Shown here piece by piece: positions 1 to 64,000 of a DNA stretch of 64,000 nucleotides. The notes beneath the pieces were generated by a model. It ran no database searches and was not told the origin of the DNA. It saw nothing but the letters and a program-made list of their open reading frames with translations. Both the position numbers and the translations under genes were made by a program. How positions within the stretch are numbered: position 1 is the first letter of the stretch; every line of letters starts with the position of its first letter. The DNA is taken from IMG/VR virus record IMGVR_UViG_3300025141_000020, positions 124,001-188,000 of that record; one strand, given 5' to 3'.

Positions 1-2
1 AG

Positions 3-293
3 GAACAAACAATACCCACTTTATTCCATAATCTATATAATGATAAAGACCTTAAAATCTCCCCAACATCAGTGTGGATGAATCTTTATTTGTCACTTGA
101 TGAGATTTCAGCTATGAAACTTATATTAGATTCTGAATATGAGAAATTACGTGGATATGTACGTTACGGTTTAGCTGATAGTACTAACACCCCTCTTAGA
201 GATGTTATGTTGTCTGGTGATTTTTTATTTGGGATTAAACGGGTTGGTAGGACTATGGATTGTCCAACCAGGTCATTCATTAACGGCTTATGA
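3..293 (+). CDS. 3' end of a gene entering from the left edge (hypothetical, probably part of the sugar cluster)
   Basis: Frame 3 is open from nt 3 (EQTIPTLFHNLYNDKDLKISPTSVWMN...) to TGA 291-293, 1 nt before the next ATG. Track ORF 72..293 is its tail. Confidence 0.6.
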   Translation, partial: EQTIPTLFHNLYNDKDLKISPTSVWMNLYLSLDEISAMKLILDSEYEKLRGYVRYGLADSTNTPLRDVMLSGDFLFGIKRVGRTMDCPTRSFINGL

Positions 294-294
294 T

Positions 295-1113
295 ATGAAT
301 AGTATATTAGGCTTAAAGGGAAATTCAGGTTGTGAGTTAGCTATTTTAGGAGATACGATTCGAAAGTCTTGCGAACGTAACTATAACGATAGGTTAAAAT
401 TACAGTGTAAAAAACAAACTGATTTTAATAATGGTATATTTAGTACACCAAAAGTTTATGAATCTGGTATAGACAATCAAGGAAAATTCTTTTTTAATAT
501 GGAATTCATGCCGTGTAAAACGTTTGATAGGGTATTTAATACTGCAACTAAGGCTTATTTAGATACTATTATAGGAAAACTCTTGGATTTCACAATAGCG
601 AATACTAAAAAAACAACGGATTTTTCAAGTAAGATAATAACCACCAAATATGAATCAGTAAAAAATAACATAAGGGCACAGAAAAATATTGATGTTAGCT
701 ATTTAGACGATATTTTTTATTCATTAGATGAAACTATAAACATACCTGAAGGTTATTGTCATGGAGATTTAACATTTTCTAATTTATTATTCGATGGAGA
801 TAATATAGTTTTGTTAGATTTTTTAGATACCTATCTAGACTCACCAATGCAGGACATTGTAAAAATTAGACAAGATACAAAATATCATTGGTCTATAAGA
901 ATGTTAGATTGTAAGTTTGATGGAGTAAAATTGACTCAGTGCCTAAATTATATTGATAAAAAAATAGATTATGAGTTCTCAAAAAATGAGTACTATGTAG
1001 AATACTATGCAGTTTTTCAGATTCTAAATTTACTTAGAATAGTACCATACTGTAAAGAAATAAAGAATGTTAATTATTTAATAAATGAAGTAGATAAGTT
1101 ATGTCAACACTAA
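295..1113 (+). CDS. APH/choline-kinase-like phosphotransferase (sugar kinase-like)
   Basis: Brenner-type motif YCHGDLTFSNLLF and LLDF metal-binding motif. Likely start is ATG 295 right after the upstream stop; the track's 202 extension overlaps the upstream gene. Confidence 0.7.
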   Translation: MNSILGLKGNSGCELAILGDTIRKSCERNYNDRLKLQCKKQTDFNNGIFSTPKVYESGIDNQGKFFFNMEFMPCKTFDRVFNTATKAYLDTIIGKLLDFTIANTKKTTDFSSKIITTKYESVKNNIRAQKNIDVSYLDDIFYSLDETINIPEGYCHGDLTFSNLLFDGDNIVLLDFLDTYLDSPMQDIVKIRQDTKYHWSIRMLDCKFDGVKLTQCLNYIDKKIDYEFSKNEYYVEYYAVFQILNLLRIVPYCKEIKNVNYLINEVDKLCQH

Positions 1114-2159
1114 TAATACCATGTGCAGGTAGAAGCACAAGATTCCCTAACTCTAGGCCTAAATGGTCTCTTACCCATCCTTACGGAGACTTAATGTTTA
1201 TTCAGTCGATTAAGGGGTTAGATTTAAGCAAATACTCAGAAATAGTATCAGTTTTTCTAAAAGAAGACATCGAAAAGTTTAATTTATTAGATGGGCTTAA
1301 TCAGTCTCTTGGAGAAATAGACGTGAAAACATCAATAGTTTTACTTGAGGAACCAACATCTAGCCAAAGCGAAACTGTTTCAGAAGCTATAAAGGCATTA
1401 AACCTTAAGGGAGATATCCTAATAAAAGATTGTGACGCATATTTTACAGCTGAATATAGTACTGGAAATTTTGTTTATACTTCAAATCTTAGAGATGTTT
1501 CAAACATCAAAGCAAGTAGTAAGAGTTATGTTGATGTGGATAAGAATGGAATAATACAAACAGTAGTAGAAAAAGATGTAATTAGTAATGAATTTTGCTG
1601 CGGTGGATATGGATTTTCAGACGCAGAAAAGTTTGTACAGACCTATGATAAGCTAAAAGATTCTGCAGAAGGAGAAATTTATATTTCACATATAATTTTT
1701 CAACAACTACTAGATGGAGAACAGTTTATTACTTGTAGTACTTCAAACTTCAATGATTGGGGAACATTAAAGGATTGGAATGAGTATAAAAAACAATATA
1801 AAACTTTATTTTTAGACTTGGATGGTGTATTGGTGGAAAATTCGGGAGAATATATAGGAAAAAGATGGGGCACCACTGATGCTCTAGAATCAAATAAAGA
1901 CTACATAAACAATTTGTATGAAACAGGCAAGGTGAGAATAATATTCACAACTTCTAGAAAGAGTAAATTTAAAGGTGAAACTATTTCACAACTAGAAAAA
2001 TGTGGAATAAAGTATCACAACATAATATTCGATTTACTACATTGTCAGAGAATATTAGTGAATGATTTTTCTAGCAGTAATTCATTTCCAACAGCTAAGG
2101 CGGTTAATCTTCCAAGAAACAATGACAATCTAGAACAATATCTATCGGATAGTTTTTAA
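1101..2159 (+). CDS. Nucleotidyltransferase (NTP_transferase) fused to a C-terminal HAD-like phosphatase
   Basis: N-terminal LIIPCAGRSTRF and DCDAY; C-terminal FLDLDGVL HAD motif I plus FTTSR and NDF motifs. Confidence 0.75.
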   Translation: MSTLIIPCAGRSTRFPNSRPKWSLTHPYGDLMFIQSIKGLDLSKYSEIVSVFLKEDIEKFNLLDGLNQSLGEIDVKTSIVLLEEPTSSQSETVSEAIKALNLKGDILIKDCDAYFTAEYSTGNFVYTSNLRDVSNIKASSKSYVDVDKNGIIQTVVEKDVISNEFCCGGYGFSDAEKFVQTYDKLKDSAEGEIYISHIIFQQLLDGEQFITCSTSNFNDWGTLKDWNEYKKQYKTLFLDLDGVLVENSGEYIGKRWGTTDALESNKDYINNLYETGKVRIIFTTSRKSKFKGETISQLEKCGIKYHNIIFDLLHCQRILVNDFSSSNSFPTAKAVNLPRNNDNLEQYLSDSF

Positions 2160-2171
2160 AAATAATTAATT

Positions 2172-2987
2172 ATGAAAATACCAGTAATTTTAATACATAA
2201 AGGATACCAAGACTACTTGGGTTGTGCAATTAACCAAGCACTTAAAAATAACCCGGTACGATTAATCGGTGATACTTCACCACCCATAACACATGATAGT
2301 TTTAAATTTGTTAACCTAAATAACTATTGTTTAGAGTGTGACGAATTTAGGTCACATTATGAGCACTTAAATACCACACCTGTTGAGTTTGAGATTTTTT
2401 GTTACCAAAGATGGTTCATATTAAAGAATTATATGCTAAGCAATAATTTAGATAAGATATTTTATATTGACTCTGATGTATTACTTTTTGCGAATATGAC
2501 CACTGAGTGGGAAAAATTTAATCAGTATGAAATGACTTTGTTACATAGGACAGCCGCTATATCTTCATTTATTACTTTAAGGGGGGTTACAGATTTTTGT
2601 AATTTTTTAATGTCGACATATGGAGATAAAAATACTTATAATTATAAAAAAATTGCCTCACATTATCAGGTTAGAAAAGAATGTGGTTTAGCTGGTGGTG
2701 TTTGTGACATGACACTCCTAGAATTCTTTCATTATTGTTCTGAGTGTGGGGGTGGTCCTGGTAAGGTTGGTGAAATGATGCAAATAATAGATGATTCCAC
2801 TTATGACCATAATATAAATGTTCCTGACCAAGGATTTGCATTTATTAATGGTAGAAAAGACTTCAAAATAAAAGGAGGCATTCCCTATGTTTATAATGAA
2901 AGATTAGGTAAGGAGATAAAATTTAATTCTCTACATTTTCAAGGTGGAGCTAAACAATTAATGAGAAGTGTGTATGACCAATGTTAA
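2172..2987 (+). CDS. Putative GT-A fold glycosyltransferase
   Basis: IFYIDSDVLLF DxD motif; sugar-cluster context. Confidence 0.55.
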   Translation: MKIPVILIHKGYQDYLGCAINQALKNNPVRLIGDTSPPITHDSFKFVNLNNYCLECDEFRSHYEHLNTTPVEFEIFCYQRWFILKNYMLSNNLDKIFYIDSDVLLFANMTTEWEKFNQYEMTLLHRTAAISSFITLRGVTDFCNFLMSTYGDKNTYNYKKIASHYQVRKECGLAGGVCDMTLLEFFHYCSECGGGPGKVGEMMQIIDDSTYDHNINVPDQGFAFINGRKDFKIKGGIPYVYNERLGKEIKFNSLHFQGGAKQLMRSVYDQC

Positions 2988-3576
2988 CGATTCCTGGAAA
3001 AATAAGAATGTCTTTAAAAAACAATTAAATTTTAATATATCCGAATTATCTTCTAAATCCACATACCCAAACCATTGGATTGATTTCATAACATTAATAA
3101 ATCTATTCAACCCTAAGTCGATATTGGATGTAGGATGTGGATGTGGTGCTATATACGAATTATGTAAAAAAGAACTTCCCAATTTACAATATTATGGTGT
3201 AGATTATTCTGAAGACGCGATAAATTTAGCTAAAGAGCATTGGAATAAGGATGTGTTTAGTGTTTGTGACTATAAGGATTTAACCAAGTCATATATCTCT
3301 AATTTTGACCTTATTCATCTTGGGGCTGTATTAGATGTGTTGGATAATGGTGATGAAGCTTTGGAGTACCTACTTTCATTATCTCCTAAAAATATTCTAA
3401 TCGGTAGAATGAAAATAACGGATAAAGATAGTCACTACACAACCTACCAAGCTTACGATGAGATAACTACTTGTGCCTATTACCATAGTAAAAATAATTT
3501 CTTATCTTTATGTGATAAATATGGTTACAATATACGTAACATAAATGATAATTTTTATTTAAACAAAAAAATATGA
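2968..3576 (+). CDS. Class I SAM-dependent methyltransferase
   Basis: SILDVGCGCG motif I, YYGVDYS motif II, FDLIHL. Confidence 0.85.
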   Translation: MCMTNVNDSWKNKNVFKKQLNFNISELSSKSTYPNHWIDFITLINLFNPKSILDVGCGCGAIYELCKKELPNLQYYGVDYSEDAINLAKEHWNKDVFSVCDYKDLTKSYISNFDLIHLGAVLDVLDNGDEALEYLLSLSPKNILIGRMKITDKDSHYTTYQAYDEITTCAYYHSKNNFLSLCDKYGYNIRNINDNFYLNKKI

Positions 3577-4325
3577 CAGAATTTCTAGAAAAGTGGGATA
3601 GGGTAGATTTGATAAATTCTTTAGATGAATTTAATGAATTATATAAAAGTAGGCCCATAAAAGATAATGACGGTGGTATGAAATCACCCCACATGTTTTC
3701 CGCTTGGTTTATTGTAAAACAACTTAAGCCTGAATATCTAATAGAGAGTGGTGTTTGGAAGGGTTTGGGTACTTGGTTCTTTGAGAAGGCTAGTCCTGAA
3801 ACAAAGATAATTTCTATTGACCCGGCACCACATTTTAGAAAATATACAAGCCCTAATGCCACTTACCAAACAGAGGATTTTTTGGTGTCGGACTGGAGTC
3901 ATTTACCTAAAGAAGATACTTTTATTTTCTTTGATGACCATCAAAACTTTCTTGAGCGAATGAAGCATGCTTATAGTCTTGGGTTTAAAAAAATGATTAC
4001 GGAGGACAATTACCCTTACCAACAAGGAGATTGTTATACACCTAAAAAAATATTGGCTAATTGTAAGTATGTTATTGATTTAGCTGGTTCTAGAACTTGG
4101 TATGACAAAGTAGATGAGGACAATGAATATTTTAAAAATAATGTATCTGTGTATCAAGAAATGCCTCCAATATTTAAAGGTGAAGTGACTAGGTGGGGAG
4201 ATTTGTGGGGTGATGATTACCCAACACCAGAACCACTTTTAAAATTAGAAGATAGTATAAAATACTCAACTTTTTTTGGTGAAAAGGATGATTATACCTG
4301 GATTTGTTATCTTGAGTTAACATGA
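3573..4325 (+). CDS. Methyltransferase-like protein
   Basis: LIESGVWKGLGT...IISIDP and FIFFDDH resemble class I MTase motifs. Confidence 0.5.
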   Translation: MTEFLEKWDRVDLINSLDEFNELYKSRPIKDNDGGMKSPHMFSAWFIVKQLKPEYLIESGVWKGLGTWFFEKASPETKIISIDPAPHFRKYTSPNATYQTEDFLVSDWSHLPKEDTFIFFDDHQNFLERMKHAYSLGFKKMITEDNYPYQQGDCYTPKKILANCKYVIDLAGSRTWYDKVDEDNEYFKNNVSVYQEMPPIFKGEVTRWGDLWGDDYPTPEPLLKLEDSIKYSTFFGEKDDYTWICYLELT

Positions 4326-5245
4326 TAGGGTTATTTAACATAAATACCCATACCTTAGATACGTCTAGGTACACCAATTTACTTCACGATAATATCGTTA
4401 CTGAGTTTGAGGATTCCATCAAAAGTTATGTGGGGGCTAAATATGCTGTTAGCTTTAATAGTGCTACTAGCGCTATTTTTCTATCTTTATTAAATAAAAA
4501 TACAATTTTAGATGTTCCTAGTATGATACCACCAGTGGTTTTAAATGCTATAGTAACATCTGGAAATAAATATACCTTTAACGACAATACGGGTTGGGTT
4601 GGTGATTCATACGTCTTACACGATTTTGGAGATTATAAAATAGTGGACTCAGCTCAAAAATTAGAAAAAAACCAATTTAAGTCAGAGTGTAATGATGGGG
4701 ATTTAATGGTCTTTAGTTTTTACCCTACTAAACCTGTTGGTGGGTCTGATGGTGGTATTATAGTCTCCAACGATATAGATAAGATTACGTTATTAAAGGA
4801 AATGGCTCTTAATGGTATGACTTATTCACATAATAACTGGGAAAGAAAAATTAGGTTTCCTGGGTATAAAATGTATATGAACAGTATTCAAGCTGATATA
4901 GCTATGAATAATTTTAATCTGTATGAGGAAAAGTTATCGTCACTTAAAAAAATTAGAGACATATATAATAACAAGTTAGGTTATTCAAATACTAGTAACC
5001 ACCTATATAGAATAGAAGTGGATAAGAGGGAAAATTTTATAGAGTATATGAAAACAAATGGTGTGTGGTGTGGAATACATTATGAAGCTGCTCATCTTAA
5101 CTCAGTATACTCTTTGGGTAATGTTAACTGTCCATTGTCAGAGAAAAAAAGTTTAAGAACTGTTTCTATACCTTTTCATGAACGATTGACTATTTCTGAA
5201 GTTAATATTATCATTAATGCAGTAAAAGAATATCGTGAAAAATAA
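4322..5245 (+). CDS. DegT/DnrJ/EryC1/StrS PLP-dependent sugar aminotransferase
   Basis: AVSFNSATSAIFL, IVDSAQ, FSFYPTKPVGGSDGG (PLP lysine), VSIPFH. Confidence 0.85.
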   Translation: MIGLFNINTHTLDTSRYTNLLHDNIVTEFEDSIKSYVGAKYAVSFNSATSAIFLSLLNKNTILDVPSMIPPVVLNAIVTSGNKYTFNDNTGWVGDSYVLHDFGDYKIVDSAQKLEKNQFKSECNDGDLMVFSFYPTKPVGGSDGGIIVSNDIDKITLLKEMALNGMTYSHNNWERKIRFPGYKMYMNSIQADIAMNNFNLYEEKLSSLKKIRDIYNNKLGYSNTSNHLYRIEVDKRENFIEYMKTNGVWCGIHYEAAHLNSVYSLGNVNCPLSEKKSLRTVSIPFHERLTISEVNIIINAVKEYREK

Positions 5246-5633
5246 TATAAAGTGTACATTGGATGTCTTCGAGGATTATAGGGGTTGTTTATTGCCTATA
5301 GAATTTACTGGACTAGGTTTTGAACCTAAGAGAGTTTTTGTGGTCAATAGTGTTCCTGTTGGTGACATTCGTGGAAATCACTCACACCATAAAACTAAAC
5401 AGTATATAATTTGTACTAATGGGTCGGTTAATGTTATGTTAGATGACGGTAAAACTAAAAAAACAACAAAACTAAATAGAAACCAGTCTATTATGGTTCC
5501 AGAGTTAGTGTGGGATTCTCAAGAATTTTTAACGGAAGACGCTGAAATATTAGTTATATGTTCAACAGAATACAACATAGAAGATTATATACTAACCTAT
5601 GATGAATTTATTAAAGTGATTAACCAAAGATGA
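5235..5633 (+). CDS. FdtA/QdtA-like NDP-4-keto-6-deoxyhexose 3,4-ketoisomerase (cupin)
   Basis: DYRGCLLPIE, PKRVF, RGNHSHHKTKQ cupin His motif, YILTYDEF. GTG start. Confidence 0.85.
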   Translation: MKNNIKCTLDVFEDYRGCLLPIEFTGLGFEPKRVFVVNSVPVGDIRGNHSHHKTKQYIICTNGSVNVMLDDGKTKKTTKLNRNQSIMVPELVWDSQEFLTEDAEILVICSTEYNIEDYILTYDEFIKVINQR

Positions 5634-6631
5634 AGAAAACAGCTTTAATAACAGGGATAAATGGGCAAGATGGTTCATATCTAGCTGAGTTACTACTTGC
5701 TAAAGGATATGAGGTCTGGGGCATACTAAAAAGAAATTCTGTAGCAGAAAATCAAACAGCTAGAATTCCAGATGATGTCTACAAAAAGTTAAATCTAGTT
5801 TATGGTGACATGACTGACATACCATCACTAATTAATGTAATCCAAAAGTGTAAACCACAAGAAATATACAATCTAGCTGCTCAATCACATGTTAGAATAA
5901 GTTTTGACCAACCTATTTATACGGCTCAAGTAACTGGTATAGGCACATTAAATTTATTAGAGTCTGTTCGGTTAACGGACCCTAAAATCAAAATATACCA
6001 GGCTAGTAGTTCAGAAATGTTTGGCAATAATATAGATAATGATGGTTATCAAAGAGAGACAACTCCATTAAATCCTGTATCACCTTATGGATGTGCAAAA
6101 GTATTTTCATACAACATAAGTAGGAATTATAGAAATTCTTACGGGATGTTTATTTCTAACGGAATACTATTTAATCACGAATCCCCTAGAAGAGGTGCTA
6201 ATTTCGTAACTAGTAAAGTATGTAAAGAAGCGGTTAAGATTAAATTAGGTTTGTCTGATAGGTTAAGTTTGGGTAATATGGATTCTAGTAGGGATTGGGG
6301 TCATGCAAAAGATTATGTGGAGGCTATGTGGTTAATATTACAACAAGATAAACCAAATGATTTTGTTTGTTCAACTGGTATATCACATACTGTTAAAGAT
6401 TTAGTAATATATGTTTTTGGTGAACTTGAACTGGATTGGGAAAAATATGTTGTTCAAGATAAAAAATACTTAAGGCCAGAAGAATTAACTCACTTAAAGG
6501 GTGATTGTAGTAAAATAACTTCAGAATTAGGGTGGAAACATAAATACACATTTGAGTCTATGTTAGATGAAATGATTGGCTATTGGTTAGATAAATTAAA
6601 AAATAATAAAAACGATGAATATAGAAAATAA
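5630..6631 (+). CDS. gmd: GDP-mannose 4,6-dehydratase
   Basis: ALITGINGQDGSYLAE, YNLAAQSHV, YQASSSEMFG, SPYGCAK, LFNHESPRRG, RDWGHAKDYV. Confidence 0.97.
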   Translation: MKKTALITGINGQDGSYLAELLLAKGYEVWGILKRNSVAENQTARIPDDVYKKLNLVYGDMTDIPSLINVIQKCKPQEIYNLAAQSHVRISFDQPIYTAQVTGIGTLNLLESVRLTDPKIKIYQASSSEMFGNNIDNDGYQRETTPLNPVSPYGCAKVFSYNISRNYRNSYGMFISNGILFNHESPRRGANFVTSKVCKEAVKIKLGLSDRLSLGNMDSSRDWGHAKDYVEAMWLILQQDKPNDFVCSTGISHTVKDLVIYVFGELELDWEKYVVQDKKYLRPEELTHLKGDCSKITSELGWKHKYTFESMLDEMIGYWLDKLKNNKNDEYRK

Positions 6632-7199
6632 TAAATTATGGTGTGAAGAAGGTCATATGAATATAGACCAGGCAAATTTTATACAAAAATTATCAAAAGA
6701 ACAAAAGCCAAAATATTGTTTAGAGACTGGTTTTTGTACTGGTAGAAGTTCATTATCTGTAATACTAGGTAATGAAGATAATATTGAAAAATTTATAACA
6801 ATTGATATTAACTTTGATTATTGGCCTCCTTCTAGAAAATCTCTTGGTGAATTTGAATCTAAATATAGTTTTTATCGTGGAATTGAAAATAATTCTGCTG
6901 AAGTTTTAACTAAAGAATTTTTTGAATCAGAGTACCCTAATGGAATTGATTGGTTTACTGTGGATGGGGACCATTCATATGCTGGTTGTAAAAATGACTT
7001 ATGGACGGCTCTCCCCCACATGAATAAAAATTCAATCATGATTATTGATGATTATGAATCAAACACCCCAAATGGTTGTCCAATACCAGAAGTCACCAAT
7101 GCGTGTGATGATTTTTATAAAGAAAATTCAGATAAACTAAGTAGAGAAAAATGGAATAAGTTAGGTAAAGGGTTTTGTGTATTTAGAGTTAAACAATGA
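6615..7199 (+). CDS. SAM-dependent methyltransferase (Methyltransf_24-like)
   Basis: CLETGFCTGRSS and VDGDHSYAGCKND...IIDDY motifs. Confidence 0.75.
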   Translation: MNIENNKLWCEEGHMNIDQANFIQKLSKEQKPKYCLETGFCTGRSSLSVILGNEDNIEKFITIDINFDYWPPSRKSLGEFESKYSFYRGIENNSAEVLTKEFFESEYPNGIDWFTVDGDHSYAGCKNDLWTALPHMNKNSIMIIDDYESNTPNGCPIPEVTNACDDFYKENSDKLSREKWNKLGKGFCVFRVKQ

Positions 7200-7876
7200 A
7201 AGGTAAAAAAGTTTTAGTTTTGGGAAATAAACCCTATAGTAATTTCAAACTCAATAATATTATTGATAGCTTTGATATAATTTACAGATGTAACCTTGCT
7301 TGGCCTGGTAAGAACAATGGAACAAAATTTGGTAAATTAGCAATGTGTAATCATATATATGAAAATTTCGTAAAAAAATCTGTTAGTAAAGAACAATCCA
7401 TCAAGCCATATGAAAATGATTATGATAATGCATATTTAAGTGATTGGTATGATTGGTTTCAAGTAAATAAAGAAAATTTTGATGAGGTATTTCATCAAAA
7501 TGAACAGACTGGTAATCAATGGAATGAAATGCTTAAAAACTATGGCTGTCCACATAAATTTACAAGAACACCAAGAACAGGATATTCAACTATTTTTAGA
7601 AATTTAATAAACAATAATAGTGAAATATATGTTTCATCTTTTAGTTTGGATGATGATGAAATTAGAGAATCAATTGGGCTAAAAATTGATAAAGCAAAAT
7701 CAGAAGGTAGCGGTTGTCATTCAAAGTCAGACGAAACAAATATATTAACTTGGTTGCATAACAATGAAAAAATTGACGCGTCACTGTGTATGCTTGAAGA
7801 CACTGAAGAAATTAGTATCAAAAGTAATAATATGAAGTTTTCTAAGTTTATACTTGATTTAGTAAAAAAGAAATAA
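7196..7876 (+). CDS. GT29 (sialyltransferase)-like protein
   Basis: KKVLVLGNKP...IIDSFDIIYRCN resembles sialylmotif L; PRTGYS and a late CHS resemble motifs S/VS; lies directly upstream of a CMP-transferase. Confidence 0.5.
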   Translation: MKGKKVLVLGNKPYSNFKLNNIIDSFDIIYRCNLAWPGKNNGTKFGKLAMCNHIYENFVKKSVSKEQSIKPYENDYDNAYLSDWYDWFQVNKENFDEVFHQNEQTGNQWNEMLKNYGCPHKFTRTPRTGYSTIFRNLINNNSEIYVSSFSLDDDEIRESIGLKIDKAKSEGSGCHSKSDETNILTWLHNNEKIDASLCMLEDTEEISIKSNNMKFSKFILDLVKKK

Positions 7877-7878
7877 TT

Positions 7879-9486
7879 ATGAAAAAGCCTTTAATTTTAG
7901 ATTGCACAATCCGTGATGGTGGAATAGTAAATGATTTTAATTTTGACATTAACTTTGTTAAGAAATGTATGGATACAATAGAAAAAAGTGATTGTAATTA
8001 TTGTGAATTAGGATATATACATGATAAAAAATATATCAATTCATATGACACGTTTTGGAAAAATATAAATATTGTGGAGTTATCATCAATGCTTAAAAAA
8101 TCTAATATTAAATTATCTGTAATGGGTGATATGGGAAAATTTAGTTTAGATTTAATTCCAGAAAAAACATCTAATATTGTTGTAGACTTAATTAGAGTAG
8201 CTGGAACAGAAGATAAATTACTAGGTATGTTGGATTTAACTAAAAAAATATCGTCGAAGGGTTACGAAACATCAATCAACTTAATGGCATCTTCACATTA
8301 TTCTAAAGATGATTGGGAACGCATAGTAGATATTGTTAATAAATCTAGCTTCAAGCCCACATTTATTTATTTTGCAGATAGTTTTGGTAACTTAAAGCCT
8401 AGTGATGTTTTAAGTATAGTTAATAAACTTAAAAAATTAAACGATGTCAAAATTGGCTTTCATAGCCACAACCAACTACAATTAGCTTTTGCTAATACAT
8501 TAAAAGCAATCGAGCTGGATATAGATATAGTAGATTCAACAATAACAGGAATGGGAAAAGGCCCAGGAAATTTACCCACTGAATTATTATTAGGATATTA
8601 TAATCATGATTTGAAATATGTTAATAAATTTATTGACAATGAAATGAAATCACTAATGAATAAATATGAATGGGGTTATTTACATAAATATTTTATTTGT
8701 GGTTTATATAATGCAACACCTAGATATGGTGAATTCATTATGCGAGATAAAAATTCATCCTTGAATGATGTTGTTGATAGTGTTAAAAATAAATCTTTAG
8801 GTGATAAAATTAGTTATAAAAAAGATATTTCTAATGTAAGAATAACAGCTGTTATACCAATAAAAATGAACAATGAAAGATTACCAGGTAAAAACACAAA
8901 TAATTTAGGAGATAAGCCTCTGTGTCAATATATATTTAATACTTTATTAAAAGTTAAAGAGCGTTATAAAAATTTAGACATTATAGTTTATTGTAGTAGT
9001 GATGAGATAAAACAATATTTATTACCTGGTATCAAATTCCTAAAACGAGATAAAAGACTAGATGAAAATAATACAAACTATACAGATATATTTTCTGAAT
9101 TTATTAAAGAAGCTGATAGTGATATATACATTTATACGCATGCAACTAGCCCTTTTATAAAAGCAGATAGTATTATAAATTCAATTAAAAAGGTCTTAAT
9201 AGAAGGTTATGATAGTTCTTTTTCAGTTTTGAAAAAAAATGTTTTTTATTGGGCTGATGACAAGTCAAATTATAACACAAATAATGTACCTCGAACCCAA
9301 GATTTGGACCCTATATTTATAGAGACCAGTGGTTTTTATGTATATAGAAAAGACGTTTTTGAAAATACGGGTACAAGAATAGGAAAAACTCCTTTCCTTT
9401 ATTGTGTTGATGAAGAAGAAGGTATCGATATAGATGATAAAAAAGATTTTGTACTAGCTCAAAATATAATTTGTAGTGTTAAATAG
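7879..9486 (+). CDS. Fusion of a DRE-TIM (HMGL/HOA-like) aldolase and an acylneuraminate-type cytidylyltransferase
   Basis: N-half LDCTIRDGG, FADSFG, GFHSHNQL, GMGKGPGN; C-half AVIPIKMNNERLPGKN, HATSPF, PRTQDL, ETSGFY, DIDDKKDF. Confidence 0.85.
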   Translation: MKKPLILDCTIRDGGIVNDFNFDINFVKKCMDTIEKSDCNYCELGYIHDKKYINSYDTFWKNINIVELSSMLKKSNIKLSVMGDMGKFSLDLIPEKTSNIVVDLIRVAGTEDKLLGMLDLTKKISSKGYETSINLMASSHYSKDDWERIVDIVNKSSFKPTFIYFADSFGNLKPSDVLSIVNKLKKLNDVKIGFHSHNQLQLAFANTLKAIELDIDIVDSTITGMGKGPGNLPTELLLGYYNHDLKYVNKFIDNEMKSLMNKYEWGYLHKYFICGLYNATPRYGEFIMRDKNSSLNDVVDSVKNKSLGDKISYKKDISNVRITAVIPIKMNNERLPGKNTNNLGDKPLCQYIFNTLLKVKERYKNLDIIVYCSSDEIKQYLLPGIKFLKRDKRLDENNTNYTDIFSEFIKEADSDIYIYTHATSPFIKADSIINSIKKVLIEGYDSSFSVLKKNVFYWADDKSNYNTNNVPRTQDLDPIFIETSGFYVYRKDVFENTGTRIGKTPFLYCVDEEEGIDIDDKKDFVLAQNIICSVK

Positions 9487-9509
9487 AGATTAAAAGTAAT
9501 AATAAACTA

Positions 9510-10256
9510 ATGGGAAGAAGAAGTAAGAAATTATCTAGAGAAGAACAACGAGAGGTTGAGGAATGGATTTACCAGAATAATACTGAAGAAACTAGAATGA
9601 CTGACACTATGACTATTCGTGTTAAGTGTAAAACAGAAAATCAGAAGTCTCTAGTTAACGCGATTAAAGAAAAAGAAGTAATTATATGTTCTGGGCCTGC
9701 TGGAACAGGTAAAACTTATCTAGCGTGTGCTGAAGCTTTAAAATTAATTAAAAAATATGCAAAATATAAAAAGATTGTAATTGTAAAGTCAGTCACTACT
9801 TTAAAGAATGAAGAGATTGGTTTTTTAAAAGGTAATTTACGTGAAAAAATGGAGCCTTTTATGTTTTCTTTTGTTCATAACTTTGAAAAATTGGTTGGTC
9901 AGTCTATAACTTCTAAATTAAGAGAATTAAAAACTATAGAAGAAATGCCTATTGCGTACATGAGAGGAATCAATTTAGATAGGTCAATTATAATAATAGA
10001 TGAGGCACAAAACATTTCACAAGAGAATATAAGGACTATTATGACTAGGTTAGGGAGAGACTCTAAAATGATATTTCTTGGTGATGAAAGACAGCAAGAT
10101 TCTAAGGGTGGTAACGGATTAACATTTTTAATGGACCACTTTCAAGACATAGAAGAAATAGGGTGTGTACAATTCACTAAATCGGACGTGGTTAGAAATC
10201 CATTAGTAGCTAAAATAGAGAGGGTATTTGATTCTTTACAAAAGAACATTAAATAA
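9510..10256 (+). CDS. phoH: PhoH-family ATPase
   Basis: GPAGTGKT Walker A, EEIGFLKG, YMRGINL, IIDEAQN, GDERQQD, VVRNPLV. Confidence 0.95.
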   Translation: MGRRSKKLSREEQREVEEWIYQNNTEETRMTDTMTIRVKCKTENQKSLVNAIKEKEVIICSGPAGTGKTYLACAEALKLIKKYAKYKKIVIVKSVTTLKNEEIGFLKGNLREKMEPFMFSFVHNFEKLVGQSITSKLRELKTIEEMPIAYMRGINLDRSIIIIDEAQNISQENIRTIMTRLGRDSKMIFLGDERQQDSKGGNGLTFLMDHFQDIEEIGCVQFTKSDVVRNPLVAKIERVFDSLQKNIK

Positions 10257-10268
10257 TTAAGTTTAAAT

Positions 10269-10847
10269 ATGGTAATTAGTGTAAGTATAAATGGTGTGTT
10301 AAGAGATGTTCTATCTAGATTTGAGGATGTGTATAACAAATACTTTGAGGATGGTGTAAAATCTGAAGTGGTAACCTCTGATTTACTTAAGTACACCCAT
10401 TTTGAAACACCTGAAGAGTTATTTGAGTTTATGTATGAAGAATCTCCTATGGAGATATTTGGACAGGCTAAGGAGACCCATATCAACGTAATGACACACC
10501 TAACAGATTTATATAAAGAAATGCCTAAAGGATATAAATTGCGTGTTGTTGGCGATGATTTAGGTAGAGCTAAATCATCAACCTTGTGGTTTTTAGCTAA
10601 ATATGGTTGTTCGTGTGATGAAATATCATTTTACAACACTTCTACTATAAATGAAATATGGGAAAAAACAGATTTATTTATAACATCTGATTTAGATATT
10701 ATAAAATCTAAACCCGAAGATAAAACATTAATAATCGTAGATAAAGTTTACAATTCCGATTTGGTTTGTAATTTACGTATAAACACAATTAAAGACATTG
10801 AGTCGTTTGAAAACATACATGAAAAACTTGAGTGCGTTAAATCTTAG
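10269..10847 (+). CDS. HAD-like (5'(3')-deoxyribonucleotidase-type) protein with degenerate motif I
   Basis: VISVSINGVLRD aligns with the xIxIDxDGVL motif I, but both Asp are replaced; WFLAKYG segment. Confidence 0.5.
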   Translation: MVISVSINGVLRDVLSRFEDVYNKYFEDGVKSEVVTSDLLKYTHFETPEELFEFMYEESPMEIFGQAKETHINVMTHLTDLYKEMPKGYKLRVVGDDLGRAKSSTLWFLAKYGCSCDEISFYNTSTINEIWEKTDLFITSDLDIIKSKPEDKTLIIVDKVYNSDLVCNLRINTIKDIESFENIHEKLECVKS

Positions 10848-11133
10848 AATAGGTAATGAAGTATTATATTATGATGTTGATGAGTTTATGAACCAAGTAA
10901 CATATAAACCTATTACAACTGATGAAAAAACTGTTGTCGTTGATTCGGATATTAAAAATACCGACATAATGTTACCTAAGTTTGAGTTTTTTAAACTTAT
11001 GATTGATACGACATGTAATGTAATAGAAGATGTTGACCCTACTTTAGGTTCTTTATCTTTAGAAAAAATGTCGGTGTCTTATAAATTAGCCCTAAATACC
11101 TTAATAAAGTATAAAATAATTAAAAAAAAATAA
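10819..11133 (+). CDS. Hypothetical protein
   Basis: Open frame packed between neighbours; start uncertain (ATG 10819 chosen over TTG 10798). Confidence 0.55.
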   Translation: MKNLSALNLRIGNEVLYYDVDEFMNQVTYKPITTDEKTVVVDSDIKNTDIMLPKFEFFKLMIDTTCNVIEDVDPTLGSLSLEKMSVSYKLALNTLIKYKIIKKK

Positions 11134-11139
11134 TAAATA

Positions 11140-12198
11140 ATGGAACAATTAGAACAATTAGAAAATGCCTTGTCTAAACTAAAAAACAAAGAGTCAAAAC
11201 TTTATTTTTTAACCCAGGACACCGTTGGTAATGCTGCTGCGTCAGTAAACACCAATTACCAATACGTAAAACATCTTAACGAGGCGGGGTATAAAGCGTA
11301 TATACTACACGAAAAAACTGAGTATAAAGGTGTTAGTTCTTGGTTAGATGAAGAGTACTCGAATCTACCTCACGCTAATATTGAAGGTGGTGAGTTAAAG
11401 GTGGGTCCACAGGATTTTGTGATAATCCCTGAGCTGTTTGGTCATGTTTTAGAACAGTTAAAAGATATGCCTTGCACTAAAATTATGTTATCACAATGTT
11501 ATGATTACATATTAGAAACTCTACAGCCCGGTTTTGGTTGGCCTAATTATAATGTACATAAATGTTTAACTACAACAGAAGAACAAGCTGCCCACATAAA
11601 AAAATTCTTTCCTTCAGTAGAAACTACGGTTATAACACCAACAATTCCAGAATATTTTAAAGATTCAGAAAAACCTAAAAAACCTATAATCGGTGTTCAT
11701 ACTAGAGACCAAAGAGAAACTATGAAACTTATAAAAGGTTTTTATCTACAGAACCCACAATTTAAATGGGTCACATTTAAAGACCTTAGAGGTTTATCTA
11801 GAAAAGATTTTGCTAAGAGTTTAGGTGAGTGTTGTGCTTCTGTGTGGGTTGACAGAATTAGTAGTTACGGTACTTTTCCTTTGGAATCTATGAAGTGTAA
11901 AACTCCGGTGATTGGGGTGTTACCTATAATGAAACCTTCATGGTTAACAAATGAGAATGGTGTTTGGGCTTTTGATGAATCTAAACTTATCGAGGTCTTG
12001 GGTAATTATATGAAGAACTGGTTGGAGGATTCTTTACCTGATTCTTTATATGAAAAGATGGCGGAGACCGTGAAAGCCTTGCCTAAAGACTCTGAACGCG
12101 AGGGCATTATTTCTTATTTTGATAAGTTAGTGTCTGATAAAATATCGGAAATGGATATTTCTATAAATAAACTTAAACCTGTAGAGGAAACTATTTAA
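11140..12198 (+). CDS. GT-B fold (GT4-like) glycosyltransferase
   Basis: DFVIIPELFG and SSYGTFPLESMKCKTPVIG, matching the E-x-F-G-x-x-x-x-E-A-M-x-x-G-x-P-V-I family motif. Confidence 0.65.
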   Translation: MEQLEQLENALSKLKNKESKLYFLTQDTVGNAAASVNTNYQYVKHLNEAGYKAYILHEKTEYKGVSSWLDEEYSNLPHANIEGGELKVGPQDFVIIPELFGHVLEQLKDMPCTKIMLSQCYDYILETLQPGFGWPNYNVHKCLTTTEEQAAHIKKFFPSVETTVITPTIPEYFKDSEKPKKPIIGVHTRDQRETMKLIKGFYLQNPQFKWVTFKDLRGLSRKDFAKSLGECCASVWVDRISSYGTFPLESMKCKTPVIGVLPIMKPSWLTNENGVWAFDESKLIEVLGNYMKNWLEDSLPDSLYEKMAETVKALPKDSEREGIISYFDKLVSDKISEMDISINKLKPVEETI

Positions 12199-12202
12199 TA
12201 TT

Positions 12203-13000
12203 ATGAAAAATGAAAATGTTAGTGTAATTTTACCGGTACACGATGTATCTGGTGATTTTGATGTGTGGTTTAAAAAAGCCATAAGAAGTGTTGAACAATC
12301 AGTGGTTAAGCCTAGTAAGTTACTGATTATCTGTGCTGATAATAAAGAGATTAAACAATACATGGATTCTTGGGAAAAACCTACCGATTTAGGGTTATCC
12401 ATACTATATAATGATGATAAGACTGATTATTGTGGTCAAGTAAACTATGGTGTTGATAAATGTGAGACAGAGTATTTTTCTATTTTAGAGTTTGATGATG
12501 AGTATTCCAATATCTGGTTTAAGAATTTTGATGAGTACTTAAAACATTATCCCGATGTGGATATGTTCTTGCCTTTGGTTGTTGATACTGATGAGCAAGG
12601 TCAGTTTCTAGGTTTCACAAATGAAGCTTTATGGGCTATGGGATTCTCAGAGGAACAAGGTTACTTAGATAATAATACCTTATTAAAATTTCAGAATTTC
12701 CAAGTAAGTGGTTTTATCATGAAAAAAGAAAAGTTTGAGGAAATAGGTGGGATGAAACCTTCTATTAAATTAACCTTTAATTATGAGTTTTTATTAAGAG
12801 CAACCTATAATGATACTACCATTATGACCATACCTAAAGTAGGGTATAAACATACTAACCAAAGAACTAACTCTTTATTCTGGGATTATAAGTATTCAAA
12901 TGAAATCTTGTTAAGTCCTGATGAAGCTAAGTTTTGGGTTGATACAGCAAAAAAAGAATATTTCTTTACCACTGACAGGGAAGTATCTTTTAATTCATAA
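12203..13000 (+). CDS. GT2-family glycosyltransferase
   Basis: VSVILPVH start, NYGVDKCETEYFSILEFDDEY, YEFLLRA. Confidence 0.75.
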   Translation: MKNENVSVILPVHDVSGDFDVWFKKAIRSVEQSVVKPSKLLIICADNKEIKQYMDSWEKPTDLGLSILYNDDKTDYCGQVNYGVDKCETEYFSILEFDDEYSNIWFKNFDEYLKHYPDVDMFLPLVVDTDEQGQFLGFTNEALWAMGFSEEQGYLDNNTLLKFQNFQVSGFIMKKEKFEEIGGMKPSIKLTFNYEFLLRATYNDTTIMTIPKVGYKHTNQRTNSLFWDYKYSNEILLSPDEAKFWVDTAKKEYFFTTDREVSFNS

Positions 13001-13006
13001 ATTAAA

Positions 13007-13708
13007 ATGGGTAGGAAACCTTTAACTAAGCAGTATTTTGGTCCACCTCAAGAAGAAGCGGTAAGAATATTTCTTACTGCGAGTACCTGGGATGAAAAAA
13101 ACTTAGTATATAATGACTACCTTAGGGACCCATTAATTAAGATGATTGAAAGTATAATAAGAAGGTATAAGCTATATAGACCAAATATGGATTTTACTGA
13201 TATACACACTGACACCCTATCTTTTCTAGTTACTAAAATGGAAAAGTTTAAACCCGCTAAAGGAAAAAAAGCTTATTCGTATTTTGGTACTATCTGTAAG
13301 AATTATCTAATGGGTCAAATAATGAAAGACAATAGGGATAGAAATAGAAAAATTTCTTATGAAGATATATCCTATAGCTTAGAACAAAACGAAAAGTATT
13401 CCTACACTATTCTTGATAATGATATTGAGGCTGAGACTGTGATGTCTTCTTTAGTGGAAGAACTTAAACAATTTACTGTTGATAATAGGTTAAATGTTAA
13501 TGAAGAAAAAATCGGGTATTGTTTAATCGACGTTTTTGAAAACTACGAATCCATATTTATTGCCGGGAAAGGAAACAAGTTTAACAAGAATATAATACTT
13601 TACCAATTAAGAGAGATGAGTGGATTAACTACAAAAGAAATTCGTTCCGCTCTTAAACCATTTAAATCCTTATACAAAGAGCTTGTAGAGAAATTGGTAA
13701 ATAGATAA
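13007..13708 (+). CDS. Phage late sigma factor, T4 gp55-like
   Basis: Sigma region-2-like KFKPAKGKKAYSYFGTICKNYL, comparable to gp55 AFAYFTQI; directly upstream of the structural genes. Confidence 0.65.
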   Translation: MGRKPLTKQYFGPPQEEAVRIFLTASTWDEKNLVYNDYLRDPLIKMIESIIRRYKLYRPNMDFTDIHTDTLSFLVTKMEKFKPAKGKKAYSYFGTICKNYLMGQIMKDNRDRNRKISYEDISYSLEQNEKYSYTILDNDIEAETVMSSLVEELKQFTVDNRLNVNEEKIGYCLIDVFENYESIFIAGKGNKFNKNIILYQLREMSGLTTKEIRSALKPFKSLYKELVEKLVNR

Positions 13709-13714
13709 TACAGA

Positions 13715-13721
13715 TATTTAT
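13715..13721 (+). promoter_or_regulatory. Putative late-promoter motif TATTTAT(A) on the sense strand (one of about 17 copies)
   Basis: Sense-strand copies upstream of starts. Plus: 13715, 18261, 43041, 63014. Minus (seen as (T)ATAAATA on +): 21855, 26816, 27584, 28881, 30752, 32498, 37339, 38101, 47304, 52128, 52925, 55781, 57993, 62602. Confidence 0.7.
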
Positions 13722-13725
13722 TAGT

Positions 13726-14109
13726 ATGCCAAGACCTAAAAGAAAACAAATAAATTTAACTAACGAAAGTGCTTTAAGTTTAATGCAGGAAATTTATAAT
13801 GAATGTGTTGAACAACGTACTACCGCTATCCGTATCCAAAATAAAATGATTGGGTTTATGAAAGAAGCTGCTGATATGGCTTTGATTGGTCCTGTATTGA
13901 AGGAACAACAAAAAATTATCGACTCCGCTATAGACAAAAAATTACAATTATCTAAACTAATGGCTACTATTATGAGTAAAAATAATGAAGGTAAGATTGC
14001 TGGTTCTGTCCTTGACGGTGATGTTAGAGAAACTTTAACGGAGTTACTTAGTGATATTAGTAAAGACACTAAAGATGATGGTGATAATAGTTTAGAATAT
14101 AAGATGTAA
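13726..14109 (+). CDS. Hypothetical protein (late motif upstream)
   Basis: Full ORF; TATTTAT ends 4 nt before the ATG. Confidence 0.7.
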   Translation: MPRPKRKQINLTNESALSLMQEIYNECVEQRTTAIRIQNKMIGFMKEAADMALIGPVLKEQQKIIDSAIDKKLQLSKLMATIMSKNNEGKIAGSVLDGDVRETLTELLSDISKDTKDDGDNSLEYKM

Positions 14110-16265
14110 TGCCAGATACTCAAAACACCCAAAAAGACATATTTTCAAAAGTAGAAGGTTTAATAGCTTTTTTAGATACTACTGATGAGAAAAAAGTTCG
14201 TGAAAATACTAAAGAATGGCAAGATACCCTGGAGGCTTTAAGGGATATAACAAATAATCCTCTCCCTTTTTTGTTGGGTTTGTTAAAAGAATTACAAGAG
14301 AGTAAGTTTGGTCAGAATGTTACCGCTAAAATTAAAGGTTTTAAAGCGGCAAAACGTAAAAAAAGAAAAGGTAAGGAGGGTGATGCAGATTTTAAAGAAA
14401 CTAAAAAATCTTTTAAAGAAAAACATTTAAAAGATAATTACGCTAATGTATGGTTAACTACACTCAATAGGTTAATTAAGAATGCGGTATTAACTGTACT
14501 GCCAAGAGTTAAAGACATTCTGGTCGAAGAAATAATAAAAGCTTTCAATTGTGATTTAACAACTTTAGTTCCTGTTGTGGGTGATGGGTTGTCTGGACCT
14601 CTTGTTATTGAGGTTGCGGAAATAGACTTACTTAAACAATTGTTTAATGACCCTTTACCAACCGCTGTACCTCCTAATCCTGCAGCTAAATACATGTATG
14701 AACAAAACCCACTTAATGGTGGTGCATACCCAGTTGGTACTAGCCCTTATCCAGTTAATCGTTTTTTACGGGACTTAATATATAATAACGCTACTCTTAT
14801 AGGTAACGGAGTTCCTGCAGCACCAAATACTATTAGAACAATATACGGTAAGAGTGGTAAAGCTTTATTTGATGTTGAGGTTCTTGCTGTGTTAGGTAAT
14901 CCGACAATCCTAAAGATATACCCTTATTATAAAACTGAAACGGGTAATACCCAATTTGCTAATGCTCCAGGGTGTAACGGTACTCCCCCTGCTGTTCCAG
15001 GTCAAGGAAGTAAATTTACTTTTATAGACTTCTTACACGACTATTTCAACAATATAGTGTTAATAGAATTACAAAATTTAGCGGGTGCTTTGTTGGAGAT
15101 ATTAACTGGTTTTATGAGTACCACAAATAAGGCTTTCAGCATTCAAGATTCAAAACACCTACAATGGTTTGTTGGTTTTGTTGAAAATGTTCTAAAGGCT
15201 TGTGATGGAGATGATTTAATAGGTCCTAATAGTGAGTCTATTGGTCACCACGCAGAATTAACAGATGAGGACAATTATTTTAACTTTACAGTAGAAGAAG
15301 AGCGTGCTATGATGTTAGAGGTAAGTCGTAAACAAAATAATGTATTAACCTTACAAAGTTGTGGTTCTTTGGATATCCCTATAGATAATAGTATGGTGGA
15401 TAAGGCTGTAGATGACATGCTAGCTACACAAGTAATGGAAGAGAAATTGCAAATATTTGATTTGCTACTTCAAAAACTGGCTAGGTCCTCAGCAAAAAAA
15501 GCTGGATATGATTTAGGATTAGGCACTATTACTTTACCTGTAGAAATTGATTTTAAAGAAAATATAATAAAAAAATTACCTCAGATATTGGTTTATTGTA
15601 TTATGAACCCTAAAGCCGTCCTTCCTTTAGTTATAACCGGTAAGATATTAAATCAAAATGGTCAATTATGTAGTTCTATAGACTTATTTGCAAAAGTATT
15701 TAGACGAGTTATTATTCGTGTTATCAAAGAAATACTTCAAGAAGTAACAAAAGAAATTATGAAAATGGTTAAACAGTATTTGTTACAAAAAATACGAGAG
15801 TTGATTAGAAGGAAATTAAGTGAACAAGCAAAGAAAAAAATACGAATGATTCGTAGATTATTAGATTTATTATTACCATTAATAAGTGCTTTAAATAACG
15901 CAAAAAACTGTCAAGAAATATATAACATATTATTAGGTTTACTAATGGCTAATATGCCTGACATACCCTTTAAAGTGCCAGCATTTTTAGTTTCTGCTGC
16001 AGAACTGAGAGCTGGAACCACTGCTTTAGGTACGTTTGAGAGATTTTTGACCAAGTGTCAACAAGATGGTATTCCTATAGGGGATTTACCTGATGGTAGT
16101 TCTAATATGATATTACCTGCATTTCGTAAAGCTTTTGAGGCTAAGGAAGAGGAGGATAGTGACCATAAAAAACTATTAGGTGTTATACCCCAAGGTCAAG
16201 TTATTACAGCTTTTGGTCCTGCGTCAATTGTGCCATTTACAAAGGTAACTGGTACGTCAGCTTAA
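14109..16265 (+). CDS. Large hypothetical protein, probably tail/baseplate-associated
   Basis: 718-aa ORF translationally coupled to the upstream gene (TAATG) and two genes before the gp5-like gene; no recognised motif. Confidence 0.45.
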   Translation: MPDTQNTQKDIFSKVEGLIAFLDTTDEKKVRENTKEWQDTLEALRDITNNPLPFLLGLLKELQESKFGQNVTAKIKGFKAAKRKKRKGKEGDADFKETKKSFKEKHLKDNYANVWLTTLNRLIKNAVLTVLPRVKDILVEEIIKAFNCDLTTLVPVVGDGLSGPLVIEVAEIDLLKQLFNDPLPTAVPPNPAAKYMYEQNPLNGGAYPVGTSPYPVNRFLRDLIYNNATLIGNGVPAAPNTIRTIYGKSGKALFDVEVLAVLGNPTILKIYPYYKTETGNTQFANAPGCNGTPPAVPGQGSKFTFIDFLHDYFNNIVLIELQNLAGALLEILTGFMSTTNKAFSIQDSKHLQWFVGFVENVLKACDGDDLIGPNSESIGHHAELTDEDNYFNFTVEEERAMMLEVSRKQNNVLTLQSCGSLDIPIDNSMVDKAVDDMLATQVMEEKLQIFDLLLQKLARSSAKKAGYDLGLGTITLPVEIDFKENIIKKLPQILVYCIMNPKAVLPLVITGKILNQNGQLCSSIDLFAKVFRRVIIRVIKEILQEVTKEIMKMVKQYLLQKIRELIRRKLSEQAKKKIRMIRRLLDLLLPLISALNNAKNCQEIYNILLGLLMANMPDIPFKVPAFLVSAAELRAGTTALGTFERFLTKCQQDGIPIGDLPDGSSNMILPAFRKAFEAKEEEDSDHKKLLGVIPQGQVITAFGPASIVPFTKVTGTSA

Positions 16266-16277
16266 AAAAAATAAATT

Positions 16278-16460
16278 ATGGAGTTTTTTAAAATATATAA
16301 GGAAAAATCAAATAAGGAGTTATCTGATATGTTGACTAACTTAAAGACTGAGTTTGATAAGACTAAGTCTTTATTAATTGGTTTGACACACCATTTAGAT
16401 GATATAGAAAAGAAATTTAAACTTATCGAGTCTGAATTAAAAAAACGTAAAGTTAATTAA
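16278..16460 (+). CDS. Small coiled-coil hypothetical protein
   Basis: 60-aa ORF filling the gap in the operon. Confidence 0.6.
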   Translation: MEFFKIYKEKSNKELSDMLTNLKTEFDKTKSLLIGLTHHLDDIEKKFKLIESELKKRKVN

Positions 16461-16462
16461 CT

Positions 16463-18259
16463 ATGAAGTACTATTTCCAAAAATCTGATGATAGTATGTT
16501 CTCTAAAGACCAAAATAGAGGGGCTTATGATGTTAGTTATAAGTCATTTACTTTTGTTGTTTGTGTTGATAATGCTGACCCATTGCGATTAGGTAGAATT
16601 CGTGGTGTATCACCTTTCGGTGGTGGGACTACTGGAAGTAGAAAAAACGACCCTACTGTTGCAGATGCGTCTAGAGATGAAAATGGAAATAAAGTAAAGC
16701 CATGGGATAAAGACGACCCTTATTTGTTTAATTCCCTATTACCTTATAATTTAAACGTTATACCAATGGTGAAAGAGTTATTTACAGCATTTTCTCAACA
16801 GTCACCCAAAAGTAGTCTAAATAAATTCTATATTGGGCCTGTAATATCCCACCCATCTAATGTTAAAATGGATAAATGGACTAACGCTTTAAGTATTACA
16901 GCATCTCAAAAACAAAATAGTCGTTTGGGTGAACCGTATTTAAAAGGTACTCCTAGTGCATCAGGTGAGACCTCGTTGGTTCCAATAATTAGTAAAAAAG
17001 GGGTTTTTCCTAATCCTGAGGATATAGCTATTGTTGGTAGGTATAACACAGATATTGTTTTAGGTATGCGAGAATACTCCTTGCCTGACGATAATGAAGG
17101 AAGCGAAGTACAGAACTGGTACCCTCAAATCCTTATTCGTTCAGGTAAATTTAAAAAGGTTAAGGGTAGTGAAGTTCCTGATACTAACCCTAAATCTACC
17201 TTTATACAATTAAATACATTTCCTACTACAATGGAACGAGTTGAAGTTGATGAACCGGAAATTAGTAGCAACGACGATAATCTTAGAACTATGATTGTTT
17301 ACCATCTAGATTCGTCTAATTTAGTGGATGGGGCTGGTTTAGAATGGGACAACCTAACTGGTTGGGTTGCGGCGTATAGTATGATTAGTAGTGTGAGTGG
17401 TACTACCGTTGGTTATGACCCAGGTTCTGTTAAATCTTATATGGCTGGAGATTACGATTTAAGTCAAGATGTTCCGGGGATAACAACATCTCCAACACCA
17501 CCTAATCCAGATAATTATTGGGTTAAGTATTCTTTTAGTGGGTTTAATAAAAAGAAGGTTGCAAGCCAAATAGAAAAATTTATTTCTTATATCGATGAGG
17601 GTGAATGGGATAAATTAACAAAGATGTTAGATAGTAATGCTGCCCCACCAGAAAAAATTAAAACTTTACCAAAAATATTTCCCATGTATTTTAGGCCTGA
17701 TAGAGCTACTCTAGATATAATGGATAAAAACGATAGTGCTGTACCAACCCCATTTTTTCAAGCTAAAAAAGATGTTGCTAATTTTATAAAATCTAATATT
17801 GAGTTGGATGGTGTTACTACTGAAGGGTATGGGTTAGCTTTGACCGAAAATTCTGGGAAACGAGATGTTGAGGTTAATTCTACCACTAGGAAAGTTTTTA
17901 AAGTAAATTCTGGTCTACGTGGCCAACAAGGTATTGTTTCCGTTGGGTCTGAAAAAATCTACCTGTTGTCACATTCAATAGATTATCTGGGTAACCTTAA
18001 TCTTAAAGATAATCATTATGGTGTAACTCAAGAAACTTATATAACTGATATTGACCCAAAAACAAATTCTATTGTACGTGGTGAAGAATTAATAAAATTA
18101 TTAGAAAAGATTGTAGATTTTATGCAAAATCATTGTCATGCCTTCCCTGGTTTAGCTCCAGTTCCTCAAGCCCATGGAGGAACTAGAATTGAGGATGTAA
18201 GTAGATTGTTGTTAGATGCCCCTAAAACAATCCTAAATAAAAATATTAGGATTAACTAG
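16463..18259 (+). CDS. Baseplate hub/spike protein, gp5-like (no lysozyme domain seen)
   Basis: N-terminal VDNADPLRLGRIR resembles the gp5/VgrG OB-fold motif D-P-x-x-x-G-R-V; C-terminal HCH resembles the spike-tip HxH metal motif. Confidence 0.6.
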   Translation: MKYYFQKSDDSMFSKDQNRGAYDVSYKSFTFVVCVDNADPLRLGRIRGVSPFGGGTTGSRKNDPTVADASRDENGNKVKPWDKDDPYLFNSLLPYNLNVIPMVKELFTAFSQQSPKSSLNKFYIGPVISHPSNVKMDKWTNALSITASQKQNSRLGEPYLKGTPSASGETSLVPIISKKGVFPNPEDIAIVGRYNTDIVLGMREYSLPDDNEGSEVQNWYPQILIRSGKFKKVKGSEVPDTNPKSTFIQLNTFPTTMERVEVDEPEISSNDDNLRTMIVYHLDSSNLVDGAGLEWDNLTGWVAAYSMISSVSGTTVGYDPGSVKSYMAGDYDLSQDVPGITTSPTPPNPDNYWVKYSFSGFNKKKVASQIEKFISYIDEGEWDKLTKMLDSNAAPPEKIKTLPKIFPMYFRPDRATLDIMDKNDSAVPTPFFQAKKDVANFIKSNIELDGVTTEGYGLALTENSGKRDVEVNSTTRKVFKVNSGLRGQQGIVSVGSEKIYLLSHSIDYLGNLNLKDNHYGVTQETYITDIDPKTNSIVRGEELIKLLEKIVDFMQNHCHAFPGLAPVPQAHGGTRIEDVSRLLLDAPKTILNKNIRIN

Positions 18260-18283
18260 ATATTTATATATAAACATAATTTA

Positions 18284-20308
18284 ATGTCTATACACAGGTC
18301 ATATTTCAGTAAAAATAATACAATAATATCTAATAGTGCTACTAACACTGGTAGAAATCCCGTAACTCAATTATTTTATGGTAGAAATAGTTCACGATGC
18401 AAATTTACTGGATATAGTGGTGATACTTGTAATGATAAAACTGGATTCACTAAAACAGCTATTCATGGTTATAGTAGATTTATTTTTGATTTGGATTTAT
18501 CTGACTTAAGAACTAAATATACCAATTGTTGTATGCCTTTAACTTCTTGTACATATACTGGTGTATATGATGAGGCGGCGACCTTTAATTTTACATTTAC
18601 ATCTACAGGAGATACCATTAATTATATGAGTTTAGTTGACTCTGTTGGTTTAACTGTTAGTTATGTTAACATTTCTGCTAACACCGCCACTACTATTAAT
18701 GGTTCACACATTACTGATGGTGGTGGTAACCTATATACACAATTTATATATAATATAGGTACTACGTTATCAAATCAAGCTACAAATTTTTGTTTAGCTG
18801 TTAATGGTGTTAGTGGACATAATGGTAGTATTTTATGTACGTCTGATGGTGCTAATGTTACTTTAACACAAGCAGGTTTAGGTGCTTCAGGAAATACTCC
18901 TGTGTATCCTGGAAATCTTAGTAATTTAAGTGTTAATACTGGTAATTTTCAACTTATCTCAGATATAGTATTTAGTGCGACAACAAATCCTTGTTCTAAC
19001 GAATTTTGTGGTGGAGGGATAGGTACGGGCTTTGATACTTGTGATGGACAACCCTATTATTCAATAACTTACAACCCAGACGTTAAACACACTTTACGTA
19101 TGACAAATACGTCTAGTTTTGATGACCAATTGATAAATGGTAAGATTTTAGTTAATGATACTAGAAGAGCTACATCATTTACTCTGATGTTATATAAAGT
19201 GCCTACTTCAAAAACTTCATTATGGGATGAAGGTGTTGGGTATGACTATGAAGTACCTGCTGTTTCTCTTGAACCTGAGTATAACCTCACACAATCTAAT
19301 AGACCTAGTAATTGGATTAATAGTACAACTCTTTCGACTTGGCCTAACCCAGGAACTTATAATAACTTACTTCCCTCTTCTTACACTGTTTTAGCCACCC
19401 AAAGTTTTGATGCTGGTAATGAAGACATAGCTTTTAGTAGTATAGCTTTAAATAATGAAATTGGTAGTCAGTTAGCATCACCACAAACTGGTGTTACCTA
19501 TGGTATAGCTTTTTTACCACAATTTGAATTATTATCTGGTTTAACAGAAGCTTATTCTGTTGGTTTCTTTTCTAGGCACACCCAAACATATTTTGAGCCT
19601 TTCTTGGAAACTTCTTTTAATGATTATATAAATGATAGTAGGAACCACTTTGAGGTTGGGTGTGAAAATAGGTTATTTTTATACGCTTATGACTGCAATG
19701 GTGACCCTATGTGTTTCACACAGGACCCTGTGGTTTATATTAGAGATTGTAATGATATTGTAACTTCTACTATAACCGCTTCTACATTAACGTGTGGTGC
19801 TTACTACGTAGATTATACGATATTACCACCGTTACCACAGACGCCGCCTGTTCAATACACAGACGAATGGTCTAACCTTTTTGTGGGAGGCATATCACAA
19901 CCAAATATAACTAACGAGTTTATAATTCACACTAACGGTTATACTATAGGCACTACTGTTGTGAAACCAAAGATATTTGGTTATTCTGTTTCTGGTATTA
20001 AGAACGATGAAAAGATTAAAGCTGGTGATACTAGAAAAATATTTGTCTCTACTAGGGTTCCTTATACGGTAAATCAAGAAGTGTTAGTGGATAATATACA
20101 ATATAGGATATATGTTAAACAGGGTACTACTGAGGTGAGTGTTATTCCTTGGTCTAAAATAAACAAAACTTTTACTGATAATTACTTCTTATTAGATACT
20201 TCCTGGATGATACCTAACGAATATTACCTAGATATAAAAGCAACTTCTAATCAACAAGTAGATACTTATAGTAAAGTGATAAAATTTCAAATAACTAACC
20301 AATTATGA
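18284..20308 (+). CDS. Putative virion structural protein (Thr/Ser/Gly/Cys-rich, beta-rich)
   Basis: Late motif at 18261; composition typical of baseplate/appendage proteins; 15 Cys. Confidence 0.55.
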   Translation: MSIHRSYFSKNNTIISNSATNTGRNPVTQLFYGRNSSRCKFTGYSGDTCNDKTGFTKTAIHGYSRFIFDLDLSDLRTKYTNCCMPLTSCTYTGVYDEAATFNFTFTSTGDTINYMSLVDSVGLTVSYVNISANTATTINGSHITDGGGNLYTQFIYNIGTTLSNQATNFCLAVNGVSGHNGSILCTSDGANVTLTQAGLGASGNTPVYPGNLSNLSVNTGNFQLISDIVFSATTNPCSNEFCGGGIGTGFDTCDGQPYYSITYNPDVKHTLRMTNTSSFDDQLINGKILVNDTRRATSFTLMLYKVPTSKTSLWDEGVGYDYEVPAVSLEPEYNLTQSNRPSNWINSTTLSTWPNPGTYNNLLPSSYTVLATQSFDAGNEDIAFSSIALNNEIGSQLASPQTGVTYGIAFLPQFELLSGLTEAYSVGFFSRHTQTYFEPFLETSFNDYINDSRNHFEVGCENRLFLYAYDCNGDPMCFTQDPVVYIRDCNDIVTSTITASTLTCGAYYVDYTILPPLPQTPPVQYTDEWSNLFVGGISQPNITNEFIIHTNGYTIGTTVVKPKIFGYSVSGIKNDEKIKAGDTRKIFVSTRVPYTVNQEVLVDNIQYRIYVKQGTTEVSVIPWSKINKTFTDNYFLLDTSWMIPNEYYLDIKATSNQQVDTYSKVIKFQITNQL

Positions 20309-20766
20309 AAAATATAAAAATAACTGAAAATGAATTAATCTCTCTTATAGAGAAAGTGGTTAATGAAAATCTAGGCTCAACACCATCATTAAGTGCTCAT
20401 GGAGGTGGTTTTGCAAATTTAGGAATGGCAAAACCAACTGATAAGTATAAAGACCTATATGAAGATGATGATATAGAAACTGAAGTAGATGAAGACTACG
20501 ACCAAGACCCTGAAGCTGAAAAATCAGCTGATATTACAGTAACAACACAACCTGGTTCAGATGATGAGGATGCGTGGATGGAAAGTATTGTTGATAGATT
20601 AAAAAGTAAACTAACCGAGGGTAAATGTCCTAAAAGTGGGTGTGTAACTAAACGTGGTAATAAATGGAGAGTCATTAGTAATAAAACTGGAAAACTGTGG
20701 GATGCTGAATATGATAGTAAAGCTGATGCGGAGTCGGGTTTAGAGGCTTATCACGCAAATCAATAA
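20305..20766 (+). CDS. Acidic putative capsid-internal protein with a small basic C-terminal module
   Basis: Leader MKNIKITENELISLIEKVVNE; acidic linker; LTE followed by GKCPKSGCVTKRGNKWRVISNKTGK... Confidence 0.55.
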   Translation: MKNIKITENELISLIEKVVNENLGSTPSLSAHGGGFANLGMAKPTDKYKDLYEDDDIETEVDEDYDQDPEAEKSADITVTTQPGSDDEDAWMESIVDRLKSKLTEGKCPKSGCVTKRGNKWRVISNKTGKLWDAEYDSKADAESGLEAYHANQ

Positions 20767-20809
20767 TAGAAAATATATATAATAAATAAAACCTAAAAAA
20801 TTAAAAATT

Positions 20810-20875
20810 ATGAAATGTGATTGTCAAATATGTAAGTGTGGTACGACATGTGACTGTACTTGTTGCGACTGTTAA
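20810..20875 (+). CDS. 21-aa Cys-rich metallothionein-like peptide MKCDCQICKCGTTCDCTCCDC
   Basis: Translated by hand: ATG 20810, TAA 20873-75, 9 Cys of 21 aa. A-rich leader like neighbouring genes; terminator follows. Below the ORF-track length cutoff. Confidence 0.75.
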   Translation: MKCDCQICKCGTTCDCTCCDC

Positions 20876-20903
20876 ATAACAGTTAATTAAAAAATAAAGA
20901 TAT

Positions 20904-20932
20904 AAAAAAACCACTTATTAGGTGGTTTTTTT
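20904..20932. terminator. Bidirectional rho-independent terminator
   Basis: AAAAAAACCAC-TTATTAG-GTGGTTTTTTT between convergent genes. Confidence 0.8.
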
Positions 20933-20936
20933 GTTT

Positions 20937-21242
20937 TTATATATCATCATGTTCATCGTGGTCCTCGTAATCATATTCATGAGTTACTGTTGTATGAGAC
21001 GGTTTTGGTTCTTCCGGCTCTACTGGTTCTGGTGGTGTGTTACCAAAATTTTCAGATGCTGTAAACCCTAACCCAGCCATTACAATCCACTGTAAAGATT
21101 CAAACATATTGGATGCTACTTCAAAATTCCAGAACAGATTAGCTACATACCCTATTATCATAAATAATAGACATATAAATGTTACAACTCTTTTACTAGA
21201 GACTTTACTCCCACTACTTAACATGTTTTTAAGAAAATGCAT
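20937..21242 (-). CDS. Small 2-TM membrane protein (holin-like candidate)
   Basis: SSKRVVTFICLLFMIIGYVANLFW and WIVMAGLGF hydrophobic segments; acidic His-containing tail. Confidence 0.5.
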   Translation of the reverse strand: MHFLKNMLSSGSKVSSKRVVTFICLLFMIIGYVANLFWNFEVASNMFESLQWIVMAGLGFTASENFGNTPPEPVEPEEPKPSHTTVTHEYDYEDHDEHDDI

Positions 21243-21253
21243 AATATTTGTTT

Positions 21254-21841
21254 TTAAACTTTTGAAGCTGTTACATTGTCACCAATATAAAACTGATTAC
21301 TTCCTTCTAGTCCTTGCCACATTGCCTGACGTACATCTGTTGCTTCATCAAAAACAACTTTAATTTTTAACGTATAGTAATTTGGGTAGGATATGTATAA
21401 CCCATTTTGTGCCATCTCCTCTTCATCTAATAATGCTCTTGCTACATTTGTTTTAACCGTTCCAGCTTCCGACTTTAGTATCATCGCTACATTACCTTCA
21501 GTTATATATGCATCATCAACTGGTAAGTCATAACCTCCAGCCTCAAGACTATAATAATTAGTTTTATGTCTTCCACCTACTGTACCTGTTATTTTTAAAT
21601 TCTTTGAGCTGGTATCGTAAACAAATAAATCTCTAGGTAGTCCATTCAGTAAGTTACCACCTAGGTTTCTCTCTACACCTGCTTCCGGGTCCGCCATTAC
21701 GTCTACATCGATTTCTATTTCTGGTTTTCTGTCCTCAACTTCAGTTAATACTGATGTAATTCGGTTATCTTTAGACTCTACTAAATGTAGCCCTCTAATC
21801 CTGTTCTTTTCTTCTTCTGTTAAACTAAATATATTTTTCAT
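21254..21841 (-). CDS. Hypothetical late protein with putative capsid-targeting leader
   Basis: MKNIFSLTEEEKNRIRGLHLVE...VLTE; late motif at 21855. Confidence 0.6.
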   Translation of the reverse strand: MKNIFSLTEEEKNRIRGLHLVESKDNRITSVLTEVEDRKPEIEIDVDVMADPEAGVERNLGGNLLNGLPRDLFVYDTSSKNLKITGTVGGRHKTNYYSLEAGGYDLPVDDAYITEGNVAMILKSEAGTVKTNVARALLDEEEMAQNGLYISYPNYYTLKIKVVFDEATDVRQAMWQGLEGSNQFYIGDNVTASKV

Positions 21842-21889
21842 AATATGGTTTATTTATAAATATCTAGTAGCAATAAAAAGGTTAATATG

Positions 21890-21921
21890 TTTGGTTATTA
21901 AAAAAATTATATTTATCTTTG
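21890..21921 (+). promoter_or_regulatory. Bacteroidota housekeeping-type promoter
   Basis: TTTG(21890)-N20-TATCTTTG(21914). Confidence 0.8.
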
Positions 21922-21961
21922 TAGTACAATTATCGGAAGTTTAATTATAAAATCAAAAAAA

Positions 21962-22189
21962 ATGAATAAAAAGAAAATTTTAATATGGTCAGTTATTATA
22001 ATAGCTCTAGTATATTTTAGACATGCAATCCTTGCTGGTCTTGTAATGGCATATATGTATCTGTTCCAAGCGGATAAAATAGATTCTATAAAAAATATAG
22101 AATTTATTCCTGTAGAAGAAGTGGAAATGATAGATACAATACCTACTGACACTCTTATTATTAATACCGACACCTCAAATTTACAATAA
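21962..22189 (+). CDS. Small membrane-anchored hypothetical protein
   Basis: N-terminal hydrophobic segments; first gene after the host-type promoter. Confidence 0.6.
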   Translation: MNKKKILIWSVIIIALVYFRHAILAGLVMAYMYLFQADKIDSIKNIEFIPVEEVEMIDTIPTDTLIINTDTSNLQ

Positions 22190-22191
22190 AA

Positions 22192-22797
22192 ATGAAAAAA
22201 ATACTTAAGTGGGTTTTCTATGCCTTAATTGCAAAGATAATGTTATTTATTAGTTTTATTATTCTGTCTTTAATATTAACATATATTACTGTGGATTCGG
22301 ATGCTCAAGGACCTTTTAATAAAGAAATTTATTTAAGTGATAATGGAATACACGTAGACTTAGTTATACCTGATAATGGGAAATACATTGCTTATGGATG
22401 GGGAAGTGAAATATTTTATATAAATACACCGACCTGGGATGAACTAACTATAAGTAATGCTTACAAAGCCTTATTTACTGAACCTTCTAGTGTAATGCAT
22501 GTAACTACCTACAATCAAATAGAAAGCTCGTGGATAAAAATAGAAGTAAATGAGAAACAATTATCTAATATAAAACGTTTAATTAATAAGTCATTTAAAT
22601 TAGATGATAACAAAAATAGAATAAGGTTTGAAGGAGCAGGTTATTATCATAATGATGAATTCTACAAAGCGGTTGGTCGATATTCTTTTTTCAGAACTTG
22701 TAACTCATGGACCAACGAACTACTTAAAAAAAGTAATATTAAATCTTGTTATTGGACACCCTATAGTTTTGGTGTTGTTAATAACCACAAAAATTAA
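22192..22797 (+). CDS. DUF2459-like membrane-anchored protein (papain-like His/Cys dyad)
   Basis: NGIHVDLVIP, YGWGSEIFY and YSFFRTCNSWT; N-terminal TM segment. Confidence 0.7.
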   Translation: MKKILKWVFYALIAKIMLFISFIILSLILTYITVDSDAQGPFNKEIYLSDNGIHVDLVIPDNGKYIAYGWGSEIFYINTPTWDELTISNAYKALFTEPSSVMHVTTYNQIESSWIKIEVNEKQLSNIKRLINKSFKLDDNKNRIRFEGAGYYHNDEFYKAVGRYSFFRTCNSWTNELLKKSNIKSCYWTPYSFGVVNNHKN

Positions 22798-22802
22798 ATA
22801 AA

Positions 22803-23351
22803 ATGAAAAAATTATTATTGTTATTATTCCTATTAGTTTATAGTATTAGTTATTCTTCGGGTGTGATGGATTCTTTACATCCTGTTAAAGTAACTCTTTA
22901 CACACCTCTAATGTCAGAAAAATATCTTCCTGGACATATAGAAGCTGAAATACTTAATGTAGATGGTTTACCTAATTCTATAAAAATAAATTATGATTTC
23001 ACAAAAAGTCCTCAAAAAGGTGGTGATTATTATTATGTAAATTACTGGCCTTCAGGAAATAAAAAACCAGAAGTAAATCCTAGTAAAAAATATAAGGGTA
23101 TAAAAACAATAATAATATATCTTAACGAGACACAATTAGTTAAATTTATTAAAAATGCTAACAAAATTGCTAAGGAAATAACCAATAAAACATTTGGTGA
23201 CTATAGGGTGGGTTATAACTTAATAAAGAATAATTGTGCTGACGCTTTATTACTTTCGTTAGGTTTAACCCCTAAACCTTACAAGTCTTTAGGCATTACC
23301 ATTCCTGGTAATGTATATAATGGAATCGTACTAAACTTTAGTGATTACTAA
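22803..23351 (+). CDS. Secreted permuted papain-like (DUF4105/PPPDE-type) protein
   Basis: Signal peptide MKKLLLLLFLLVYSISYS; GHIEAE followed later by YNLIKNNCADAL. Confidence 0.55.
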   Translation: MKKLLLLLFLLVYSISYSSGVMDSLHPVKVTLYTPLMSEKYLPGHIEAEILNVDGLPNSIKINYDFTKSPQKGGDYYYVNYWPSGNKKPEVNPSKKYKGIKTIIIYLNETQLVKFIKNANKIAKEITNKTFGDYRVGYNLIKNNCADALLLSLGLTPKPYKSLGITIPGNVYNGIVLNFSDY

Positions 23352-23382
23352 AAAAAAAAGCCCTCTTACGAGGGCTTTTTTT
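23350..23382. terminator. Bidirectional terminator ending the major capsid transcript
   Basis: A10-GCCCTC-TTAC-GAGGGC-T7. Confidence 0.9.
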
Positions 23383-23400
23383 AATATATTAGATTAATAA

Positions 23401-25197
23401 CTATCTAAGTTCTCTAACATCAAACGTTCTAACTCCGTCAACAGTGATTCTTCCGTAGAATCTATTGTTCACCATTTTCTTAGCGTATCTAGTCATGATA
23501 CCTTTGATTGGTGTAAAGTTGAATGGGTTATACATTGTAGGAGTTAACTGTAATGGTACATACGGTGCGTAAACGTACCCAGTATCCAATAAAGATGTTC
23601 CTTTATGTCCAATTAACACTTGGTTAGCTGGGAAGTAAGGGTCTCTATATACAGTAAATCTTCCTGATAATGTTCCAATTTTCTCAATACCCATATTGTA
23701 TTGGTCTTGGTCCGCTGCTGCGTTAGAAACGTGGAAGTATTCCAAGTCATCAAATATCGCAGAAACTTCAGAAGAACATACAATCCAGTTAGCCCCACCT
23801 CTTAAAGTAGACTTGTGGATTTGAGCTGAAATTTGGTTAACCGCTGTGATTAATGTTTGGTTCCAGTCTTTTTGAGTATATGGAGCTTGACCAGCTGAGA
23901 ATCTCTTCCAACCGTTGTAGTCCCATCTTAAATCCCAAGCTGCACCTTTTCTAAGGTCTCTTAAGATTTCTCTATCAATCTCTGCAGCAACTTCTTCAGA
24001 TAATAAAGCTGTTAATTCAGCTTCAGCATCTATGTTGTGGAATGCAGAAACGTCTTGTGCAAGTTCTGGTGACCATTGAGCTCTTAATTTTCTTTCACTT
24101 ACAGAAACTGTAACACCTTGAAGGTCGAAAGAAACTTCTCCCATATCTTCTTCAAATTCTAATGTAGCGTATTGTCTCCATTCTGCATTGAACTCAAAGT
24201 TTGCACCAGTTCCAGTCATACCAACATAACCATCAACTGAAGTACAACTAATACAAGCTGGACAAGAAGTATCAACCTCTAAATAGATATCTCCATTTGC
24301 GTCACACGTATCAGCTCTATCTACAATACCAAAACCGTATTTCTGTGTAACAACACGGAATAGGATTGGTGTTTGTGTTCCATACCCTAACGTTGAAGCT
24401 GCAATCTGATTACTTGTAGTTGCCGTAACAGAGTCACAACAAGATAAAATGTTAGCTGTAGTTAATTGTAATGAAGATAAGAAATCTTCTGTATCTTGCT
24501 CATTTCCATCAGGCCCAGTTAAAGTACCAACACCTGTTTGTGAGAAACCAGATAACTTAACAATAACACCTCTAGTACAAACTGTTACATCTCTTTGACC
24601 ATCACTTAATGCTGGTGGAACTGCTCCATTCCAGATAACCTCTACAGTACCTGCCGTTACGTTAGTGTATTTACCTCTAGAATAATCATAAGTACCATTA
24701 TCCATTTCTTGTGGTGAATTACCTGCATAGTAAGCGTCATATAGATTTCCTGTCGCTGCTGATACTGGATTAGCGTTGTTTGGATTTCCTGTTGACCCCA
24801 TTGGTGCTCCGTGAGTACCTGTACCAGGAGGTCCTACCTCTGTTCCTGCTACTACAGTTCTAGGTGTAATTTTAGGTACGAAGTAGAACAATTTACCAAT
24901 TGGTAAGTTCATAGCTTGTACAGAAACGATATCGTTAGCTAACAATTTCGAGAATACTCTTCTAATGATTGGAAATACAACCGTTTCGAAGGACCCTGAA
25001 TCACCAGCCGTCGTTGCTTCGTTTATTAAATTTGTTGCTTGGTTTTCATATAACTGTGCAACATTTTCTTTGACATGCCCTTTAAGTCCATCTAAGAACC
25101 CAAGACCATCCCATTTTTTTAAGGTATCTTCCTTGATAACTTTAAGGTGTTTTAAACCTATGTTACCAACCATACCTGATTCTAATAGTGCTCCCAT
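23401..25197 (-). CDS. gp23: Major capsid protein, T4 gp23-like, with an enlarged Cys-rich insertion
   Basis: VSVQAMNLPIGKLFY, RKLRAQWSPELAQDV, HNIDAEAEL, EIDREI, YAPYVPL, GIMTRY. Confidence 0.97.
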   Translation of the reverse strand: MGALLESGMVGNIGLKHLKVIKEDTLKKWDGLGFLDGLKGHVKENVAQLYENQATNLINEATTAGDSGSFETVVFPIIRRVFSKLLANDIVSVQAMNLPIGKLFYFVPKITPRTVVAGTEVGPPGTGTHGAPMGSTGNPNNANPVSAATGNLYDAYYAGNSPQEMDNGTYDYSRGKYTNVTAGTVEVIWNGAVPPALSDGQRDVTVCTRGVIVKLSGFSQTGVGTLTGPDGNEQDTEDFLSSLQLTTANILSCCDSVTATTSNQIAASTLGYGTQTPILFRVVTQKYGFGIVDRADTCDANGDIYLEVDTSCPACISCTSVDGYVGMTGTGANFEFNAEWRQYATLEFEEDMGEVSFDLQGVTVSVSERKLRAQWSPELAQDVSAFHNIDAEAELTALLSEEVAAEIDREILRDLRKGAAWDLRWDYNGWKRFSAGQAPYTQKDWNQTLITAVNQISAQIHKSTLRGGANWIVCSSEVSAIFDDLEYFHVSNAAADQDQYNMGIEKIGTLSGRFTVYRDPYFPANQVLIGHKGTSLLDTGYVYAPYVPLQLTPTMYNPFNFTPIKGIMTRYAKKMVNNRFYGRITVDGVRTFDVRELR

Positions 25198-25231
25198 AAT
25201 TTTTTTAATTTTTTTAAGCGTTTATTTATTA

Positions 25232-26758
25232 TTATAATTTAGACATTAAGTCTTTCATTCTACTAAATTGAGGGTTTTCATATACTTTTGATTCCAAAAG
25301 TTTTCCGCCACTCCCACTAGTAGATGATTTAGTAATTTTTCTTTCAACAGCTTCAGAAATAGTTTTGGTTTTATCCTTAACTTCTTGTGAAAACTCTTGT
25401 CTGATTACCTTATACAACCCTTTAGATTCCTTCAATGTTTTAACATTGTCGAAACGCTTTAAGATGTTGATTTTCTCCTGCTTAGTAGTTGAATGTTCAG
25501 TGAATACTCTGGTAACGTAAGCAAGGTTAGAATTAAACACACCCACTTCATTCAATTTATCTTTAAAAGTAATTAATGCTTTTTTATACTCAACATTTTT
25601 TGATTTTAAAGAGTCTACTTCTTCTTTAAGAAGATTGTAGGACTTTCTTATACGACTTTCACCTAGGTTAGCTTTTCTTGGTCTACGAGATTCTCTTTGT
25701 TTCCCCCATTTACCTTGTCCAGCCATTCTAGAAAATGAACTATTCGGTCCAGCTTTTAATCTACTAGTTTCCTCTATTTCACCTTCCATTTCATAATCCT
25801 TATAATGCCCATCGACATCACCAGATTTATGACCCTTAGTTCTTTTGTACTCATCTTTCTTACTACCCCAAGTTTCTTCAACTTCACCTTCAACATCATC
25901 GCCTTCTCTATGTAACATACCTAAAGATTCGTCTTCTCTATCATCATAACCTTGTTCACCTCCAGATAATCGATGTAAAGCATCTGGTGTTTCACCATAA
26001 TGTTTTCTCATCCCTTCTCTTTCATGTCTTCTATCACCATAAGATTGTCTTTCGTCCATTTCCATTGAGTCGTCTGTTTCGTCTAACTCATCGTCATATG
26101 AAGATAAAGCTCTTTCTGATTCAGGAGCATCTACGCCCATTACACCAGTTTCGTCAAAATCTTCGTCCATCTCGATTTCATAGACTACTTCGTCAAGTCC
26201 TTCTTCGTTATCAGTAGTTTCGTCTTCAGTCTCAACCACTTCTTCTGTGTCATTAATGGATTCTTCTTCTCTCATGATTTTTGATTTTTTAGATTGTTCC
26301 AACTTAATTAGGTATTCAGTATCCGTATTTGTATCGGTCAAATCGATTTCATTATCGTCCTGTTGGATAATAATTCCGTCTTCGTCACCCATGGCTTTGA
26401 ATACTTTTAATACTTCAGCATCTGATGCTAATGTTAAATCTAGAGGTGGTAACTCTAGTGATACTTCGTCGTCTTCAGTATCGTCCTCCACATCAAGTCC
26501 TAAATCGAGGTCCATTGTCGGTTCTTCTAAATCCACCGTATCGGCTTCATCTTCCAAATCTTCAATATCTAAATCGATTTCAACTTCTTGTTCGTCTTCT
26601 TGCTCTTCTAGGTAATCATTTTCGCTTAATGATTCTTTTACTAATTCATGAATTTCTTCCTTCATAGTTGATGAAAGTATTTCTTTTGCATTAGACCTCA
26701 TAGTTTCTTCTAACTGTTCGGCCTCGAGCAACGCTTTTTCTAAGATTGTTTTACTCAC
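25232..26758 (-). CDS. Prohead core scaffold protein (gp22-like, long and acidic)
   Basis: Lies between protease and MCP; highly acidic; coiled-coil C-terminus (LNEVGVFNSNLAY); GTG start. Confidence 0.75.
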   Translation of the reverse strand: MSKTILEKALLEAEQLEETMRSNAKEILSSTMKEEIHELVKESLSENDYLEEQEDEQEVEIDLDIEDLEDEADTVDLEEPTMDLDLGLDVEDDTEDDEVSLELPPLDLTLASDAEVLKVFKAMGDEDGIIIQQDDNEIDLTDTNTDTEYLIKLEQSKKSKIMREEESINDTEEVVETEDETTDNEEGLDEVVYEIEMDEDFDETGVMGVDAPESERALSSYDDELDETDDSMEMDERQSYGDRRHEREGMRKHYGETPDALHRLSGGEQGYDDREDESLGMLHREGDDVEGEVEETWGSKKDEYKRTKGHKSGDVDGHYKDYEMEGEIEETSRLKAGPNSSFSRMAGQGKWGKQRESRRPRKANLGESRIRKSYNLLKEEVDSLKSKNVEYKKALITFKDKLNEVGVFNSNLAYVTRVFTEHSTTKQEKINILKRFDNVKTLKESKGLYKVIRQEFSQEVKDKTKTISEAVERKITKSSTSGSGGKLLESKVYENPQFSRMKDLMSKL

Positions 26759-26868
26759 GTTTTTTATTTTTTTTAAAAATTGTTAGGTGCATACATAGTA
26801 TATGCACGGTTTTATTATAAATATAAGTTTATTGTAAAAAATCCTTCTTAGGATTGAATTAAAGTGAT

Positions 26869-27570
26869 TTACTGACTTAAGAAATTATTTAATCTATTCA
26901 TTAGATTAACTGACTTGTCAACATTTAGTGATTTGTTAGATTTTTTTGTTTCTACTACTGGTAATTCTTCGTCAACACTGTCAGGGGTTTCGTCCTCTTT
27001 AAATAAGTATGAACCTGGTGTAGATGGTGACGAAACTAAATCAAAACATACCAGTTCAAAGTCTTCCTGGACTTCGTTGTACTCACCATTTTTTGTTAGT
27101 GAGCCCACACCTCGAGATGAGATACCTAATGTAACACCTTGTCTTAGTAGATTAGCTGCCATATCACCAACACAAGAAATAACACCTTCTTTAAGATATC
27201 CTGGTGAAGTTAATAATTTTAATTTGCCTACTAATCTATTTCCGTCCCACCATGTCTCTGTTATTATATGCGAAGCTCGGTCTAAATCAATTAAAGATGA
27301 TTCTGGGTGGTTCAATTCTGATATAGCTCCCCCTTTCTTTATAACTTCTTGATATCTCTCATTTTCTCTTTTAAGAATACTTTCTGGATATACTCTACCA
27401 TTTCTGTTTGGTACCCCGTATTTTTGTAATATAGCATTCATATATATCTCCCCGTCGAAGTTATCTTTTGCCATCTCTTTAATTATGCCCTTATTATCTA
27501 TCGGTGAAATATAACCATCACTTTCGACTAATATGCCGTGACCTATCTCTCTAGCTTCTAAAATTTTCAT
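26869..27570 (-). CDS. gp21: Prohead core protease (gp21-like, U9/S80)
   Basis: NRNGRVYP, ELNHP, GISSRGVGS, FDLVSSPS. Confidence 0.93.
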   Translation of the reverse strand: MKILEAREIGHGILVESDGYISPIDNKGIIKEMAKDNFDGEIYMNAILQKYGVPNRNGRVYPESILKRENERYQEVIKKGGAISELNHPESSLIDLDRASHIITETWWDGNRLVGKLKLLTSPGYLKEGVISCVGDMAANLLRQGVTLGISSRGVGSLTKNGEYNEVQEDFELVCFDLVSSPSTPGSYLFKEDETPDSVDEELPVVETKKSNKSLNVDKSVNLMNRLNNFLSQ

Positions 27571-27637
27571 ATTTCTCTTTTTTTATAAATATAAAACTAG
27601 ATAAAAAAAACTATTAATGTTTAAGTATTGTTTTAAA

Positions 27638-28075
27638 TTATTTTTTCTTTTTGTGAAACTTAAATGTGTTGGTTGTAGATAGTGGCCCATTTATGACTTT
27701 TCTGGTTATTTTGTTGATTGTATCTGATAATATTCTGGATTTTATGTGGTATTTATTTTTATAATTTAAAAACATTGTCACCTCACACCTCATAAAACTA
27801 CGTTTCCCTATTTTCATACCACTAGCTCTAAGGTCTAAATCTACTATAGCTTTTTCTTTAAATTCAGTATCTTTTAGTTCTTTGTGTATAAGATTATCTA
27901 TGTTATATTTGAACTTTTTTATTGGGGTTGCCCAATTATCAACTTCTTCAAGCGGTTCTACCCAAGTACTTAAATTTAAGTATAATGATTTTAATGTGGT
28001 AGAGTCTACCGTACCATATGATGTTCTAAATACATCTGAAATGTTAGTTCTAACTTCTCTTCCTTGTTTTCCCAT
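27638..28075 (-). CDS. Hypothetical protein in the head module
   Basis: Full ORF co-oriented with the head genes. Confidence 0.6.
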   Translation of the reverse strand: MGKQGREVRTNISDVFRTSYGTVDSTTLKSLYLNLSTWVEPLEEVDNWATPIKKFKYNIDNLIHKELKDTEFKEKAIVDLDLRASGMKIGKRSFMRCEVTMFLNYKNKYHIKSRILSDTINKITRKVINGPLSTTNTFKFHKKKK

Positions 28076-28119
28076 AATATTAACTTTTTACTTAAGTTAA
28101 TAATAACAATTGTGATGTT

Positions 28120-28866
28120 TTAGTTCAAGTCCTCTAAGAAGCCCCTAACCCTAATGTAGTTAGTTTTGGAGCTTGTTAATGTGTTAATTTCGTTCTTGGT
28201 TTCGACTAATTTAGCGGAAATATTGTCGTCTTTTGAATCGGATAGAAGTTTGTTTAATGTGGTAATTGCTGTATCTTTTACATTATTAAATTCTTTTATT
28301 ATACTATCTTCAGTCATTAATAATGTATTTTTAAGGATGCCTTTTTCCGATTCAGTTAATTTACCACCAAATTCCTTTTCATAATTTTTAGAAATTACGT
28401 GTGCCAACACCTTTGGTGTTATGGTCTTCTTTATTCTCTGTTTGGTGTTTTTCTGAATCATGGCCTCAGATAAGAATTTTTTTGATTTTACATTATCCTC
28501 TAACCTTTTTACACTATTATTAAATATTAAGCTGTCTATCTCTTCGTAAATTTTATTGGTTGTGTTGGTGCATAAGTCTTTTCTATCACCGATAATTTTA
28601 TCTAGTACGTTTTTAACCTTAGTTAATTCTTTTTTATTTCTTTTAAGGTGTCCTAAAGCTTCAGATATATAGACTCTACTATCCTCGATAGTCTCAAATC
28701 TTTTACTTTCTATTTCATTGTATAGGGTAAAGAATTCTCTAAGTGGTTTGGAAAATTTCATAGCTCCCATAATTACAGAAAGATTTTTTTTAAAATCTTC
28801 TTTATCTCCATAAGAGTTTTCTAAAATATTGTCTAAATTTTGTTTGTATTTGGCAAATCCTTTCAT
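28120..28866 (-). CDS. Hypothetical helical protein in the head module
   Basis: Late motif at 28881; ORF between portal and protease. Confidence 0.65.
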   Translation of the reverse strand: MKGFAKYKQNLDNILENSYGDKEDFKKNLSVIMGAMKFSKPLREFFTLYNEIESKRFETIEDSRVYISEALGHLKRNKKELTKVKNVLDKIIGDRKDLCTNTTNKIYEEIDSLIFNNSVKRLEDNVKSKKFLSEAMIQKNTKQRIKKTITPKVLAHVISKNYEKEFGGKLTESEKGILKNTLLMTEDSIIKEFNNVKDTAITTLNKLLSDSKDDNISAKLVETKNEINTLTSSKTNYIRVRGFLEDLN

Positions 28867-28891
28867 AAGTATGGTTTATATATAAATATAC

Positions 28892-30727
28892 CTAATCCTT
28901 TAATAAGGTGTCTACTTCAGTGTTAATCTTATCTATGTTCTTATTACTTTTATTGATAGCGTCTTTTAAACCCTCTAAATCCATACCTTTTCTTTCCATT
29001 AATAATGGAAGTCCTTTTTCTACATTATATCCCTCTGCAGCTGGTTCAGGTATTTCTACATCTGTTTCTGCTGTGTCTGTTTCACCACCGGTATCATCAC
29101 CCATACCAAAATCCATTCCAGCATCTGAGTCATCACCAACATCTGCACTATCATCTGTAGCCCCTTCTTCACCTTCTTTTTTAGGTATGCCATATAAATT
29201 ATCAATATTACTAAAGATTCCAGTTTTCTGTATTACTTCTGCCGTTTTTTCTAATTCACCAGCTAAAGCTTTTTCAAATCTTTGTTGTTGTAAATCTAAT
29301 TTAATTTCTTCATCACTCATACCTAAGATTTCTTTCTTAGCCCAAGTAGTAGATACAGCCTGTAGGCCATTTCCTGGGTCAGTTACAGCGTCTCTATATA
29401 ACGCGATTCTTTCTTTCCATTGTTCTATTTTTAATAGGTCTGTTTGTGTAGATGGGTTAGATAAAGCTAATTTAAAATTAGTAAGTTCATCCTGAAAGCC
29501 TAAAACATATAAATGTATTATAGCAATTTTATTTAATTCTGCCACAATAGCTTTTTGTATTCTATTAATTGTTCTTGCAAATCTAATGTCTAGTAAAGCT
29601 AAATTTTTACCTTCACCGACAACTTCCTCAAAACCAAGAAAGGCTTTAGGAATTCTTAATGATGCAAGTAACTTTTTTTGGATGTATTCTATATCTGCTA
29701 TTTCACTTAAATTTGTAGCTCCTGGTAAGGTATCTATCGGACTTGCCGCAGCTGGGTCTCTAACCGGTATAAAATAATCTTGGTCTACAGCCATCTGATT
29801 CATTCTTAAGTCCACATTTCCATTCTGTGGGTCTACAACAGCGTCTCTTTTAAATTTATTAGCTACTTTTTGGATGTATGCTTCAACATCTTTATCGTCC
29901 ATGTTACCCACAAATACTTTAAATACTCTTCTTTCAGGAGCTCTTGACGTTCTATACACCAACATTGCGTCTTCCGCTAACAATAACTGTTTCCAAATTC
30001 TTCTTGCTTTTTCCAACATAGAAGTACCATAAGGAAGTCTTCTATCATCACCTAATATCCTGAAATGTGCTATTTCCCATGTATTAAACTCTAACTCTTT
30101 TTCTCTCCACTTAAATTCAACCTTAGGTTCTTTTTCATCTTGTTTTTCTCCATGTAATGTAAAATAGTTAGATTGGTCTCCTCTTTCCATTTCAATATTT
30201 GGTAACTGGTTACATCCTATAATACCTTTTTCTGGGTCAATTTTAAGATACACAAAATTGTCACCATATTTACATGTGTTTCTAACCCACATAGCTAAAT
30301 TAGTATTGACGTCCAATATATTATTAAATAAATCTGCTAATATAGATTTTATTCTTGCTGATTCGGAAAAAATTGTTAATGTGTGACCTTTTTCTGATGG
30401 TGTTGTACATTCCTCAGCATATATATCTAAAGCTGCGGATATTTCTGGTGTAAATTCCATAGATTCATAATCGTAATATGAAGCTAAACGAGTTGGTTCA
30501 TAATATATGGATTTAGTATATAGTTCATTATCTACTTTTTGCCATTGGTTGGCAAGATAGGCGGCTTGTTGAAATTCTAACTTTTTTTCGTCGTAATCTT
30601 GTTTATTTGTAGTTTTAAGAATTTCTTGTGACCCTACTGTAAATTGTTGTATAGAACTCTTTGGTGCTGTTGGTCCTCCTGTCCCAAAAAGCTTACCTAA
30701 TCTTTGATATATTGTGAATTTTGCCAT
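28892..30727 (-). CDS. gp20: Portal protein (gp20-like)
   Basis: RLPYGTSMLEKAR, EDAMLVYRTSRAPERRVF, DYFIPVR, IDTLPG, LRIPKAFL, DIRFARTI. Confidence 0.95.
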   Translation of the reverse strand: MAKFTIYQRLGKLFGTGGPTAPKSSIQQFTVGSQEILKTTNKQDYDEKKLEFQQAAYLANQWQKVDNELYTKSIYYEPTRLASYYDYESMEFTPEISAALDIYAEECTTPSEKGHTLTIFSESARIKSILADLFNNILDVNTNLAMWVRNTCKYGDNFVYLKIDPEKGIIGCNQLPNIEMERGDQSNYFTLHGEKQDEKEPKVEFKWREKELEFNTWEIAHFRILGDDRRLPYGTSMLEKARRIWKQLLLAEDAMLVYRTSRAPERRVFKVFVGNMDDKDVEAYIQKVANKFKRDAVVDPQNGNVDLRMNQMAVDQDYFIPVRDPAAASPIDTLPGATNLSEIADIEYIQKKLLASLRIPKAFLGFEEVVGEGKNLALLDIRFARTINRIQKAIVAELNKIAIIHLYVLGFQDELTNFKLALSNPSTQTDLLKIEQWKERIALYRDAVTDPGNGLQAVSTTWAKKEILGMSDEEIKLDLQQQRFEKALAGELEKTAEVIQKTGIFSNIDNLYGIPKKEGEEGATDDSADVGDDSDAGMDFGMGDDTGGETDTAETDVEIPEPAAEGYNVEKGLPLLMERKGMDLEGLKDAINKSNKNIDKINTEVDTLLKD

Positions 30728-30771
30728 TGCTTGTAATAATATATATTATATTATAAATAGTATACCTTTCC

Positions 30772-32493
30772 CTAACGTCTTTTAGTGAATAGCCAGCTAT
30801 TTTCGATATATTGTTTTTTTATTTCATTATTGCCTGCCCCTGTAACCCCAAATACTGGTTCAGAAGAAGGCATGTCACTATTTTCATGAGAATTTGACGT
30901 CCAACCGTCTAACATTGCTTTGGTTAAATCATTTGCCTTATTTAAATCTGTAAATGAATGTTCTCCAACATATAAGGCCATAGCTAGTGCCATAATCAAA
31001 TCATCGTGTTTTCCTTTCATATGGTTAGGTCTACCGTTTATATAAACGAAGGTATACATCTCATTTAATAACCTTTTAGACCTAACTATAAAGTCATGTC
31101 TTAGCGCTTCTTCAAACGCTGATATTATTTGTACCCTTTTATTATTAAATGCTAACCCTGGGATTTTATTTTGTGTGTTATTATTGTATTTCCATTTATC
31201 CGCGGTATTAATCCCTTCAACATATAAATCCTTATACCCCAATTCTTGTAATTTACGGGAAGTTGCTACTCCCATACCTCCGGTGATATCTGTAACCACG
31301 TACGCGTTATACATACCGCCCCATTTGTATATTATATCTGCTGCAAGGTCTGGTGGTATTTTGCCTAAATATTCTGCTACTTGGTGTCGTGTATCGAAAT
31401 CAATAATAACGATAGATGTAAAATCTTCTGAGTCCCCTCTACTTACATCACACCCCAAAATGTATCTATGACCCTCAATAGGTTTTTCCCATATCCACAT
31501 TTGATTACCAACAAACATATCGTCCGGTTCTCTAATATCTTCATTTTTTATTTTTTCTATTGTTTCTACTGGTACCACATTATCCCCGGAACCTAAAAAC
31601 GCGCTTTCTAACTCTTGTTGTACTTTTCTTCTATCATATTTAAGTTTCTTAACCATACTTTCAAACCAAGAAGAACATGGTTTATACCCATTTCTCCCTA
31701 GTTCTTCAAATTTTGTTTGGTCTAATTCATGGATAAATTCTTTTTCATCATAATCTTCTCTATTTAATAGGAAGTGTACTATGTCCTTTGTTTTTACCCA
31801 GAAAATATCTTTTGTAAATCTAGGGTCATTCTCCCAATGAAGTTCTGATATATGAAAACTGTTTAACCCTTTTACTGATTGTTCGTATATTTCATAATAA
31901 ATTTTATCATATCCGTTTGGTGTAGATATTACTATTACTTTTCCTCCAGTTGATAGTGATGCCATACAAGCTGCCCAAAAATCGTCTCCCGCTTCAATAT
32001 ATGCAGCTTCATCAAATATAAGTGTGGTTGGTGTGTACCCTCTTAAAGCATCTACTGATGTAGCCACAGCTTTAACTTCACACCCATTATTTAATTTAAA
32101 GTGTTTTTGGGAATCCTTGTCTTTTGAAAATCCTACATTAACCCAGTCAGGCCATTGATTCAAAAAACCTCTGACTTTATTTGCAAACTCAGATGCTGTA
32201 TCTAATTTATTTGCTATAATTAATATTTTTTCTGGTCTTGTTTTGGGGGCAAATTGTAGATTTTTAGATACCCAAGCGGCAGTAGCGGTGGATACTCCCG
32301 CTTGACGATACTTTTTTGTTATGTTGTCATTATATTTATCGAAATTGTTTAACATCATTTCCTGTTCGGGAAATAATATAAACGGCACGTATTTAGATTT
32401 GGTATTGTCATACGTTTCTAAATAAGTCTTTATAGCGTATGATGTGTCATTATAACATTGTGCGTATTCTTGTATTAATTCTTGTTGGGTCAT
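30772..32493 (-). CDS. gp17: Terminase large subunit (gp17-like)
   Basis: KKYRQAGVST, LIFDEAAYI, ISTPNG, QQELES, GCDVSRG, HDDLIMA; no intein seen. Confidence 0.95.
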   Translation of the reverse strand: MTQQELIQEYAQCYNDTSYAIKTYLETYDNTKSKYVPFILFPEQEMMLNNFDKYNDNITKKYRQAGVSTATAAWVSKNLQFAPKTRPEKILIIANKLDTASEFANKVRGFLNQWPDWVNVGFSKDKDSQKHFKLNNGCEVKAVATSVDALRGYTPTTLIFDEAAYIEAGDDFWAACMASLSTGGKVIVISTPNGYDKIYYEIYEQSVKGLNSFHISELHWENDPRFTKDIFWVKTKDIVHFLLNREDYDEKEFIHELDQTKFEELGRNGYKPCSSWFESMVKKLKYDRRKVQQELESAFLGSGDNVVPVETIEKIKNEDIREPDDMFVGNQMWIWEKPIEGHRYILGCDVSRGDSEDFTSIVIIDFDTRHQVAEYLGKIPPDLAADIIYKWGGMYNAYVVTDITGGMGVATSRKLQELGYKDLYVEGINTADKWKYNNNTQNKIPGLAFNNKRVQIISAFEEALRHDFIVRSKRLLNEMYTFVYINGRPNHMKGKHDDLIMALAMALYVGEHSFTDLNKANDLTKAMLDGWTSNSHENSDMPSSEPVFGVTGAGNNEIKKQYIENSWLFTKRR

Positions 32494-32525
32494 ATATTAT
32501 AAATATAATCGTTAGGTAATAATAG

Positions 32526-32547
32526 AAAAGGTCCGTAAGGACCTTTT
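32526..32547. terminator. Rho-independent terminator
   Basis: AAAAGGTCC-GTAA-GGACCTTTT. Confidence 0.8.
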
Positions 32548-32571
32548 AAATATAATTGTGTTAATTAGAAA

Positions 32572-33888
32572 TTATAAATTATATAAAAAGTCTTTCTCTT
32601 CTTGTGTTAAAGACTCCATTCCAGTTTTATTTATTTTGTCTAAAATAGTGTCCATGTCTAAAAATACCTCTTCACTATCAGGTATGTCTATTTGTGGTTC
32701 TATAACTTCTCCTGTGGCATCCTCATAATCCTCATCTTTTAATTGTTTTTTAATATCACCAACAATTTTTGCTACCATTTCTTTACCTCTTTGTGACCCC
32801 GATAAAATTTCTTTGGCTAAACCGATAAATGGTTCTGGTTCTAAAGAAACAATATTATAATATAAATAATTTTTTATTCTACCATAATCTTCACTATTTA
32901 ATAAATCCTCAGGATAGGACTCTAAGAATTTTTCCCAAATAATCGGCCCTAATCTTAAATCCCATACCTCAGCTGGTAATGTATCTTCTGTACCAATTAC
33001 TTCTTCCGCGAATTCTGGGTCTGAAGGTAGTCCATGCATTGAAACGTACTCCATAACACCTTTCCATAATTCATGTACTAGAATAGGAAACATTATTCCT
33101 TTTGCTTTAATTGTTGGTGGGTCGGTCTCTAAATCTACCTCTTCTCGTCCCGCTGCTAATGAGTCACCACCACCAGCACCTAACATACCTTCCATATCAG
33201 GCATAATCCAATACATTAAATCATTTACTGCCATAATTAAAGAATATAGATTTACTAAGTCTGGGTTAATTTCATTCAGTGTTTCATTTACTAAATGATA
33301 CATATAGTGAGCTTTTTTTGATGAGCCTTGTATTAAAGAATTAATTAATCGTCTTTTTTGTTTTTCTAAATCTAATTTTGCTAATCTTTCAGCCGCTTCT
33401 TTATCTTCGGTATCTGGTTGTTTAAACTCTAGTTCTTTTTTCTTTTTTTCTTTAGGTTTTTTCTGCATTCCCTCTAAAGTGGGTTTTTCTAACTTTGCAT
33501 CAAATTGTAAATCACCTTCTGGTATTGACATTTGGTCAACTACTAATGAAACCGCTAAATCCTCTAGTTTTTGTTTATTTTGGGACTCTATTTCCATTGT
33601 CCTTTGTACCGCACTCATTAACATTGGTTGTAATGACATTGCTGATTGTGGGTTTATCTCTTCTAACCCAGTAGCATCTTTAACTTTATTAATAACATCC
33701 TGAAATCTTTTTGAAGCTATAATTTCCTCAAAATTATTCTCATCTCCTTCTTCCCCAGGAAATGCTTGGTGACCGCCTAGCGGGTGTTCTCTAGACCTTA
33801 ATTTTCTTTCAATGTCCGGCGACATTCTCTCTGGCCTATCATTATAGTCTATAGGGGGTGCTTCGGTTAATTTTATCTTCTTAGACAT
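32572..33888 (-). CDS. Hypothetical head-module protein
   Basis: 438-aa ORF; leader MSKKIKLTE; contains HELWKG. Confidence 0.6.
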   Translation of the reverse strand: MSKKIKLTEAPPIDYNDRPERMSPDIERKLRSREHPLGGHQAFPGEEGDENNFEEIIASKRFQDVINKVKDATGLEEINPQSAMSLQPMLMSAVQRTMEIESQNKQKLEDLAVSLVVDQMSIPEGDLQFDAKLEKPTLEGMQKKPKEKKKKELEFKQPDTEDKEAAERLAKLDLEKQKRRLINSLIQGSSKKAHYMYHLVNETLNEINPDLVNLYSLIMAVNDLMYWIMPDMEGMLGAGGGDSLAAGREEVDLETDPPTIKAKGIMFPILVHELWKGVMEYVSMHGLPSDPEFAEEVIGTEDTLPAEVWDLRLGPIIWEKFLESYPEDLLNSEDYGRIKNYLYYNIVSLEPEPFIGLAKEILSGSQRGKEMVAKIVGDIKKQLKDEDYEDATGEVIEPQIDIPDSEEVFLDMDTILDKINKTGMESLTQEEKDFLYNL

Positions 33889-33891
33889 ATT

Positions 33892-34842
33892 CTAATCCTC
33901 TGTTAAGTTGTCAAATTTTAGCCAATCAGGTAATTCATTGTCCCGTGCTTTAGGTTTTGGGTTTGTGTTTGGATTGGGCACTTTAAATGGCCCTCTTCTT
34001 TTTTTTTCTCCTGGTTTGGTGGTTGGTGGTGCTATAGTCGGCGTTGGGGTTTCTAATGGAGATTGTTCATCCAATTCTTCTTCACCAACAACAACGCCAT
34101 CTAAGTATACTTCACCAGATTCTTTAATAAGTAGTTCTATTACTTTTTTTTTAGATTTTAAATACCCTTTAATATTGCCTTTAATATTTTCAACAACAAC
34201 TTTCATTGGTGGGTCCATTTCTTTAGCAGACTCATTAATCATTTTAAATGAGTTTTTCTGTTTATCTATTTTTTTACCCTTCCTATTTTGTTGTGCTTCT
34301 TTTACTGTTTTAACAAACTTTGATTTTGTTATCTCAGCTGGTTGATTCTCCTCGACTAAGGACATAATCCAATTTTCTAATATTTCTTCTTCATTAACTC
34401 TTTCAGGTAAATCTTCGTAATCTTTTTTAGTCATTTTAGACGCTAATTTTTCAGCAGCTGCTGGATTAACAGCGTAAAGATATCCTTGTTGTGCTTTAGA
34501 AGCGAAATCTTCACTAATCTCAGTATCGTCACCAGAATTTAATAATGTTTTTTCTTCACCATCAGGATACTCAAATTTTGTTACAGGGTCTCCATCTTTG
34601 TCAACCTCTATTTCATCTGCTTTTTCCTCTTCAGGTATTTCTAATTTTAATGCGTCTAACTCTTCTTGTTTTGCACTGATTAAATCTTCATAAGCTTGTT
34701 TAGTTTTTTCTGTAGTATCTTGTTCAAATAATATTTTTTTACCTAATACGTTTAATTGTTTGTCTGAAAACAAAGATAGGGTCCTATGTGTGAACCCTTC
34801 ATTTATTAACTTTGTTATTAATTTTTTTCTATTTTTTGGCAT
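33892..34842 (-). CDS. Acidic hypothetical head-module protein
   Basis: Likely start MPKNRKK at 34842; many [IL]xE sites (LINE, LFE, ISE, VNE, INE, LDE); Pro-rich tail. Confidence 0.6.
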   Translation of the reverse strand: MPKNRKKLITKLINEGFTHRTLSLFSDKQLNVLGKKILFEQDTTEKTKQAYEDLISAKQEELDALKLEIPEEEKADEIEVDKDGDPVTKFEYPDGEEKTLLNSGDDTEISEDFASKAQQGYLYAVNPAAAEKLASKMTKKDYEDLPERVNEEEILENWIMSLVEENQPAEITKSKFVKTVKEAQQNRKGKKIDKQKNSFKMINESAKEMDPPMKVVVENIKGNIKGYLKSKKKVIELLIKESGEVYLDGVVVGEEELDEQSPLETPTPTIAPPTTKPGEKKRRGPFKVPNPNTNPKPKARDNELPDWLKFDNLTED

Positions 34843-35239
34843 TTTCAAAAAGTTTATCAAATTTTAATATTATATCTCTAGAATATAATTTATCTTTAAC
34901 ATTCTCTAGCTCGTCACCGTAGTGGAAGACTAGTCTTTCTTCGTTATCGTTTTCATACTCACCATCATAACTTTCCCAACCTAAAGCTACAACATTGTCT
35001 AAAGCATGTTCCATTCCAAAGTAGTCAGAGTTCTGAACTAAATCTAATTTTAGACTTGTTCCTTCTAAAATCCCAACTTTTTTTATATACACCATTTCTG
35101 GTGGTCCTGGTTTTCCGTGTGCTGGACTAGAATCCCAATCTTCACCCCATAATTCATCTGAGTTTTGGCCAAATATAAATTCGTAAATATTTTCTTGTTT
35201 ATAATTAGGGCCTAATTCATTAATGAATATAAGTTTCAT
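34829..35239 (-). CDS. Hypothetical acidic protein
   Basis: Full ORF translationally coupled to its neighbours. Confidence 0.65.
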   Translation of the reverse strand: MKLIFINELGPNYKQENIYEFIFGQNSDELWGEDWDSSPAHGKPGPPEMVYIKKVGILEGTSLKLDLVQNSDYFGMEHALDNVVALGWESYDGEYENDNEERLVFHYGDELENVKDKLYSRDIILKFDKLFENAKK

Positions 35240-36930
35240 TACTTTATACTACCTTCTCTCGTAATAAATATATTTTTGTTATCTGACAATATAGCTATAT
35301 CACCCCTTTTAGTTACCCCTTTAAGTTTAGAATATTTATTTTCGTTTAAATATTTTTTAACACCTAACTCTTGTTCAACAGTTTTAGATAACTTTTTTAT
35401 AGTTTCGTTAGTTTGGTTTTTTCCAATTTTTTCTTTTATGTACTGTTGTGGTGTTTGTTTTGTAACATAAGATTCTAATAGCTTTGATACTCTATTTTTT
35501 AAGGATTTCATCGCTACACCTTCTTTTACAGCTGCTTTTCCTCCGTCTTTTGCTTTATATGTCTTTATAATATGTTTAAGAGCTTTTAAGATAACCCCAC
35601 CTGGGAACACTAACGCAGCTGCTTCAATCATTTTAATTTGTGCGGCAGTGAATTTTTGTATTGCTTTTTCATCTTTAGCTTTTTTTATTAGTTTAGCTAA
35701 CTCTGGTTTTACAAATGGTAACATTGGTAGTACTGGGGCCAGCAGAAATTGTTCTTTAAGAGGTAGTTTTGTACCTTTCGTAAGAGTTTTCCCTACGAAT
35801 CTGAGTGCTTTTTTACCTTTTTTAGATTTTAATGAGTCAACTGCTTTTAATATTGCTGTAATCCCGACAAATATAGGTCCTGATGGAAATGCGGCTAGAC
35901 CTGCCGTTAGTAGGGCTATCTCTGTCTTAGTTAGTGTGGATGCATCTTTCTCACCTTTAGCAATTGCGTCTTTGAGTTTCTTACTAATAAATTCTAACAT
36001 CTTCTTAGCCATCTTATGTTGTTCTGACATAATATTTTTACGTCTTCTCCTTGATTCTGGTAACATTACGTCCATATCAAATTCTTCACCTTCACCTTCA
36101 TCCTCAAGACCTTCCATGTCTTCAGTATCATCTATTGCTAACTCATCGTCATCTATAGCTAATTCTTCATCACCTAGTTCTTCATCACCGTATGCAGTTT
36201 CGTCTTCTTCGAATCTTGATAATATATCTTCTCTGTCTTCGTCATCTAACACATCTAAATCTACAGCGGATATAACTGAATTTATAACATACTTTATATC
36301 TGCACTTCCTATCTCTTCTCCAGCGTCTCTAAGTTTTTGACCTAATTTACCGGTAAGTTTTTGAATTGGTTTCATAAACCCTTCCATTTCTTCTTCCTCC
36401 TCACCTTCTTCATCATCCATCGCTAACTCTTCATCATCCATCGCTAACTCTTCATCATCCATCGCTAACTCTTCATCATCACCTAAATCAAAATCCTCTT
36501 CACCACCAATTTCGTCAGTTGTAACATCTACTTCAGCTTCAGGTGTTTTTAAAACAAATTTGTTTTCTTCACTAGCTTGTTCAAATATTGGGTCTGATTC
36601 ACCATTATTAAATTCTTCATTTATTGGTTTAAAAATTAAATTCATTCTTTTTAATGCTGAACTATAACTTCTAAATCTATTTCTTTTTTTGTTGTGTAGT
36701 CCATCAAGATAATCTAACTCCGATTCATTAATCCCTCTTTTTAGGTAGTATCCATCTTTTTCTTGAATAATAGCGTACGTGTTTCCATCACTAGCTTTTT
36801 TACTAAACGATAACGTTTTAGTGTGGTAAGAATCATTTTTCTTTGTCTCACCATAGGTCGCGATTTCCATAATTCTCTTAATCTTATCTTGACCTGTTAA
36901 TTTTTCACTTCCGATTGGTTTTAATCCCAT
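35239..36930 (-). CDS. Acidic putative capsid-internal/core polyprotein
   Basis: Leader KIKRIMEIATYGE; DDEELAM repeats; two hydrophobic FP-x-G modules. Confidence 0.55.
   Translation of the reverse strand: MGLKPIGSEKLTGQDKIKRIMEIATYGETKKNDSYHTKTLSFSKKASDGNTYAIIQEKDGYYLKRGINESELDYLDGLHNKKRNRFRSYSSALKRMNLIFKPINEEFNNGESDPIFEQASEENKFVLKTPEAEVDVTTDEIGGEEDFDLGDDEELAMDDEELAMDDEELAMDDEEGEEEEEMEGFMKPIQKLTGKLGQKLRDAGEEIGSADIKYVINSVISAVDLDVLDDEDREDILSRFEEDETAYGDEELGDEELAIDDDELAIDDTEDMEGLEDEGEGEEFDMDVMLPESRRRRKNIMSEQHKMAKKMLEFISKKLKDAIAKGEKDASTLTKTEIALLTAGLAAFPSGPIFVGITAILKAVDSLKSKKGKKALRFVGKTLTKGTKLPLKEQFLLAPVLPMLPFVKPELAKLIKKAKDEKAIQKFTAAQIKMIEAAALVFPGGVILKALKHIIKTYKAKDGGKAAVKEGVAMKSLKNRVSKLLESYVTKQTPQQYIKEKIGKNQTNETIKKLSKTVEQELGVKKYLNENKYSKLKGVTKRGDIAILSDNKNIFITREGSIK
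36408..36480. repeat. 21-bp tandem repeat x3.5 (encodes DDEELAM)
   Basis: CTTCATCATCCATCGCTAACT at 36408, 36429, 36450 plus a partial copy. Confidence 0.95.
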
Positions 36931-36960
36931 TTTAATTTCTTTTTTTTATAAATTATTATT

Positions 36961-37320
36961 TTAACTATTTAATCCTTCACCTCCTATTATTGTTGGGGCG
37001 TACATTTGTGCCCCAGAATATGTTACTGATGATGGTGCTGTCGTACCTGACATTGTTGAATCACATGAGCAGTCGTAACAAAGAAATATTGCTTCTGCAT
37101 GTGCCGTATCTAGTAGACGTGGTTCAATTATTAAATCTAATTTCGTCCCTATTGTTGCCATAGGTATCACAACACCTTTATACGTAAATGTAGCGGCTGC
37201 ACCAATTGATAACACTGAAGTACACATATAATTTGCGTATGTTGTTGCTTTTCCAGTATTTAATGTACCTCCAGCAATAGGTGTTGTTGGTATTGAACTT
37301 CCTCCATAGTTTCCTGCCAT
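36961..37320 (-). CDS. Small late structural protein candidate
   Basis: Late motif at 37339; Gly/Thr/Ala-rich; CYDCSC. Confidence 0.55.
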   Translation of the reverse strand: MAGNYGGSSIPTTPIAGGTLNTGKATTYANYMCTSVLSIGAAATFTYKGVVIPMATIGTKLDLIIEPRLLDTAHAEAIFLCYDCSCDSTMSGTTAPSSVTYSGAQMYAPTIIGGEGLNS

Positions 37321-37349
37321 AACTAAATATTCTTTTGTTATAAATAGTC

Positions 37350-38096
37350 CTAACTATCAGAAACGGAAGTTTCTAATGTAAGACTTTTATCTATTAATTT
37401 ATTTTTTAAATCGTTTAATTTGCCTAAATAACCATTTCTTCTTAAAAATTTAAAACTTAGGTTCTCATAAGAGTATTCTCCTTTATCTTTAAGACCTGTA
37501 CCTCTATATTTTTTTAGCTTCTTTTTTACTTCGTTAATAGCGGACATTAGAGATTCCTCATCCATCCTTTCTATATTGTCTTCAATGTTATCAATAGCTT
37601 CAATCCATTGTTTAGATTTACTTAAAATTTTATGAGAATCTAATACAACATTTTCTAACTCAGGCTCTACAATCCATTCGTCAAACATAACTGAATACAC
37701 ACCACTAGCAAAATGTGGTTCATCCATATCTTGTACATAAATTTCTACTTCAAATCCCTTAACTTCTATGTCTCGTAAAGAATTCCAAATAATTCTACGA
37801 CTATCTAAATATTTTTTTAGTAAGGAATCCTTGTCACCACCAAAATCCAATAATAAATGTAAATCAACATCTGAGAAGTTAGACCAATTAAAGTTAGATA
37901 ATGAACCTGTGAGAGTTATGTTTTCAATATCCATATCCACATCAACAAAATTACTAAAATCTTCTACTATTGCCAATAAAGAATCCCTAATTTCTGGTTT
38001 CATCTTATAACTTCCGTCATCTAAAAACCAAATATCAGGGTTTAATTCATCATGCACTTGAAAGCTGTTCAGGATATTTTTTGAGTTGTTTGCCAT
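37350..38096 (-). CDS. Pol-beta-superfamily nucleotidyltransferase
   Basis: TLTGSLSNFNWSNFSDVDLHL (GS...DxD) and third carboxylate in VEIYVQD. Confidence 0.75.
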   Translation of the reverse strand: MANNSKNILNSFQVHDELNPDIWFLDDGSYKMKPEIRDSLLAIVEDFSNFVDVDMDIENITLTGSLSNFNWSNFSDVDLHLLLDFGGDKDSLLKKYLDSRRIIWNSLRDIEVKGFEVEIYVQDMDEPHFASGVYSVMFDEWIVEPELENVVLDSHKILSKSKQWIEAIDNIEDNIERMDEESLMSAINEVKKKLKKYRGTGLKDKGEYSYENLSFKFLRRNGYLGKLNDLKNKLIDKSLTLETSVSDS

Positions 38097-38121
38097 ATTA
38101 ATAAATATATGGACTTTATTA

Positions 38122-38367
38122 CTATACCAATTTTTTATATTTGTAAGTTCTAGATATATTTTTAGAAAAATATTTACCTTGGCTTTCAGCCATTCTCATT
38201 TTAGTAAAAATAGCTATGGGCACTTTTTCATAAATGTATGACCCTCCTTTTGCAAACTCCACAATCAATTCATTTGTTTCTGTATTATATTTAGTTTTAC
38301 CTAAATTTGTAGAATTATATTCATTTATTATAAATTTGCCTTCTATTTTTTCTGATTTTATTGCCAT
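38122..38367 (-). CDS. KTSC-domain protein
   Basis: STNL...YNTETNELIVEF...YIYEKVP....MAESQGKYF. Confidence 0.85.
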   Translation of the reverse strand: MAIKSEKIEGKFIINEYNSTNLGKTKYNTETNELIVEFAKGGSYIYEKVPIAIFTKMRMAESQGKYFSKNISRTYKYKKLV

Positions 38368-38804
38368 TATTGTTGTGTTGCTTGTTGTGGTATTGGGTGT
38401 GGTGGTGGTGTTACATTAGGTGTTGCTGATGCATTTACCTGTTGTTGTAAAGTTTGTAATGTTTGGTTTGTTTGATTTAGTAATAATGTTATATTCTTAA
38501 CAGCATTATTTACTTGGTCTATCCTTTCTTCAAACCCTAGTCGTTTCATTGGGTGTTCAGCGAAATGTTTAACTCTAGCAATTAGTTCCTCTGCGGTTCT
38601 AAAGTCTCTATTTGGCATCCATATTTCTTCTTGGTAAACAATTGTTGGTGTCATACCTAACCCAGTAATTCTAATTATTTCGTTCCAATCACCTATATGT
38701 TCAGAAGTAATTATTTCTTCATATTCTATTTCTGCTTTTGTTAACTCAGTTTTTATTTTATTACAGTAATGACATGTCGGGTTTGTATATATTTTCATTT
38801 TCAT
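38367..38804 (-). CDS. Glutaredoxin-like protein with coiled-coil/Gln-Pro tail
   Basis: IYTNPTCHYC (CxxC) and TPTI cis-Pro motif. Confidence 0.8.
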   Translation of the reverse strand: MKMKIYTNPTCHYCNKIKTELTKAEIEYEEIITSEHIGDWNEIIRITGLGMTPTIVYQEEIWMPNRDFRTAEELIARVKHFAEHPMKRLGFEERIDQVNNAVKNITLLLNQTNQTLQTLQQQVNASATPNVTPPPHPIPQQATQQ

Positions 38805-38877
38805 AATCTTTTTTTTTTAATATTACTAATTTATAAAGTGAATGGGAAGGTATTCCCTCCCCAAACACATATTATTT

Positions 38878-40749
38878 TTACTTAACTTCTTCAAATTCCA
38901 CATCTGTAGAATCCTGGGGGTCATTCTCCGTAGTATCGTCATTAGATTCTTCGGTTTGCTGGTATAACTTTGTACTAATTTCTTGCCATACACTATTTAA
39001 TTTTTCTGACAAGTCTTCAATGCCTTCCATGTCTTCTGCCTCAATAACTTCTTTAAGTTCTTTAATGGTATTTTCTAATCTAGATTTATCTGTTTCCTCT
39101 AACTTATCCCCAAAATCTTCCATTTGTTTTTCTGTTTGAAATATTAGTGCGTCAACCTCATTTAATTTATTAATTTTTTCTAGTTTTTCGTTGTCGGTTT
39201 TAGCGTTTGCTTCAGCCTCTTTTTTCATTCTTTCAACTTCTTCATCTGATAAACTACTTCCAGACTCAATTTTAATATTTTGAGACTTACCAGTTCCTTT
39301 ATCGACCGCTTTAACATCAATAATACCGTTTGCGTCAATATCAAAAGTAACCTCAATCTGTGGTATCCCTCTGTGTGCTGGTGGTATGTCGGTTAGTTGA
39401 AATCTACCTAATGTTCTATTGTCTCCAGCCATTGGTCTTTCCCCTTGTAGTACGTGAATATCTACTGCTGGTTGATTATCTACCGCTGTAGAAAATACTT
39501 GACTTTTGGATGTTGGTATTGTTGTGTTAGCGTCTATTAGTTTAGTCATTACAGCTCCCATAGTTTCAATACCTAAGGAAAGTGGTGTTACGTCCAATAA
39601 TAGCACATCATTTACATCACCAGCTAATACCCCTCCTTGAATTGCTGCTCCCATAGCTACCACTTCATCAGGATTTACTCCTTTTGATGGGTCTTTTCCA
39701 AATAATTTTTTAACGGCCTCTTGTACCGCTGGAATCCTAGTAGAACCACCAACCAATAAAATCTCATCTATGTCACTAATCTTTAATCCAGAATCTTTTA
39801 AAGCTTTTCTACATGGTGTTAAACTTCTCTTAACTAAATTACTAACCATTGACTCAAATTTTGCTCTGGATAACGTGCGTACTAAATGTTTAGGTCCTGT
39901 ACTATCTGCGGTAATATACGGTAAATTAATTTCTGTTGTTGTAGAGTTTGATAATTCTACTTTTGCTTTTTCAGCTGACTCTCTTAACCTTTGTAGTGCT
40001 GATGGGTCTTTAGTTAGGTCCATACCGTTCTCAGTTTTAAACTCGTCAACTAACCAGTCTATAATTTTTTCGTCAAAATTATCTCCACCTAGGTGAGTAT
40101 CACCATTAGTAGATTTTACTTCAAATACTCCATCTCCAAGTTCTAAGATTGAAACGTCAAATGTACCACCTCCAAGGTCATAAACGGCAACAGTCATATC
40201 TTTATCTTTCTTATCCATTCCATAAGCAAGGGCTGCAGCAGTAGGTTCATTAATAATCCTAAGAACTTTTAATCCAGCTATTTCTCCCGCTTCTTTTGTT
40301 GCATTTCTTTGTTCGTCATTAAAATAAGCCGGTACAGTTATAACCGCTTCTGTTACTTTTTCACCCAAATAATCTTCAGCTGTCTTTTTTAAATTTTGTA
40401 ATACCACAGCGGAAATTTCTTGTGGTACATAAGTTTTATCACCAACCTTTATAGTTACAACATCTTTTTTTCCTTTAAGTACTGAGTAAGGCATTTTTTT
40501 TAACTCCTTACTTATTTCACTAAACTTACTACCTATAAATCTTTTTACTGAATATATAGTATTTGTAGGGTTTGTTACAGATTGTCTTTTAGCTGGGTCA
40601 CCTACACTTCTATCCCCGTCTTTAAACGATACTATAGAAGGTGTTGTTCTTCTTCCTTCTGAGTTTACGATTATTTCTGGGTTTCCACCCTCTATTACTG
40701 AAACACACGAATTCGTTGTTCCTAAATCAATTCCAATTACTTTTGCCAT
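38878..40749 (-). CDS. dnaK: Chaperone DnaK (Hsp70)
   Basis: [40 protein letters not shown], full substrate-binding domain. Confidence 0.99.
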
Positions 40750-40837
40750 TTTTAATTTTATTTTTAAATTATTGTCTCTTTAAGTATAAGACATTTATTG
40801 TTATTTGTCACCCCCATATAAAAAAAATTTATATTGT

Positions 40838-40868
40838 TTTGTTGGTTAACATATTTTTATTACTTTTG
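40838..40868 (+). promoter_or_regulatory. Bacteroidota-type promoter for clpC
   Basis: TTTG(40838)-N19-TACTTTTG(40861). Confidence 0.75.
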
Positions 40869-40992
40869 TAGTACAAATAGTATACCGTTGGTGTACTTTT
40901 AAGTAAAGTGTGTCATAATGTCAATAGTTGGTGACAGTTTGTCAGTTATTGATATTTGTAACTTTTTATATTAACTTTAAATAAAAAAATAT

Positions 40993-43035
40993 ATGATAGA
41001 ATTTAGAGATTCAGATGCAGACGTAGAGGATTTAGGTGGTCCTGGGCAACCGGGTAAAGAATTGCCTAATAGTAGTACCCCTATTTTAGATAATTTTTCT
41101 AGGGATTTAACTTCCTTAGCTATTGAAGGTAAGTTGGACCCAGTGATAGGAAGAACGGAGGAGGTTAAACGTTTAGTTCAGATTCTTTCGAGAAGAAAGA
41201 AGAACAACCCTGTTCTTATTGGAGAACCTGGTGTTGGTAAGACTTCTGTTGTAGAGATGTTAGCTACCATAATTAATTCTGGTAAGTGTCCACGTACTTT
41301 ATTGGGTAAACGCATTATTTTATTAGAATTATCATCTTTAGTGGCTGGAACTAAATATAGGGGTCAGTTTGAGGAGAGAATGAAAGCTATAATAGATGAG
41401 TTACGAGATAATAAAGATGTTATTATTTTTATAGATGAGATACACACAGTTATTGGTACTGGTAATTCATCTGGTAATTTAGATGCTGCAAATATCTTTA
41501 AACCTCCTTTGGCGAGGGGTGAAGTTCAATGTATTGGTGCTACCACATTAGATGAATATAGAGAAAAAATAGAAAAAGACGGAGCTTTAGAAAGAAGGTT
41601 TCAAAAAGTTATTATAGAACCACCTTCGGTTATAGACACAATAGAAATATTAAACAACATAAAATATGTTTATGAAAATCATCATAATGTTAGTTATTCA
41701 GAAGAGGTAGTAAATTTATGTGTTAGATTAGCGGAAAGATATATTACAGATAGAGCTTTTCCAGATAAAGCTATTGATATACTGGATGAGGTTGGAGCTA
41801 CTGTCCAAATAGAGGTTAAAACCCCCAAATCTATAACAAAACTTAAATCGGAAATAGAAAGTGTAAAACAAGAAAAGATTAATGTTGTTAAATCACAGAT
41901 GTATGAGAAAGCTGCTGACCTAAGGGATGTAGAAAAGAAATTAAAAGATAAGTTATGTAGTGTAACCAATAAATGGGAAGAAAAACAATCTGACAATAAG
42001 ATTGCCATAACTATTTATGATGTTATGTCTGTAGTATCTAGAATAACTAGAATACCTTTAAATAGGATGGACCATGGTGAAATAAAGAATTTATTAAATT
42101 TAGATAAACAATTAAAGAAGTCTGTAATTGGTCAAGATAAAGCAATTGAAACTATAGTTAAGTCTATAAGACGAAATTCTGTCGGTATAAAAGAGTTAAA
42201 TAAGCCTGTTGGTTCTTTTATTTGTCTAGGTCCTACTGGGGTTGGAAAGACCCATATTGCTAAAAAATTAGCTGAATTAATGTTTGGTTCTGAAGAATCT
42301 TTAATCCGTGTTGATATGTCCGAATTTCAAGAAAAACATTCACTTTCTAGACTTATAGGTTCTCCTCCTGGTTATGTTGGTTATAGTGAAGGTGGCCAAT
42401 TTACAGAAAAAGTAAGACAGAAGCCTTATTCCTTAATATTATTTGACGAGATAGAGAAGGGGCATAAAGATATATTTAATGTTCTATTACAGATATTAGA
42501 TGATGGTTATGTTACCGACGCTTCAGGGAGGAAAATTAATTTTAGAAATACTCTAATTATGATGACATCTAATATAGGAGTTAGACAATCTCAGGACTTC
42601 GGCACTGGTTTAGGGTTTGCAACTAAAGCAACTCAGCAGACAGATAAAGAACGTGTTAGAACAATTATTTCTAAATCATTAAAGGATACTTTTAATCCAG
42701 AATTTTTAAATCGTTTAGATGATGTTATATTTTTTGAGTCCTTAGAGGGTGATAGTATTAAAAAAATAGTAAGATTAGAATTATCACACTTATTAGATAG
42801 GTTAAGGGAAAAGAAATATAATATTAAATTTGGCCCTAGTGTGGTAGACCATATTAGTAAGATTGGTTATGACCCCAAATTTGGGGCTAGACCATTAAAA
42901 AGAGCTATACAATCTGAGGTTGAAGATTACATCTCTGAAGAAATTTTAAGGGGCACTATAGTTGAGGATATGTCCTATTCTATTGGTTATAACAAATCTA
43001 CTGAGAAGTTTAAACTGACAGAAAAAGGTAGATAG
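40993..43035 (+). CDS. clpC: ClpC-type AAA+ unfoldase lacking the N-terminal Clp-repeat domain
   Basis: Two AAA modules (GEPGVGKT, GPTGVGKT), UVR-like M-domain (YEKAADLRD), ClpP-docking GLGF loop; only about 27 aa precede TPILDNFSRDLT. Confidence 0.9.
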   Translation: MIEFRDSDADVEDLGGPGQPGKELPNSSTPILDNFSRDLTSLAIEGKLDPVIGRTEEVKRLVQILSRRKKNNPVLIGEPGVGKTSVVEMLATIINSGKCPRTLLGKRIILLELSSLVAGTKYRGQFEERMKAIIDELRDNKDVIIFIDEIHTVIGTGNSSGNLDAANIFKPPLARGEVQCIGATTLDEYREKIEKDGALERRFQKVIIEPPSVIDTIEILNNIKYVYENHHNVSYSEEVVNLCVRLAERYITDRAFPDKAIDILDEVGATVQIEVKTPKSITKLKSEIESVKQEKINVVKSQMYEKAADLRDVEKKLKDKLCSVTNKWEEKQSDNKIAITIYDVMSVVSRITRIPLNRMDHGEIKNLLNLDKQLKKSVIGQDKAIETIVKSIRRNSVGIKELNKPVGSFICLGPTGVGKTHIAKKLAELMFGSEESLIRVDMSEFQEKHSLSRLIGSPPGYVGYSEGGQFTEKVRQKPYSLILFDEIEKGHKDIFNVLLQILDDGYVTDASGRKINFRNTLIMMTSNIGVRQSQDFGTGLGFATKATQQTDKERVRTIISKSLKDTFNPEFLNRLDDVIFFESLEGDSIKKIVRLELSHLLDRLREKKYNIKFGPSVVDHISKIGYDPKFGARPLKRAIQSEVEDYISEEILRGTIVEDMSYSIGYNKSTEKFKLTEKGR

Positions 43036-43052
43036 GGTGATATTTATTGCCA

Positions 43053-44153
43053 ATGAAACTAATAATAACACAAAGACAATCTAACCTACTAATAAAGGAG
43101 GCTATGGGGGTACCCAAACCTATCGAATTCTGGGTTGACTCTTTATCTTCTTTAATTAGAGATGGTTTATTAATGATGGTGTCTTCTGATAATACTTCTG
43201 AATACTTTGATGGTGAAGATGTTCAAGAAAAGGTAACTTCTTTGGGTTGGAATACTTCTAGTGAAGACTTTATAAAATTTCCTCTTGCCGAACCAAAACT
43301 AAAATTAGACTTAGTTATTGTGCCAGATGAAGACATTAAAATTGGTGATGATTATATAAATAATGCGTCCTTTGATACTGCCGATATGGATATCAGGGAT
43401 GCTACCTTTGACGATGGAACCACAAGACCTTTATTGGTTGGTGGTACCATAACCATAGAAATATCAATCCCACAATCTTCTTACGATAGTGCGACATTTG
43501 TTGAGTTATTTGATACTGAAATTAAACCTTATGTGGAATCGGTCTTATTTCACGAACTAACCCACGTATATGAATTCTACAATAGGTTATTAACCTCGTC
43601 TTTGGACCCTAGTTTTGAGAATATTAGTAGTGCTTCTTCTATGGTTAATAAAATGGGTTTAGTAGATGATTGGGACGAATTGATGTTTTTAATTTATCTG
43701 CACCTATCTTTTGAGTTGAATGCTAGGGTGTCTGAGGTTTATGGTTTAATTAGAAATAAGAATATTCGGTCTAAGAAAGAGTTCTTAGATTTTTTAAAGA
43801 CTTCTAGGGCTTTTTCTTACGCTAAAAGGTTAAGAAACTTCAACTCAGAAACTTACTATAATGATTTTGAGGTTCCTCAAGATAACATAGATAGGGTTAG
43901 GCAGTATGATGGTAAAGAAACCCCAATAGAAGAAATAAAAGAAATAGTTATGCAACAACTGGTTGATAATTGGGTTGTGTCGTATAAGCAACTATTAGAT
44001 GATTTTTCCGATGATGAGACTTTGTCGGTTCCAACCCTACCTTCTAAAGCAACTTCTTCACCTAAAAACTTTTTAAAATTTTGGCAAAAAAGATTTAATA
44101 GAGCTGGTGAAGACTCAATAAGAAAAATTTCAAAACTATATTCGTTACTTTAA
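43053..44153 (+). CDS. Late protein with HExxH zincin-like motif and putative capsid-targeting leader
   Basis: TATTTAT at 43041; MKLIITQRQSNLLIKEA; LFHELTHVYE with downstream FELNAR. Confidence 0.55.
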   Translation: MKLIITQRQSNLLIKEAMGVPKPIEFWVDSLSSLIRDGLLMMVSSDNTSEYFDGEDVQEKVTSLGWNTSSEDFIKFPLAEPKLKLDLVIVPDEDIKIGDDYINNASFDTADMDIRDATFDDGTTRPLLVGGTITIEISIPQSSYDSATFVELFDTEIKPYVESVLFHELTHVYEFYNRLLTSSLDPSFENISSASSMVNKMGLVDDWDELMFLIYLHLSFELNARVSEVYGLIRNKNIRSKKEFLDFLKTSRAFSYAKRLRNFNSETYYNDFEVPQDNIDRVRQYDGKETPIEEIKEIVMQQLVDNWVVSYKQLLDDFSDDETLSVPTLPSKATSSPKNFLKFWQKRFNRAGEDSIRKISKLYSLL

Positions 44154-44172
44154 TATTTTTTTTATATCTTTG
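44141..44172 (+). promoter_or_regulatory. Bacteroidota-type promoter
   Basis: TTCG(44141)-N20-TATCTTTG(44165). Confidence 0.65.
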
Positions 44173-44197
44173 TATTATACAATAAAAAAAATTAAAT

Positions 44198-44800
44198 ATG
44201 GAAGGATACATTTATTTAGGAGAACATTATGATGTTCTTAATCGAGAAATAGGTATTTCTGATAAAAAAATAGGCTTGTCTATAGACCCTATTAGTAGAG
44301 AAAACTCTTTAACTAAAACTAAATCCCCTATTAGATATAGAATTGTTGCTGTTTATAAAGTAGATAATATGCGAAGAGTTGAAAAAATGTTACATAGTAT
44401 CTTAGACAGTAGGAGGGTTTTTGGTGAGTGGTTTAAAGATGATGACGATACTTTAGAAGGCGACTTTATTAACTTTATGAACGCATACGGGGCGGAAGTT
44501 TATAATATACAAGAAATTAAAGAAGAAAATATTTTATTAAAAGAAGATACCAGATTATTAGAAGTTGTTAAAAAACATGGAGCTCCCCTTAATTTAGTTA
44601 GAAAATATCTAGGAATAGAATATGATGTTTTACTAGATAAGAATGGTCTTCTACATTTTAATGGTGATGTTTTTGATACCCCAAATAAACTTTACAACAA
44701 TGGTATTGTCTTTCACGTTAAAAAGAAACGAGGTGGAAGTGGTACTAACAACTTATCTCAATTTAAAATCAAAGAAACTGGCGAAAGATTAGTAGATTAA
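44198..44800 (+). CDS. GIY-YIG (T5orf172-type) nuclease-like protein with possible RAMA-like C-terminal domain
   Basis: GYIYL...KKIGLS...R...EKMLH...GEWF; C-terminal G..FDTPN segment. Confidence 0.7.
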   Translation: MEGYIYLGEHYDVLNREIGISDKKIGLSIDPISRENSLTKTKSPIRYRIVAVYKVDNMRRVEKMLHSILDSRRVFGEWFKDDDDTLEGDFINFMNAYGAEVYNIQEIKEENILLKEDTRLLEVVKKHGAPLNLVRKYLGIEYDVLLDKNGLLHFNGDVFDTPNKLYNNGIVFHVKKKRGGSGTNNLSQFKIKETGERLVD

Positions 44801-44832
44801 CTTGGTGGTGTCATTTATTTTTCTTATCTTTG
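44801..44832 (+). promoter_or_regulatory. Bacteroidota-type promoter, 4 nt from ATG (leaderless)
   Basis: CTTG(44801)-N20-TATCTTTG(44825)-TAGT-ATG(44837). Confidence 0.75.
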
Positions 44833-44836
44833 TAGT

Positions 44837-45337
44837 ATGAATTTAGAAAAAACACGAAATATGGCACTTAAACTAATGAGACAACACGGTCTTATTAGTT
44901 ATACTTTTAAATGGGATAGAGCGGTAAGAAGATTTGGTTCCCATAATGGAGGAAGCTGCACTATTTCTCTTTCTAGACCTTTAACTTTACACGAAACTAA
45001 CGAGTGTAGAGTTAAAAATACTATTTTACATGAAATCGCACACGCTTTAGACCACCAACAACGTGGTTATTCTAATCACGATGCTAACTGGAAAAGAATT
45101 GCAAGGTCTATTGGGTGTAATGGTGAAAGATGTAGTAGTAGTTCAGGTGTAGATAAATCTAAAATATTAAAATGGGTGGCTACTTGTCCTAGTTGTGAAA
45201 GAAAAGTTTACTACGCAAGACAAAAAGCAAAAGATGTAGCTTGTGGTAAATGTTGTAAAAAACATAATAATAACAAGTATACCCCTGAGTATAAATTTAA
45301 TTGGAAATTAAATAGAAATGTCGTAAAATATATATAA
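44837..45337 (+). CDS. SprT-like metalloprotease with C-terminal Zn ribbon
   Basis: ISLSRPL, TILHEIAH, HDANWKRIARSIG, CPSC...CGKC. Confidence 0.85.
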   Translation: MNLEKTRNMALKLMRQHGLISYTFKWDRAVRRFGSHNGGSCTISLSRPLTLHETNECRVKNTILHEIAHALDHQQRGYSNHDANWKRIARSIGCNGERCSSSSGVDKSKILKWVATCPSCERKVYYARQKAKDVACGKCCKKHNNNKYTPEYKFNWKLNRNVVKYI

Positions 45338-45867
45338 TGGAAAAATTACAATATAAAATAAAAAACGGACCAAGAGTAGAGTCTCTCAATCAATTTGAGT
45401 TGTCTGATGGTACCATAGTAGCAATCTTTCAAGGTTTTAGGGGTGAAAACCCTGACTTAGACTTTATTGTGAAATATAAAGAACCTGGGAAAAGATTAAG
45501 AACTCCGTCACATACTCATTGGATTGTTGATTTAATAGTTAAGGGTGAAATTAATAGACCTAGTACATTAGATTTAGTTAAAGAACTAATAGAAGTTTAT
45601 GATGCTATTGACCCATTTCAGACTGTAGAAGAAAGGGATAATTATGAATTGGTATACGCTAGTGAGATAGCTAGAGATTTTTCATGGTTAGATGGAACCG
45701 GTTCTTTATCATTAGAATTAATAGGTACTTTAGTAGAATTATTCTCTAAATGTGAAAAACAAACAACCGGTGCATTTATGTTTAAAAGTATGTTAACCTT
45801 ATCAAAAGATTATCTGGAAGGCAAAAAAGATTATTATCAAATAATAGGAACCTCAAAAAGAGTTTAA
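45337..45867 (+). CDS. Hypothetical protein
   Basis: Full ORF translationally coupled in the operon; RTPSHTHWIVD motif not recognised. Confidence 0.65.
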   Translation: MEKLQYKIKNGPRVESLNQFELSDGTIVAIFQGFRGENPDLDFIVKYKEPGKRLRTPSHTHWIVDLIVKGEINRPSTLDLVKELIEVYDAIDPFQTVEERDNYELVYASEIARDFSWLDGTGSLSLELIGTLVELFSKCEKQTTGAFMFKSMLTLSKDYLEGKKDYYQIIGTSKRV

Positions 45868-45868
45868 T

Positions 45869-46678
45869 ATGATTAAAGAAAAATTAAAAGAATTATTGGC
45901 TATCCCAACTAAGACCTGGGAAGAGGACCGACTTATATCTTATTTAATAGAACATTTTGAGGCTCGTGGGTATCATTACGAATTAGATGAGATGGGTAAC
46001 TTATATGTAACTAAAGGCATTTCCGAATACTATCCTTTAGTTTTAGCTCATACTGATAGTGTGCACGATATTAAAGAAATGGTAGTAAAAGAAGAATACC
46101 TACCTAATTCACAGGGGGATAAAAAACTAGCCCTCAAAGCTTATACTAAAGACGGTAATCTCCCTACTGGTATAGGAGGTGACGATAAAGCAGGCGTATT
46201 TATTTGTTTACAACTTTTAGAACGGTTTAATGTTATTAAAGGGTTTTTCCCAGTCGCAGAAGAAACCGGATGTCATGGTAGTAGAGGAGCAAAAGAATCA
46301 TTCTTTAATAATGTAGGTTATGCTATCCAGTTTGATTCTACCGAAAATGATACTATGTCACTCTCACTTATGGGTACGCAGTTATTTGAACAGGATTCTG
46401 AATTTTTTAATAAAGCTAAGAGTTTAATATTAGAACACGGTTTTACTGAGTGGAAACATCATCCGTACACCGACACAATGGTGTTAAAAGAAAGATTTAA
46501 TTTTGCTTGTTTAAATTTTGCTGCGGGATATTACAACTATCACTCAGATAACGAATATGTAATTGTTGAAGATGTGTTGAACTCTATACTTTTAGGTGAG
46601 AGTGTGATAAAAAAATTAGGTAATAACTTTTACGAATTTAGGGTATCTAAAAAAGATTCTTTTGATTGGTTTGATTAG
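45869..46678 (+). CDS. M20/M28/M42-like zinc peptidase
   Basis: LAHTDSVH, GGDDKAG, AEETGCHGS, IQFDS, GYYNYHSDNE. Confidence 0.8.
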   Translation: MIKEKLKELLAIPTKTWEEDRLISYLIEHFEARGYHYELDEMGNLYVTKGISEYYPLVLAHTDSVHDIKEMVVKEEYLPNSQGDKKLALKAYTKDGNLPTGIGGDDKAGVFICLQLLERFNVIKGFFPVAEETGCHGSRGAKESFFNNVGYAIQFDSTENDTMSLSLMGTQLFEQDSEFFNKAKSLILEHGFTEWKHHPYTDTMVLKERFNFACLNFAAGYYNYHSDNEYVIVEDVLNSILLGESVIKKLGNNFYEFRVSKKDSFDWFD

Positions 46679-47292
46679 TAGTCTTCGTGAGGTGTAACAT
46701 CAAAAAATGTTTTTGAACTTTTATAATTATCTAACTTTAACCCATGTTTTTCTTCTGATTTAACAACATTATTTATCCATTCTGAGACAGGTTTATAGAT
46801 AAACGTACCGGAATCACCAAATATTTGTTCGAAATCCTCATATTCAACCGTACCCTTTTCTGGGTTACTTTTGAAGTCTATTTCTGGGTATAATCCTAGT
46901 TTTTCCACATCTTGTATCATATCCGCGATTGTAGACGATAACCAATGACTAACATAATTAAATCCTTTAGCTTCTCTTAATCTTTTTACTAGGGTTTCCC
47001 TCCACTCTTTATCTAAATAATTCAATAAATAAAAATCTTTAGTTTCTTTTCGTTTTTCTGGAGTTAGAACTAAGGTTTGTTCTTCCATTGGTAATTTTCT
47101 ACTTATGTCCTCTAGCCTATTAAGTGCTTCTGGATTCCAGCTAGAATCTTTATTAACAAAATGTAACATTATAGCAGTTTTTTTATCCACATCCAATATT
47201 TCACTTATATTAGTTATTTCTATAAGAACCTCATCATCCGAATTTTCTACTATTCTACCTACCTTATCTAATATTCTACTTAATTTACCCAT
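46675..47292 (-). CDS. Hypothetical late protein
   Basis: Late motif at 47304; MGKLSRILDKVGRIVE leader; stop overlaps the peptidase stop. Confidence 0.6.
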   Translation of the reverse strand: MGKLSRILDKVGRIVENSDDEVLIEITNISEILDVDKKTAIMLHFVNKDSSWNPEALNRLEDISRKLPMEEQTLVLTPEKRKETKDFYLLNYLDKEWRETLVKRLREAKGFNYVSHWLSSTIADMIQDVEKLGLYPEIDFKSNPEKGTVEYEDFEQIFGDSGTFIYKPVSEWINNVVKSEEKHGLKLDNYKSSKTFFDVTPHEDY

Positions 47293-47312
47293 ACTTATTT
47301 TATTATAAATAT

Positions 47313-47343
47313 TTTGTTTTATATAATAATTTACCTATATTTG
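47313..47343 (+). promoter_or_regulatory. Bacteroidota-type promoter for the small basic protein and probably the tmRNA
   Basis: TTTG(47313)-N19-TATATTTG(47336). Confidence 0.75.
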
Positions 47344-47364
47344 TACTATATATAAATAAATATT

Positions 47365-47553
47365 ATGCCTAAATCAAGAAATAGAAAAAATCACAGTAAA
47401 AAAGTTTTAGCGAGAAACTTAAGGTTAAAACAACAACAAAATTCCATGAATAAACAAATGGAGTTGATGAAAGAAGAATATATAAAAAAAATGGCTGAAA
47501 AAGCTAAAGAAAAAGAAACCGATGCTGGGGAAGTACCTTTGACATTGGGTTAG
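47365..47553 (+). CDS. Small basic hypothetical protein directly upstream of tmRNA
   Basis: MPKSRNRKNHSKK...; stop 5 nt before the tmRNA 5' end. Confidence 0.65.
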   Translation: MPKSRNRKNHSKKVLARNLRLKQQQNSMNKQMELMKEEYIKKMAEKAKEKETDAGEVPLTLG

Positions 47554-47558
47554 AATAC

Positions 47559-47967
47559 GGGGGTGACTGGAATTGATTGGCGTCAGTCGATTAATGTCAG
47601 CACGTCGAGCCTGAATTAAGCTCGTAAAATCTGATTCATTTTTTTAACTGGCAAAACAATTGCTAAGTTGGCGACTTTAGGACTTGTCCGTGAGGGGTCA
47701 ACAGTGGCTATCGCGTAACTAAGTTACGATATAGCTCCGTTTTCGTTAAAGTCTCTTAAGATTTGTAACTTTATATATGAAAACGTCATTTAGACAAATC
47801 GACCCCACCCTCTACTGTTTGGGTGGTAAAATATAAGATGGTCTAGGTTACTTTGAGGGTTGTTTATTCTGTAAAAGTAACTGAATAGTTAGAATAAACT
47901 AAACGTGTAGGATAGATGTTAGTAGAAGATGAACAAGACGGGGGTTCGATACCCCCCACCTCCACCA
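47559..47967 (+). ncRNA. ssrA: tmRNA (SsrA); tag ORF 47650-47718 encodes GKTIAKLATLGLVREGSTVAIA*
   Basis: 5' GGGGGTG pairs with 3' CACCTCC-A-CCA with G3.U70 wobble; T-arm GGGGG-TTCGATA-CCCCC; PK1-like CGAGC/GCTCG; TAACT-GGC resume context; stop inside hairpin CGTAAC-TAA-GTTACG. Confidence 0.95.
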
Positions 47968-47972
47968 AAAAG

Positions 47973-47997
47973 AAAAGGACCTAACGGTCCTTTTTTT
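47973..47997. terminator. Bidirectional terminator after tmRNA
   Basis: AAAAGGACC-TAAC-GGTCCTTTTTTT. Confidence 0.85.
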
Positions 47998-49276
47998 ATT
48001 TTAATAGTTTTCCTAAACCAATAACCTTGGTTTCTAGTAATGTTCCCAAACCAACCGTAGTTATATTTTCTTGTAAAGTTATTTTACCATTACTATCTAT
48101 GGTGATGTTTTTAACTTCTTTAAATCTATATGACCCTCTATTATTTTCTGTGTTTAGTAAATACTTTCTTAAAACATCAATATGGTTTTCTTGTGTGTAA
48201 CCACCAGCGTTCTGTGACAATCTAAGATGTATTATAGGTAGTGTTAATTGTAATTTAATATCTCCAAACCTTGGAGATGTTAAAGCTGTCCCTTTAAAAA
48301 ATCCTAGGTAGTTTCCATTAGGGCTATACATAACTAAGTCACTCTCTTTACTAATATTACCTTCAGAGGCTCTATTTAAAGAGTACCTTCTATAATGTAA
48401 GATAGTTAAAGCTTTTGCTAAATCTTTAACTTCATCCGCTGTGGGTCCGTTTGGTGAATAAAATCCTTTTTCAGTACTTATTTTTGTGGTTGGTGGCGAC
48501 ATATTCACTATAGCGGCTATGGCATCCTGATATATAGAATTATATTTCTCTTCAAAAGATTTATAACTACTATTACCTGATTCTATTGCTTGTTTTCCTG
48601 TAATACAATTACCCCCACCTGTTTCGTGACAAGTATCCTTAATACAAAAACAAAATTTATTTACTAAGTCTAAAACTTTAACAAATCTACACCCATAATT
48701 AACTGTTGCTAATGGGTCATAGGGAGTATCAACATGTAAGGTAACATCCTCTGGTAGTCCTTCGGGATTTACCATACAACCTCTTATTTCTTCAACTGGT
48801 GCAACATCACCTTCTTCAATTTCCTCACACTCACACTTACTTTTAACCCATTTGAAGTCTTCTCCATTCGATATTAATGACTCACAATCTTCCTTTCTCT
48901 TATTATATTCTTTATCTCCTATTAACTCTTTACACGTTTTCTTTTTTACTACATTATCTTTACATGCTTGTTTTAGTGTTGTTATGTATGAACTAATATT
49001 GTGACCATCCCATACACGTCCCGTTACCGCTTTAACTAATGTATTGTAAATTAAACATAGGTCTGCAGCTTTTTCTTCACCCATCTTAGCCTTTTTAACC
49101 TTTTCTATTGCTTCATTAAAAGTATCACCTTTATCAAAATAATTACCGTCTTTTTGAATTGTTGCATGGTCACCAATGTCCGTTTTGGGTGCAATAGACT
49201 TAATACTCGCGTACGATTTATTAACCGCTTCCCCTTCTGGTGTACAACAACTTAATTCTCCTAACTTTGCTGCCAT
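47996..49276 (-). CDS. Cys-rich hypothetical protein
   Basis: 426-aa ORF directly downstream of the 49281 gene; multiple Cys clusters. Confidence 0.65.
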   Translation of the reverse strand: MAAKLGELSCCTPEGEAVNKSYASIKSIAPKTDIGDHATIQKDGNYFDKGDTFNEAIEKVKKAKMGEEKAADLCLIYNTLVKAVTGRVWDGHNISSYITTLKQACKDNVVKKKTCKELIGDKEYNKRKEDCESLISNGEDFKWVKSKCECEEIEEGDVAPVEEIRGCMVNPEGLPEDVTLHVDTPYDPLATVNYGCRFVKVLDLVNKFCFCIKDTCHETGGGNCITGKQAIESGNSSYKSFEEKYNSIYQDAIAAIVNMSPPTTKISTEKGFYSPNGPTADEVKDLAKALTILHYRRYSLNRASEGNISKESDLVMYSPNGNYLGFFKGTALTSPRFGDIKLQLTLPIIHLRLSQNAGGYTQENHIDVLRKYLLNTENNRGSYRFKEVKNITIDSNGKITLQENITTVGLGTLLETKVIGLGKLLK

Positions 49277-49280
49277 TATT

Positions 49281-51653
49281 TTATTTGGTGTTTAGTACAT
49301 TTATTAGACCTTCATATATGTTTGGGCTTGGGTTCCTTCCTTTTTCTTCTTTTTTATCTTCTTTTTTATCTTCTTCATTCCATTCGTTTATTTGGTCTCT
49401 AACAGCACCAAACCCTCCCTCCTGAAACGCTTTCGTAAGGTCTTTTATTATATTTGAGAATTCTAGCTGAATGTCTTTGATTGCTGCACCACTTCTCTTA
49501 CCTACATCCTCATGGTCAGGGTCTGTCGTAAAATAAACTTCGGGACATTTACCCCCTGTTTTATTACAACATTGTCCTTTGTTAAAGTCTTCAGAAGTTA
49601 GTCCGTTTAAAAACTCTTGGAAGTCGTTGGACCACTTATTAGTAGCGTCTCCTTCTGGTTTATAATCATTACACATTGCTAACCTAGATAGATTATCTGT
49701 ACTAATTAGAGCTTCTGGTTTGTAACGACCATATACTGTTTGACCACGTTCATTTTCTCTTGTTTCTGCGTATTCTGGCCAGAAGTCTGTCAACATTTTT
49801 GCTGCTTTATCCAGAGAATCATCGTCCGAGTCCGAACCAACTACCCACGACTTCTCCCCAATCCAATCCAACGCGTCACCTTTATCTGTTGTTACCAGAT
49901 TTATCAGCAAACCTATTAGTGGGATTTTCTTATTCATTAACCCTAAATCATCTATAAATTTAGTTTTTCCAATTTTATTATAAAAGAAAACTATTTGTGA
50001 CATTGCTAAAACTGTTGGTGCGGCATCTATAACCGCTTCAATACTCCAGTCATCCACACCAGTTATCCATTTAAGGAATGTGTTTGATTCAAATACCCAA
50101 GTATCACTATATCTTGCCATCTCACCTATAAGTTCCTTTCTAAAAGCTTCTCTATCTTTGTTTGGTATTCCAGCTATTGTTTTTTTGCCCGCGTCATCTT
50201 CTATCGCATATTTGTTAATTAATTCTGTCATGTCATCAGATTCATCAAAATCTCTAACAACCATATAACCTCTAAGGTAGACATGTAATTTGTCAGCTAG
50301 TGCTTCTGCTTCAGAGTCTGATAGTCCACCCAGTTGATAAATAGCGTCTTTATTCCCTTGGAATTTTTTATATAGTTGTTCGGTTGCACCAGCTATTGAT
50401 TTATTACTAGCTGTCAAGGTCATGAGTGATTGGATAAGTTGGTCTATAAGGACAGCTCCAGTTATCCCTAGTGCTGTATACATGAGCCCTTTTTTTGTTT
50501 TTGGGATAATTTTAAGTAAGGTACCTCCAACAGTAAATTTGTCTTTTAACATGTTTCTCAACATTGATATGAGGTCAGTGGTTGCGTTCTTTTCTCCACC
50601 TAACAGAGTTCTAAGTGCGGCATCGTCTAGTGTACCATTTTTAGCTGCTCTACGTGTTGCTGCATCAGAGTTTTTCCATATTAATTTAATAATGTTATCT
50701 TGTTGGTCGGACCTTGATAGTATCCCTATCAAATCATCAAGAACTTCAGGTGGTATCACTCTGTCTTTTTCAATTGCCCTACCTATAAGAGCTACTAGTT
50801 CATCTACCGACCTTGGTAACGTGTGAGTGGACTGACTTGCTAATTCCGTTAATTCTTTTTGTAATGATTTAAGGTTAGTAACTCCATTTGTTGGGTCATC
50901 TATCCAAGCCTTAAATACTTTTTGTTTAGTTCCACTAGCACCTGCTGATTTTGTTTTCCATATAAAGGCTTTCAAATCCTTAGTAAAAGTCTCTAACCAT
51001 GTGGTTGATTTAAGTGTAGTCAAGTCAACTGCTTCTTTTTCTGCCTTTTCAATTGCTTCTCTTTCTGCTTTCTCAATTGCTTCTCTTTCTGCTTTCTCAA
51101 TTGCTTCTCTTTCTGCTTTCTCAATTGCTTCTCTTTCTGCTTTCTCAATTGCTTCTTTTTCTAACTTTTCCGCAATTTCTTTTTGTACTTTTGCTTCCAA
51201 AAGTTTCATTTGTTTGCTGAATGAGGTAGCAAATCCATCTCCATTTTTTAAAAAATATGGCATCCAGGCTAAAAAATCATCTAACTGCTTTCCACTAAGA
51301 GACCCATCTGCCACCTTAGTCATTACCTTTTTTATAGTTGCCATGTCATAGAGTTCTCCGTTTCTACCAACTAAAGCTATAATAGTTTCTCCATCAGCAG
51401 CAAATTTAACATTAGCTTTTCTTGTCATTCTATCGAATACGTTAGCTACTGCTTGTGAACCTTCCTTTCCTACAAGTTTTATCATCCTGTCTGCTAATGC
51501 TTGTGAGATTTCTTTTCCTCCTTTTTTAGTGAATAGTTTTTGGAAAAATTTAACTATATCATCTCTTTGTTCTGTTATTAGGTTATTAGTAGGTTGTTTT
51601 AAGCCCATTATTTCGCGGGCTCTTTCTAATTCGTATATAATTTTTTTATTCAT
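49281..51653 (-). CDS. Large putative capsid-internal (ejection-type) protein with leader, EKAEREAI repeats and a hydrophobic segment
   Basis: Start MNKKIIYELERAREIMGL...LITEQ; central TM-like GLMYTALGITGAVLI. Confidence 0.55.
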   Translation of the reverse strand: MNKKIIYELERAREIMGLKQPTNNLITEQRDDIVKFFQKLFTKKGGKEISQALADRMIKLVGKEGSQAVANVFDRMTRKANVKFAADGETIIALVGRNGELYDMATIKKVMTKVADGSLSGKQLDDFLAWMPYFLKNGDGFATSFSKQMKLLEAKVQKEIAEKLEKEAIEKAEREAIEKAEREAIEKAEREAIEKAEREAIEKAEKEAVDLTTLKSTTWLETFTKDLKAFIWKTKSAGASGTKQKVFKAWIDDPTNGVTNLKSLQKELTELASQSTHTLPRSVDELVALIGRAIEKDRVIPPEVLDDLIGILSRSDQQDNIIKLIWKNSDAATRRAAKNGTLDDAALRTLLGGEKNATTDLISMLRNMLKDKFTVGGTLLKIIPKTKKGLMYTALGITGAVLIDQLIQSLMTLTASNKSIAGATEQLYKKFQGNKDAIYQLGGLSDSEAEALADKLHVYLRGYMVVRDFDESDDMTELINKYAIEDDAGKKTIAGIPNKDREAFRKELIGEMARYSDTWVFESNTFLKWITGVDDWSIEAVIDAAPTVLAMSQIVFFYNKIGKTKFIDDLGLMNKKIPLIGLLINLVTTDKGDALDWIGEKSWVVGSDSDDDSLDKAAKMLTDFWPEYAETRENERGQTVYGRYKPEALISTDNLSRLAMCNDYKPEGDATNKWSNDFQEFLNGLTSEDFNKGQCCNKTGGKCPEVYFTTDPDHEDVGKRSGAAIKDIQLEFSNIIKDLTKAFQEGGFGAVRDQINEWNEEDKKEDKKEEKGRNPSPNIYEGLINVLNTK
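51050..51145. repeat. 24-bp tandem repeat x4 exact, with degenerate flanks (encodes EKAEREAI)
   Basis: CAATTGCTTCTCTTTCTGCTTTCT at 51050, 51074, 51098, 51122. Confidence 0.97.
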
Positions 51654-51664
51654 AATTGTTTTTT

Positions 51665-52117
51665 TTACCATAGAGGGTTGGATTTACCTCTACTTGGTTG
51701 GTAGCTGTCTGCCCATTTACTATTTATTATTTGGTTTGCGCTGCCTCTGGTTATTCCACTTTCCCAAACACCGACTGATGCTGTACCAGCACCCGCTCCA
51801 TCATCAGATTCACCTGTTCCTGCCCCATCATCCTGCTCCATAAATTCTTCTGGGGCATAACTATCTTGTGGACCATCACTATAAAAATCATATGCTTGGT
51901 CTTCTTTAGAGTAGTTGGTTTCTGGTTCTGTAAACCCTTCTTCATCTAGTTCTGGTTCAGAACCTAAAGCTCCTTTACTAGTAAAGTTATATTCACTTGC
52001 ACCATCTGTATCCGCGTAACCACCTTGTAAGCCAGACATAATATCTTCATTTAATGGTTCACCATCAAACATTATTTCCTTAACTCTATTTATATTTTCT
52101 TGTAACGACTCACGCAT
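51665..52117 (-). CDS. Acidic late protein with EINR-type leader
   Basis: MRESLQENINRVKEIMFDGEPLNED; late motif at 52128; C-terminal WESG..RG.AN / W....RGK.NPLW. Confidence 0.6.
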   Translation of the reverse strand: MRESLQENINRVKEIMFDGEPLNEDIMSGLQGGYADTDGASEYNFTSKGALGSEPELDEEGFTEPETNYSKEDQAYDFYSDGPQDSYAPEEFMEQDDGAGTGESDDGAGAGTASVGVWESGITRGSANQIINSKWADSYQPSRGKSNPLW

Positions 52118-52144
52118 ATCTATACTATATAAATATAAATACCG

Positions 52145-52167
52145 AAAAAGGTGGAATAATCCACCTT
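52145..52167 (-). terminator. Rho-independent terminator
   Basis: AAGGTGGA-ATAA-TCCACCTT with a T5 tract on the minus strand. Confidence 0.7.
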
Positions 52168-52171
52168 CAAT

Positions 52172-52453
52172 TTAATAATCTAAAACTCCTTTATTTTGAT
52201 TAATGTATGTGATTAACCCTTCACTAAGTTGTGATTCATCTACATCATTTTTAATTGTGGTTACTTCCATGTCGTCATCACCATCGTTAAACCATTCTCT
52301 TTCATAAAAAAGGTCGCACAATTCTTCTAATTCTTCAAGTGGAATTTCTAACTCATACTCATCACAGATATCCTCATAACATAAGTTAAATTCTACAAAA
52401 ATTGTTCCTCTGTCCTTATATATAGAATAAGAATGTATTTCTTCAATTACCAT
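52172..52453 (-). CDS. Small acidic hypothetical protein
   Basis: Full 93-aa ORF co-oriented with the late genes. Confidence 0.6.
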   Translation of the reverse strand: MVIEEIHSYSIYKDRGTIFVEFNLCYEDICDEYELEIPLEELEELCDLFYEREWFNDGDDDMEVTTIKNDVDESQLSEGLITYINQNKGVLDY

Positions 52454-52495
52454 AATATCTTTTTTAGTTTAAATATATGGTATTAAAGTAAAGTG

Positions 52496-52912
52496 CTAAA
52501 GTCTACGGGATTTTAACCAAAATATTTCTCTTCCGGCTCTAGTTTCTAACGCTCTTAATTTTTGTTTAGACTTTTTCATATCTAAGTCTTTGTTGGTGTC
52601 TAAATCCAGCATTTGATATTCGTTAAATTCTAATATGTCCGCAAGTAATTCTTCAGTATATTGTACTCTGTCTTGTAATTGTTCTATTTGGTCTTGTTGT
52701 AAGCCCATAATCTCTTCTGGTGATAAGAGTTGTTCTAACTCGTCCTCAATACCACTGATATCATCTTCAGCGTCATAAACCTCCTCCCCTTCATCATTAA
52801 TCATATTAGCTCTATCTAAAACTCTAAGAACCTCATCTTCACCGGTCTCTTGTTCTAGTATGTTCTTAAGCACACCATCTAATTGTTCTTCGGAAATTTT
52901 AATTCTTTTCAT
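52496..52912 (-). CDS. Acidic late protein with ISExQL-type leader
   Basis: MKRIKISEEQLDGVLKNILEQ; late motif at 52925. Confidence 0.6.
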   Translation of the reverse strand: MKRIKISEEQLDGVLKNILEQETGEDEVLRVLDRANMINDEGEEVYDAEDDISGIEDELEQLLSPEEIMGLQQDQIEQLQDRVQYTEELLADILEFNEYQMLDLDTNKDLDMKKSKQKLRALETRAGREIFWLKSRRL

Positions 52913-52946
52913 CTTTGTTTTTATTATAAATATAACCTAATATTTA

Positions 52947-52977
52947 TTTGTCAATTAAATTATTTTTATTATCTTTG
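52947..52977 (+). promoter_or_regulatory. Bacteroidota-type promoter, 4 nt from ATG (leaderless)
   Basis: TTTG(52947)-N19-TATCTTTG(52970)-TAAT-ATG(52982). Confidence 0.8.
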
Positions 52978-52981
52978 TAAT

Positions 52982-53143
52982 ATGAAAGAAAAACTTAAAA
53001 CACATAAATTAGTGGGAATATCCGATGATAATCAGGAGAGACTTGTTAAAGCTGGTAAATTAGTGCAAAAAGGTTTAGCACAGAGAGCTTACTGGAGTAT
53101 GGACAAATCATACTACTGGGTTAAACGAGGAAATAAAATATAA
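52982..53143 (+). CDS. Small basic hypothetical protein (53 aa)
   Basis: True start probably ATG 52982 just after the promoter; the track's 52883 extension overlaps a late gene and the promoter. Confidence 0.6.
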   Translation: MKEKLKTHKLVGISDDNQERLVKAGKLVQKGLAQRAYWSMDKSYYWVKRGNKI

Positions 53144-53147
53144 TATT

Positions 53148-53327
53148 ATGACAAGTAATCAAGAAGATACCATGTATACCATCCACACCCAAGTGGAAGA
53201 ATTAAATATATCTAAAGAATTTCATATTCAGGTAGAAAAAATGTGTACCCAAGATAAACATAAATGGAAAGATATGTGTGAGAAATGGGAGTACGCATTT
53301 AATAAAATTAAAAATAAAGCAAAATAA
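53148..53327 (+). CDS. Small hypothetical protein (59 aa), not in ORF track
   Basis: ATG 53148 to TAA 53325-27, MTSNQEDTMYTIH...KIKNKAK; terminator follows immediately. Confidence 0.6.
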   Translation: MTSNQEDTMYTIHTQVEELNISKEFHIQVEKMCTQDKHKWKDMCEKWEYAFNKIKNKAK

Positions 53328-53357
53328 AAACCTTGGCCGTCACCAAGGTTTTTTTTT
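53326..53357 (+). terminator. Rho-independent terminator
   Basis: AAAAACCTTGG-CCGTCA-CCAAGGTTTTTTTTT. Confidence 0.85.
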
Positions 53358-53467
53358 GCAACACATAAGTTATCTAAAATCCGTTATTAGTTTCCATTTT
53401 TTGGTTGCGGGAAAAAACTTTCACTAATTGCAACCGTTTCAAATTACTTATCCTGTTATCCTGCTTT

Positions 53468-53893
53468 TTAGAATCTGTATGATAAACCAAGATTGAAAGT
53501 GCCCTCTCTTTCTTCGTTTTCATCTTCTTTTAATCCCATACTATAGTTTGGTTCAACATTAAGACCTTTCCACACATTGAAAGAATATCCGATTCCAACA
53601 GTTAAGTTGTCCATCATATCTTCTTGTGGTGCTTGTAAAGAAACATACGCATTGTTTTTCAAATTGTATCTTCCCCAGATGTCATAAATAGTTTCACCGT
53701 CTACGTCTTCACCATTTTGAATCAAGCCTACAGTCCATGTGTCGTTAACAGCGTAACCAAAACCAACGTTTTGAGTTAACTTGTCCATAGTTTCTTCTTG
53801 GTCTCCATCATAAGTTGTTACGACCGTAAAGTTCTGAGCTGAAGCAAATAATGTTGCGAATGCTATAGCGGATGTTAAAATTAATTTTTTCAT
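53468..53893 (-). CDS. Small outer-membrane beta-barrel protein (OmpA-TM/porin-like)
   Basis: Signal peptide ending FASA-Q; alternating amphipathic strands (VGFGYAV, VGIGYSF); C-terminal BAM-type LGLSYRF. Confidence 0.85.
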   Translation of the reverse strand: MKKLILTSAIAFATLFASAQNFTVVTTYDGDQEETMDKLTQNVGFGYAVNDTWTVGLIQNGEDVDGETIYDIWGRYNLKNNAYVSLQAPQEDMMDNLTVGIGYSFNVWKGLNVEPNYSMGLKEDENEEREGTFNLGLSYRF

Positions 53894-53977
53894 TTAAATA
53901 TTATTTTTTTTAACTTTTATATTTCTGATTTTTTTATATAGATGCTCAAAAATAAACATCTTCTTTTTACTGTTATG

Positions 53978-54202
53978 TTATTTCTTAACAAAGAATGAAG
54001 AAAGTAATACTAACACTACTAATCCTACGAATCCACCATTACCTAATGATGTGATAAGTGCTGTTAAGTTAGCTACTACATCCATTCCGAAAACTGAACC
54101 ACCTGTTAAGATGTACCATAAGATTGTTACTGGAAGAACTGCCATTAAGACTGTTCCTAATCCCCCAACAAATCCTGTAATTTGTTTAATTACGTTATCC
54201 AT
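53978..54202 (-). CDS. Small Gly-rich integral membrane protein
   Basis: 74 aa, almost entirely hydrophobic; upstream of the beta-barrel gene. Confidence 0.7.
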   Translation of the reverse strand: MDNVIKQITGFVGGLGTVLMAVLPVTILWYILTGGSVFGMDVVANLTALITSLGNGGFVGLVVLVLLSSFFVKK

Positions 54203-54453
54203 AATTTTTTCGTTTTTTTAAATGTTTATATCACATAAGTTCCGGTTAACTTAGTGATGGTTGTACCTTTTTAACCCATGTTTTTAAAGGTTCTTACAAT
54301 ACATAGGTTGTTTAATTAAAAAGTCAATAAAAGTTAAAAAATCTGTGTTTTTGGGGTAATATTGGGTATTATAATAGTAATTTGGTTTAGGTATTACGAT
54401 GTATCGTACTTGATTTTTACGCTTTTTTAGCTTATTTTTAGTAAAAATAGCTT

Positions 54454-55425
54454 ATGAAACTCAAAACATTAAAGGACCAGAACAAAAATTACAACCTATC
54501 TATCATAGATTTTATAAAACTTTTAGACCCTAGTAAGAATGGTAAATTTCTTAGAATTTTATTAAATGAATTAAAATTTTACGATAAAGCGGTGACTATA
54601 TCACAAGGTAGTGTGTGGGAACTAAGTCACCAAGTAGAGGTTACTCGAGGTGTAAATGAAGAGATAATAAACTTACTTATAGAGTGTTTAGGTGGTGTTG
54701 ATGTTATAAATGATTTAGAGAAATTTGAGGTGTTGTGTGATGAAAATTTGATTTCCGTTAAAGATGTTCAAGAATATAGGTCTTTGGGTGAAATATCTTT
54801 GGCGGTTATAGATGCTGAAGAAAAACGGTGTGGTGCTAAACCTAGAAAGGAAATTGTTTTAGAAAATTCCAATTATTTAATACTTAAACCTCTTAATGTA
54901 TTTGCTTCTAGAAAGTATGGGTCTTCTACAAAGTGGTGTACTTCTAGTAAAGAACCTAAAACTTTTTATGAGTACTCAACTAATGGTGTCTTACTTTATA
55001 TTATATCAAAACAAAATAATGTAAAATGGGCTGTATATTATGATATAAAAGCTAAAGAATTATCGTGGTGGGATTCTAAAGATGTTCTTACGGATGGTTA
55101 TCTAGTAGATTTACCAGAAGAACTAAAAAAAGATATATTACAATATATTTTAAATGAAAATAAATCAAATAGCTATTATTTTGATGAGGAAACTAGATTA
55201 CTTTCTGAACAAGTCTTTGTTGGTGTTGTTGATGTGGATGGCGACTATCAAGAGGTTTTAGCTACACCAGAACCATTTACTGGTATATGGCGTAATGGCA
55301 CTAATGGTCCTACCTGGAATCCTAATTACACCACTACAAATGATAAGATTGATGGGTTGGTTAATAAAACATTGGAGTATTACTATACTATAAATGCTTT
55401 AAAGAAGGGTGGGGAAGAGATGTAG
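54454..55425 (+). CDS. Hypothetical phage protein with KYGxxTKWC motif
   Basis: LILKPLNVFASRKYGSSTKWCTSS...LLYIISK; family not confidently named. Confidence 0.6.
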   Translation: MKLKTLKDQNKNYNLSIIDFIKLLDPSKNGKFLRILLNELKFYDKAVTISQGSVWELSHQVEVTRGVNEEIINLLIECLGGVDVINDLEKFEVLCDENLISVKDVQEYRSLGEISLAVIDAEEKRCGAKPRKEIVLENSNYLILKPLNVFASRKYGSSTKWCTSSKEPKTFYEYSTNGVLLYIISKQNNVKWAVYYDIKAKELSWWDSKDVLTDGYLVDLPEELKKDILQYILNENKSNSYYFDEETRLLSEQVFVGVVDVDGDYQEVLATPEPFTGIWRNGTNGPTWNPNYTTTNDKIDGLVNKTLEYYYTINALKKGGEEM

Positions 55426-55430
55426 TTATA

Positions 55431-55739
55431 TTAACTAATGTAATATTTTAATTTTTCTTCGTATAAGTATCCTGGTTGTACTCCCTGCATAGATTCTTGC
55501 ACTTCACCATTTTTGATTATCGTTACGTTTGGAATCCCTCTTATACCATATCTTGCGGCTAATGATTGCATTTTATCAACATTAACTTTTAATATGTTAT
55601 TTGGGTATTGTTCTTTTAATTTATCTATTGTTGGTGTTAACATCCTACATGGCCCACACCATGGAGCCCAGAAATCTACTAACACAACTTCTTCACTTTT
55701 TAGTTTTTGGTCAAAAACCTGTTCACTAATTATATCCAT
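55431..55739 (-). CDS. trxA: Thioredoxin
   Basis: VLVDFWAPWCGPCRML, KVNVD, YGIRGIP. Confidence 0.97.
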   Translation of the reverse strand: MDIISEQVFDQKLKSEEVVLVDFWAPWCGPCRMLTPTIDKLKEQYPNNILKVNVDKMQSLAARYGIRGIPNVTIIKNGEVQESMQGVQPGYLYEEKLKYYIS

Positions 55740-55797
55740 TTGTTTTATTTTATATTAAAAATACTTATTTTATTCATATAATAAATAGTCATAATAT

Positions 55798-55828
55798 TTT
55801 GTTATGTCAACCCATTTAGTTATCTTTG
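55798..55828 (+). promoter_or_regulatory. Bacteroidota-type promoter
   Basis: TTTG(55798)-N19-TATCTTTG(55821). Confidence 0.8.
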
Positions 55829-55921
55829 TACTGTAAATAACTCTTATGATTGTAACAACAAAGATAGATTTTACGTATATAATAATACCAACTAAATGTA
55901 TGGTCTAACAAATAAAATTAA

Positions 55922-56398
55922 ATGAAAAAATTAACCACAATATTATTATTACTCCTTTCCATAATTTCTTATGGACAAAATAATGTAGATATGCAAGCGT
56001 TTAATAAAATAAATGAATATCGTATATCCAATGGGGTGTCTGCTATTGTCCTTGACAGTACTATATGGAAAGGGGTGAATTATCATAGTAACTATCTAAT
56101 AGATAATGGTTATCCGTATAATTACCCATTAGATAATCCTCATGATGAACTGATTTTAGCTCGTCCTTCTGACAGATTATTTCAATATAATTTCGTTATG
56201 AATGGAGTTATTAGAGAGTGTATTACGGTATTTACCTGTGTTCCGGATATGGAATTAACAACGGATTGGGTTATTAAGAACTTTGATAAGTCCACTCCTC
56301 ACAAAGAAGCTGTTTTAGACCCTAGGGTAATTAGGGGTGCAATTTCCTTAACTTTTTCTGGTGATTTATGTTATGCTACATTAATTGTAGCAGAATAA
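55922..56398 (+). CDS. Secreted CAP (SCP/CRISP) domain protein, paralog 1
   Basis: Signal peptide ...SYG-Q; INEYRISNG, HSNY, H....RL, E, STPHKEAVL. Confidence 0.75.
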   Translation: MKKLTTILLLLLSIISYGQNNVDMQAFNKINEYRISNGVSAIVLDSTIWKGVNYHSNYLIDNGYPYNYPLDNPHDELILARPSDRLFQYNFVMNGVIRECITVFTCVPDMELTTDWVIKNFDKSTPHKEAVLDPRVIRGAISLTFSGDLCYATLIVAE

Positions 56399-56401
56399 TA
56401 T

Positions 56402-57988
56402 CTATTTAGCAGCTGTTTTAGTAGTAATAGGGATACCACATTTATTTAATGTTAATAGTTTTGTGTTGGCTAAATCCCCTCTTTTCATTTTAATAGTAGG
56501 TTGTCCATCATAAACTTCCCCATTATAATTTTCTATAGTAACCCATGGAACATCACTATGACTACCCGAAAACCCTAAATTTAAATTTACATCCCCGTAA
56601 AATGCACAAGTATTATTAAAATTCGGAGGGGCAAACCCGGAAGGAGCGGGTGATACACCAAAACAAGGAGGTACTGATTCACCGGCGGACCCTACTTTTT
56701 TCATTACGACTAAAGCTTGCATTGAAAGTATTATCTCGTCCTCTGTTTCTGCCATTATTTGTGTAGCTTGTTCTGGGGTAACAGTAAATGTTACAGCTCT
56801 ACTACCACCAAATTTACCATCATCTATACCGTCCCTATCTCTTGCGGCATATGTTGAAGCTAACATTTGTCTTGGTTTTAGGTCAAACTGATTTCTCCAA
56901 TCAGGTATTTCTCCAATCATTTTTTCTCCCTCTTCATTAGTAAACTCCATAGGTTCTTGTGGACCATAACGTATTGCCTTTCTTAACATTTTTCCTATGT
57001 CACTTTTCTTTAATACATATCCATTCTTGAGTTCAGTTCCAACATCATTTGCTGTTACGTATGCCGCAGGAAGGTCATAATATGGTATGGAATTAGCTGC
57101 TTCAGGGGTAAATACATCTAAAGCCCCATTATTTAGGTTTGCTATTCCTAAACTAACACCATTCATTTTAACATCAAAAATTGCTTCATCACAAAAATGA
57201 TTATGTTGTCCTTTATTGGTATAGTATCCGATAGTACATTTTAGGTGTACTAAGCAGTCTTCTTCAACTTCATAGATTTTTTCAATAAAAGAGAATACTA
57301 AAGTGATTATTAAAGCTTGTCCTTTTTTAGGTGCTTTAGAGTCTTCATTGTTATCATCTGTAGCTCCTCCAGTATCAATAATAAAACCTTCTGGATTTGT
57401 AGATAATTTACTAACATCTATTTTTTCCTCTTTAAACAATGGTATTATTGCCTCGATAAATCTCTTAGCTCTCCTAGTAGCTAAATCTTTGTTAGCTTCT
57501 ATATTTTCACTTTTTTCGGTAAAAAAAGTTCCTGGGTATGAGCCTGCTTTTTTTAATTCTAACCATTTTTTCCAATCACCTTTATAACCATCTTTCGCCG
57601 CTAATTCTTCCCATCTTTCATCAGTAACCTCCACTAGTTTTTTATTGTCCTCACCTACGAAATCATTTCCTATTTCTGGTATCATAGGTTTCCTCCAGTA
57701 ATTACTTGCTCCCGCTTTAACGTCAATAGAGTCTAACTGTAATTTACCGGCTTTTAGTAGGGCTGCGTGTTGGGTGTTACTATTAATTTCTTTGATAATA
57801 CCTGCGACTACAGTGTTTATGAATGGTGAAGGGTCGTCCACACCTGTTGGGTAATTATATTCATACCTTAAGGGTATTTCTATATCTATATCGGAGACTA
57901 GTTTTCTTATATAAACCATTTCTTGTTCTCTAATAAGACCCATAATCTCTCTAGCTCTGTTAACCTCAGATAAAATATTCTTTTTCAT
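56402..57988 (-). CDS. Late protein with EINR-type leader and OmpA_C-like domain
   Basis: MKKNILSEVNRAREIMGLIREQ; late motif at 57993; AGASN...ANKDLATRRA. Confidence 0.55.
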   Translation of the reverse strand: MKKNILSEVNRAREIMGLIREQEMVYIRKLVSDIDIEIPLRYEYNYPTGVDDPSPFINTVVAGIIKEINSNTQHAALLKAGKLQLDSIDVKAGASNYWRKPMIPEIGNDFVGEDNKKLVEVTDERWEELAAKDGYKGDWKKWLELKKAGSYPGTFFTEKSENIEANKDLATRRAKRFIEAIIPLFKEEKIDVSKLSTNPEGFIIDTGGATDDNNEDSKAPKKGQALIITLVFSFIEKIYEVEEDCLVHLKCTIGYYTNKGQHNHFCDEAIFDVKMNGVSLGIANLNNGALDVFTPEAANSIPYYDLPAAYVTANDVGTELKNGYVLKKSDIGKMLRKAIRYGPQEPMEFTNEEGEKMIGEIPDWRNQFDLKPRQMLASTYAARDRDGIDDGKFGGSRAVTFTVTPEQATQIMAETEDEIILSMQALVVMKKVGSAGESVPPCFGVSPAPSGFAPPNFNNTCAFYGDVNLNLGFSGSHSDVPWVTIENYNGEVYDGQPTIKMKRGDLANTKLLTLNKCGIPITTKTAAK

Positions 57989-58003
57989 ATATTATAAATA
58001 GTA

Positions 58004-58110
58004 GAAACATTAGTTAAGTTATACCGTATAATATAATACAATTAACTTGGTCGTTTAACTTAAATTTATTATCTTTGTAGTATGAAAAAATTAATCACAG
58101 TATTATTATT
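58004..58110 (+). repeat. About 107-bp imperfect direct repeat (copy 2 at 58618-58724) containing the promoter and CAP signal-peptide start
   Basis: GAAACATTAGTTA...CAATTAACTTGGTCGTTTAACTTAAATT...ATGAAAAAATTA recurs at offset 614; promoters CTTG-N20-TATCTTTG (58046-58077) and CTTG-N20-TACCTTTA (58660-58691). Confidence 0.9.
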
Positions 58111-58609
58111 ATTCCTTTCCATATTTTCTTATGGTCAAACTAAGTTAGATTTACTTATTTTCGAAAAAGTGAATAACTATCGTACACAAAATGGTTTATC
58201 TCCGTGGGCATGGGATAATAGGGTTTTCGTGGTGGCTGAAAAACACAATAATTATCAACTAAGTGTAAGTGATATTTCACATGACGAATTAGTTGATGTT
58301 GTAGGTCATGAAGAAATTAATAGGTTAGCTCATCGTTTTGACGCTATTTTTACTAATTGGTTACGTTGTGGGGAAAATATTGCTGTTGTAAACACATCTG
58401 ATATGACATTAGAAAAAATTGCTAATACAACATTAGAAATGTGGATTGATTCCCCACCGCATAATAAAATACTTTTGTCTGCAACTAAATATTGTGGTGG
58501 AGCTATAAGCTCTCACCACAGTACAACCTGGTCACGTTCTAAATATGCTTCTCACAATAGTTGGGTGTACGTTACCTTAAATTTGTATGGTGGTTCTATA
58601 TATAACTAA
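58082..58609 (+). CDS. Secreted CAP-domain protein, paralog 2
   Basis: Signal peptide ...SYG-Q; VNNYRTQNG, HNNY, SHDE, GENIA, WIDSPPHNKIL. Confidence 0.85.
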   Translation: MKKLITVLLLFLSIFSYGQTKLDLLIFEKVNNYRTQNGLSPWAWDNRVFVVAEKHNNYQLSVSDISHDELVDVVGHEEINRLAHRFDAIFTNWLRCGENIAVVNTSDMTLEKIANTTLEMWIDSPPHNKILLSATKYCGGAISSHHSTTWSRSKYASHNSWVYVTLNLYGGSIYN

Positions 58610-58695
58610 TATATCTCGAAACATTAGTTAGATTATATCGTATAATATAATACAATTAACTTGGTCGTTTAACTTAAATTCCTTACCTTTACATT

Positions 58696-59223
58696 ATGAA
58701 AAAATTACTCACAGTCTTATTAACTATTTTAACTTTCTGTTCATACGGACAACAACGTATTGTAGAAGCAGAAAAAATCATTTTTAGAATGGTAAACGAA
58801 TATAGAGTGTCTCAAGGGTTAGACGCTGTTGTATGGTCTGAAGACGCGTATAATGCAGCGTATCACCACTCATCTTATATGTCTAATAAAGGTGTCCCTT
58901 ATGCACACACTGAAACTGTTGATGTGGATGGTCATGAGGAGATAAGTAACCCTCAGATGAGAATAGCGAAGTATTGTAGCCCTTCTTCTTGGGGTACGGA
59001 ATGTATGGCGGGTCTTCCTTTATTATCGTGGACCGTAGAACCTTGGGATTTAGAGAAAGCGTGTCGTACAGTAGTAAATAATTGGATTAATTCTCCCGGA
59101 CACAAAAAAGCTATATTATATGATAAAGAAGGTAACGGTAACCTTAGTATTGGAGCTGTGAGCGTAATTAAGTTAAATTATTGTGAGAGTTCAATCCCGG
59201 TATTAGTCTTGGTGAACAAATAA
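58696..59223 (+). CDS. Secreted CAP-domain protein, paralog 3
   Basis: Signal peptide ...SYG-Q; VNEYRVSQG, HSSYM, HTE, E, WINSPGHKKAIL. Confidence 0.85.
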   Translation: MKKLLTVLLTILTFCSYGQQRIVEAEKIIFRMVNEYRVSQGLDAVVWSEDAYNAAYHHSSYMSNKGVPYAHTETVDVDGHEEISNPQMRIAKYCSPSSWGTECMAGLPLLSWTVEPWDLEKACRTVVNNWINSPGHKKAILYDKEGNGNLSIGAVSVIKLNYCESSIPVLVLVNK

Positions 59224-59233
59224 ACCCCTTCCT

Positions 59234-62071
59234 TTATGCTGGTTTGGTTAGTTGCTGTGAGGCATCCTTACCACATTTAACATTTAATCCCCACGCTGTA
59301 CCCCCTAATGGAGCTATTACCTGTAACCAAGCAGTATCTGTACCTTCAATTTTATTAAAGGTTATCTCACCATTAGGTCCTATCATACCCTCATCAAAAC
59401 CTAATGATTCCAGCTCTGCATTAAATTCTTTTGTTCCACCAATATTATTAGAAGCATACTTTCCTCCAGTACGTACATTCCACTCCCACTCCTTCTTAGA
59501 TATGTTAGCGGATTTTATTAATTGTTCTATTCTGTTTTTATTAACATTTATTTCATTTAGTATAATCTTAAGTTCATTTTCTAAATCTTGTACTACCTTC
59601 TTTTTTCTATTCGCGATTTCATTTTCCTTCACTGGTATCTCCTCCTTCATGGCCTCCAATTCATTTTTCTGGTTCTTTAACTGTATCGCTTGTAGTTTTT
59701 TCATTGTGATAAAGAACTCTTTAAGGTCATCTTTTTTGAATCCCGTTTGTTTTTTGTTCCTGTTATCCACCAATTTATTATAACCAGTGCTTTTCTGTAC
59801 TTTCGACTTATTGTCATATGGGTAAAGTTTGAAAAAATTGGTAAACCACTTTTCATCTAGTTCTCCCGCTGCTTTTAAATTATAATAAGCATTGCCAAGG
59901 TATTGAGCTCTCTTGTATTCTTCTTGAGTTTCATTGCCTCCATCTCTCTTACGTACCAACTTGTCTGACACATCATCATCTTTATGTACAAACCAGTAAA
60001 CATTAGGTACGTTTCTGTTAGGGTAATCCAGATAGTGGGTGATATACGAGCCCCATTTCTTGCCATATTTTTTATACTTTGAATCCCCGCCCAGACCTAT
60101 AGGAATACTAAAACCATACTTTTCTATTTTCTCATTAATCTTTTCTATTGATAACTTTAGGTTTTCCTCTTCCTGCTCTAATTTAGCTGTTATTTTTGCT
60201 GCTTGCTCTTCTGTAGTTGAATCTATAATTGCTTGTGCTTCCGCGTTTTCAGTTTCTAACTTTTTCACCTCCTCTTGTGCCTTTTTTAATTTTGGTTTGA
60301 CTAGGTCTAACTCTTCTTGAGACATTTTTTTAAATAAGTTTGAGACAAACCCTTCCTCCCCAGTATCTGGGTTTGAACTAACGTATTCTTTGTCATCATA
60401 AGTTAAAATAAACTTATCGGGAACAGTATACGCGTCAAACTGTAAAGTTATCTTTCCTACTCCAGCTCCTAAAGGTAATTCCATTCCATCACCTGGATAT
60501 ATTTTATACTCAGGACCTTGGGCTTGCCCTCCTTCTTCTGGTTTAAACTTTTTCTTACAAAAAGCTGGTAACGCTTCTAATACTTCTTGAATACCTGTGG
60601 CTTTAAAGGAGATGTTCATCTTTTGTGCTTTAGTATAATCATCGTGGTCAGCTCCTTTGTTTCGGTCCCAGGGTACAGTTCCTAAAGTAAGAATGGGTTT
60701 TGGGATAGTAACATTATCAATACCAGCCTGGGCTAATGCATTTTCTAAATATGTCTTTACTGCTTCTGTTCGTTTTTCCGCTAACCACATATTTCTTTCT
60801 TTTGCGTCTTTAGTCTCCCAGCCAGGCATTCCCATTTCTTTTGCTTTCTCATCTTGGATTGGTACAAGTGAGGCTCCACCTTCTAGTACAATCTCAAATG
60901 TTATGCCTTTTAAATCAGGAACACTAAAAAAAGTTACCATTCTTTTTGCTAGGTCTTCGACCGCGTCTAGAGACTTATCTTTTAGTTCATATACTGCCGA
61001 TGCGAATTTTTGTCCTATATTAATTGGCGGTAACTCGGTTTTTATTATATCAACTATTCTTTGCTTTTTACCGTTTCTAATAACAACATCACCCTTTTGG
61101 TCTTGTTGTTCCATAAGAGGTTTTAAACCCATTATTTCACGTACTCTATTAATTTCATTTAAATAGTGACTTTCTTCTACTTTGTATGCTTCATTTATTT
61201 CTACGTACTTTCCGTCTTTAACTAGATAAAGTATTTTATTCTTATTATTTCGGTAATATTTACCTTCCTCTGCGTTAGATACACTAGGTGTAGCTCCGAA
61301 TGGGTTTTCTTTAGTCCCTTTTTCTTCCTCTCCTGTACGTACATTTTCTCCTGCTCCTATTGTGTCATCTTTGTCAGACTCGTCTGAGTCAGACGTGGAT
61401 TTTACATTGGCCTTATCATACTTTTCTCTTTCCTCCTTGGATTGATTCTTTTTTCTCACTTCGTCACACCACTTCCATATATCCGCTTCGGTTTCTTTAT
61501 CATATGGATTTTTCGGGTTATCCCCAGGAGTGTACATATGGTTCGCGTCCTTTGCCCATGGACATACTTTATCTCCTCCCCTCAGTGCTAACTGCTCTTG
61601 TTTCAATTTAGATAGGGTGCTGCCTAAGTTTTGGTCTAGGTTATATTTCTCTCCTTCGTCAAAATTCCCTGAAAGAACTAATAAATCTACAAATTTTTCG
61701 GGTTTATTCTCATTATCAGAATCTTTAAATGCAATTTGTGTTAAAGTATCTAATTCATCTAGACCCATATATCTTGCCTCACCCGTCAAATACTTTATTA
61801 CACTGGATTCATCGACAAATATTCTATCCAACTTATTAACTAATTTCGCGAACATCCTAAGTTCATCGTCTCCAAATACTGGAGGTGTCTTCTTTCTATC
61901 ACTATCCTGTATCCAAGCACTAGTTTTTCTCCATTCCACACCAGATTTAAGTATGTTATAGATATCCTCTCTTCTTTTCTTGCCACCCCATAATCTGCCC
62001 CACCAATCTTCATTCAAAAGGCCCATTATTTCTTTGGTTCTATTAATTTCTGTTAAAATTTGTTTTTTCAT
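59234..62071 (-). CDS. 945-aa putative capsid-internal polyprotein with two EINR-type leaders and an OmpA_C-like domain
   Basis: N-terminal MKKQILTEINRTKEIMGLLNED; internal YLNEINRVREIMGLKPLMEQ; EGGAS...RNMWLAEKRTEAVKTYL; coiled coils. Confidence 0.6.
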   Translation of the reverse strand: MKKQILTEINRTKEIMGLLNEDWWGRLWGGKKRREDIYNILKSGVEWRKTSAWIQDSDRKKTPPVFGDDELRMFAKLVNKLDRIFVDESSVIKYLTGEARYMGLDELDTLTQIAFKDSDNENKPEKFVDLLVLSGNFDEGEKYNLDQNLGSTLSKLKQEQLALRGGDKVCPWAKDANHMYTPGDNPKNPYDKETEADIWKWCDEVRKKNQSKEEREKYDKANVKSTSDSDESDKDDTIGAGENVRTGEEEKGTKENPFGATPSVSNAEEGKYYRNNKNKILYLVKDGKYVEINEAYKVEESHYLNEINRVREIMGLKPLMEQQDQKGDVVIRNGKKQRIVDIIKTELPPINIGQKFASAVYELKDKSLDAVEDLAKRMVTFFSVPDLKGITFEIVLEGGASLVPIQDEKAKEMGMPGWETKDAKERNMWLAEKRTEAVKTYLENALAQAGIDNVTIPKPILTLGTVPWDRNKGADHDDYTKAQKMNISFKATGIQEVLEALPAFCKKKFKPEEGGQAQGPEYKIYPGDGMELPLGAGVGKITLQFDAYTVPDKFILTYDDKEYVSSNPDTGEEGFVSNLFKKMSQEELDLVKPKLKKAQEEVKKLETENAEAQAIIDSTTEEQAAKITAKLEQEEENLKLSIEKINEKIEKYGFSIPIGLGGDSKYKKYGKKWGSYITHYLDYPNRNVPNVYWFVHKDDDVSDKLVRKRDGGNETQEEYKRAQYLGNAYYNLKAAGELDEKWFTNFFKLYPYDNKSKVQKSTGYNKLVDNRNKKQTGFKKDDLKEFFITMKKLQAIQLKNQKNELEAMKEEIPVKENEIANRKKKVVQDLENELKIILNEINVNKNRIEQLIKSANISKKEWEWNVRTGGKYASNNIGGTKEFNAELESLGFDEGMIGPNGEITFNKIEGTDTAWLQVIAPLGGTAWGLNVKCGKDASQQLTKPA

Positions 62072-62081
62072 GGTTTTTATT

Positions 62082-62564
62082 TTAATTCCACATTACTGTT
62101 ATAGTTTTATCGTCTAAATCAACGTGTAGGTTTGTAGGTAATATAGTGTGGTATCTTTCATTATCTTTTTCATCATAATAATACCACATATCTGGGTCAT
62201 CACTTTTAAATCCACCCATGTCATCTACATTTAATTCAATTTCTTTTTCCACCTCTACCTTAGTGTAGTCTTCGTCATAAATCTCAATCGCTCCTTTTAT
62301 CACTACACTAGTCGTGTAAATGCTTATATCTTTAATACCCCAACTTCTTACGTCTAAATCAAACCTCCAATTTACAACACAATCTAGATATGATATGTCC
62401 ATATCTCGGTCTTTATATTCCGGGAAATAGTTTTGTAGTCCAGAAAAATCTATATCATCTACTTGTGTGCTAAATGAGTTTGGGTCGTCGTCCCATTGTT
62501 CTGTTATAACCTTATCTATTATTTTAACTAATTGGTCTTGTTTAAGTGATATTTTTTTTCTCAT
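62082..62564 (-). CDS. Acidic late protein with ISxxQL-type leader
   Basis: Likely start MRKKISLKQDQLVKIIDKVITEQ at 62564; late motif at 62602. Confidence 0.6.
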   Translation of the reverse strand: MRKKISLKQDQLVKIIDKVITEQWDDDPNSFSTQVDDIDFSGLQNYFPEYKDRDMDISYLDCVVNWRFDLDVRSWGIKDISIYTTSVVIKGAIEIYDEDYTKVEVEKEIELNVDDMGGFKSDDPDMWYYYDEKDNERYHTILPTNLHVDLDDKTITVMWN

Positions 62565-62655
62565 AGTATTAAAAGCTAATTTGCTGGCTTGCTTGCATAT
62601 AATAAATATAAGCATTATACTATAAATATTAATATATTTTTACTATAATTAATAT

Positions 62656-62997
62656 ATGAAAAATTTAATTCTTTGTATGGTAGTTTTTGTAATCGCTCAG
62701 ACTATGGTGTGGTTACAACTAAACGGACAATTTGTCTGGGAATCTTTTCGTAAATATGAATGGGTGTTAATTCTTTTCGGACTCCCAATTAGTTGGTTGT
62801 TTTTAGAAGCCACTAGACATGGTGTAACTGCTTTTGATGGGTTGCTTTGGCCCCAAAGATTTCTTGCTTTCGCTTGTGGAATTATTATTTTTAGTTTATT
62901 TACTTGGCTATTTAAAGGTGAAGGTATTAACACAAAAACAATGATTTCTCTTGGTTTGGCTAGTTGTTTAGTTTTAATACAAATTTTCTGGAAATAA
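62656..62997 (+). CDS. Small 4-TM membrane protein (SMR/DMT-like)
   Basis: 113 aa with four hydrophobic segments. Confidence 0.6.
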   Translation: MKNLILCMVVFVIAQTMVWLQLNGQFVWESFRKYEWVLILFGLPISWLFLEATRHGVTAFDGLLWPQRFLAFACGIIIFSLFTWLFKGEGINTKTMISLGLASCLVLIQIFWK

Positions 62998-63025
62998 ACT
63001 GTAACTACACTAGTATTTATATAAT

Positions 63026-64000
63026 ATGCAAACGACATTTAAAGACATATTATTAAAGGAAGATTATACAGGTAATATGATTACCGGAGAATTAAGTAAA
63101 AAACTCGATAATACCCTTTTTACCCTTATTCATGTACTTGGTGGGTTCACCACCTCAGACGTTATTAACTTTGCAAGAAACGCAAACTATAGAGAACGTA
63201 GACTATTAGATAAGATGGTTAATGACTTACCTTTATCGGATAGACCTTTTGATAAGGAGATGATTAAAAATTCTTCTAGATATCGAGCTTTAACGGTTTT
63301 TATTCAAGTTATAGGTGACTCTTCTAATGTTAATGAATCGTATGTAATTAATAGAGATTTACCGGAACATATAGATAATCAATTATATTTTCTATCACAC
63401 TATATAGGTGGATTTACCACAATGGATGTTGGTCGTTTTGTTAACAACTCTACTCCTAAACAAATTAAAAGACTTGGTCTATTACTTAATAGGATTCCTT
63501 CAGACCAATATGAATTAATTCCTTTAGCTGGAATGTACAAATCTATATATGATAGTCCAGACTATCAAAAACTAATATCTTTAATTCTAGGTACCTTAAC
63601 TGAAGATGTACAATATGACGCAGAGGGGTATCCCACCACAGACACTAACCCATATTTTACACAATACGTTACTCCTGAAATAAAAAAACAAATATTCGGT
63701 TATTGGGGCAAACATGGAATCTGTTATGATTGTTTAAAATATTTTGGTGTCGATGTGGAGGAGGAGGATATGGAAGGTTATACTGATTTTAGAAATATTA
63801 GTGATATTGTATACCCACTATTAGTTATGGAGTATGGTGGTGGTCTAGAAAGCTCTGAGTTTGCAAAAGCTCCGTGGAAATACACTAATGAGATGGGTTT
63901 TAATAATCTAAAGTTTAAAGTAGAACCTATTAGGTTTGACTACATGTTTGATGAATCTGAAAATTTTGGTGAGCATGGTTACGCTTGTTGGGATATTAGG
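63026..64000 (+). CDS. Partial late gene running off the window edge, not in ORF track
   Basis: TATTTATA at 63014, ATG 63026, open to the end (MQTTFKDILLKEDY...GYACWDIR); internal duplicated GGFTT module. Confidence 0.75.
   Translation, partial: MQTTFKDILLKEDYTGNMITGELSKKLDNTLFTLIHVLGGFTTSDVINFARNANYRERRLLDKMVNDLPLSDRPFDKEMIKNSSRYRALTVFIQVIGDSSNVNESYVINRDLPEHIDNQLYFLSHYIGGFTTMDVGRFVNNSTPKQIKRLGLLLNRIPSDQYELIPLAGMYKSIYDSPDYQKLISLILGTLTEDVQYDAEGYPTTDTNPYFTQYVTPEIKKQIFGYWGKHGICYDCLKYFGVDVEEEDMEGYTDFRNISDIVYPLLVMEYGGGLESSEFAKAPWKYTNEMGFNNLKFKVEPIRFDYMFDESENFGEHGYACWDIR

What the first reader, a model, noticed from the sequence alone, without database searches (positions are those of the whole stretch)
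7196..9486. Phage ulosonic-acid module: fused aldolase-cytidylyltransferase next to a sialyltransferase-like gene
A DRE-TIM metallo-aldolase (HOA/HMGL-like) is fused to a CMP-NeuAc/KDO-type cytidylyltransferase, directly after a GT29-like protein. DRE-TIM aldolases condense pyruvate with an aldehyde, and CMP-transferases activate 2-keto-3-deoxy acids for GT29-type transfer (established). Together they form a self-contained route to make, activate and transfer a probably non-canonical ulosonic acid without a NeuB synthase. The product and the acceptor (virion, host surface or DNA) are unknown.
Basis: partly seen in the sequence, partly recalled or inferred. Interest (0 to 1): 0.65.

Follow-up and report, generated by a model that had tools for sequence, protein, structure and literature searches.

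The report
Phage sugar-acid make-activate-transfer gene pair
An uncultured marine T4-like phage carries a sialyltransferase-fold gene directly followed by one gene fusing a pyruvate aldolase to a CMP-sugar-acid synthetase. The same enzymes sit together in many bacteria and an archaeal contig, which points to an undescribed, NeuB-independent way of making and attaching a sialic-acid-like sugar.

Summary

The 210-kb phage record has no NeuB, KdsA or PEP mutase. The aldolase belongs to the uncharacterised BVU_2661 (PDB 3dxi) family. That family is repeatedly fused or adjacent to CMP-transferases in both domain orders, to KdsC/Kdn-9-P-type phosphatases, and to Maf-like transferases. In 22 of 80 bacterial loci a CMP-transferase flanks the aldolase, and NeuB lies nearby in only 3-4.

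The most likely mechanism is: pyruvate (or oxaloacetate) plus an aldose, possibly phosphorylated, gives a 3-deoxy-2-ulosonic acid. This is CMP-activated and then transferred by the GT29-like enzyme. The product, the aldose and the acceptor are unknown, and no biochemistry exists.

The pair sits in a larger glycan island, and the GT29-like gene is that island's conserved anchor. I rate it a new variant of a known kind, interest about 0.65.

The parts
7196..7876 (+). GT29-like (sialyltransferase-fold) glycosyltransferase. It is 226 aa and the ORF opens directly on the first strand of the fold, with no membrane anchor or stem. Family-invariant residues are G10 N11 (motif L-like), the PRTG segment at aa 119-122 (motif S-like), and H175-x4-E180 (motif VS-like).
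7879..9486 (+). Bifunctional aldolase / CMP-ulosonate synthetase fusion (535 aa). Its start codon lies 2 nt after the stop of the GT29-like gene.
7894..8793 (+). Aldolase domain plus helical linker (aa 6-305), a DRE-TIM metallolyase of the BVU_2661/3dxi family. Invariant residues are D8, R12, D13 (DCTIRDGG), E43 and H195-x-H197.
   Evidence: 3dxi E 2.9e-32, aa 6-305; 3dxi Foldseek E 3.5e-18, TMt 0.74; DmpG 1nvm E 1.6e-14
8827..9468 (+). CMP-transferase domain (aa 317-530), CTP_transf_3 of the NeuA/PseF/Kdn type. It has an N-terminal IPIK..RLPGKN loop and a C-terminal DIDxxxDF motif.
   Evidence: 9t4z PpNeuA E 2.9e-12; 1qwj E 1.4e-9; KdsB 1gq9 only 5.6e-3; 9t4z CMP-Kdn synthetase TMt 0.77; PseF E 1.9e-10
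6615..7199 (+). Methyltransf_24 SAM methyltransferase that overlaps the start of the GT29-like gene by 4 nt. The same neighbour is found in four related phage loci, and the family also occurs in the archaeal cassette. It is a candidate sugar tailoring enzyme.
1101..2159 (+). Two-domain protein. The N-terminus is nucleotidyltransferase-like (LIIPCAGRSTRF; weak IspD/NTP_transferase hits). The C-terminus is HAD-phosphatase-like (LFLDLDGVL; phrog_1238/415, weak HAD Pfam hits). It is a candidate phosphatase and/or NDP-sugar step. All hits are below family thresholds.
10269..10847 (+). NT5C-like HAD-superfamily protein (E 1.1e-4, just under the cut-off). It is a second candidate phosphatase, two genes downstream of the fusion.
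4322..6631 (+). NDP-6-deoxy-aminosugar branch of the island: DegT-type aminotransferase (4322-5245), FdtA/WxcM-like 3,4-ketoisomerase (5235-5633) and GDP-mannose 4,6-dehydratase (5630-6631; 397.9 bits against the gmd cut-off of 415). It probably makes a second, GDP-linked sugar for the same glycan.
12203..13000 (+). GT2 glycosyltransferase in the same island. A further weak GT8-like ORF lies at 2172-2987.

Best explanation
The two genes form a three-activity module that makes, activates and transfers a 3-deoxy-2-ulosonic (sialic-acid-like or Kdo-like) sugar without a PEP-dependent NeuB/KdsA synthase.

Step 1 (inferred): the N-terminal metal-dependent DRE-TIM aldolase forms the pyruvate enolate, either from pyruvate or by decarboxylating oxaloacetate. 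It adds this to the aldehyde of an aldose, possibly an aldose phosphate. The product is a 4-hydroxy-2-oxo acid, which is a 3-deoxy-2-ulosonic acid.

Step 1b (inferred, optional): a HAD phosphatase removes a terminal phosphate. Relatives have a KdsC/Kdn-9-P-type or small HAD phosphatase fused or adjacent. This phage has only weak HAD candidates, at 1101-2159 and 10269-10847.

Step 2 (inferred from family membership): the C-terminal NeuA/PseF/Kdn-type domain uses CTP to make the CMP-ulosonate. Fusing it to the aldolase would pull the reversible aldol reaction forward and channel the product.

Step 3 (inferred from fold and motifs): the soluble 226-aa GT29-like enzyme transfers the sugar acid from CMP to an unknown cytoplasmic-face acceptor. 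This is probably the end of a phage-specified glycan, whose other sugars come from the rest of the island (GDP-6-deoxy-aminosugar genes, methyltransferases, GT2).

What is shown: the domain identities, conserved catalytic motifs, the fold, the gene linkage and its recurrence, and the absence of NeuB and KdsA. What is not shown: any enzymatic activity, the identity of the aldose, or the acceptor.
For: Domain and motif evidence:
- Domains were assigned.
- The metal and substrate motifs DCTIRDGG, E43 and HxH are invariant across 11 fusion relatives.
- The closest characterised relatives of the aldolase are pyruvate aldolases (HOA aldolase NF006049 E 4.9e-22; DmpG 1nvm). Claisen synthases score lower (homocitrate synthase E 3.1e-13).
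- The CMP domain is nearest to CMP-Kdn, CMP-Neu5Ac and CMP-Pse synthetases and has the DID motif.

GT29-like protein:
- H175-x4-E180, GN and PRTG are conserved (G10, N11, H175 and E180 invariant) in 29 sequences.
- Relatives hit Pfam GT29 over both the motif-L region (profile positions 59-90) and the S-to-VS region (196-271).

Rosetta-stone evidence:
- P0008 is a KdsC/Kdn-9-P phosphatase (NF058599 E 2.5e-37; TIGR01670 113.4 bits, above its 106.95 cut-off) fused to the aldolase and the CMP-transferase.
- P0014, P0017 and P0079 have the reversed domain order.
- Hundreds of proteins fuse the aldolase to a Maf-like domain.

Gene-context evidence:
- Archaeal contig: Maf-like, fusion, HAD.
- 22 of 80 bacterial loci have CTP_transf_3 beside the aldolase, and 4 of these also have a kdsC-like gene.
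- NeuB lies within about 8 kb in only 3-4 of 80 loci.
- NeuB genes in the genome of Anaeromicropila herbilytica lie more than 0.9 Mb from the cassette.
- The phage record has no NeuB, KdsA, KdsC or PEP mutase.
- Stops and starts overlap or abut from 3573 to 9486, which suggests co-expression.
Against: - There is no biochemical evidence for any member of this aldolase family. No NCBIfam equivalog exists and I found no paper.
- The catalytic His of DmpG/BphI (RDGxH) is Ile here and Tyr in most of the family. The chemistry may therefore differ from HOA aldolases.
- The phage has no clear phosphatase and no identified source of a free aldose.
- The 226-aa protein itself scores nothing against Pfam GT29.
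- Four of the 8 related phage records searched carry the GT29-like gene with no CTP_transf_3 match. The transferase therefore does not strictly depend on a phage-made donor.
- About 50 of the 80 bacterial aldolase loci, mostly Bacillaceae and Paenibacillus, are standalone genes without any such partner. The family is not uniformly tied to glycosylation.
- The record is estimated to be only 66% complete, so the absence of NeuB is not proof.
Confidence: 0.6

Rival explanations
1. Salvage or tailoring model. The CMP-transferase activates a host-made sugar acid such as Kdo or a host nonulosonic acid. The aldolase domain is not the backbone synthase. It would instead cleave or recycle sugar acids, or make a small 2-oxo acid used as a substituent. 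The GT29-like enzyme would then transfer the host-type sugar.
For: Four of the 8 related phage records searched have the GT29-like gene but no CMP-transferase match, so host CMP-sugars may suffice. In most relatives the neighbouring cassette is cupin, then optionally CTP_transf_3, then radical SAM/SPASM, then a class-III aminotransferase. That set looks like tailoring of an existing sugar acid rather than synthesis. Aldol reactions with pyruvate are reversible (established chemistry).
Against: The aldolase is fused to the CMP-transferase in both domain orders, and also to a KdsC/Kdn-9-P-type phosphatase. That is the order of a biosynthetic pathway, not of catabolism. NeuB is usually absent near the bacterial cassettes. 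Seven of the 20 bacterial genomes searched that carry the cassette show no NeuB match at all, although those genomes may be incomplete.
Confidence: 0.15
2. The 226-aa protein is not a glycosyltransferase. It would be a kinase or pyrophosphokinase with the related MptE / thiamin-pyrophosphokinase fold, or another nucleotide-binding enzyme acting on the sugar acid or a cofactor.
Confidence: 0.07
3. The DRE-TIM domain acts as a Claisen-type synthase, like citramalate, homocitrate or isopropylmalate synthases. Alternatively it makes a short non-sugar 4-hydroxy-2-oxo acid, so that the CMP adduct is not a glycosyl donor of the ulosonic-acid type.
For: Homocitrate, isopropylmalate and citramalate synthase models and structures match the barrel at E 1e-13 to 1e-8. 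The DmpG-type catalytic His is missing.
Against: HOA-aldolase models and DmpG score better than any Claisen synthase. The partners are a KdsC/Kdn-9-P-type phosphatase, NeuA-type CMP-transferases and sialyltransferase-fold transferases. All of these act on ring-forming ulosonic acids according to established knowledge of those families.
Confidence: 0.06
4. Phosphonate pathway. A RhiG- or FrbC-like HMGL enzyme would work with a phosphonate cytidylyltransferase.
For: HMGL-like enzymes (FrbC, RhiG) and cytidylyltransferases both occur in phosphonate clusters (PMC8942020).
Against: The 210-kb record has no PEP mutase. Phosphonate cytidylyltransferases belong to PF12804 or PF01467, not to CTP_transf_3. 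No decarboxylase was seen among the island's scanned ORFs.
Confidence: 0.02

Closest known systems
Canonical Kdn / Neu5Ac / Kdo pathways (NeuB or Kdn-9-P synthase or KdsA; KdsC-type phosphatase; NeuA/KdsB CMP-synthetase; sialyl- or Kdo-transferase)
   Same: The logic and the last two or three steps are the same. There is a CTP_transf_3 CMP-synthetase nearest to CMP-Kdn, CMP-Neu5Ac and CMP-Pse synthetases. A KdsC/Kdn-9-P-type phosphatase is fused in a relative. The transferase has the sialyltransferase fold.
   Different: The C-C bond-forming enzyme differs. No NeuB (PF03102) or KdsA (PF00793) is present. A DRE-TIM class II aldolase takes its place, and it is expected to use pyruvate or oxaloacetate rather than PEP.
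BVU_2661 'putative aldolase' N-terminal domain, Bacteroides vulgatus (PDB 3dxi, structural genomics)
   Same: It is the closest solved relative of aa 6-305: phmmer E 2.9e-32, Foldseek E 3.5e-18, TMt 0.74, 27% identity. It belongs to the same uncharacterised family.
   Different: 3dxi is the N-terminal part of a longer bacterial protein of unknown function. No activity is known for it, and here the C-terminal partner is a CMP-transferase.
4-hydroxy-2-oxovalerate aldolases DmpG/BphI (PDB 1nvm, 4lrs, 4jn6)
   Same: They share the DRE-TIM barrel, the Asp plus HxH metal site, the following helical domain and the pyruvate-enolate chemistry.
   Different: The phage protein scores far below the equivalog cut-off (68.9 bits against 286). 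The catalytic His of RDGxH is replaced by Ile. No DmpF-type dehydrogenase partner is present. The context is glycan synthesis, not aromatic degradation.
CAZy GT29 eukaryotic and viral sialyltransferases (ST6GalNAc2, ST8SiaIII, ST3Gal1, ST6Gal1)
   Different: The phage protein is only 226 aa, with no membrane anchor or stem. I did not locate the disulfide-forming Cys pair of motifs L and S at the corresponding positions, nor a recognisable motif III. The protein itself does not reach the Pfam threshold. The donor is probably not Neu5Ac.
Maf (PF01973) flagellin nonulosonic-acid glycosyltransferases (e.g. PDB 5mu5)
   Different: The phage uses a GT29-like protein instead. It is structurally closer to GT29 than to Maf.
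Laboratory one-pot three-enzyme sialylation (sialic acid aldolase NanA + CMP-sialic acid synthetase + sialyltransferase). This comparison is from my own knowledge, not from a tool result.
   Same: The three activities and the same thermodynamic trick are used. A reversible pyruvate aldolase is pulled forward by CTP-driven activation and then transfer.
   Different: NanA is a class I (Schiff-base) aldolase that is unrelated in sequence. Here the aldolase is a class II metalloenzyme, naturally fused to the synthetase.

Membership tests
DRE-TIM metallolyase superfamily / Pfam HMGL-like (PF00682) | Profile match above the Pfam gathering score | tested here: met
   65.5 bits against a cut-off of 29, aa 5-237. 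The same result came from the genome search, at 67.5 bits.
DRE-TIM metallolyase superfamily / Pfam HMGL-like (PF00682) | Asp-Arg-Glu signature and HxH metal ligands | tested here: met
   D8/R12/D13 in DCTIRDGG, E43 and H195-x-H197 are invariant in alignment A2.
4-hydroxy-2-oxovalerate aldolase (DmpG/BphI, TIGR03217) | Score above the equivalog cut-off | tested here: not met
   68.9 bits against 286.
4-hydroxy-2-oxovalerate aldolase (DmpG/BphI, TIGR03217) | Catalytic His following RDG (RDGxH), and a DmpF-type acylating dehydrogenase partner | tested here: not met
   The sequence reads RDGGI, and RDGGY in most of the family. The genome record has no PF09290 match. That the His is catalytic is from my own knowledge of BphI/DmpG.
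BVU_2661-type aldolase family (PDB 3dxi) | Full-length homology of the barrel plus the helical domain | tested here: met
   phmmer E 2.9e-32 over aa 6-305. Foldseek E 3.5e-18, TMt 0.74.
CMP-ulosonate synthetases / Pfam CTP_transf_3 (PF02348) | Profile match above the gathering score | tested here: met
   54.5 bits against 22.6, aa 324-491.
CMP-ulosonate synthetases / Pfam CTP_transf_3 (PF02348) | N-terminal basic P-loop-like motif and C-terminal DID metal motif of NeuA-type enzymes | tested here: met
   IPIK..RLPGKN at aa 326-339 and DIDxxxDF at aa 517-524. K329, R334, K338, D517 and D519 are nearly invariant. The assignment of these motifs is from my own knowledge.
Specific equivalogs PseF (TIGR03584) / KdsB (PRK13368, PRK05450) | Score above the equivalog cut-off, which would name the substrate | tested here: not met
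   PseF 40.8 bits against 205.7; KdsB 28.6 against 255. The substrate cannot be named.
CAZy GT29 sialyltransferases (PF00777) | GT-A variant sialyltransferase fold | tested here: met
CAZy GT29 sialyltransferases (PF00777) | Sialylmotifs L, S and VS (HxxxxE) | tested here: met
   LVLGNKP...D...R.N; PRTGYS...F(S/T); H175-x4-E180. G10, N11, R31, N33, H175 and E180 are invariant. Relatives match Pfam profile positions 59-90 and 196-271. The mapping to named motifs was done by eye, not by residue-level superposition.
CAZy GT29 sialyltransferases (PF00777) | Sialylmotif III and the L-S disulfide | tested here: inconclusive
   No clear (H/Y)Y(Y/F/W/H)(E/D/Q/G) motif was found. The invariant Cys residues are C51 and C198, and I could not place them at the canonical motif L/S positions. 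I made no residue-level structural alignment.
CAZy GT29 sialyltransferases (PF00777) | Profile match above the Pfam gathering score for this protein | tested here: not met
   The protein itself has no hit, even at E <= 1. One relative (P0212) passes at 24.8 bits against 23.
CAZy GT29 sialyltransferases (PF00777) | Type II membrane topology with a stem region | tested here: not met
   The 226-aa ORF begins directly with strand 1 of the fold, so it is a soluble minimal core.
CAZy GT29 sialyltransferases (PF00777) | Use of a CMP-linked sialic or ulosonic acid donor | not testable with these tools
   Only genomic linkage to CTP_transf_3 genes is available.
NeuB/KdsA PEP-dependent ulosonate synthase pathways | Presence of a NeuB (PF03102) or KdsA (PF00793) synthase | tested here: not met
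   None in the 210,568-bp record. No NeuB in 8 related phage records. The record is estimated to be 66% complete.
Phosphonate biosynthesis (RhiG/FrbC type) | PEP mutase in the genome or neighbourhood | tested here: not met
   No PF13714 match.

The most novel reading that the evidence does not exclude
The BVU_2661-type DRE-TIM aldolases would be the backbone synthases of a widespread, so far unrecognised ulosonic-acid pathway. It would depend on pyruvate or oxaloacetate and be independent of NeuB and KdsA. Its steps would be aldolase, then a KdsC-type phosphatase, then a CMP-synthetase, then a Maf- or GT29-fold transferase. It would occur in gut and rumen Firmicutes and Bacteroidales, Omnitrophota, deltaproteobacterial lineages, an archaeal N-glycosylation locus, and marine T4-like phages. 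The phage would have condensed it into two genes to cap a virion or host-envelope glycan with a new acidic sugar.
Probability: 0.45. Interest if true: 0.8.

Novelty: new variant of a known kind. Interest (0 to 1): 0.65.

Why it matters
To my knowledge, every characterised route to sialic acids, other nonulosonic acids and Kdo builds the carbon backbone with a PEP-dependent NeuB- or KdsA-type synthase. Genome surveys for these sugars therefore rely on those markers. If this aldolase family does the same job from pyruvate, two things follow. First, surveys based on NeuB and KdsA miss a whole set of organisms that make acidic cap sugars, including common gut and rumen bacteria. Second, a structural-genomics orphan (3dxi) and hundreds of 'aldolase catalytic domain-containing' proteins gain a function.

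For phage biology, it would show that an uncultured marine T4-like lineage encodes a complete donor-plus-transferase system for a sialic-acid-like sugar. The system sits inside a swappable glycan island, which bears on virion glycosylation, host-surface remodelling and receptor masking. The natural aldolase-synthetase fusion could also serve as a compact biocatalyst for making CMP-activated sugar acids.

The hypothesis is directly testable with two recombinant proteins. Cultured bacteria carrying the cassette, such as Anaeromicropila herbilytica TB5 and a Sporosarcina isolate, are also available for testing.

Tried and rejected
- DNA (megablast) and protein (tblastn) searches of 50,697 deposited phage genomes. 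The region has no DNA match. The GT29-like protein has no protein match. The fusion has only two partial aldolase hits. No cultured relative is available for comparison.
- A profile of the GT29-like family against PDB sequences gave only chance hits with E > 0.1. The relationship to GT29 appears only through Pfam hits of relatives and through the fold.
- PHROGs gave nothing for either protein.
- The weak NCBIfam hit of the 226-aa protein to the GntF N-methyltransferase (E 1.6e-3, aa 70-120) is rejected as chance. Neither the fold nor the motifs support it.
- The phosphonate reading is rejected because there is no PEP mutase and the cytidylyltransferase family is the wrong one.
- A DmpG/DmpF-type catabolic aldolase is rejected because there is no dehydrogenase partner, the score is below the cut-off, and the catalytic His is absent.
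- I considered whether the GDP-6-deoxy-aminosugar genes supply the aldose, as in legionaminic acid synthesis, and think it unlikely. No NDP-sugar hydrolase or 2-epimerase turned up among the island ORFs scanned (I did not search for one by family). The FdtA-type isomerase implies a 3-amino sugar. Its amino group would occupy the position needed for pyranose ring closure of the ulosonate. This is inference only.
- Nine literature searches found no description of this aldolase family or of a phage GT29 module. The library is open-access only, so this is not proof that nothing has been published.
- The fold search 'atlas' library was unavailable.
- I did not use the large representative-protein search or complex prediction. 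Neither a claim of absence of relatives nor a claim of binding depends on them.
- BLASTP of ORF 1101-2159 against HAD proteins from related loci gave only a motif-level match.


Full report
**What the window is.** The window is part of a 210,568-bp IMG/VR virus record that is estimated to be 66% complete; the window covers 124001-188000 of that record. It encodes a T4-type major capsid protein, a portal and a large terminase. GC content is about 31%. The closest cultured relatives share only 37-44% capsid identity: Flavobacterium phage immuto and Microcystis phage Mel-JY01. The finding's DNA occurs in marine and seawater metagenomes from about 20 studies.

**Check of the observation.** ORFs 7196-7876 (226 aa) and 7879-9486 (535 aa) exist as described. 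They sit in a run of + strand genes whose stops and starts overlap or abut from 3573 to 9486. The 535-aa protein carries HMGL-like (aa 5-237, 65.5 bits) and CTP_transf_3 (aa 324-491, 54.5 bits). Both scores are well above the Pfam cut-offs. A contig from an independent sample (run X2, 1931 bp) is identical over 7502-9432. It therefore bridges both the gene junction and the domain junction. Six metagenomic clusters at 55-78% identity have the same architecture. The fusion and the adjacency are real.

**The 226-aa protein.**
- It has no Pfam or PHROG hit of its own.
- It has 116 homologue clusters, nearly all unnamed and several from Tara or other marine assemblies, and none in deposited phage genomes.
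- In an alignment of 29 members the invariant residues include G10 and N11 in LVLGNKP, R31 and N33, H175-x4-E180, and W186-L187-H188. A conserved PRTG segment is also present. By eye these correspond to sialylmotifs L, S and VS of GT29.
- Eight of the 29 members hit PF00777. P0212 passes the gathering score over profile positions 196-271, and P0226 matches positions 59-90.
- The AlphaFold model (pLDDT 89.4) matches only sialyltransferases at the top of the Foldseek list.
- Among predicted viral structures its neighbours include proteins annotated GT29 from a choanoflagellate mimivirus and from uncultured Caudovirales, and herpesvirus and poxvirus sialyltransferases.
- I conclude it is a minimal, soluble protein with a GT29-type sialyltransferase fold. 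It fails some formal GT29 criteria: its own Pfam score, membrane topology, and motif III and the L-S disulfide (not located). I therefore call it GT29-like rather than a GT29 member.

**The fusion protein.**
- Residues 6-305 are homologous to PDB 3dxi, the N-terminal domain of the uncharacterised 'putative aldolase' BVU_2661 of Bacteroides vulgatus (E 2.9e-32; Foldseek E 3.5e-18, TMt 0.74).
- The next best matches are the pyruvate aldolases DmpG/BphI. Claisen-type synthases come after them.
- The DRE-TIM hallmarks DCTIRDGG, E43 and H195-x-H197 are invariant among fusion relatives.
- The His that follows RDG in DmpG is Ile here and Tyr in most of the family. The protein is also far below the HOA-aldolase equivalog cut-off, and no DmpF partner exists.
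- Residues 317-530 match CMP-Kdn synthetase of Prymnesium parvum (9t4z, E 2.9e-12; described in PMC12934254) and murine CMP-Neu5Ac synthetase. The NCBIfam PseF model also matches (E 1.9e-10). The KdsB match is much weaker.
- The NeuA-type DID motif is conserved.
- The whole-protein model is confident (pLDDT 89.6).

**Comparative evidence for a biosynthetic link.**
- (a) Fusions occur in both orders. Aldolase-then-synthetase is seen in this phage clade, P0019 and P0020. Synthetase-then-aldolase is seen in P0014, P0017 and P0079.
- (b) P0008 (42% identical, Tara) adds an N-terminal phosphatase. It passes the KdsC subfamily cut-off, and its best match is the Kdn-9-P phosphatase model (E 2.5e-37).
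- (c) On a contig that also encodes an AglB/STT3 oligosaccharyltransferase, which suggests an archaeon, the order is Maf-like protein, fusion, HAD. A Methyltransf_24 gene lies upstream.
- (d) Hundreds of bacterial proteins fuse the aldolase to a Maf-like (PF01973) domain.
- (e) A scan of one genome per prokaryotic species found at least 600 family members. Among the best 80 loci, my own HMMs found a CTP_transf_3 gene directly beside the aldolase in 22. Four of these also have a kdsC-like gene. Examples are Paludibacteraceae (kdsC-like, synthetase, aldolase+Maf) and Bacteroidales (kdsC-like, synthetase, aldolase, Maf). In the complete genome of Anaeromicropila herbilytica the synthetase and aldolase genes overlap.
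- (f) NeuB homologues lie within the roughly 8-kb flanks in only 3-4 of the 80 loci. In A. herbilytica they are more than 0.9 Mb away.
- (g) The phage record has no NeuB, KdsA, KdsC or PEP mutase, and eight related phage records have no NeuB.
- About 50 of the 80 loci, mostly Bacillaceae and Paenibacillus, hold a standalone aldolase of about 320 aa in unrelated contexts. The glycan link therefore applies to a sub-branch and not to the whole family.

**The surroundings.** The pair lies in a glycan island that spans roughly 200-13,000:
- an APH-like kinase (202-1113);
- a protein with weak nucleotidyltransferase and HAD signatures (1101-2159);
- a weak GT8-like ORF (2172-2987);
- methyltransferases (2968-3576, 6615-7199);
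- a DegT aminotransferase, an FdtA-type isomerase and a near-equivalog GDP-mannose 4,6-dehydratase (4322-6631);
- PhoH (9510-10256);
- an NT5C-like HAD (10269-10847);
- a GT2 (12203-13000).

In related phage contigs the GT29-like gene is the constant element, often with the Methyltransf_24 gene beside it, while the cassette downstream varies. One form is the aldolase-synthetase fusion (this phage and L001, where a small HAD-like ORF sits in between). More often it is cupin, then optionally CTP_transf_3, then radical SAM/SPASM, then a class-III aminotransferase. Four of the eight related records searched have no CTP_transf_3 match.

**Mechanism.** The aldolase condenses a pyruvate enolate with an aldose, possibly an aldose phosphate, to give a 3-deoxy-2-ulosonic acid. 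The fused synthetase makes the CMP-sugar. The GT29-like enzyme then transfers it. Fusion would help because pyruvate aldol additions are reversible, and CTP-driven activation would pull the equilibrium forward. Use of oxaloacetate with decarboxylation, as I recall for RhiG-type HMGL enzymes, would be another source of driving force. All catalytic steps are inferred, and nothing here identifies the aldose, the ring size or the acceptor. Because the transferase is soluble, the acceptor should be accessible from the cytoplasm. Candidates are virion proteins before assembly, or a lipid-linked or LPS-core intermediate. DNA seems unlikely for this fold, but I did not test that.

**Rival explanations.** I considered four: host-sugar salvage or tailoring, a non-transferase role for the 226-aa protein, Claisen-type chemistry, and a phosphonate pathway. 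They are weighed in the dedicated fields. None is excluded by experiment, and the phosphonate reading is nearly excluded by the absence of PEP mutase.

**Novelty.** No curated NCBIfam model names this aldolase family. Its only structure is an unannotated structural-genomics entry. Nine full-text searches found no paper describing it or a phage GT29 module. The fusion architecture itself already exists, unstudied, in public bacterial and metagenomic data. The overall logic (synthase, CMP-synthetase, sialyltransferase-fold enzyme) is the known one. I therefore rate it a new variant of a known kind. The new element is the replacement of the PEP-dependent synthase by a DRE-TIM aldolase and its compaction into a two-gene phage module.

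**Limits and compliance.** The genome is incomplete. Motif-to-motif mapping onto GT29 was done by eye and was not confirmed by residue-level superposition. My cassette census used HMMs built from few sequences, so it undercounts partners. No alternative genetic code was used. 

Noticed in passing
window 47559-47967 (+): The phage encodes a full-length tmRNA. ARAGORN predicts the tag peptide AKLATLGLVREGSTVAIA, and Rfam RF00023 scores 123.3 bits against a gathering score of 47, E 1e-47, over model positions 1-374 of 374. No tRNA genes were found in the window.
   Followed up: partly
L003 10697-15300; L014 10698-13085; L016 10690-12639; L017 10690-13047; L019 7563-9518; L020 4736-7762: In most related phage contigs the GT29-like gene is followed by a different cassette. 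Where I scanned the ORFs (L003, L014, L017, L020) it reads: a 115-aa cupin, sometimes CTP_transf_3, a radical SAM/SPASM enzyme, a class-III aminotransferase, and in L003 also an OYE flavoenzyme. L016 and L019 share the ORF layout, with a CTP_transf_3 gene after the small ORF. This looks like an alternative, also undescribed, route to a modified CMP-sugar acid. It shows that the donor cassette is swappable around a fixed transferase.
   Followed up: partly
L024, L032, L041, L050 (also L025-L038, L049, L056, L060, L085, L103): Gut and rumen Bacteroidales and Firmicutes, and other bacteria, carry tight cassettes reading kdsC-like phosphatase, CTP_transf_3, aldolase (often with a Maf-like C-terminal domain), usually with no NeuB nearby. 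Cultured carriers include Anaeromicropila herbilytica TB5 and Sporosarcina sp. SAFN-015.
   Followed up: partly
window 1101-2159 (+): A 352-aa protein appears to fuse a nucleotidyltransferase-like N-terminus (LIIPCAGRSTRF) to a HAD-phosphatase-like C-terminus (LFLDLDGVL). All family hits are below threshold. It lies next to an APH-like kinase (202-1113). Together they could form a kinase / phosphatase / nucleotidyltransferase set for an NDP-sugar.
   Followed up: partly
L022 21-1304 (giant-virus MAG record, IMG/VR GVMAG): A 427-aa ORF in a giant-virus metagenome bin joins a homologue of the GT29-like protein (35% identity) to a PhyH-type dioxygenase domain (aa 221-418, E 1.4e-7).
   Followed up: no
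window 23401-25197 (-): The major capsid protein is unusually long at 598 aa. The best-scoring Gp23 stretch covers only aa 345-583 (a second stretch was not examined), so the N-terminal part of roughly 340 residues is largely unassigned.
   Followed up: no
window 9510-10256 (+): A PhoH-like ATPase (E 9.4e-60) sits in the middle of the glycan island, between the fusion and further glycosyltransferase-like genes.
   Followed up: no
window 13007-13708 (+) and 14109-20308 (+): A weak sigma-70 region 2 / phage late-sigma-like ORF (E 6e-3 and 8e-4) follows the island. After it come three large ORFs (718, 598 and 674 aa) with no family hit. The third is rich in Thr, Ser and Asn (12%, 9% and 9%). These could be structural proteins and possible glycan acceptors.
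   Followed up: no

What the first reader, a model, noticed from the sequence alone, without database searches (positions are those of the whole stretch)
13715..63021. Late-gene motif reads TATTTAT(A) on the sense strand, the reverse complement of the T4 late promoter
About 17 structural or leader-bearing genes on both strands have TATTTAT(A) on the coding strand, typically 4-45 nt (up to 58) before the start: scaffold/MCP, protease, portal, terminase, 18284, 37320, 38096, 43053, 47292, 52117, 52912, 57988, 63026 and others. T4 gp55 promoters are TATAAATA on the coding strand (established). The polarity is consistently flipped here for plus- and minus-strand genes alike, and a gp55-like sigma gene is in the window. 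This suggests a distinct late sigma specificity. The AT-rich background is a caveat.
Basis: partly seen in the sequence, partly recalled or inferred. Interest (0 to 1): 0.6.

Follow-up and report, generated by a model that had tools for sequence, protein, structure and literature searches.

The report
Late-gene promoter motif of Flavobacteria phages
A short all-A/T word, TATTTAT(A), sits just upstream of about a quarter of the genes of this uncultured marine giant phage and is almost certainly its late promoter, probably read by a very divergent phage-encoded sigma factor. It is a two-base variant of the classic T4 late promoter rather than a flipped copy of it.

Summary
In the window, 17 of 69 genes have TATTTAT on their own strand within 45 nt of the start, against 3.5 ± 1.75 in dinucleotide shuffles. 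In the whole 210-kb contig the figure is 46 against 8.0 ± 2.6. The reverse complement is not enriched.

The heptamer is invariant at orthologous spacers in dozens of related metagenomic phages, including one with 52% GC. The same motif and the same sigma family occur in the cultured Flavobacterium phage immuto, ahead of annotated structural genes. That phage's early genes use a different, host-type two-part promoter.

No -35-like element accompanies the motif. Terminator hairpins precede two sites. Metatranscriptome contigs stop in the bin that holds the predicted capsid-operon promoter.

The protein at 13007-13708 has a confident sigma region 2 fold, but its similarity to T4 gp55 is weak.

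The "flipped polarity" reading is not needed. TATTTATA differs from TATAAATA at two central positions in the same orientation. My verdict is a new variant of the phage-sigma late-promoter system, and no start site has been mapped.

The parts
13007..13708 (+). Divergent sigma-70-family protein (233 aa), the candidate late sigma factor
   Evidence: Pfam Sigma70_r2 scores E 0.0058, below the cut-off; phrog_234 'late sigma' scores E 8e-4. A family profile hits SigA region 2 at E 0.005 and T4 gp55 at E 0.33. 16 of 45 relatives match Sigma70_r2. The AlphaFold model has pLDDT 91. Residues 12-115 superpose on sigmaE region 2 bound to -10 ssDNA at Z 9.6 and rmsd 2.7 A. The C-terminal domain gives only weak region-4-like hits, Z 4.5-6.2.
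13715..13721 (+). TATTTAT, 4 nt before the ATG of 13726-14109, the small conserved gene right after the sigma gene
   Evidence: The heptamer is invariant in all 47 distinct related spacers, 4-7 nt from the ATG, while the rest of the spacer varies. It is also the only TATTTAT in a 9953-bp relative with 52.5% GC.
18261..18267 (+). TATTTAT, 16 nt before 18284-20308
   Evidence: The motif is kept in 37 of 37 distinct orthologous spacers.
21856..21862 (-). TATTTAT, 14 nt before 21254-21841
26817..26823 (-). TATTTAT, 58 nt before 25232-26758 (putative scaffold, by position only), at the head of the operon that ends with the major capsid gene 23401-25197. A hairpin at 26786-26808 lies in the leader.
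   Evidence: Contigs from four marine metatranscriptomes cover 23400-26845 and essentially nothing from 26846 to 29200.
27585..27591 (-). TATTTAT, 14 nt before the head maturation protease gene 26869-27570
   Evidence: phrog_207 at E 3e-46
28882..28888 (-). TATTTAT, 15 nt before 28120-28866
30753..30759 (-). TATTTAT, 25 nt before the portal gene 28892-30727
   Evidence: phrog_213 at E 4e-68
32499..32505 (-). TATTTAT, 5 nt before the large terminase gene 30772-32493. A terminator-like hairpin at 32525-32548 precedes it.
   Evidence: phrog_2 at E 3e-38; hairpin
35264..35270 (-). TATTTAT, 24 nt before 34829-35239, inside the end of the upstream gene
37340..37346 (-). TATTTAT, 19 nt before 36961-37320
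38101..38107 (-). TATTTAT, 4 nt before 37350-38096
43041..43047 (+). TATTTAT, 5 nt before the ATG at 43053 (43053-44153)
47305..47311 (-). TATTTAT, 12 nt before 46675-47292
52129..52141 (-). Two overlapping TATTTAT copies, 11 and 17 nt before 51665-52117. A terminator-like hairpin at 52149-52166 precedes them.
52926..52932 (-). TATTTAT, 13 nt before 52496-52912
55781..55787 (-). TATTTAT, 41 nt before 55431-55739 (thioredoxin-like). This is the weaker, more distant case.
57994..58000 (-). TATTTAT, 5 nt before 56402-57988
62622..62628 (-). TATTTAT, 6 nt before 62082-62615
63014..63020 (+). TATTTAT, 5 nt before 63026 (the gene runs off the window)

Best explanation
TATTTAT, with extended consensus (A/G/C, never T)-TATTTAT-(A>T), is the core and probably the only sequence-specific element of this phage's late promoters. 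The phage is a roughly 300-kb, T4-like-capsid marine jumbo phage that most likely infects Bacteroidota.

Proposed mechanism: host core RNA polymerase carrying the phage sigma-family protein encoded at 13007-13708 binds the element through its region 2 domain on the non-template strand, without a -35 contact. It then starts transcription a few bases downstream.

Where the motif ends 4-6 nt from the ATG (13 of 45 sites in the contig), the mRNA would be leaderless or nearly so. Where it ends 11-19 nt away (28 of 45), the leader would be about 5-13 nt and A-rich.

Shown here: enrichment, strand specificity, conservation, the lack of an upstream element, the association with structural genes, the sigma region 2 fold, and the co-occurrence of motif and sigma family in a cultured relative.

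Inferred only: that the element is a promoter, that this particular protein reads it, where transcription starts, and that expression is late.
For: 1. Enrichment over an AT-matched background. Window: 17 against 3.5 +/- 1.75. Contig: 46 against 8.0 +/- 2.6. Immuto: 29 against 5.9 +/- 2.3. In the contig, 27% of all copies lie in 1.25% of the search space, a 22-fold enrichment, while every one-mismatch variant is enriched 5-fold or less.
2. Strand specificity in non-coding DNA: 47 sense against 6 antisense.
3. Phylogenetic footprints. The heptamer is invariant in 47 of 47 distinct spacers after the sigma gene and in 37 of 37 before the 18284 orthologue. Spacers before two orthologous genes that lack the motif score 0 of 9 and 0 of 2. 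Across 80 related loci the top upstream 8-mers are ATATTTAT (235 sense, 49 antisense) and GATATTTA (126 sense, 7 antisense).
4. In a 52.5% GC relative, the only TATTTAT in 9953 bp (0.6 expected) lies in the 24-nt spacer after its sigma gene.
5. No conserved position was found between -50 and -2 relative to the motif.
6. Downstream genes include the protease, portal, large terminase, capsid operon, tail sheath and adaptor.
7. Terminator-like hairpins lie directly upstream of the sites at 32499 and 52135.
8. Contigs from four metatranscriptomes cover the capsid operon up to the 26649-26845 bin, which holds the motif at 26817, and leave the next 2.3 kb empty.
9. The sigma region 2 fold.
10. The cultured Flavobacterium phage immuto has a member of the same sigma family (E 4e-35). 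Its first TATTTAT site after that gene sits directly behind it, 20 of its 29 sites lie in the structural half, and its early genes use a distinct host-type two-part promoter.
Against: - No transcription start has been mapped. The RNA evidence comes from assembled contigs in 197-nt bins, which cannot show 5' ends.
- The link between this sigma and the motif rests on co-occurrence and gene position only.
- A DnaB-like helicase gene also carries the motif, so the class is not purely structural.
- A cyanophage with a member of the same sigma family (Mel-JY01, E 3e-29) shows no motif enrichment in the 40 kb examined. Family membership alone therefore does not predict the motif.
- If the C-terminal domain is a true region 4 (weak hits only), the absence of a -35 element would need explaining.
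- Sites 4-5 nt from the ATG require a start unusually close to the element.
Confidence: 0.65

Rival explanations
1. The motif is a promoter, but the host primary sigma (the Bacteroidota sigmaABfr type) reads it as a variant of the -7 element. Timing would be set by something other than the phage sigma-like protein.
For: TATTTATA shares T1, A2, T5 and T7 with the host -7 consensus TAnnTTTG (consensus as quoted in PMC7366714). The hexamer TATTTA is also embedded in immuto's early -7 element, TAtaTTTAGgtat. The short distance to the start codon fits a -7-type geometry, as at the host-type sites TATCTTTGTAGT-ATG in the window.
Against: TATTTAT sites lack any -33-like element. Immuto early promoters carry a conserved TTGC 17-19 nt upstream together with a G-containing -7 box. 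No gene in the contig has both signals. The two classes go with different gene sets. The exact heptamer is far more constrained than the host consensus.
Confidence: 0.12
2. The motif acts in the RNA (UAUUUAU) and not as a promoter, for example as a processing site, a stability element or a translation-initiation enhancer placed just ahead of start codons.
For: An RNA element would show the same strict sense-strand specificity and closeness to start codons. Many sites follow the upstream stop codon directly, with no terminator. Bacteroidota lack Shine-Dalgarno use and rely on A/U-rich upstream context (background in PMC7366714 and its reference 8). One site, at 35264, lies inside upstream coding sequence.
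Against: The motif heads transcription units directly after terminator hairpins and in divergent spacers. RNA contig coverage ends at the motif-bearing bin of the capsid operon. The capsid gene, among the most highly expressed, has no motif before its own start and shares the site 58 nt upstream of the preceding gene. The bimodal spacing of about 5 and about 16 nt, with an A at the sixth base after the heptamer in 38 of 45 sites, fits start-site selection. Position relative to the ATG varies from 4 to 58 nt.
Confidence: 0.1
3. True polarity inversion. The factor recognises the T4-type word TATAAATA on the template strand, or the sites are T4-type promoters firing away from the adjacent gene.
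For: 34 of 45 sites read TATTTATA, whose complement is exactly TATAAATA. Template-strand promoter recognition has a precedent in the phage AR9 non-virion polymerase (title and abstract of PMC5449584).
Against: The sigma region 2 fold matches domains that bind the non-template strand. Outward-firing promoters would produce antisense RNA to upstream genes at 46 sites and would not explain the fixed spacing to downstream start codons. The word differs from T4's by only two bases in the same orientation, so no inversion is needed. AR9 uses a different, non-sigma system.
Confidence: 0.04
4. Chance: an AT-rich word that simply turns up in AT-rich spacers.
For: The window-wide count is unremarkable, 60 against 54.9 expected. 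The genome is 33.6% GC.
Against: Shuffles of the very same upstream segments never reach the observed counts. The reverse complement is not enriched. The heptamer is invariant at orthologous sites and present in a 52% GC relative.
Confidence: 0.01

Closest known systems
Bacteriophage T4 late promoters (TATAAATA) read by gp55 with gp33 and the gp45 sliding clamp
   Same: Both are a single 8-bp all-A/T -10-like element with no -35 element. Both adhere tightly to the consensus, number about 50 copies per genome, lie ahead of late genes on either strand, and use host core polymerase plus a phage protein with a sigma region 2-like domain (T4 facts from PMC2988020 and PMC7892883). Six of the eight bases are identical in the same orientation.
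   Different: Positions 4 and 5 are TT instead of AA. One of these corresponds to T4 position -9, a base that gp55 flips into a pocket (PMC7892883). The element must lie closer to the start site in the sites that are 4-5 nt from the ATG. The protein is 233 aa with an extra C-terminal helical domain and only marginal sequence similarity to gp55. No gp45-type clamp or gp33 was detected in the contig or in the complete immuto genome.
Bacteroidota primary-sigma (sigmaABfr) promoters: TTTG at -33 and TAnnTTTG at -7
   Same: Both are A/T-rich elements beginning with TA and lying very close to the start site. Both operate in a host group without Shine-Dalgarno use. Host-type sites in the same window give leaderless spacing.
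   Different: The late motif has no -33 partner, no G, and different conserved positions. It goes with a different gene set, and in immuto the two classes are clearly separate.
Other phage-encoded late sigma systems, such as Bacillus phage SPO1 gp33/gp34 (recalled from memory, not tested here)
   Same: A phage-encoded sigma redirects host polymerase to a dedicated late consensus.
   Different: Those promoters are bipartite, with both -35 and -10 elements. Here only one element is conserved.

Membership tests
T4-type late promoter | Consensus TATAAATA on the non-template strand | tested here: not met
   The consensus here is TATTTAT(A). TATAAATA itself is not enriched upstream of genes: 4 against 2.6 in the window and 6 against 5.5 in the contig. 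Six of eight positions agree.
T4-type late promoter | No conserved -35 element | tested here: met
   Information content stays at or below 0.26 bit at every position from -50 to -2 relative to the heptamer, across 45 sites.
T4-type late promoter | Tight adherence to one short consensus, tens of copies, ahead of late genes on both strands | tested here: met
   46 sense-upstream copies in the contig. The exact word is enriched 22-fold, variants 5-fold or less. Sites lie ahead of the protease, portal, terminase, capsid operon and tail sheath.
T4-type late promoter | Transcription starts at a fixed distance downstream, and late in infection | not testable with these tools
   Only assembled metatranscriptome contigs were available. 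The sixth base after the heptamer is A in 38 of 45 sites, which is suggestive only.
T4 gp55 family | Significant sequence similarity to gp55 | tested here: inconclusive
   phrog_234 scores E 8e-4 and 4.4e-5 in the one-genome search, but that profile also hits 8 of 14 control cellular genomes. The family profile against 7d7c_F gp55 gives E 0.33. gp55 is not among the top 50 structural matches.
T4 gp55 family | Works with a gp45 sliding clamp (and gp33) through a C-terminal clamp-binding motif | tested here: not met
   PF02916 and PF09116 find nothing in the contig (66% complete by CheckV) or in the complete immuto genome. Divergent clamps could have been missed. I did not search for gp33 by profile.
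Sigma-70 family | Region 2 fold (core binding and -10 recognition) | tested here: met
   Model pLDDT is 91. Residues 12-115 match sigmaE region 2 bound to -10 ssDNA (4lup_C) at Z 9.6 and rmsd 2.7 A over 93 residues. Every one of the 50 listed structural matches is a sigma factor or a complex that contains one.
Sigma-70 family | Pfam Sigma70_r2 above the gathering score | tested here: not met
   The window protein scores 16.8 bits against a cut-off of 24. 16 of 45 relatives match at E 0.01 or better, the best at 2e-5.
Sigma-70 family | Region 4 (-35 recognition) | tested here: inconclusive
   The C-terminal model (pLDDT 90) gives its best hits at Z 6.3. These include sigmaH, SigA, sigmaE, SigR and sigma28 region 4 at Z 4.5-6.2, which is within the noise range for small helical domains. 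No member of the 45-sequence alignment matched a Sigma70_r4 model at E 0.01 or better.
Bacteroidota sigmaABfr promoter | TAnnTTTG at -7 together with TTTG at about -33 | tested here: not met
   The late motif lacks the TTTG core and any upstream partner. TAnnTTTG is not enriched across the contig, 12 sense against 14 antisense, and never coincides with a TATTTAT site.

The most novel reading that the evidence does not exclude
The polarity really is inverted: the phage factor reads a T4-type TATAAATA on the template strand. A milder version is that about a third of the late genes of a globally abundant phage clade are expressed as leaderless mRNAs, from a promoter element that abuts the start codon.
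Probability: 0.05. Interest if true: 0.85.

Novelty: new variant of a known kind. Interest (0 to 1): 0.55.

Why it matters
The sigma family has about 8000 close homologues in marine metagenomes and 1187 cluster representatives at 50% identity. Every homologue that carries a source name, immuto's included, is called "hypothetical protein". I found no paper describing the motif.

A defined late promoter word would give several things:
- a way to split early from late genes in hundreds of uncultured Bacteroidota-type jumbo phage genomes, most of whose genes have no known function;
- better start-codon and operon calls;
- a natural two-base specificity variant to set beside the structurally solved gp55/TATAAATA complex.

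Because phage immuto and its host Flavobacterium sp. LMO8 are cultured, every inferred step can be tested directly.

Tried and rejected
- Megablast of 7 kb against GenBank phages found nothing.
- A single-sequence PDB search with the sigma gave only spurious hits.
- Foldseek on the full model gave only weak E-values, 0.03 or worse, because the domains are arranged differently. The VIA re-alignment was more informative.
- The fold of the C-terminal domain stayed inconclusive, and a profile of it against PDB found nothing.
- The search for related loci with two distant sigma homologues found nothing in IMG/VR. Exact look-ups worked instead.
- The idea that host-type TAnnTTTG sites would mark most non-late genes in this contig failed, at 12 sense against 14 antisense. 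Only five near-identical TATCTTTGTAGT-type sites exist in the window. The early region may lie in the missing third of the genome.
- Microcystis phage Mel-JY01 has a member of the sigma family but shows no TATTTAT enrichment.
- gp45 clamp profiles found nothing.
- I did not obtain a residue-level alignment to the gp55 pocket residues.
- I did not test host assignment directly. It rests on immuto's known host, on the A-rich upstream context without Shine-Dalgarno motifs, and on a paper that predicts Bacteroidota hosts for a similar lineage (PMC12619734). I did not check whether that lineage is the same clade.


Full report
**What the window is.** The window is bases 124001-188000 of a single 210,568-bp IMG/VR virus contig with 33.6% GC. 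CheckV rates the contig about 66% complete. It encodes:
- a T4-type major capsid protein at 23401-25197(-) (phrog_138, E 1e-65);
- a prohead protease at 26869-27570(-);
- a portal protein at 28892-30727(-);
- a large terminase at 30772-32493(-);
- elsewhere in the contig, a tail sheath and an adaptor.

The nearest deposited capsid relatives are Flavobacterium phage vB_FspM_immuto, an uncultured 484-kb phage, and Microcystis phage Mel-JY01. Upstream regions are A-rich and lack Shine-Dalgarno words. Together with the immuto relationship, this points to a Bacteroidota host. That is an inference and I did not test it directly.

**Checking the observation.** Counted over the whole window, TATTTAT is not over-represented: 60 copies against 54.9 +/- 6.6 expected. 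Its placement is another matter.
- Seventeen of 69 genes carry it on their own strand within 45 nt of the start. Dinucleotide-preserving shuffles of those same segments give 3.5 +/- 1.75, and none of 2000 shuffles reached 17.
- The reverse complement ATAAATA (7 against 6.5) and the T4 word TATAAATA (4 against 2.6) are at background.
- In the whole contig the figures are 46 against 8.0 +/- 2.6.
- 27% of all copies fall in the 1.25% of sequence space that lies sense-upstream of a start. That is a 22-fold enrichment, and no one-mismatch variant exceeds 5-fold.
- In non-coding DNA the split is 47 sense to 6 antisense (p = 6e-9).

The sense strand upstream of genes is A-rich, so composition would favour the opposite orientation.

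**Anatomy of the sites.** I aligned 45 sites from the contig.
- The base before the heptamer is A in 30, G in 9, C in 6 and never T.
- The base after it is A in 34 and T in 9.
- The sixth base after it is A in 38 of 45.
- Nothing is conserved from -50 to -2.
- The spacing to the ATG is bimodal: 4-6 nt at 13 sites and 11-19 nt at 28 sites.

Two sites, at 32499 and 52135, lie directly behind G+C-rich hairpins followed by T runs. The capsid gene has no motif of its own. The nearest one, at 26817, lies 58 nt ahead of the preceding gene and is followed by a leader hairpin.

**Conservation.** The protein at 13007-13708 belongs to a very large marine metagenomic family. I fetched eighty IMG/VR loci whose copy of this protein is 57-89% identical to the window's.
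- Across these loci the most frequent upstream 8-mers are ATATTTAT (235 sense, 49 antisense), TATTTATA (207, 90) and GATATTTA (126, 7).
- In all 47 distinct versions of the spacer after the sigma gene, the heptamer is invariant and sits 4-7 nt from the ATG. The rest of the spacer changes in both length and sequence.
- In all 37 distinct versions of the spacer before the 18284 orthologue the motif is likewise kept. Spacers before two orthologous genes that lack the motif in the window show it in 0 of 9 and 0 of 2 cases.
- A relative with 52.5% GC, whose sigma is 38% identical, has a single TATTTAT in 9953 bp (0.6 expected). It lies in the 24-nt spacer after its sigma gene.
- A relative whose sigma is 29% identical also has the motif after its sigma gene. 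One whose sigma is 34% identical has it before three other genes but not at that spacer.

**A cultured replicate.** A profile of the sigma family finds a 240-aa ORF in the complete genome of Flavobacterium phage vB_FspM_immuto_3-5A at E 4e-35. It is annotated as hypothetical protein immuto35A_152. In that genome 29 of 228 genes have a sense TATTTAT within 45 nt, against 5.9 +/- 2.3 expected.
- The gene directly after the sigma gene has one, and 20 of the 29 lie in the structural half of the genome.
- They precede the annotated large terminase, gp20 portal, tail fibre or spike genes, structural proteins, tail sheath, tail completion protein, baseplate hub and tape measure.
- One more sits ahead of a gene group that includes the chitinase and holin genes.

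The densely spaced small genes at 60-77 kb in immuto use a quite different, highly repeated two-part signal: TTGC, then 17-19 nt, then TAtaTTTAGgtat. This matches the published Bacteroidota primary-sigma pattern of TTTG at -33 and TAnnTTTG at -7 (PMC7366714). The phage therefore has two separate promoter classes, and its sigma gene lies at the boundary between them.

**RNA evidence.** This evidence is limited. Four marine metatranscriptomes held as assembled contigs, several of them 100% identical to the window, cover 23400-26845, which is the capsid gene and the gene before it. They leave 26846-29200 essentially empty. The last covered 197-nt bin contains the motif at 26817-26823. This fits a transcription unit that starts there, and the empty stretch argues against DNA carry-over. 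Contigs cannot show 5' ends, however, and lower expression of the neighbouring genes would look the same.

**The protein.**
- Pfam Sigma70_r2 scores below its cut-off (E 0.006), and 16 of 45 relatives match it.
- The family profile hits SigA region 2 at E 0.005 and T4 gp55 at E 0.33.
- The AlphaFold model is confident, with pLDDT 91.
- Residues 12-115 superpose on sigmaE region 2 bound to its -10 non-template strand at Z 9.6 and rmsd 2.7 A over 93 residues. Every one of the 50 listed structural matches is a sigma factor or a complex that contains one.
- Modelled alone, the C-terminal 96 residues give only weak matches. Several region 4 domains appear among them, at Z 4.5-6.2.
- gp45-type clamp profiles find nothing in the contig or in the complete immuto genome.

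The protein is therefore a divergent sigma-70-family member. Calling it gp55-like goes beyond the evidence.

**How it most likely works.** The data fit a cascade in which host-sigma promoters drive early genes. In immuto the nearest recognisable promoters upstream of the sigma gene are of this early type, which suggests that the sigma gene is transcribed early. The phage sigma then directs core polymerase to TATTTAT(A) elements, which need no -35 contact.

Sites only 4-5 nt from conserved start codons, such as the MPRP/MGRP gene after the sigma gene, force the start to lie within about 4-5 nt of the heptamer. That places the element nearer the start than in T4 (-13 to -6, PMC2988020, PMC7892883) and implies leaderless or near-leaderless mRNAs for about a third of the sites. 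This part is inference.

**The "flip".** TATTTATA is the reverse complement of TATAAATA. Read in the same direction, the two words also differ only at positions 4 and 5. In the T4 open complex, gp55 flips the non-template bases at -12, -9 and -8 into pockets (PMC7892883). In the same register, the motif here keeps A at -12 and -8 and changes -10 and -9 from A to T. A shifted base preference in a region 2 domain is therefore a sufficient explanation. A true inversion, meaning template-strand reading or outward firing, is not excluded by direct evidence. It is unnecessary, though, and outward firing in particular does not fit the fixed spacing to downstream start codons.

**Rivals.**
- Recognition by the host primary sigma (about 0.12).
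- An RNA-level element (about 0.10).
- True inversion (about 0.04).
- Chance (about 0.01, refuted by the statistics and the conservation).

**Novelty.** The searches of the held literature for the word together with late promoters, for gp55 consensus variants and for immuto returned no description of this motif. Reviews list T4-family variants only at positions -13 and -12 (PMC2988020). A recent paper on large aquatic phages with predicted Bacteroidota hosts notes a shared sigma factor but makes only one, unrelated mention of a promoter (PMC12619734). I rate the finding a new variant of a known kind of system. It is well supported as a sequence signal, but its mechanism has not been tested.

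Noticed in passing
window 21914-21925, 44165-44176, 44825-44836, 58070-58081, 58684-58695 (+ strand): There are five near-identical TATCTTTGTAGT-type boxes that fit TAnnTTTG. Three of them abut an ATG, 4 nt after the G, which gives leaderless spacing, and the same three have aacTTGGt about 19 nt upstream. They look like host-type Bacteroidota (early) promoters and resemble the early promoters of phage immuto. The genes at 58082-58609 and 58696-59223 are both 175 aa and share nearly identical upstream regions, yet are only about 29% identical as proteins.
   Followed up: partly
window 26786-26808 (- strand): A 7-8 bp hairpin (GTGCATA ... TATGCAC) sits in the predicted 5' leader of the scaffold/capsid operon, between the motif at 26817 and the start at 26758. 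It could be an mRNA-stabilising 5' stem-loop.
   Followed up: no
window 13726-14109 (+): A small gene (127 aa, basic N-terminus MPRPKRK, acidic C-terminus) always follows the sigma gene and always has the motif 4-7 nt from its ATG in relatives. It has no Pfam or PHROG match. It might be a partner in late transcription or a small terminase.
   Followed up: partly
window 1-13000 (+): A long co-directional block encodes sugar-modifying enzymes (GT2 glycosyltransferase, an HMGL-like/cytidylyltransferase fusion) and PhoH just upstream of the sigma gene. The order glycosyltransferase, sigma, small gene, roughly 620-aa gene is conserved down to relatives whose sigma is 34-38% identical. The block starts at contig position 112810 behind a TATTTAT site, so the promoter that first expresses the sigma gene in this phage is unidentified.
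   Followed up: partly
window 20905-20931, 23354-23381, 47971-47996, 53326-53353: Strong two-way terminator hairpins (10-bp stems flanked by A and T runs). The first two lie between convergent genes, and 23354-23381 lies just after the capsid gene.
   Followed up: no
window 40993-43035 (+): A 680-aa protein matches a phage 'ATP-dependent protease' family (phrog_4871, E 9e-234), which is an unusual auxiliary gene. Two thioredoxin-like small genes lie at 38367-38804 and 55431-55739.
   Followed up: no
contig G000 41887-63107 and 80142-86201 (loci L083-L085): There is a run of very large ORFs (1137, 1387, 1254, 2883 and 2019 aa). The four that I scanned have no PHROG match; I did not scan the 2883-aa ORF.
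   Followed up: no
L095 (Microcystis phage Mel-JY01, PP395634.1 158797-159459): This cyanophage encodes a member of the same sigma family (E 3e-29). Its genes have AGG-type ribosome-binding sites and show no TATTTAT enrichment in 40 kb, so the family may have changed specificity between host phyla.
   Followed up: partly

Follow-up and report, generated by a model that had tools for sequence, protein, structure and literature searches.

Interchangeable N-terminal leaders ending in [ILV]-x-E as probable prohead-targeting propeptides in an uncultured T4-like phage

In phage T4, the internal proteins and Alt carry a capsid-targeting sequence (CTS) that is removed by gp21 (Mullaney & Black 1996; PMC9026906), a protease that cuts after L/I-x-E (PMC9026906). 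T4 reviewers have proposed that the CTS is an evolutionary device for loading varied proteins. In the giant phages phiKZ, 201phi2-1 and SPN3US, a diverged gp21 homolog processes many head proteins, cutting after Glu; paralogs may share identical N-termini, which have been read as CTS-like, and the cargo includes ejection proteins (PMC5694885).

We analysed a 64,000-nt stretch of DNA, hereafter the window, from a T4-like phage of Bacteroidota that, like its clade, is uncultured. In this window, unrelated late proteins begin with leaders that resemble the T4 CTS in being short N-terminal propeptides, as predicted, ending in L/I-x-Glu, and the phage likewise has gp20-, gp21- and gp23-type head genes. 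The leaders differ from the CTS in their length (20-34 residues versus 10-19), in comprising three interchangeable helix families in which helix and cut site are separate elements, in occurring once within a fusion protein, and in spanning hundreds of protein clusters across an uncultured clade. Moreover, the bodies here are acidic and in many cases large, in contrast to the small, basic internal proteins of T4. In T4, Alt undergoes processing at both ends, a parallel to the C-terminal copies of one leader family described below. The giant phages are similar in having propeptides on head and ejection proteins that are cut after Glu. By contrast, their sites are S/A-x-E and their propeptides mostly exceed 100 residues, as compared to a P3 residue of I or L and short leaders here; the major capsid protein (MCP) and protease of the present phage are also much nearer to those of T4 than the giant phages' are. 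Encapsulin cargo-loading peptides are short terminal tags that send unrelated cargo into an HK97-fold shell from either end; they bind the shell protein directly and no maturation protease removes them. The likeness is one of analogy only: either-end use recalls the C-terminal leader copies, and the sequences are unrelated.

Overall, we favour the reading, at a probability of roughly 0.6, that the leaders are cleavable prohead-targeting propeptides, like the T4 CTS, in three new interchangeable families. The greater length of the leaders and the acidity of the bodies, both unlike T4, count against it.

Leader copies in the window and beyond

Profile scans with three leader families identified nine copies on eight window proteins, each followed by [ILV]-x-E. 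Type A (EINRxREIMGL) accounts for five, including an internal one; three belong to Type B (K-I-x-L-T-E-x-x-L-x-x-I-V-K-x-V-x-x-E) and one to Type C (S/T-E-E-E-K/R-N-R-I-x-x-L-H). In a six-frame scan, the Type A copies scored 20.7-30.2 bits and the Type B copies 21.1-27.5 bits, whereas the next-best matches anywhere in the window reached at most 4.3 bits. Given this gap, the Type A and B copies are not compositional noise.

The sequence-only reading had placed Type A leaders at 51653, 52117, 57988 and 62071, and the profile scan found them there. All lie on the minus strand. The leader of a 528-aa protein (gene 56402-57988) comprises 21 residues ending in I-R-E|Q (57926..57988; 30.2 bits), and that of a 945-aa protein (gene 59234-62071) comprises 21 residues ending in L-N-E|D (62009..62071; 29.3 bits). 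The 790-aa protein (gene 49281-51653), which starts MNKK, has a 28-residue leader ending in I-T-E|Q (51570..51653; 20.7 bits); its homologs P0093-99 have the same start Met and keep the leader, with a variable spacer before phi-x-E|Q. An acidic 150-aa protein (gene 51665-52117) has a 24-residue leader ending in L-N-E|D (52046..52117; 27.0 bits), and one homolog, in locus L098, likewise has a Type A leader. The internal copy, overlooked previously, occupies residues 302-321 of the 945-aa protein (61109..61168, minus strand; read 61168-61109), ends in L-M-E|Q and scored 29.6 bits.

The Type B leaders proposed at 20305, 52912 and 62564 were also recovered. On the plus strand, a 153-aa protein (gene 20305-20766) begins with 21 residues ending in V-N-E|N (20305..20367; 27.5 bits); its orthologs adjoin the MCP in L001-L003 and retain the leader. 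On the minus strand, a 138-aa protein (gene 52496-52912), with orthologs in L088, L097 and L098, has a 20-residue leader ending in I-L-E|Q (52853..52912; 21.1 bits), and a 160-aa protein (gene 62082-62564) has a 22-residue leader ending in I-T-E|Q (62499..62564; 23.1 bits). The 195-aa protein starting at 21841 (gene 21254-21841, minus strand), previously regarded as a Type A relative, instead represents Type C, a third family in its own right (26.6 bits). Its 22-residue leader ends in L-V-E|S (21776..21841), and a second site, V-L-T-E|V, occurs twelve residues further on. At least 17 further N-terminal copies, from related loci and from P0031, P0035 and P0082-84, define this family.

The claim of shared leaders on unrelated late proteins was therefore sound and the evidence for it stronger than claimed, but the accompanying gene list was too long. 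Candidates at 36930, 43053, 33888 and 47292 did not exceed 3 bits with any of the three profiles, equivalent to noise. Relatives of the first two have conserved N-termini of their own, among which a swapped A, B or C leader was never seen, and the zincin-like protein at 43053 is not a demonstrated leader bearer. A further candidate at 63026 also scored at noise level. It lies in an ORF on the minus strand that shares sequence with a better one on the plus strand, for a membrane protein; the former is unlikely to be a gene. With the weak candidates removed on the basis of profile scores, the proposed payload count of 12 or more falls to eight proteins.

Beyond the window, a search of 1.84 billion representatives with a Type A-only profile yielded 249 protein clusters (E<=1e-3). 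These matches begin at residue 1 in nearly all cases, with I or L at P3. In IMG/VR, 20 loci contain the Type A DNA pattern; across 185,579 genomes of bacteria and archaea it turned up once, by chance, consistent with a pattern intrinsic to phages. A strict Type C DNA pattern was found in 73 IMG/VR stretches. Flavobacterium phage immuto, whose MCP is 37% identical, is the closest phage in culture; the 100 kb of it that were scanned contained none of the three leaders, which counts against the favoured reading.

In a genome of 32% GC, short N-termini rich in K, I and E are common, and the recurrence might thus reflect chance in an AT-rich, Lys/Ile/Glu-rich proteome, or a 5' RNA or translation-initiation element. 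This explanation is effectively refuted by the margin of over 16 bits that separates true matches from the best background hit, by the 249 clusters that the leader-only profile retrieved, and by codon usage: the five Type A copies vary at synonymous positions, indicating that conservation acts on the protein. The internal copy, moreover, is conserved 300 codons from any start.

A cleavage-type junction across swapped leaders

Every distinct copy of Type A (24 of 24) and of Type C (23 of 23) is succeeded by [LIVM]-x-E, a site that neither of the two profiles used for this count includes. The background frequency is 0.28 per 18-residue window. With at least 12 BLAST-unrelated body families among the Type A copies, the junction has a p value of ~2e-7. 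I/L-x-E is nevertheless a short motif within a proteome rich in I, L and E. Among Type A representatives from the wide search, which span at least 26 BLAST-unrelated body families, 148 of 149 have Glu at P1 and I (74), L (67) or V (7) at P3, and leader length peaks at 23-24 residues. P1' is Gln in 60% of leader representatives. In aligned examples, the spacer between helix and site ranges from 0 to 9 residues and often contains Pro.

Position and swapping likewise set the leader apart as a module. In the first locus set, 23/24 Type A, 35/42 Type B and 23/23 Type C distinct copies were N-terminal; in 189 further loci, the corresponding figures were 141/152 for Type B and 64/66 for Type C. Homologous bodies in other contigs bear A, B or C leaders across an invariant Glu-Gln junction. 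Homologs of the 528-aa protein carry any of the three, with E21-Q22 invariant in 47 sequences. In orthologs P0082-84 of the 945-aa protein, a Type C leader replaces Type A, and E321-Q322, at the internal copy, is invariant in 10 orthologs. Stand-alone versions of the C-terminal half (P0085 and P0086) start directly with a Type A or B-like leader. It is at the internal copy that two leader-bearing genes are fused.

These features also bear on the possibility that the helices stay uncleaved and act in docking or oligomerisation, joining various proteins to some other common partner, such as the phage Hsp70/ClpB pair or a hub of the tail, baseplate or neck, with the Glu serving as part of a helix cap or interface. 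Phage tail spikes are known to use shared N-terminal adaptors, and this phage encodes an Hsp70 and a ClpB-like ATPase nearby. Some proteins have a Type B helix at their very C-terminus, in some cases with no Glu site beyond it, so the role of this helix does not always require removal. We nevertheless regard docking as rather improbable. In Type A, 148 of 149 representatives retain I/L-x-E, always with I, L or V at P3, although the spacer that sets it off from the helix varies and often includes Pro; in swapped families the body starts 0-4 residues from the Glu; tail-spike adaptors are much longer than these modules; and the leader genes are grouped with head genes, not tail genes. Finally, the helix does not pack against the body in either AF2 model. 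In the model of the 528-aa protein, residues 2-15 form an isolated helix followed by a low-pLDDT linker (16-20). The model of the 945-aa protein has a helix at residues 4-16 (pLDDT 33-36), and its internal leader is a helix in a low-confidence segment (294-327). In both models, then, the leaders are predicted to be isolated helices in flexible segments.

Linkage to the head module

The window encodes a gp21-family prohead serine protease (26869..27570, minus strand; phrog_207 at 3.4e-46). It matches the T4 gp21 structure 5JBL (E=5.5e-17), retains the catalytic His (ELNHP) and Ser (SSRG), and is presumed to be the processing enzyme for the leaders. By analogy with T4, we infer that its specificity is for I/L-x-E. 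A conserved G-I-L-V/I-E site lies at its residues 12-16; a comparable N-terminal site has been discussed for T4 gp21. The gp23-like MCP (23401..25197, minus strand; phrog_138 at 1.2e-65) contains, as had been noted at residues 57-61, the site L57-I58-N59-E60|A61. This LINE|A would end a predicted 60-aa propeptide (25018-25197, minus strand), is invariant in 49 distinct relatives and, in the alignment, falls no more than ~16 residues from where mature T4 gp23* begins. A point against the propeptide reading is that P1' is predominantly Gln for the leaders and Ala for the MCP.

Two further minus-strand genes occupy core positions. Between protease and MCP, in the gp22 position, lies a candidate scaffold or core protein (25232..26758), assigned by position; it has no family match and contains 4.1 [LIV]-x-E sites per 100 aa, as compared to ~2 elsewhere. 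Between portal and protease, in the gp67/gp68 position, a 248-aa protein (28120..28866) has a short N-terminal N-I-L-E|N, whose I-L-E site is shared by close relatives only.

A promoter-like motif, TATTTAT[AT], is common to the 248-aa gene, where it lies upstream, the protease, the portal and TerL. Of its 49 occurrences, 17 lie 8-45 nt upstream of gene starts, versus ~1 expected. It had been stated that most leader genes carry this late motif. It is directly upstream of five of the eight, at 8-45 nt, and the other three are each the next gene in the same operon; all eight thus lie in operons headed by the motif. Copies occur at 57993..58000, 12 nt upstream of the 528-aa leader gene, and at 21855-21862, 52128-52141, 52925-52932 and 62601-62608, all on the minus strand, and at 18261-18268 on the plus strand. 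Among the 189 loci fetched only by the Type B or C DNA pattern, 63 hold an MCP 63-96% identical to this one. The leader genes are linked to this clade's head module.

Leader-bearing bodies and their proposed route

The leader-bearing proteins have no match to a known virion protein in Pfam or PHROGs, another point against the favoured reading. Two of the bodies, that of the 528-aa protein and, in the 945-aa protein, the C-terminal half, have AF2 models that match the OmpA/Pal/MotB fold of peptidoglycan-binding domains. The top structural matches, 3td5 (E=7.4e-4) and 5wtp (E=1.9e-3), each have a probability of 1.00, and dozens of family members follow; identity to these matches is 12-19% and model pLDDT only moderate, at 63-65. 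The two bodies are homologous over the fold region (hhalign 98.4%). Unlike that family, they have no Pfam match, and no signal peptide or membrane anchor was found. They also differ from neighbouring secreted CAP proteins, which have ordinary signal peptides and host-type promoters.

The predicted mature bodies of all eight proteins are acidic (pI 4.1-5.6), which contradicts their earlier description as partly small basic modules. Of the capsid-targeting proposal, the [ILV]-x-E leaders on late proteins, the gp21-family protease and the LINE|A site are supported, whereas the payload count, the zincin-like member and the small basic payloads were over-called.

The small bodies are very acidic, partly low-complexity and scaffold-like. 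The leaders might thus target proteins to the prohead and be cut there, with the bodies being auxiliary core or scaffold that is degraded or expelled at maturation, much as T4 gp22, gp67 and gp68 are core proteins fragmented by gp21. The [LIV]-x-E density of the 150-aa and 153-aa proteins, 3.3-3.9 per 100 aa, approaches the 4.1 of the scaffold candidate. By contrast, the large bodies (507-924 aa) have an ordinary density (1.4-2.0 per 100 aa) and folded domains, among them OmpA-like folds that are sensible only outside the cytoplasm, and at least 26 unrelated body families are many for scaffolding. We therefore consider a core or scaffold role for the bodies unlikely.

Under the preferred reading, that of cleavable prohead-targeting propeptides, a late-made protein would carry a 20-34-residue N-terminal module consisting of a short amphipathic helix (A, B or C), in many cases a spacer with Pro, and I/L/V-x-Glu. 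The helix would bind a component of the assembling prohead core, such that the protein would be enclosed as the gp23-like shell closes. The gp21-type protease would then cut after the leader Glu, as at LINE|A in the MCP, and free the mature body inside the head; in the 945-aa fusion, the internal leader would provide a second cut and yield two bodies. At least some bodies would probably be ejected with the DNA, the clearest candidates being the two large OmpA-like proteins, which lack a secretion signal. Core binding, cleavage, residence in the head and ejection are steps that we infer from the sequences. In this phage, the leaders most likely mark proteins for loading into the capsid and trimming there.

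Leader families in the window and beyond

Leader profiles were built from motifs and run against the window in all six frames; the three types, A, B and C, were defined de novo. A leader here is a short N-terminal helix of one of these types followed by Ile/Leu-x-Glu, the putative cut site, and the body is the remainder of the protein after Glu. The Type A core, E-I-N-R-x-R-E-I-M-G-L, had five matches of 20.7–30.2 bits (51644, 52105, 57979, 62062 and 61168). Three matches to the Type B core, K-I-x-L-T-E-x-x-L-x-x-I-V-K-x-V-x-x-E, scored 21.1–27.5 bits (20314, 52906 and 62555), and the single Type C match scored 26.6 bits (21829). The scan, which the sequence-only reading had proposed, thus separated matches of at least 20.7 bits from a background that reached 4.3 bits for any leader profile. 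These scores identify nine leader copies on eight proteins.

The N-termini quoted in the sequence-only reading were found where it had placed them, and its membership list was revised. The protein at 21841, regarded there as a Type A relative, belongs instead to the distinct Type C, S/T-E-E-E-K/R-N-R-I-x-x-L-H, which recurs at N-termini across many related loci. Five further proposed leader proteins (36930, 43053, 33888, 47292 and 63026) scored at background level and were dropped. Relatives of the 43053 and 36930 proteins retain their own conserved N-termini and never carry a swapped A, B or C leader; the ORF at 63026 is doubtful and is overlapped by an opposite-strand membrane-protein gene. 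An internal Type A copy, residues 302–321 of the 945-aa protein (59234–62071), had been overlooked. An RNA-level element or chance similarity as the origin of the leaders is effectively excluded: the five Type A copies in the window differ at synonymous codon positions, which argues against an RNA-level element and places the conservation in the protein rather than in DNA or RNA.

To determine the spread of the leaders, strict back-translated DNA patterns were searched in IMG/VR, where they matched 20 (Type A), 73 (Type C) and at least 120 (Type B) stretches. The Type A pattern matched once in 185,579 bacterial and archaeal genomes, and this match was rejected as a chance hit in a 36-codon ORF lacking both a Met and the Glu site (locus L101). 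A Type A-only profile of 34 positions retrieved 249 clusters at E ≤ 1e-3 from 1.84 billion representative proteins, with matches beginning at residue 1 in nearly all of them. In the best 150 of these clusters, the 94 bodies of at least 100 aa fell into 26 BLAST-unrelated groups. Among 189 short loci fetched by the B or C pattern alone, 141 of 152 distinct Type B copies and 64 of 66 distinct Type C copies were N-terminal. A major capsid protein (MCP) 63–96% identical to that of the window was encoded in 63 of these loci, indicating that the leaders are a hallmark of this capsid clade and often adjoin its head genes.

Searches of cultured phages were negative. Flavobacterium phage immuto had no A, B or C leader in the 100 of 160 kb scanned, which included the whole structural region; the best profile score was 6.6 bits, so this phage offers no cultured model. 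Consensus leaders of 23–24 aa yielded no tblastn match in cultured phages even at E = 10, a search whose sensitivity was probably too low, and neither did the full Type B protein P0018. No functions emerged from looking up the clusters of homologs or from their contig context. At one related locus, a 1010-aa protein encoded beside a Type A gene (L123:1785–4817, + strand) has a conserved-looking N-terminal helix, E-L-L-E-R-V-L-L-L-M-K-Y ... V-L-T-E/Q, where the slash, here and below, marks the predicted cut. This differing helix may represent a fourth leader family.

The glutamate site and exchange of leaders

The A and C profiles leave out the downstream Glu site. Nevertheless, every distinct A copy (24 of 24) and every distinct C copy (23 of 23) was followed by [LIVM]-x-E, against a background of 0.28 for a window of equal size, in agreement with the earlier claim that the leaders end in [ILV]-x-E. 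Because the Type A copies in related loci span at least 12 BLAST-unrelated bodies, the probability of such recurrence by chance is ~2e-7. The Type A helix terminates in M-G-L; between it and I/L-x-E lies a spacer of 0–9 residues that often contains Pro. A variable spacer before a fixed site is the appearance expected of a separate cleavage element. In the best 150 of the 249 clusters, the site was present in 148 of 149 Type A representatives, with Ile (74), Leu (67) or Val (7) at P3 and Gln at P1' in 60%. The junction Glu was invariant in all three protein alignments (A1, A2 and A3). Leaders were 20–34 residues long, with a mode of 23–24.

Homologous bodies carry different leaders, the most compelling of the new findings. 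Among 74 homologs of the 528-aa protein (56402–57988), some begin with Type A (P0001–14 and P0048), two with Type C (P0031 and P0035) and most of P0015–74 with Type B. In a 47-sequence alignment of these homologs, the Glu21-Gln22 junction was invariant while the leaders differed. Orthologs of the 945-aa protein similarly begin with A (P0077–81) or C (P0082–84), and the 790-aa family (window gene 49281–51653) kept Type A with a varying spacer. Judged from these sequences, natural exchange of leaders among bodies is consistent with their portability.

The C-terminal half of the 945-aa protein also occurs as stand-alone proteins of 519–523 aa, whose N-terminus is a Type A (P0085) or B-like (P0086) leader. 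Their bodies begin at Q-Q-x-x-G-D-V-V, the sequence found directly after the window's internal copy. This identifies the internal leader as the N-terminus that a downstream fusion partner has retained. Its Glu321-Gln322 junction was invariant in 945-aa orthologs down to 41% identity.

The eight leader proteins of the window gave nothing above noise in Pfam or PHROGs. All eight predicted mature bodies are acidic (pI 4.1–5.6), contrary to the suggestion that small basic modules were among the payloads. AlphaFold2 models of the 528-aa and 945-aa proteins had mean pLDDTs of 63 and 65, respectively, and in both each leader formed a helix standing alone within a segment of low confidence that is presumably flexible. 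One domain of these models had its best PDB matches in OmpA/Pal/MotB peptidoglycan-binding domains (Foldseek probability 1.00; E-values of 7e-4 and 2e-3, from models of moderate confidence). The two proteins are homologous across this region, and the OmpA-like bodies share an invariant Arg and Leu in an N-x-x-L-A/S-x-x-R-type stretch; they had no Pfam match. Neither protein has a signal peptide; delivery with the virion would be the simplest route of the OmpA-like bodies to the cell wall. The 790-aa protein has two moderately hydrophobic segments. Its residues ~165–215 comprise six tandem 8-residue E-A-I-E-K-A-E-R units, and its relatives differ in total length (770–782 aa), possibly through changes in repeat copy number.

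Head module, promoters and neighbouring genes

The window is 64 kb of the 210,568-bp contig IMGVR_UViG_3300025141_000020, beginning at approximately contig position 124,001, and has a GC content of 30–35%. Its minus strand carries a T4-type head module. This comprises a large terminase (30772–32493), a gp20-like portal (28892–30727), two small unannotated genes, a gp21-like prohead protease (26869–27570; phrog_207 match), an acidic 508-aa protein that is a scaffold candidate by position (25232–26758), and a gp23-like MCP (23401–25197). Nucleotide searches with this module found no match among cultured phages. The closest cultured phage is immuto, whose MCP is only 37% identical. IMG/VR contains at least 598 relatives of the MCP, of which 80, 64–92% identical, were retained. 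A Bacteroidota host is indicated by window genes whose −7 boxes are of the Bacteroidota type (TAnnTTTG).

The protease matched the structure of T4 gp21 (5JBL) with an E-value of 5.5e-17 and retains the His (ELNHP) and Ser (SSRG) positions. Its residues 12–16 are a conserved G-I-L-V/I-E, recalling the N-terminal site discussed for T4 gp21. The 60-residue N-terminal segment of the MCP ends at LINE/A, as the sequence-only reading had noted; the site shows no variation among 49 distinct relatives, precedes a variable stretch and aligns no more than about 16 residues from the mature N-terminus of T4 gp23*. [LIV]-x-E occurred 4.1, 3.9 and 3.2 times per 100 aa in the scaffold candidate, the protease and a 248-aa protein, respectively, versus 1–2 times in most other proteins. 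At residues ~25–47 the scaffold candidate has a conserved N-terminal helix, A-K-x-I-L-x-S-T-M-K-E-E-I-x-E-L-V-K-E-S-L-x-E, with an end similar to the tail of Type B leaders, a hint that the leaders may imitate a scaffold helix or pair with one.

The motif TATTTAT[AT] was found 8–45 nt upstream of 16 of 70 genes; 17 of its 49 occurrences lay there, versus ~1 expected. The genes it heads include those of the protease, portal, terminase and 248-aa protein, as well as five leader genes; the remaining three of the eight come directly next in the same operons. That the motif is a late one is inferred from its location upstream of head genes and its resemblance to the T4 late promoter. The secreted CAP-domain, SprT-like protease and GIY-YIG genes have host-type promoters and no leaders.

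Neighbours of the leader genes yielded nothing useful in Pfam or PHROGs. Three paralogous small proteins with ordinary signal peptides are encoded on the plus strand (55922–56398, 58082–58609 and 58696–59223), two of them matching the Pfam CAP domain. The latter two genes are interleaved with leader genes of the opposite strand, and the regions upstream of them, which contain −7 boxes of the Bacteroidota type, are nearly identical. Divergently transcribed genes (38878–40749, − strand, and 40993–43035, + strand) encode a full-length Hsp70/DnaK (Pfam HSP70, 6e-261) and a double-AAA+ protein resembling ClpB, a pair of chaperones that might act on the numerous late proteins bearing helix tags. Three large proteins of 718, 598 and 674 aa (14109–20308, + strand), in operons headed by promoter-like motifs at ~13715 and 18261, had no Pfam or PHROG match, and an ATGA overlap couples translation of the Type B gene at 20305 to that of the last of them. 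Genes for a GIY-YIG/T5orf172 protein and a SprT-like metalloprotease, together with two that look glutaredoxin-like and thioredoxin-like from their N-terminal motifs, occur at 44198–45337 (+), 38367–38804 (−) and 55431–55739 (−). A plus-strand block at 1101–9486 encodes N-termini that look like those of sugar-nucleotide and glycosyltransferase enzymes, including a GDP-mannose dehydratase-like start at 5630; immuto has a similar annotated block.

Leaders as candidate prohead-targeting propeptides

In T4, gp21 cleaves after L/I-x-Glu, and internal proteins are loaded via a 10–19-residue N-terminal capsid-targeting sequence that gp21 then removes (PMC9026906). The leaders resemble this sequence in standing at the extreme N-terminus of unrelated bodies (at least 12 in the related loci and 26 groups among the representatives), in ending at a prohead-protease-type L/I-x-Glu (148 of 149), and in occurring in a genome with a gp21-family serine protease and a gp23-type MCP with a predicted propeptide of its own. 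They differ in being longer, 20–34 residues, and in preceding acidic bodies, whereas T4 internal proteins are basic. In the giant phages phiKZ and SPN3US, head propeptides are cut at S/A/G-x-Glu and are mostly longer than 100 aa (PMC5694885); by contrast, P3 is always Ile, Leu or Val in the leaders, which do not exceed 34 aa.

Two other kinds of leader were rejected. The leaders are charged amphipathic helices with a mean hydrophobicity near 0, unlike Sec, Tat or lipoprotein signal peptides and unlike the genuine signal peptides of the neighbouring CAP-domain genes. Double-glycine bacteriocin or RiPP leaders were set aside as there is no GG site, the bodies are 118–924 aa and the bacterial and archaeal genomes held no real Type A match.

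Based on the anatomy of the leaders, their swapping, the invariant Glu with Ile/Leu at P3, the presence of a gp21-type enzyme, the promoter motif shared with head genes and the linkage to those genes, we propose, with a probability of roughly 60%, that the leaders are cleavable prohead-targeting propeptides acting like the T4 capsid-targeting sequence and forming three new, exchangeable families. It is unlikely that the bodies instead serve as accessory scaffold, degraded rather than kept and ejected.

The Type C proteins whose genes lie immediately downstream of that of the MCP in relatives were examined as gp24-like vertex proteins, an identity that would have connected a leader with a head protein known to be cleaved; PHROGs returned no match of that kind. 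Many relatives also encode, immediately downstream of the MCP, a ~240-aa protein that is basic and Cys-rich (L017:5149–5901, + strand; L012, L014, L018, L057 and L074), with no homolog in the window. Its N-terminus, K-I-N-E/A-T-x-S-S-S-G, is similar to the MCP cleavage region, and a Type B helix stands at its extreme C-terminus, sometimes with no Glu site after it. Such C-terminal copies suggest that a binding role of the helix is separable from its removal, leaving room for uncleaved docking. They count in favour of the leader being an uncleaved adaptor for another partner, which we nonetheless consider quite improbable beside the cleavable propeptide.

The propeptide principle is already known from T4 and the giant phages. 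What is new is the three leader families, the modular exchange, the copy retained at a fusion joint, the OmpA-like bodies and the scale, with hundreds of clusters in one uncultured clade. Literature searches found no virion proteome for the clade, and nothing relevant on the motif strings or on capsid-targeting propeptides in metagenomic or Bacteroidetes phages.

A broader proposal, which we hold tentatively, is that T4-like Bacteroidota phages of an abundant, uncultured clade direct dozens of unrelated proteins into their capsids through three or more helix tags that are interchangeable and each paired with a protease release site. These tags would be N-terminal, internal in polyproteins and occasionally C-terminal, and peptidoglycan-binding proteins destined for ejection into the host envelope would be among the cargo. 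Such a modular address system would exceed in size every natural cargo-loading repertoire known for a tailed phage, and it would supply an orthogonal set of compact tags, ready to use for packaging foreign proteins into phage heads. The rule of helix A, B or C plus I/L-x-Glu would predict the internal head proteome, otherwise without annotation, of hundreds of uncultured marine and freshwater phages. The contents of T4-type heads besides DNA thereby become testable by metaproteomics, as semi-specific peptides beginning right after the predicted Glu. If the proposal is correct, the capsid-targeting principle of T4 has branched into exchangeable families of tags shuffled among cargo genes, and proteins with OmpA-like wall-binding domains would constitute a new class of ejected proteins.
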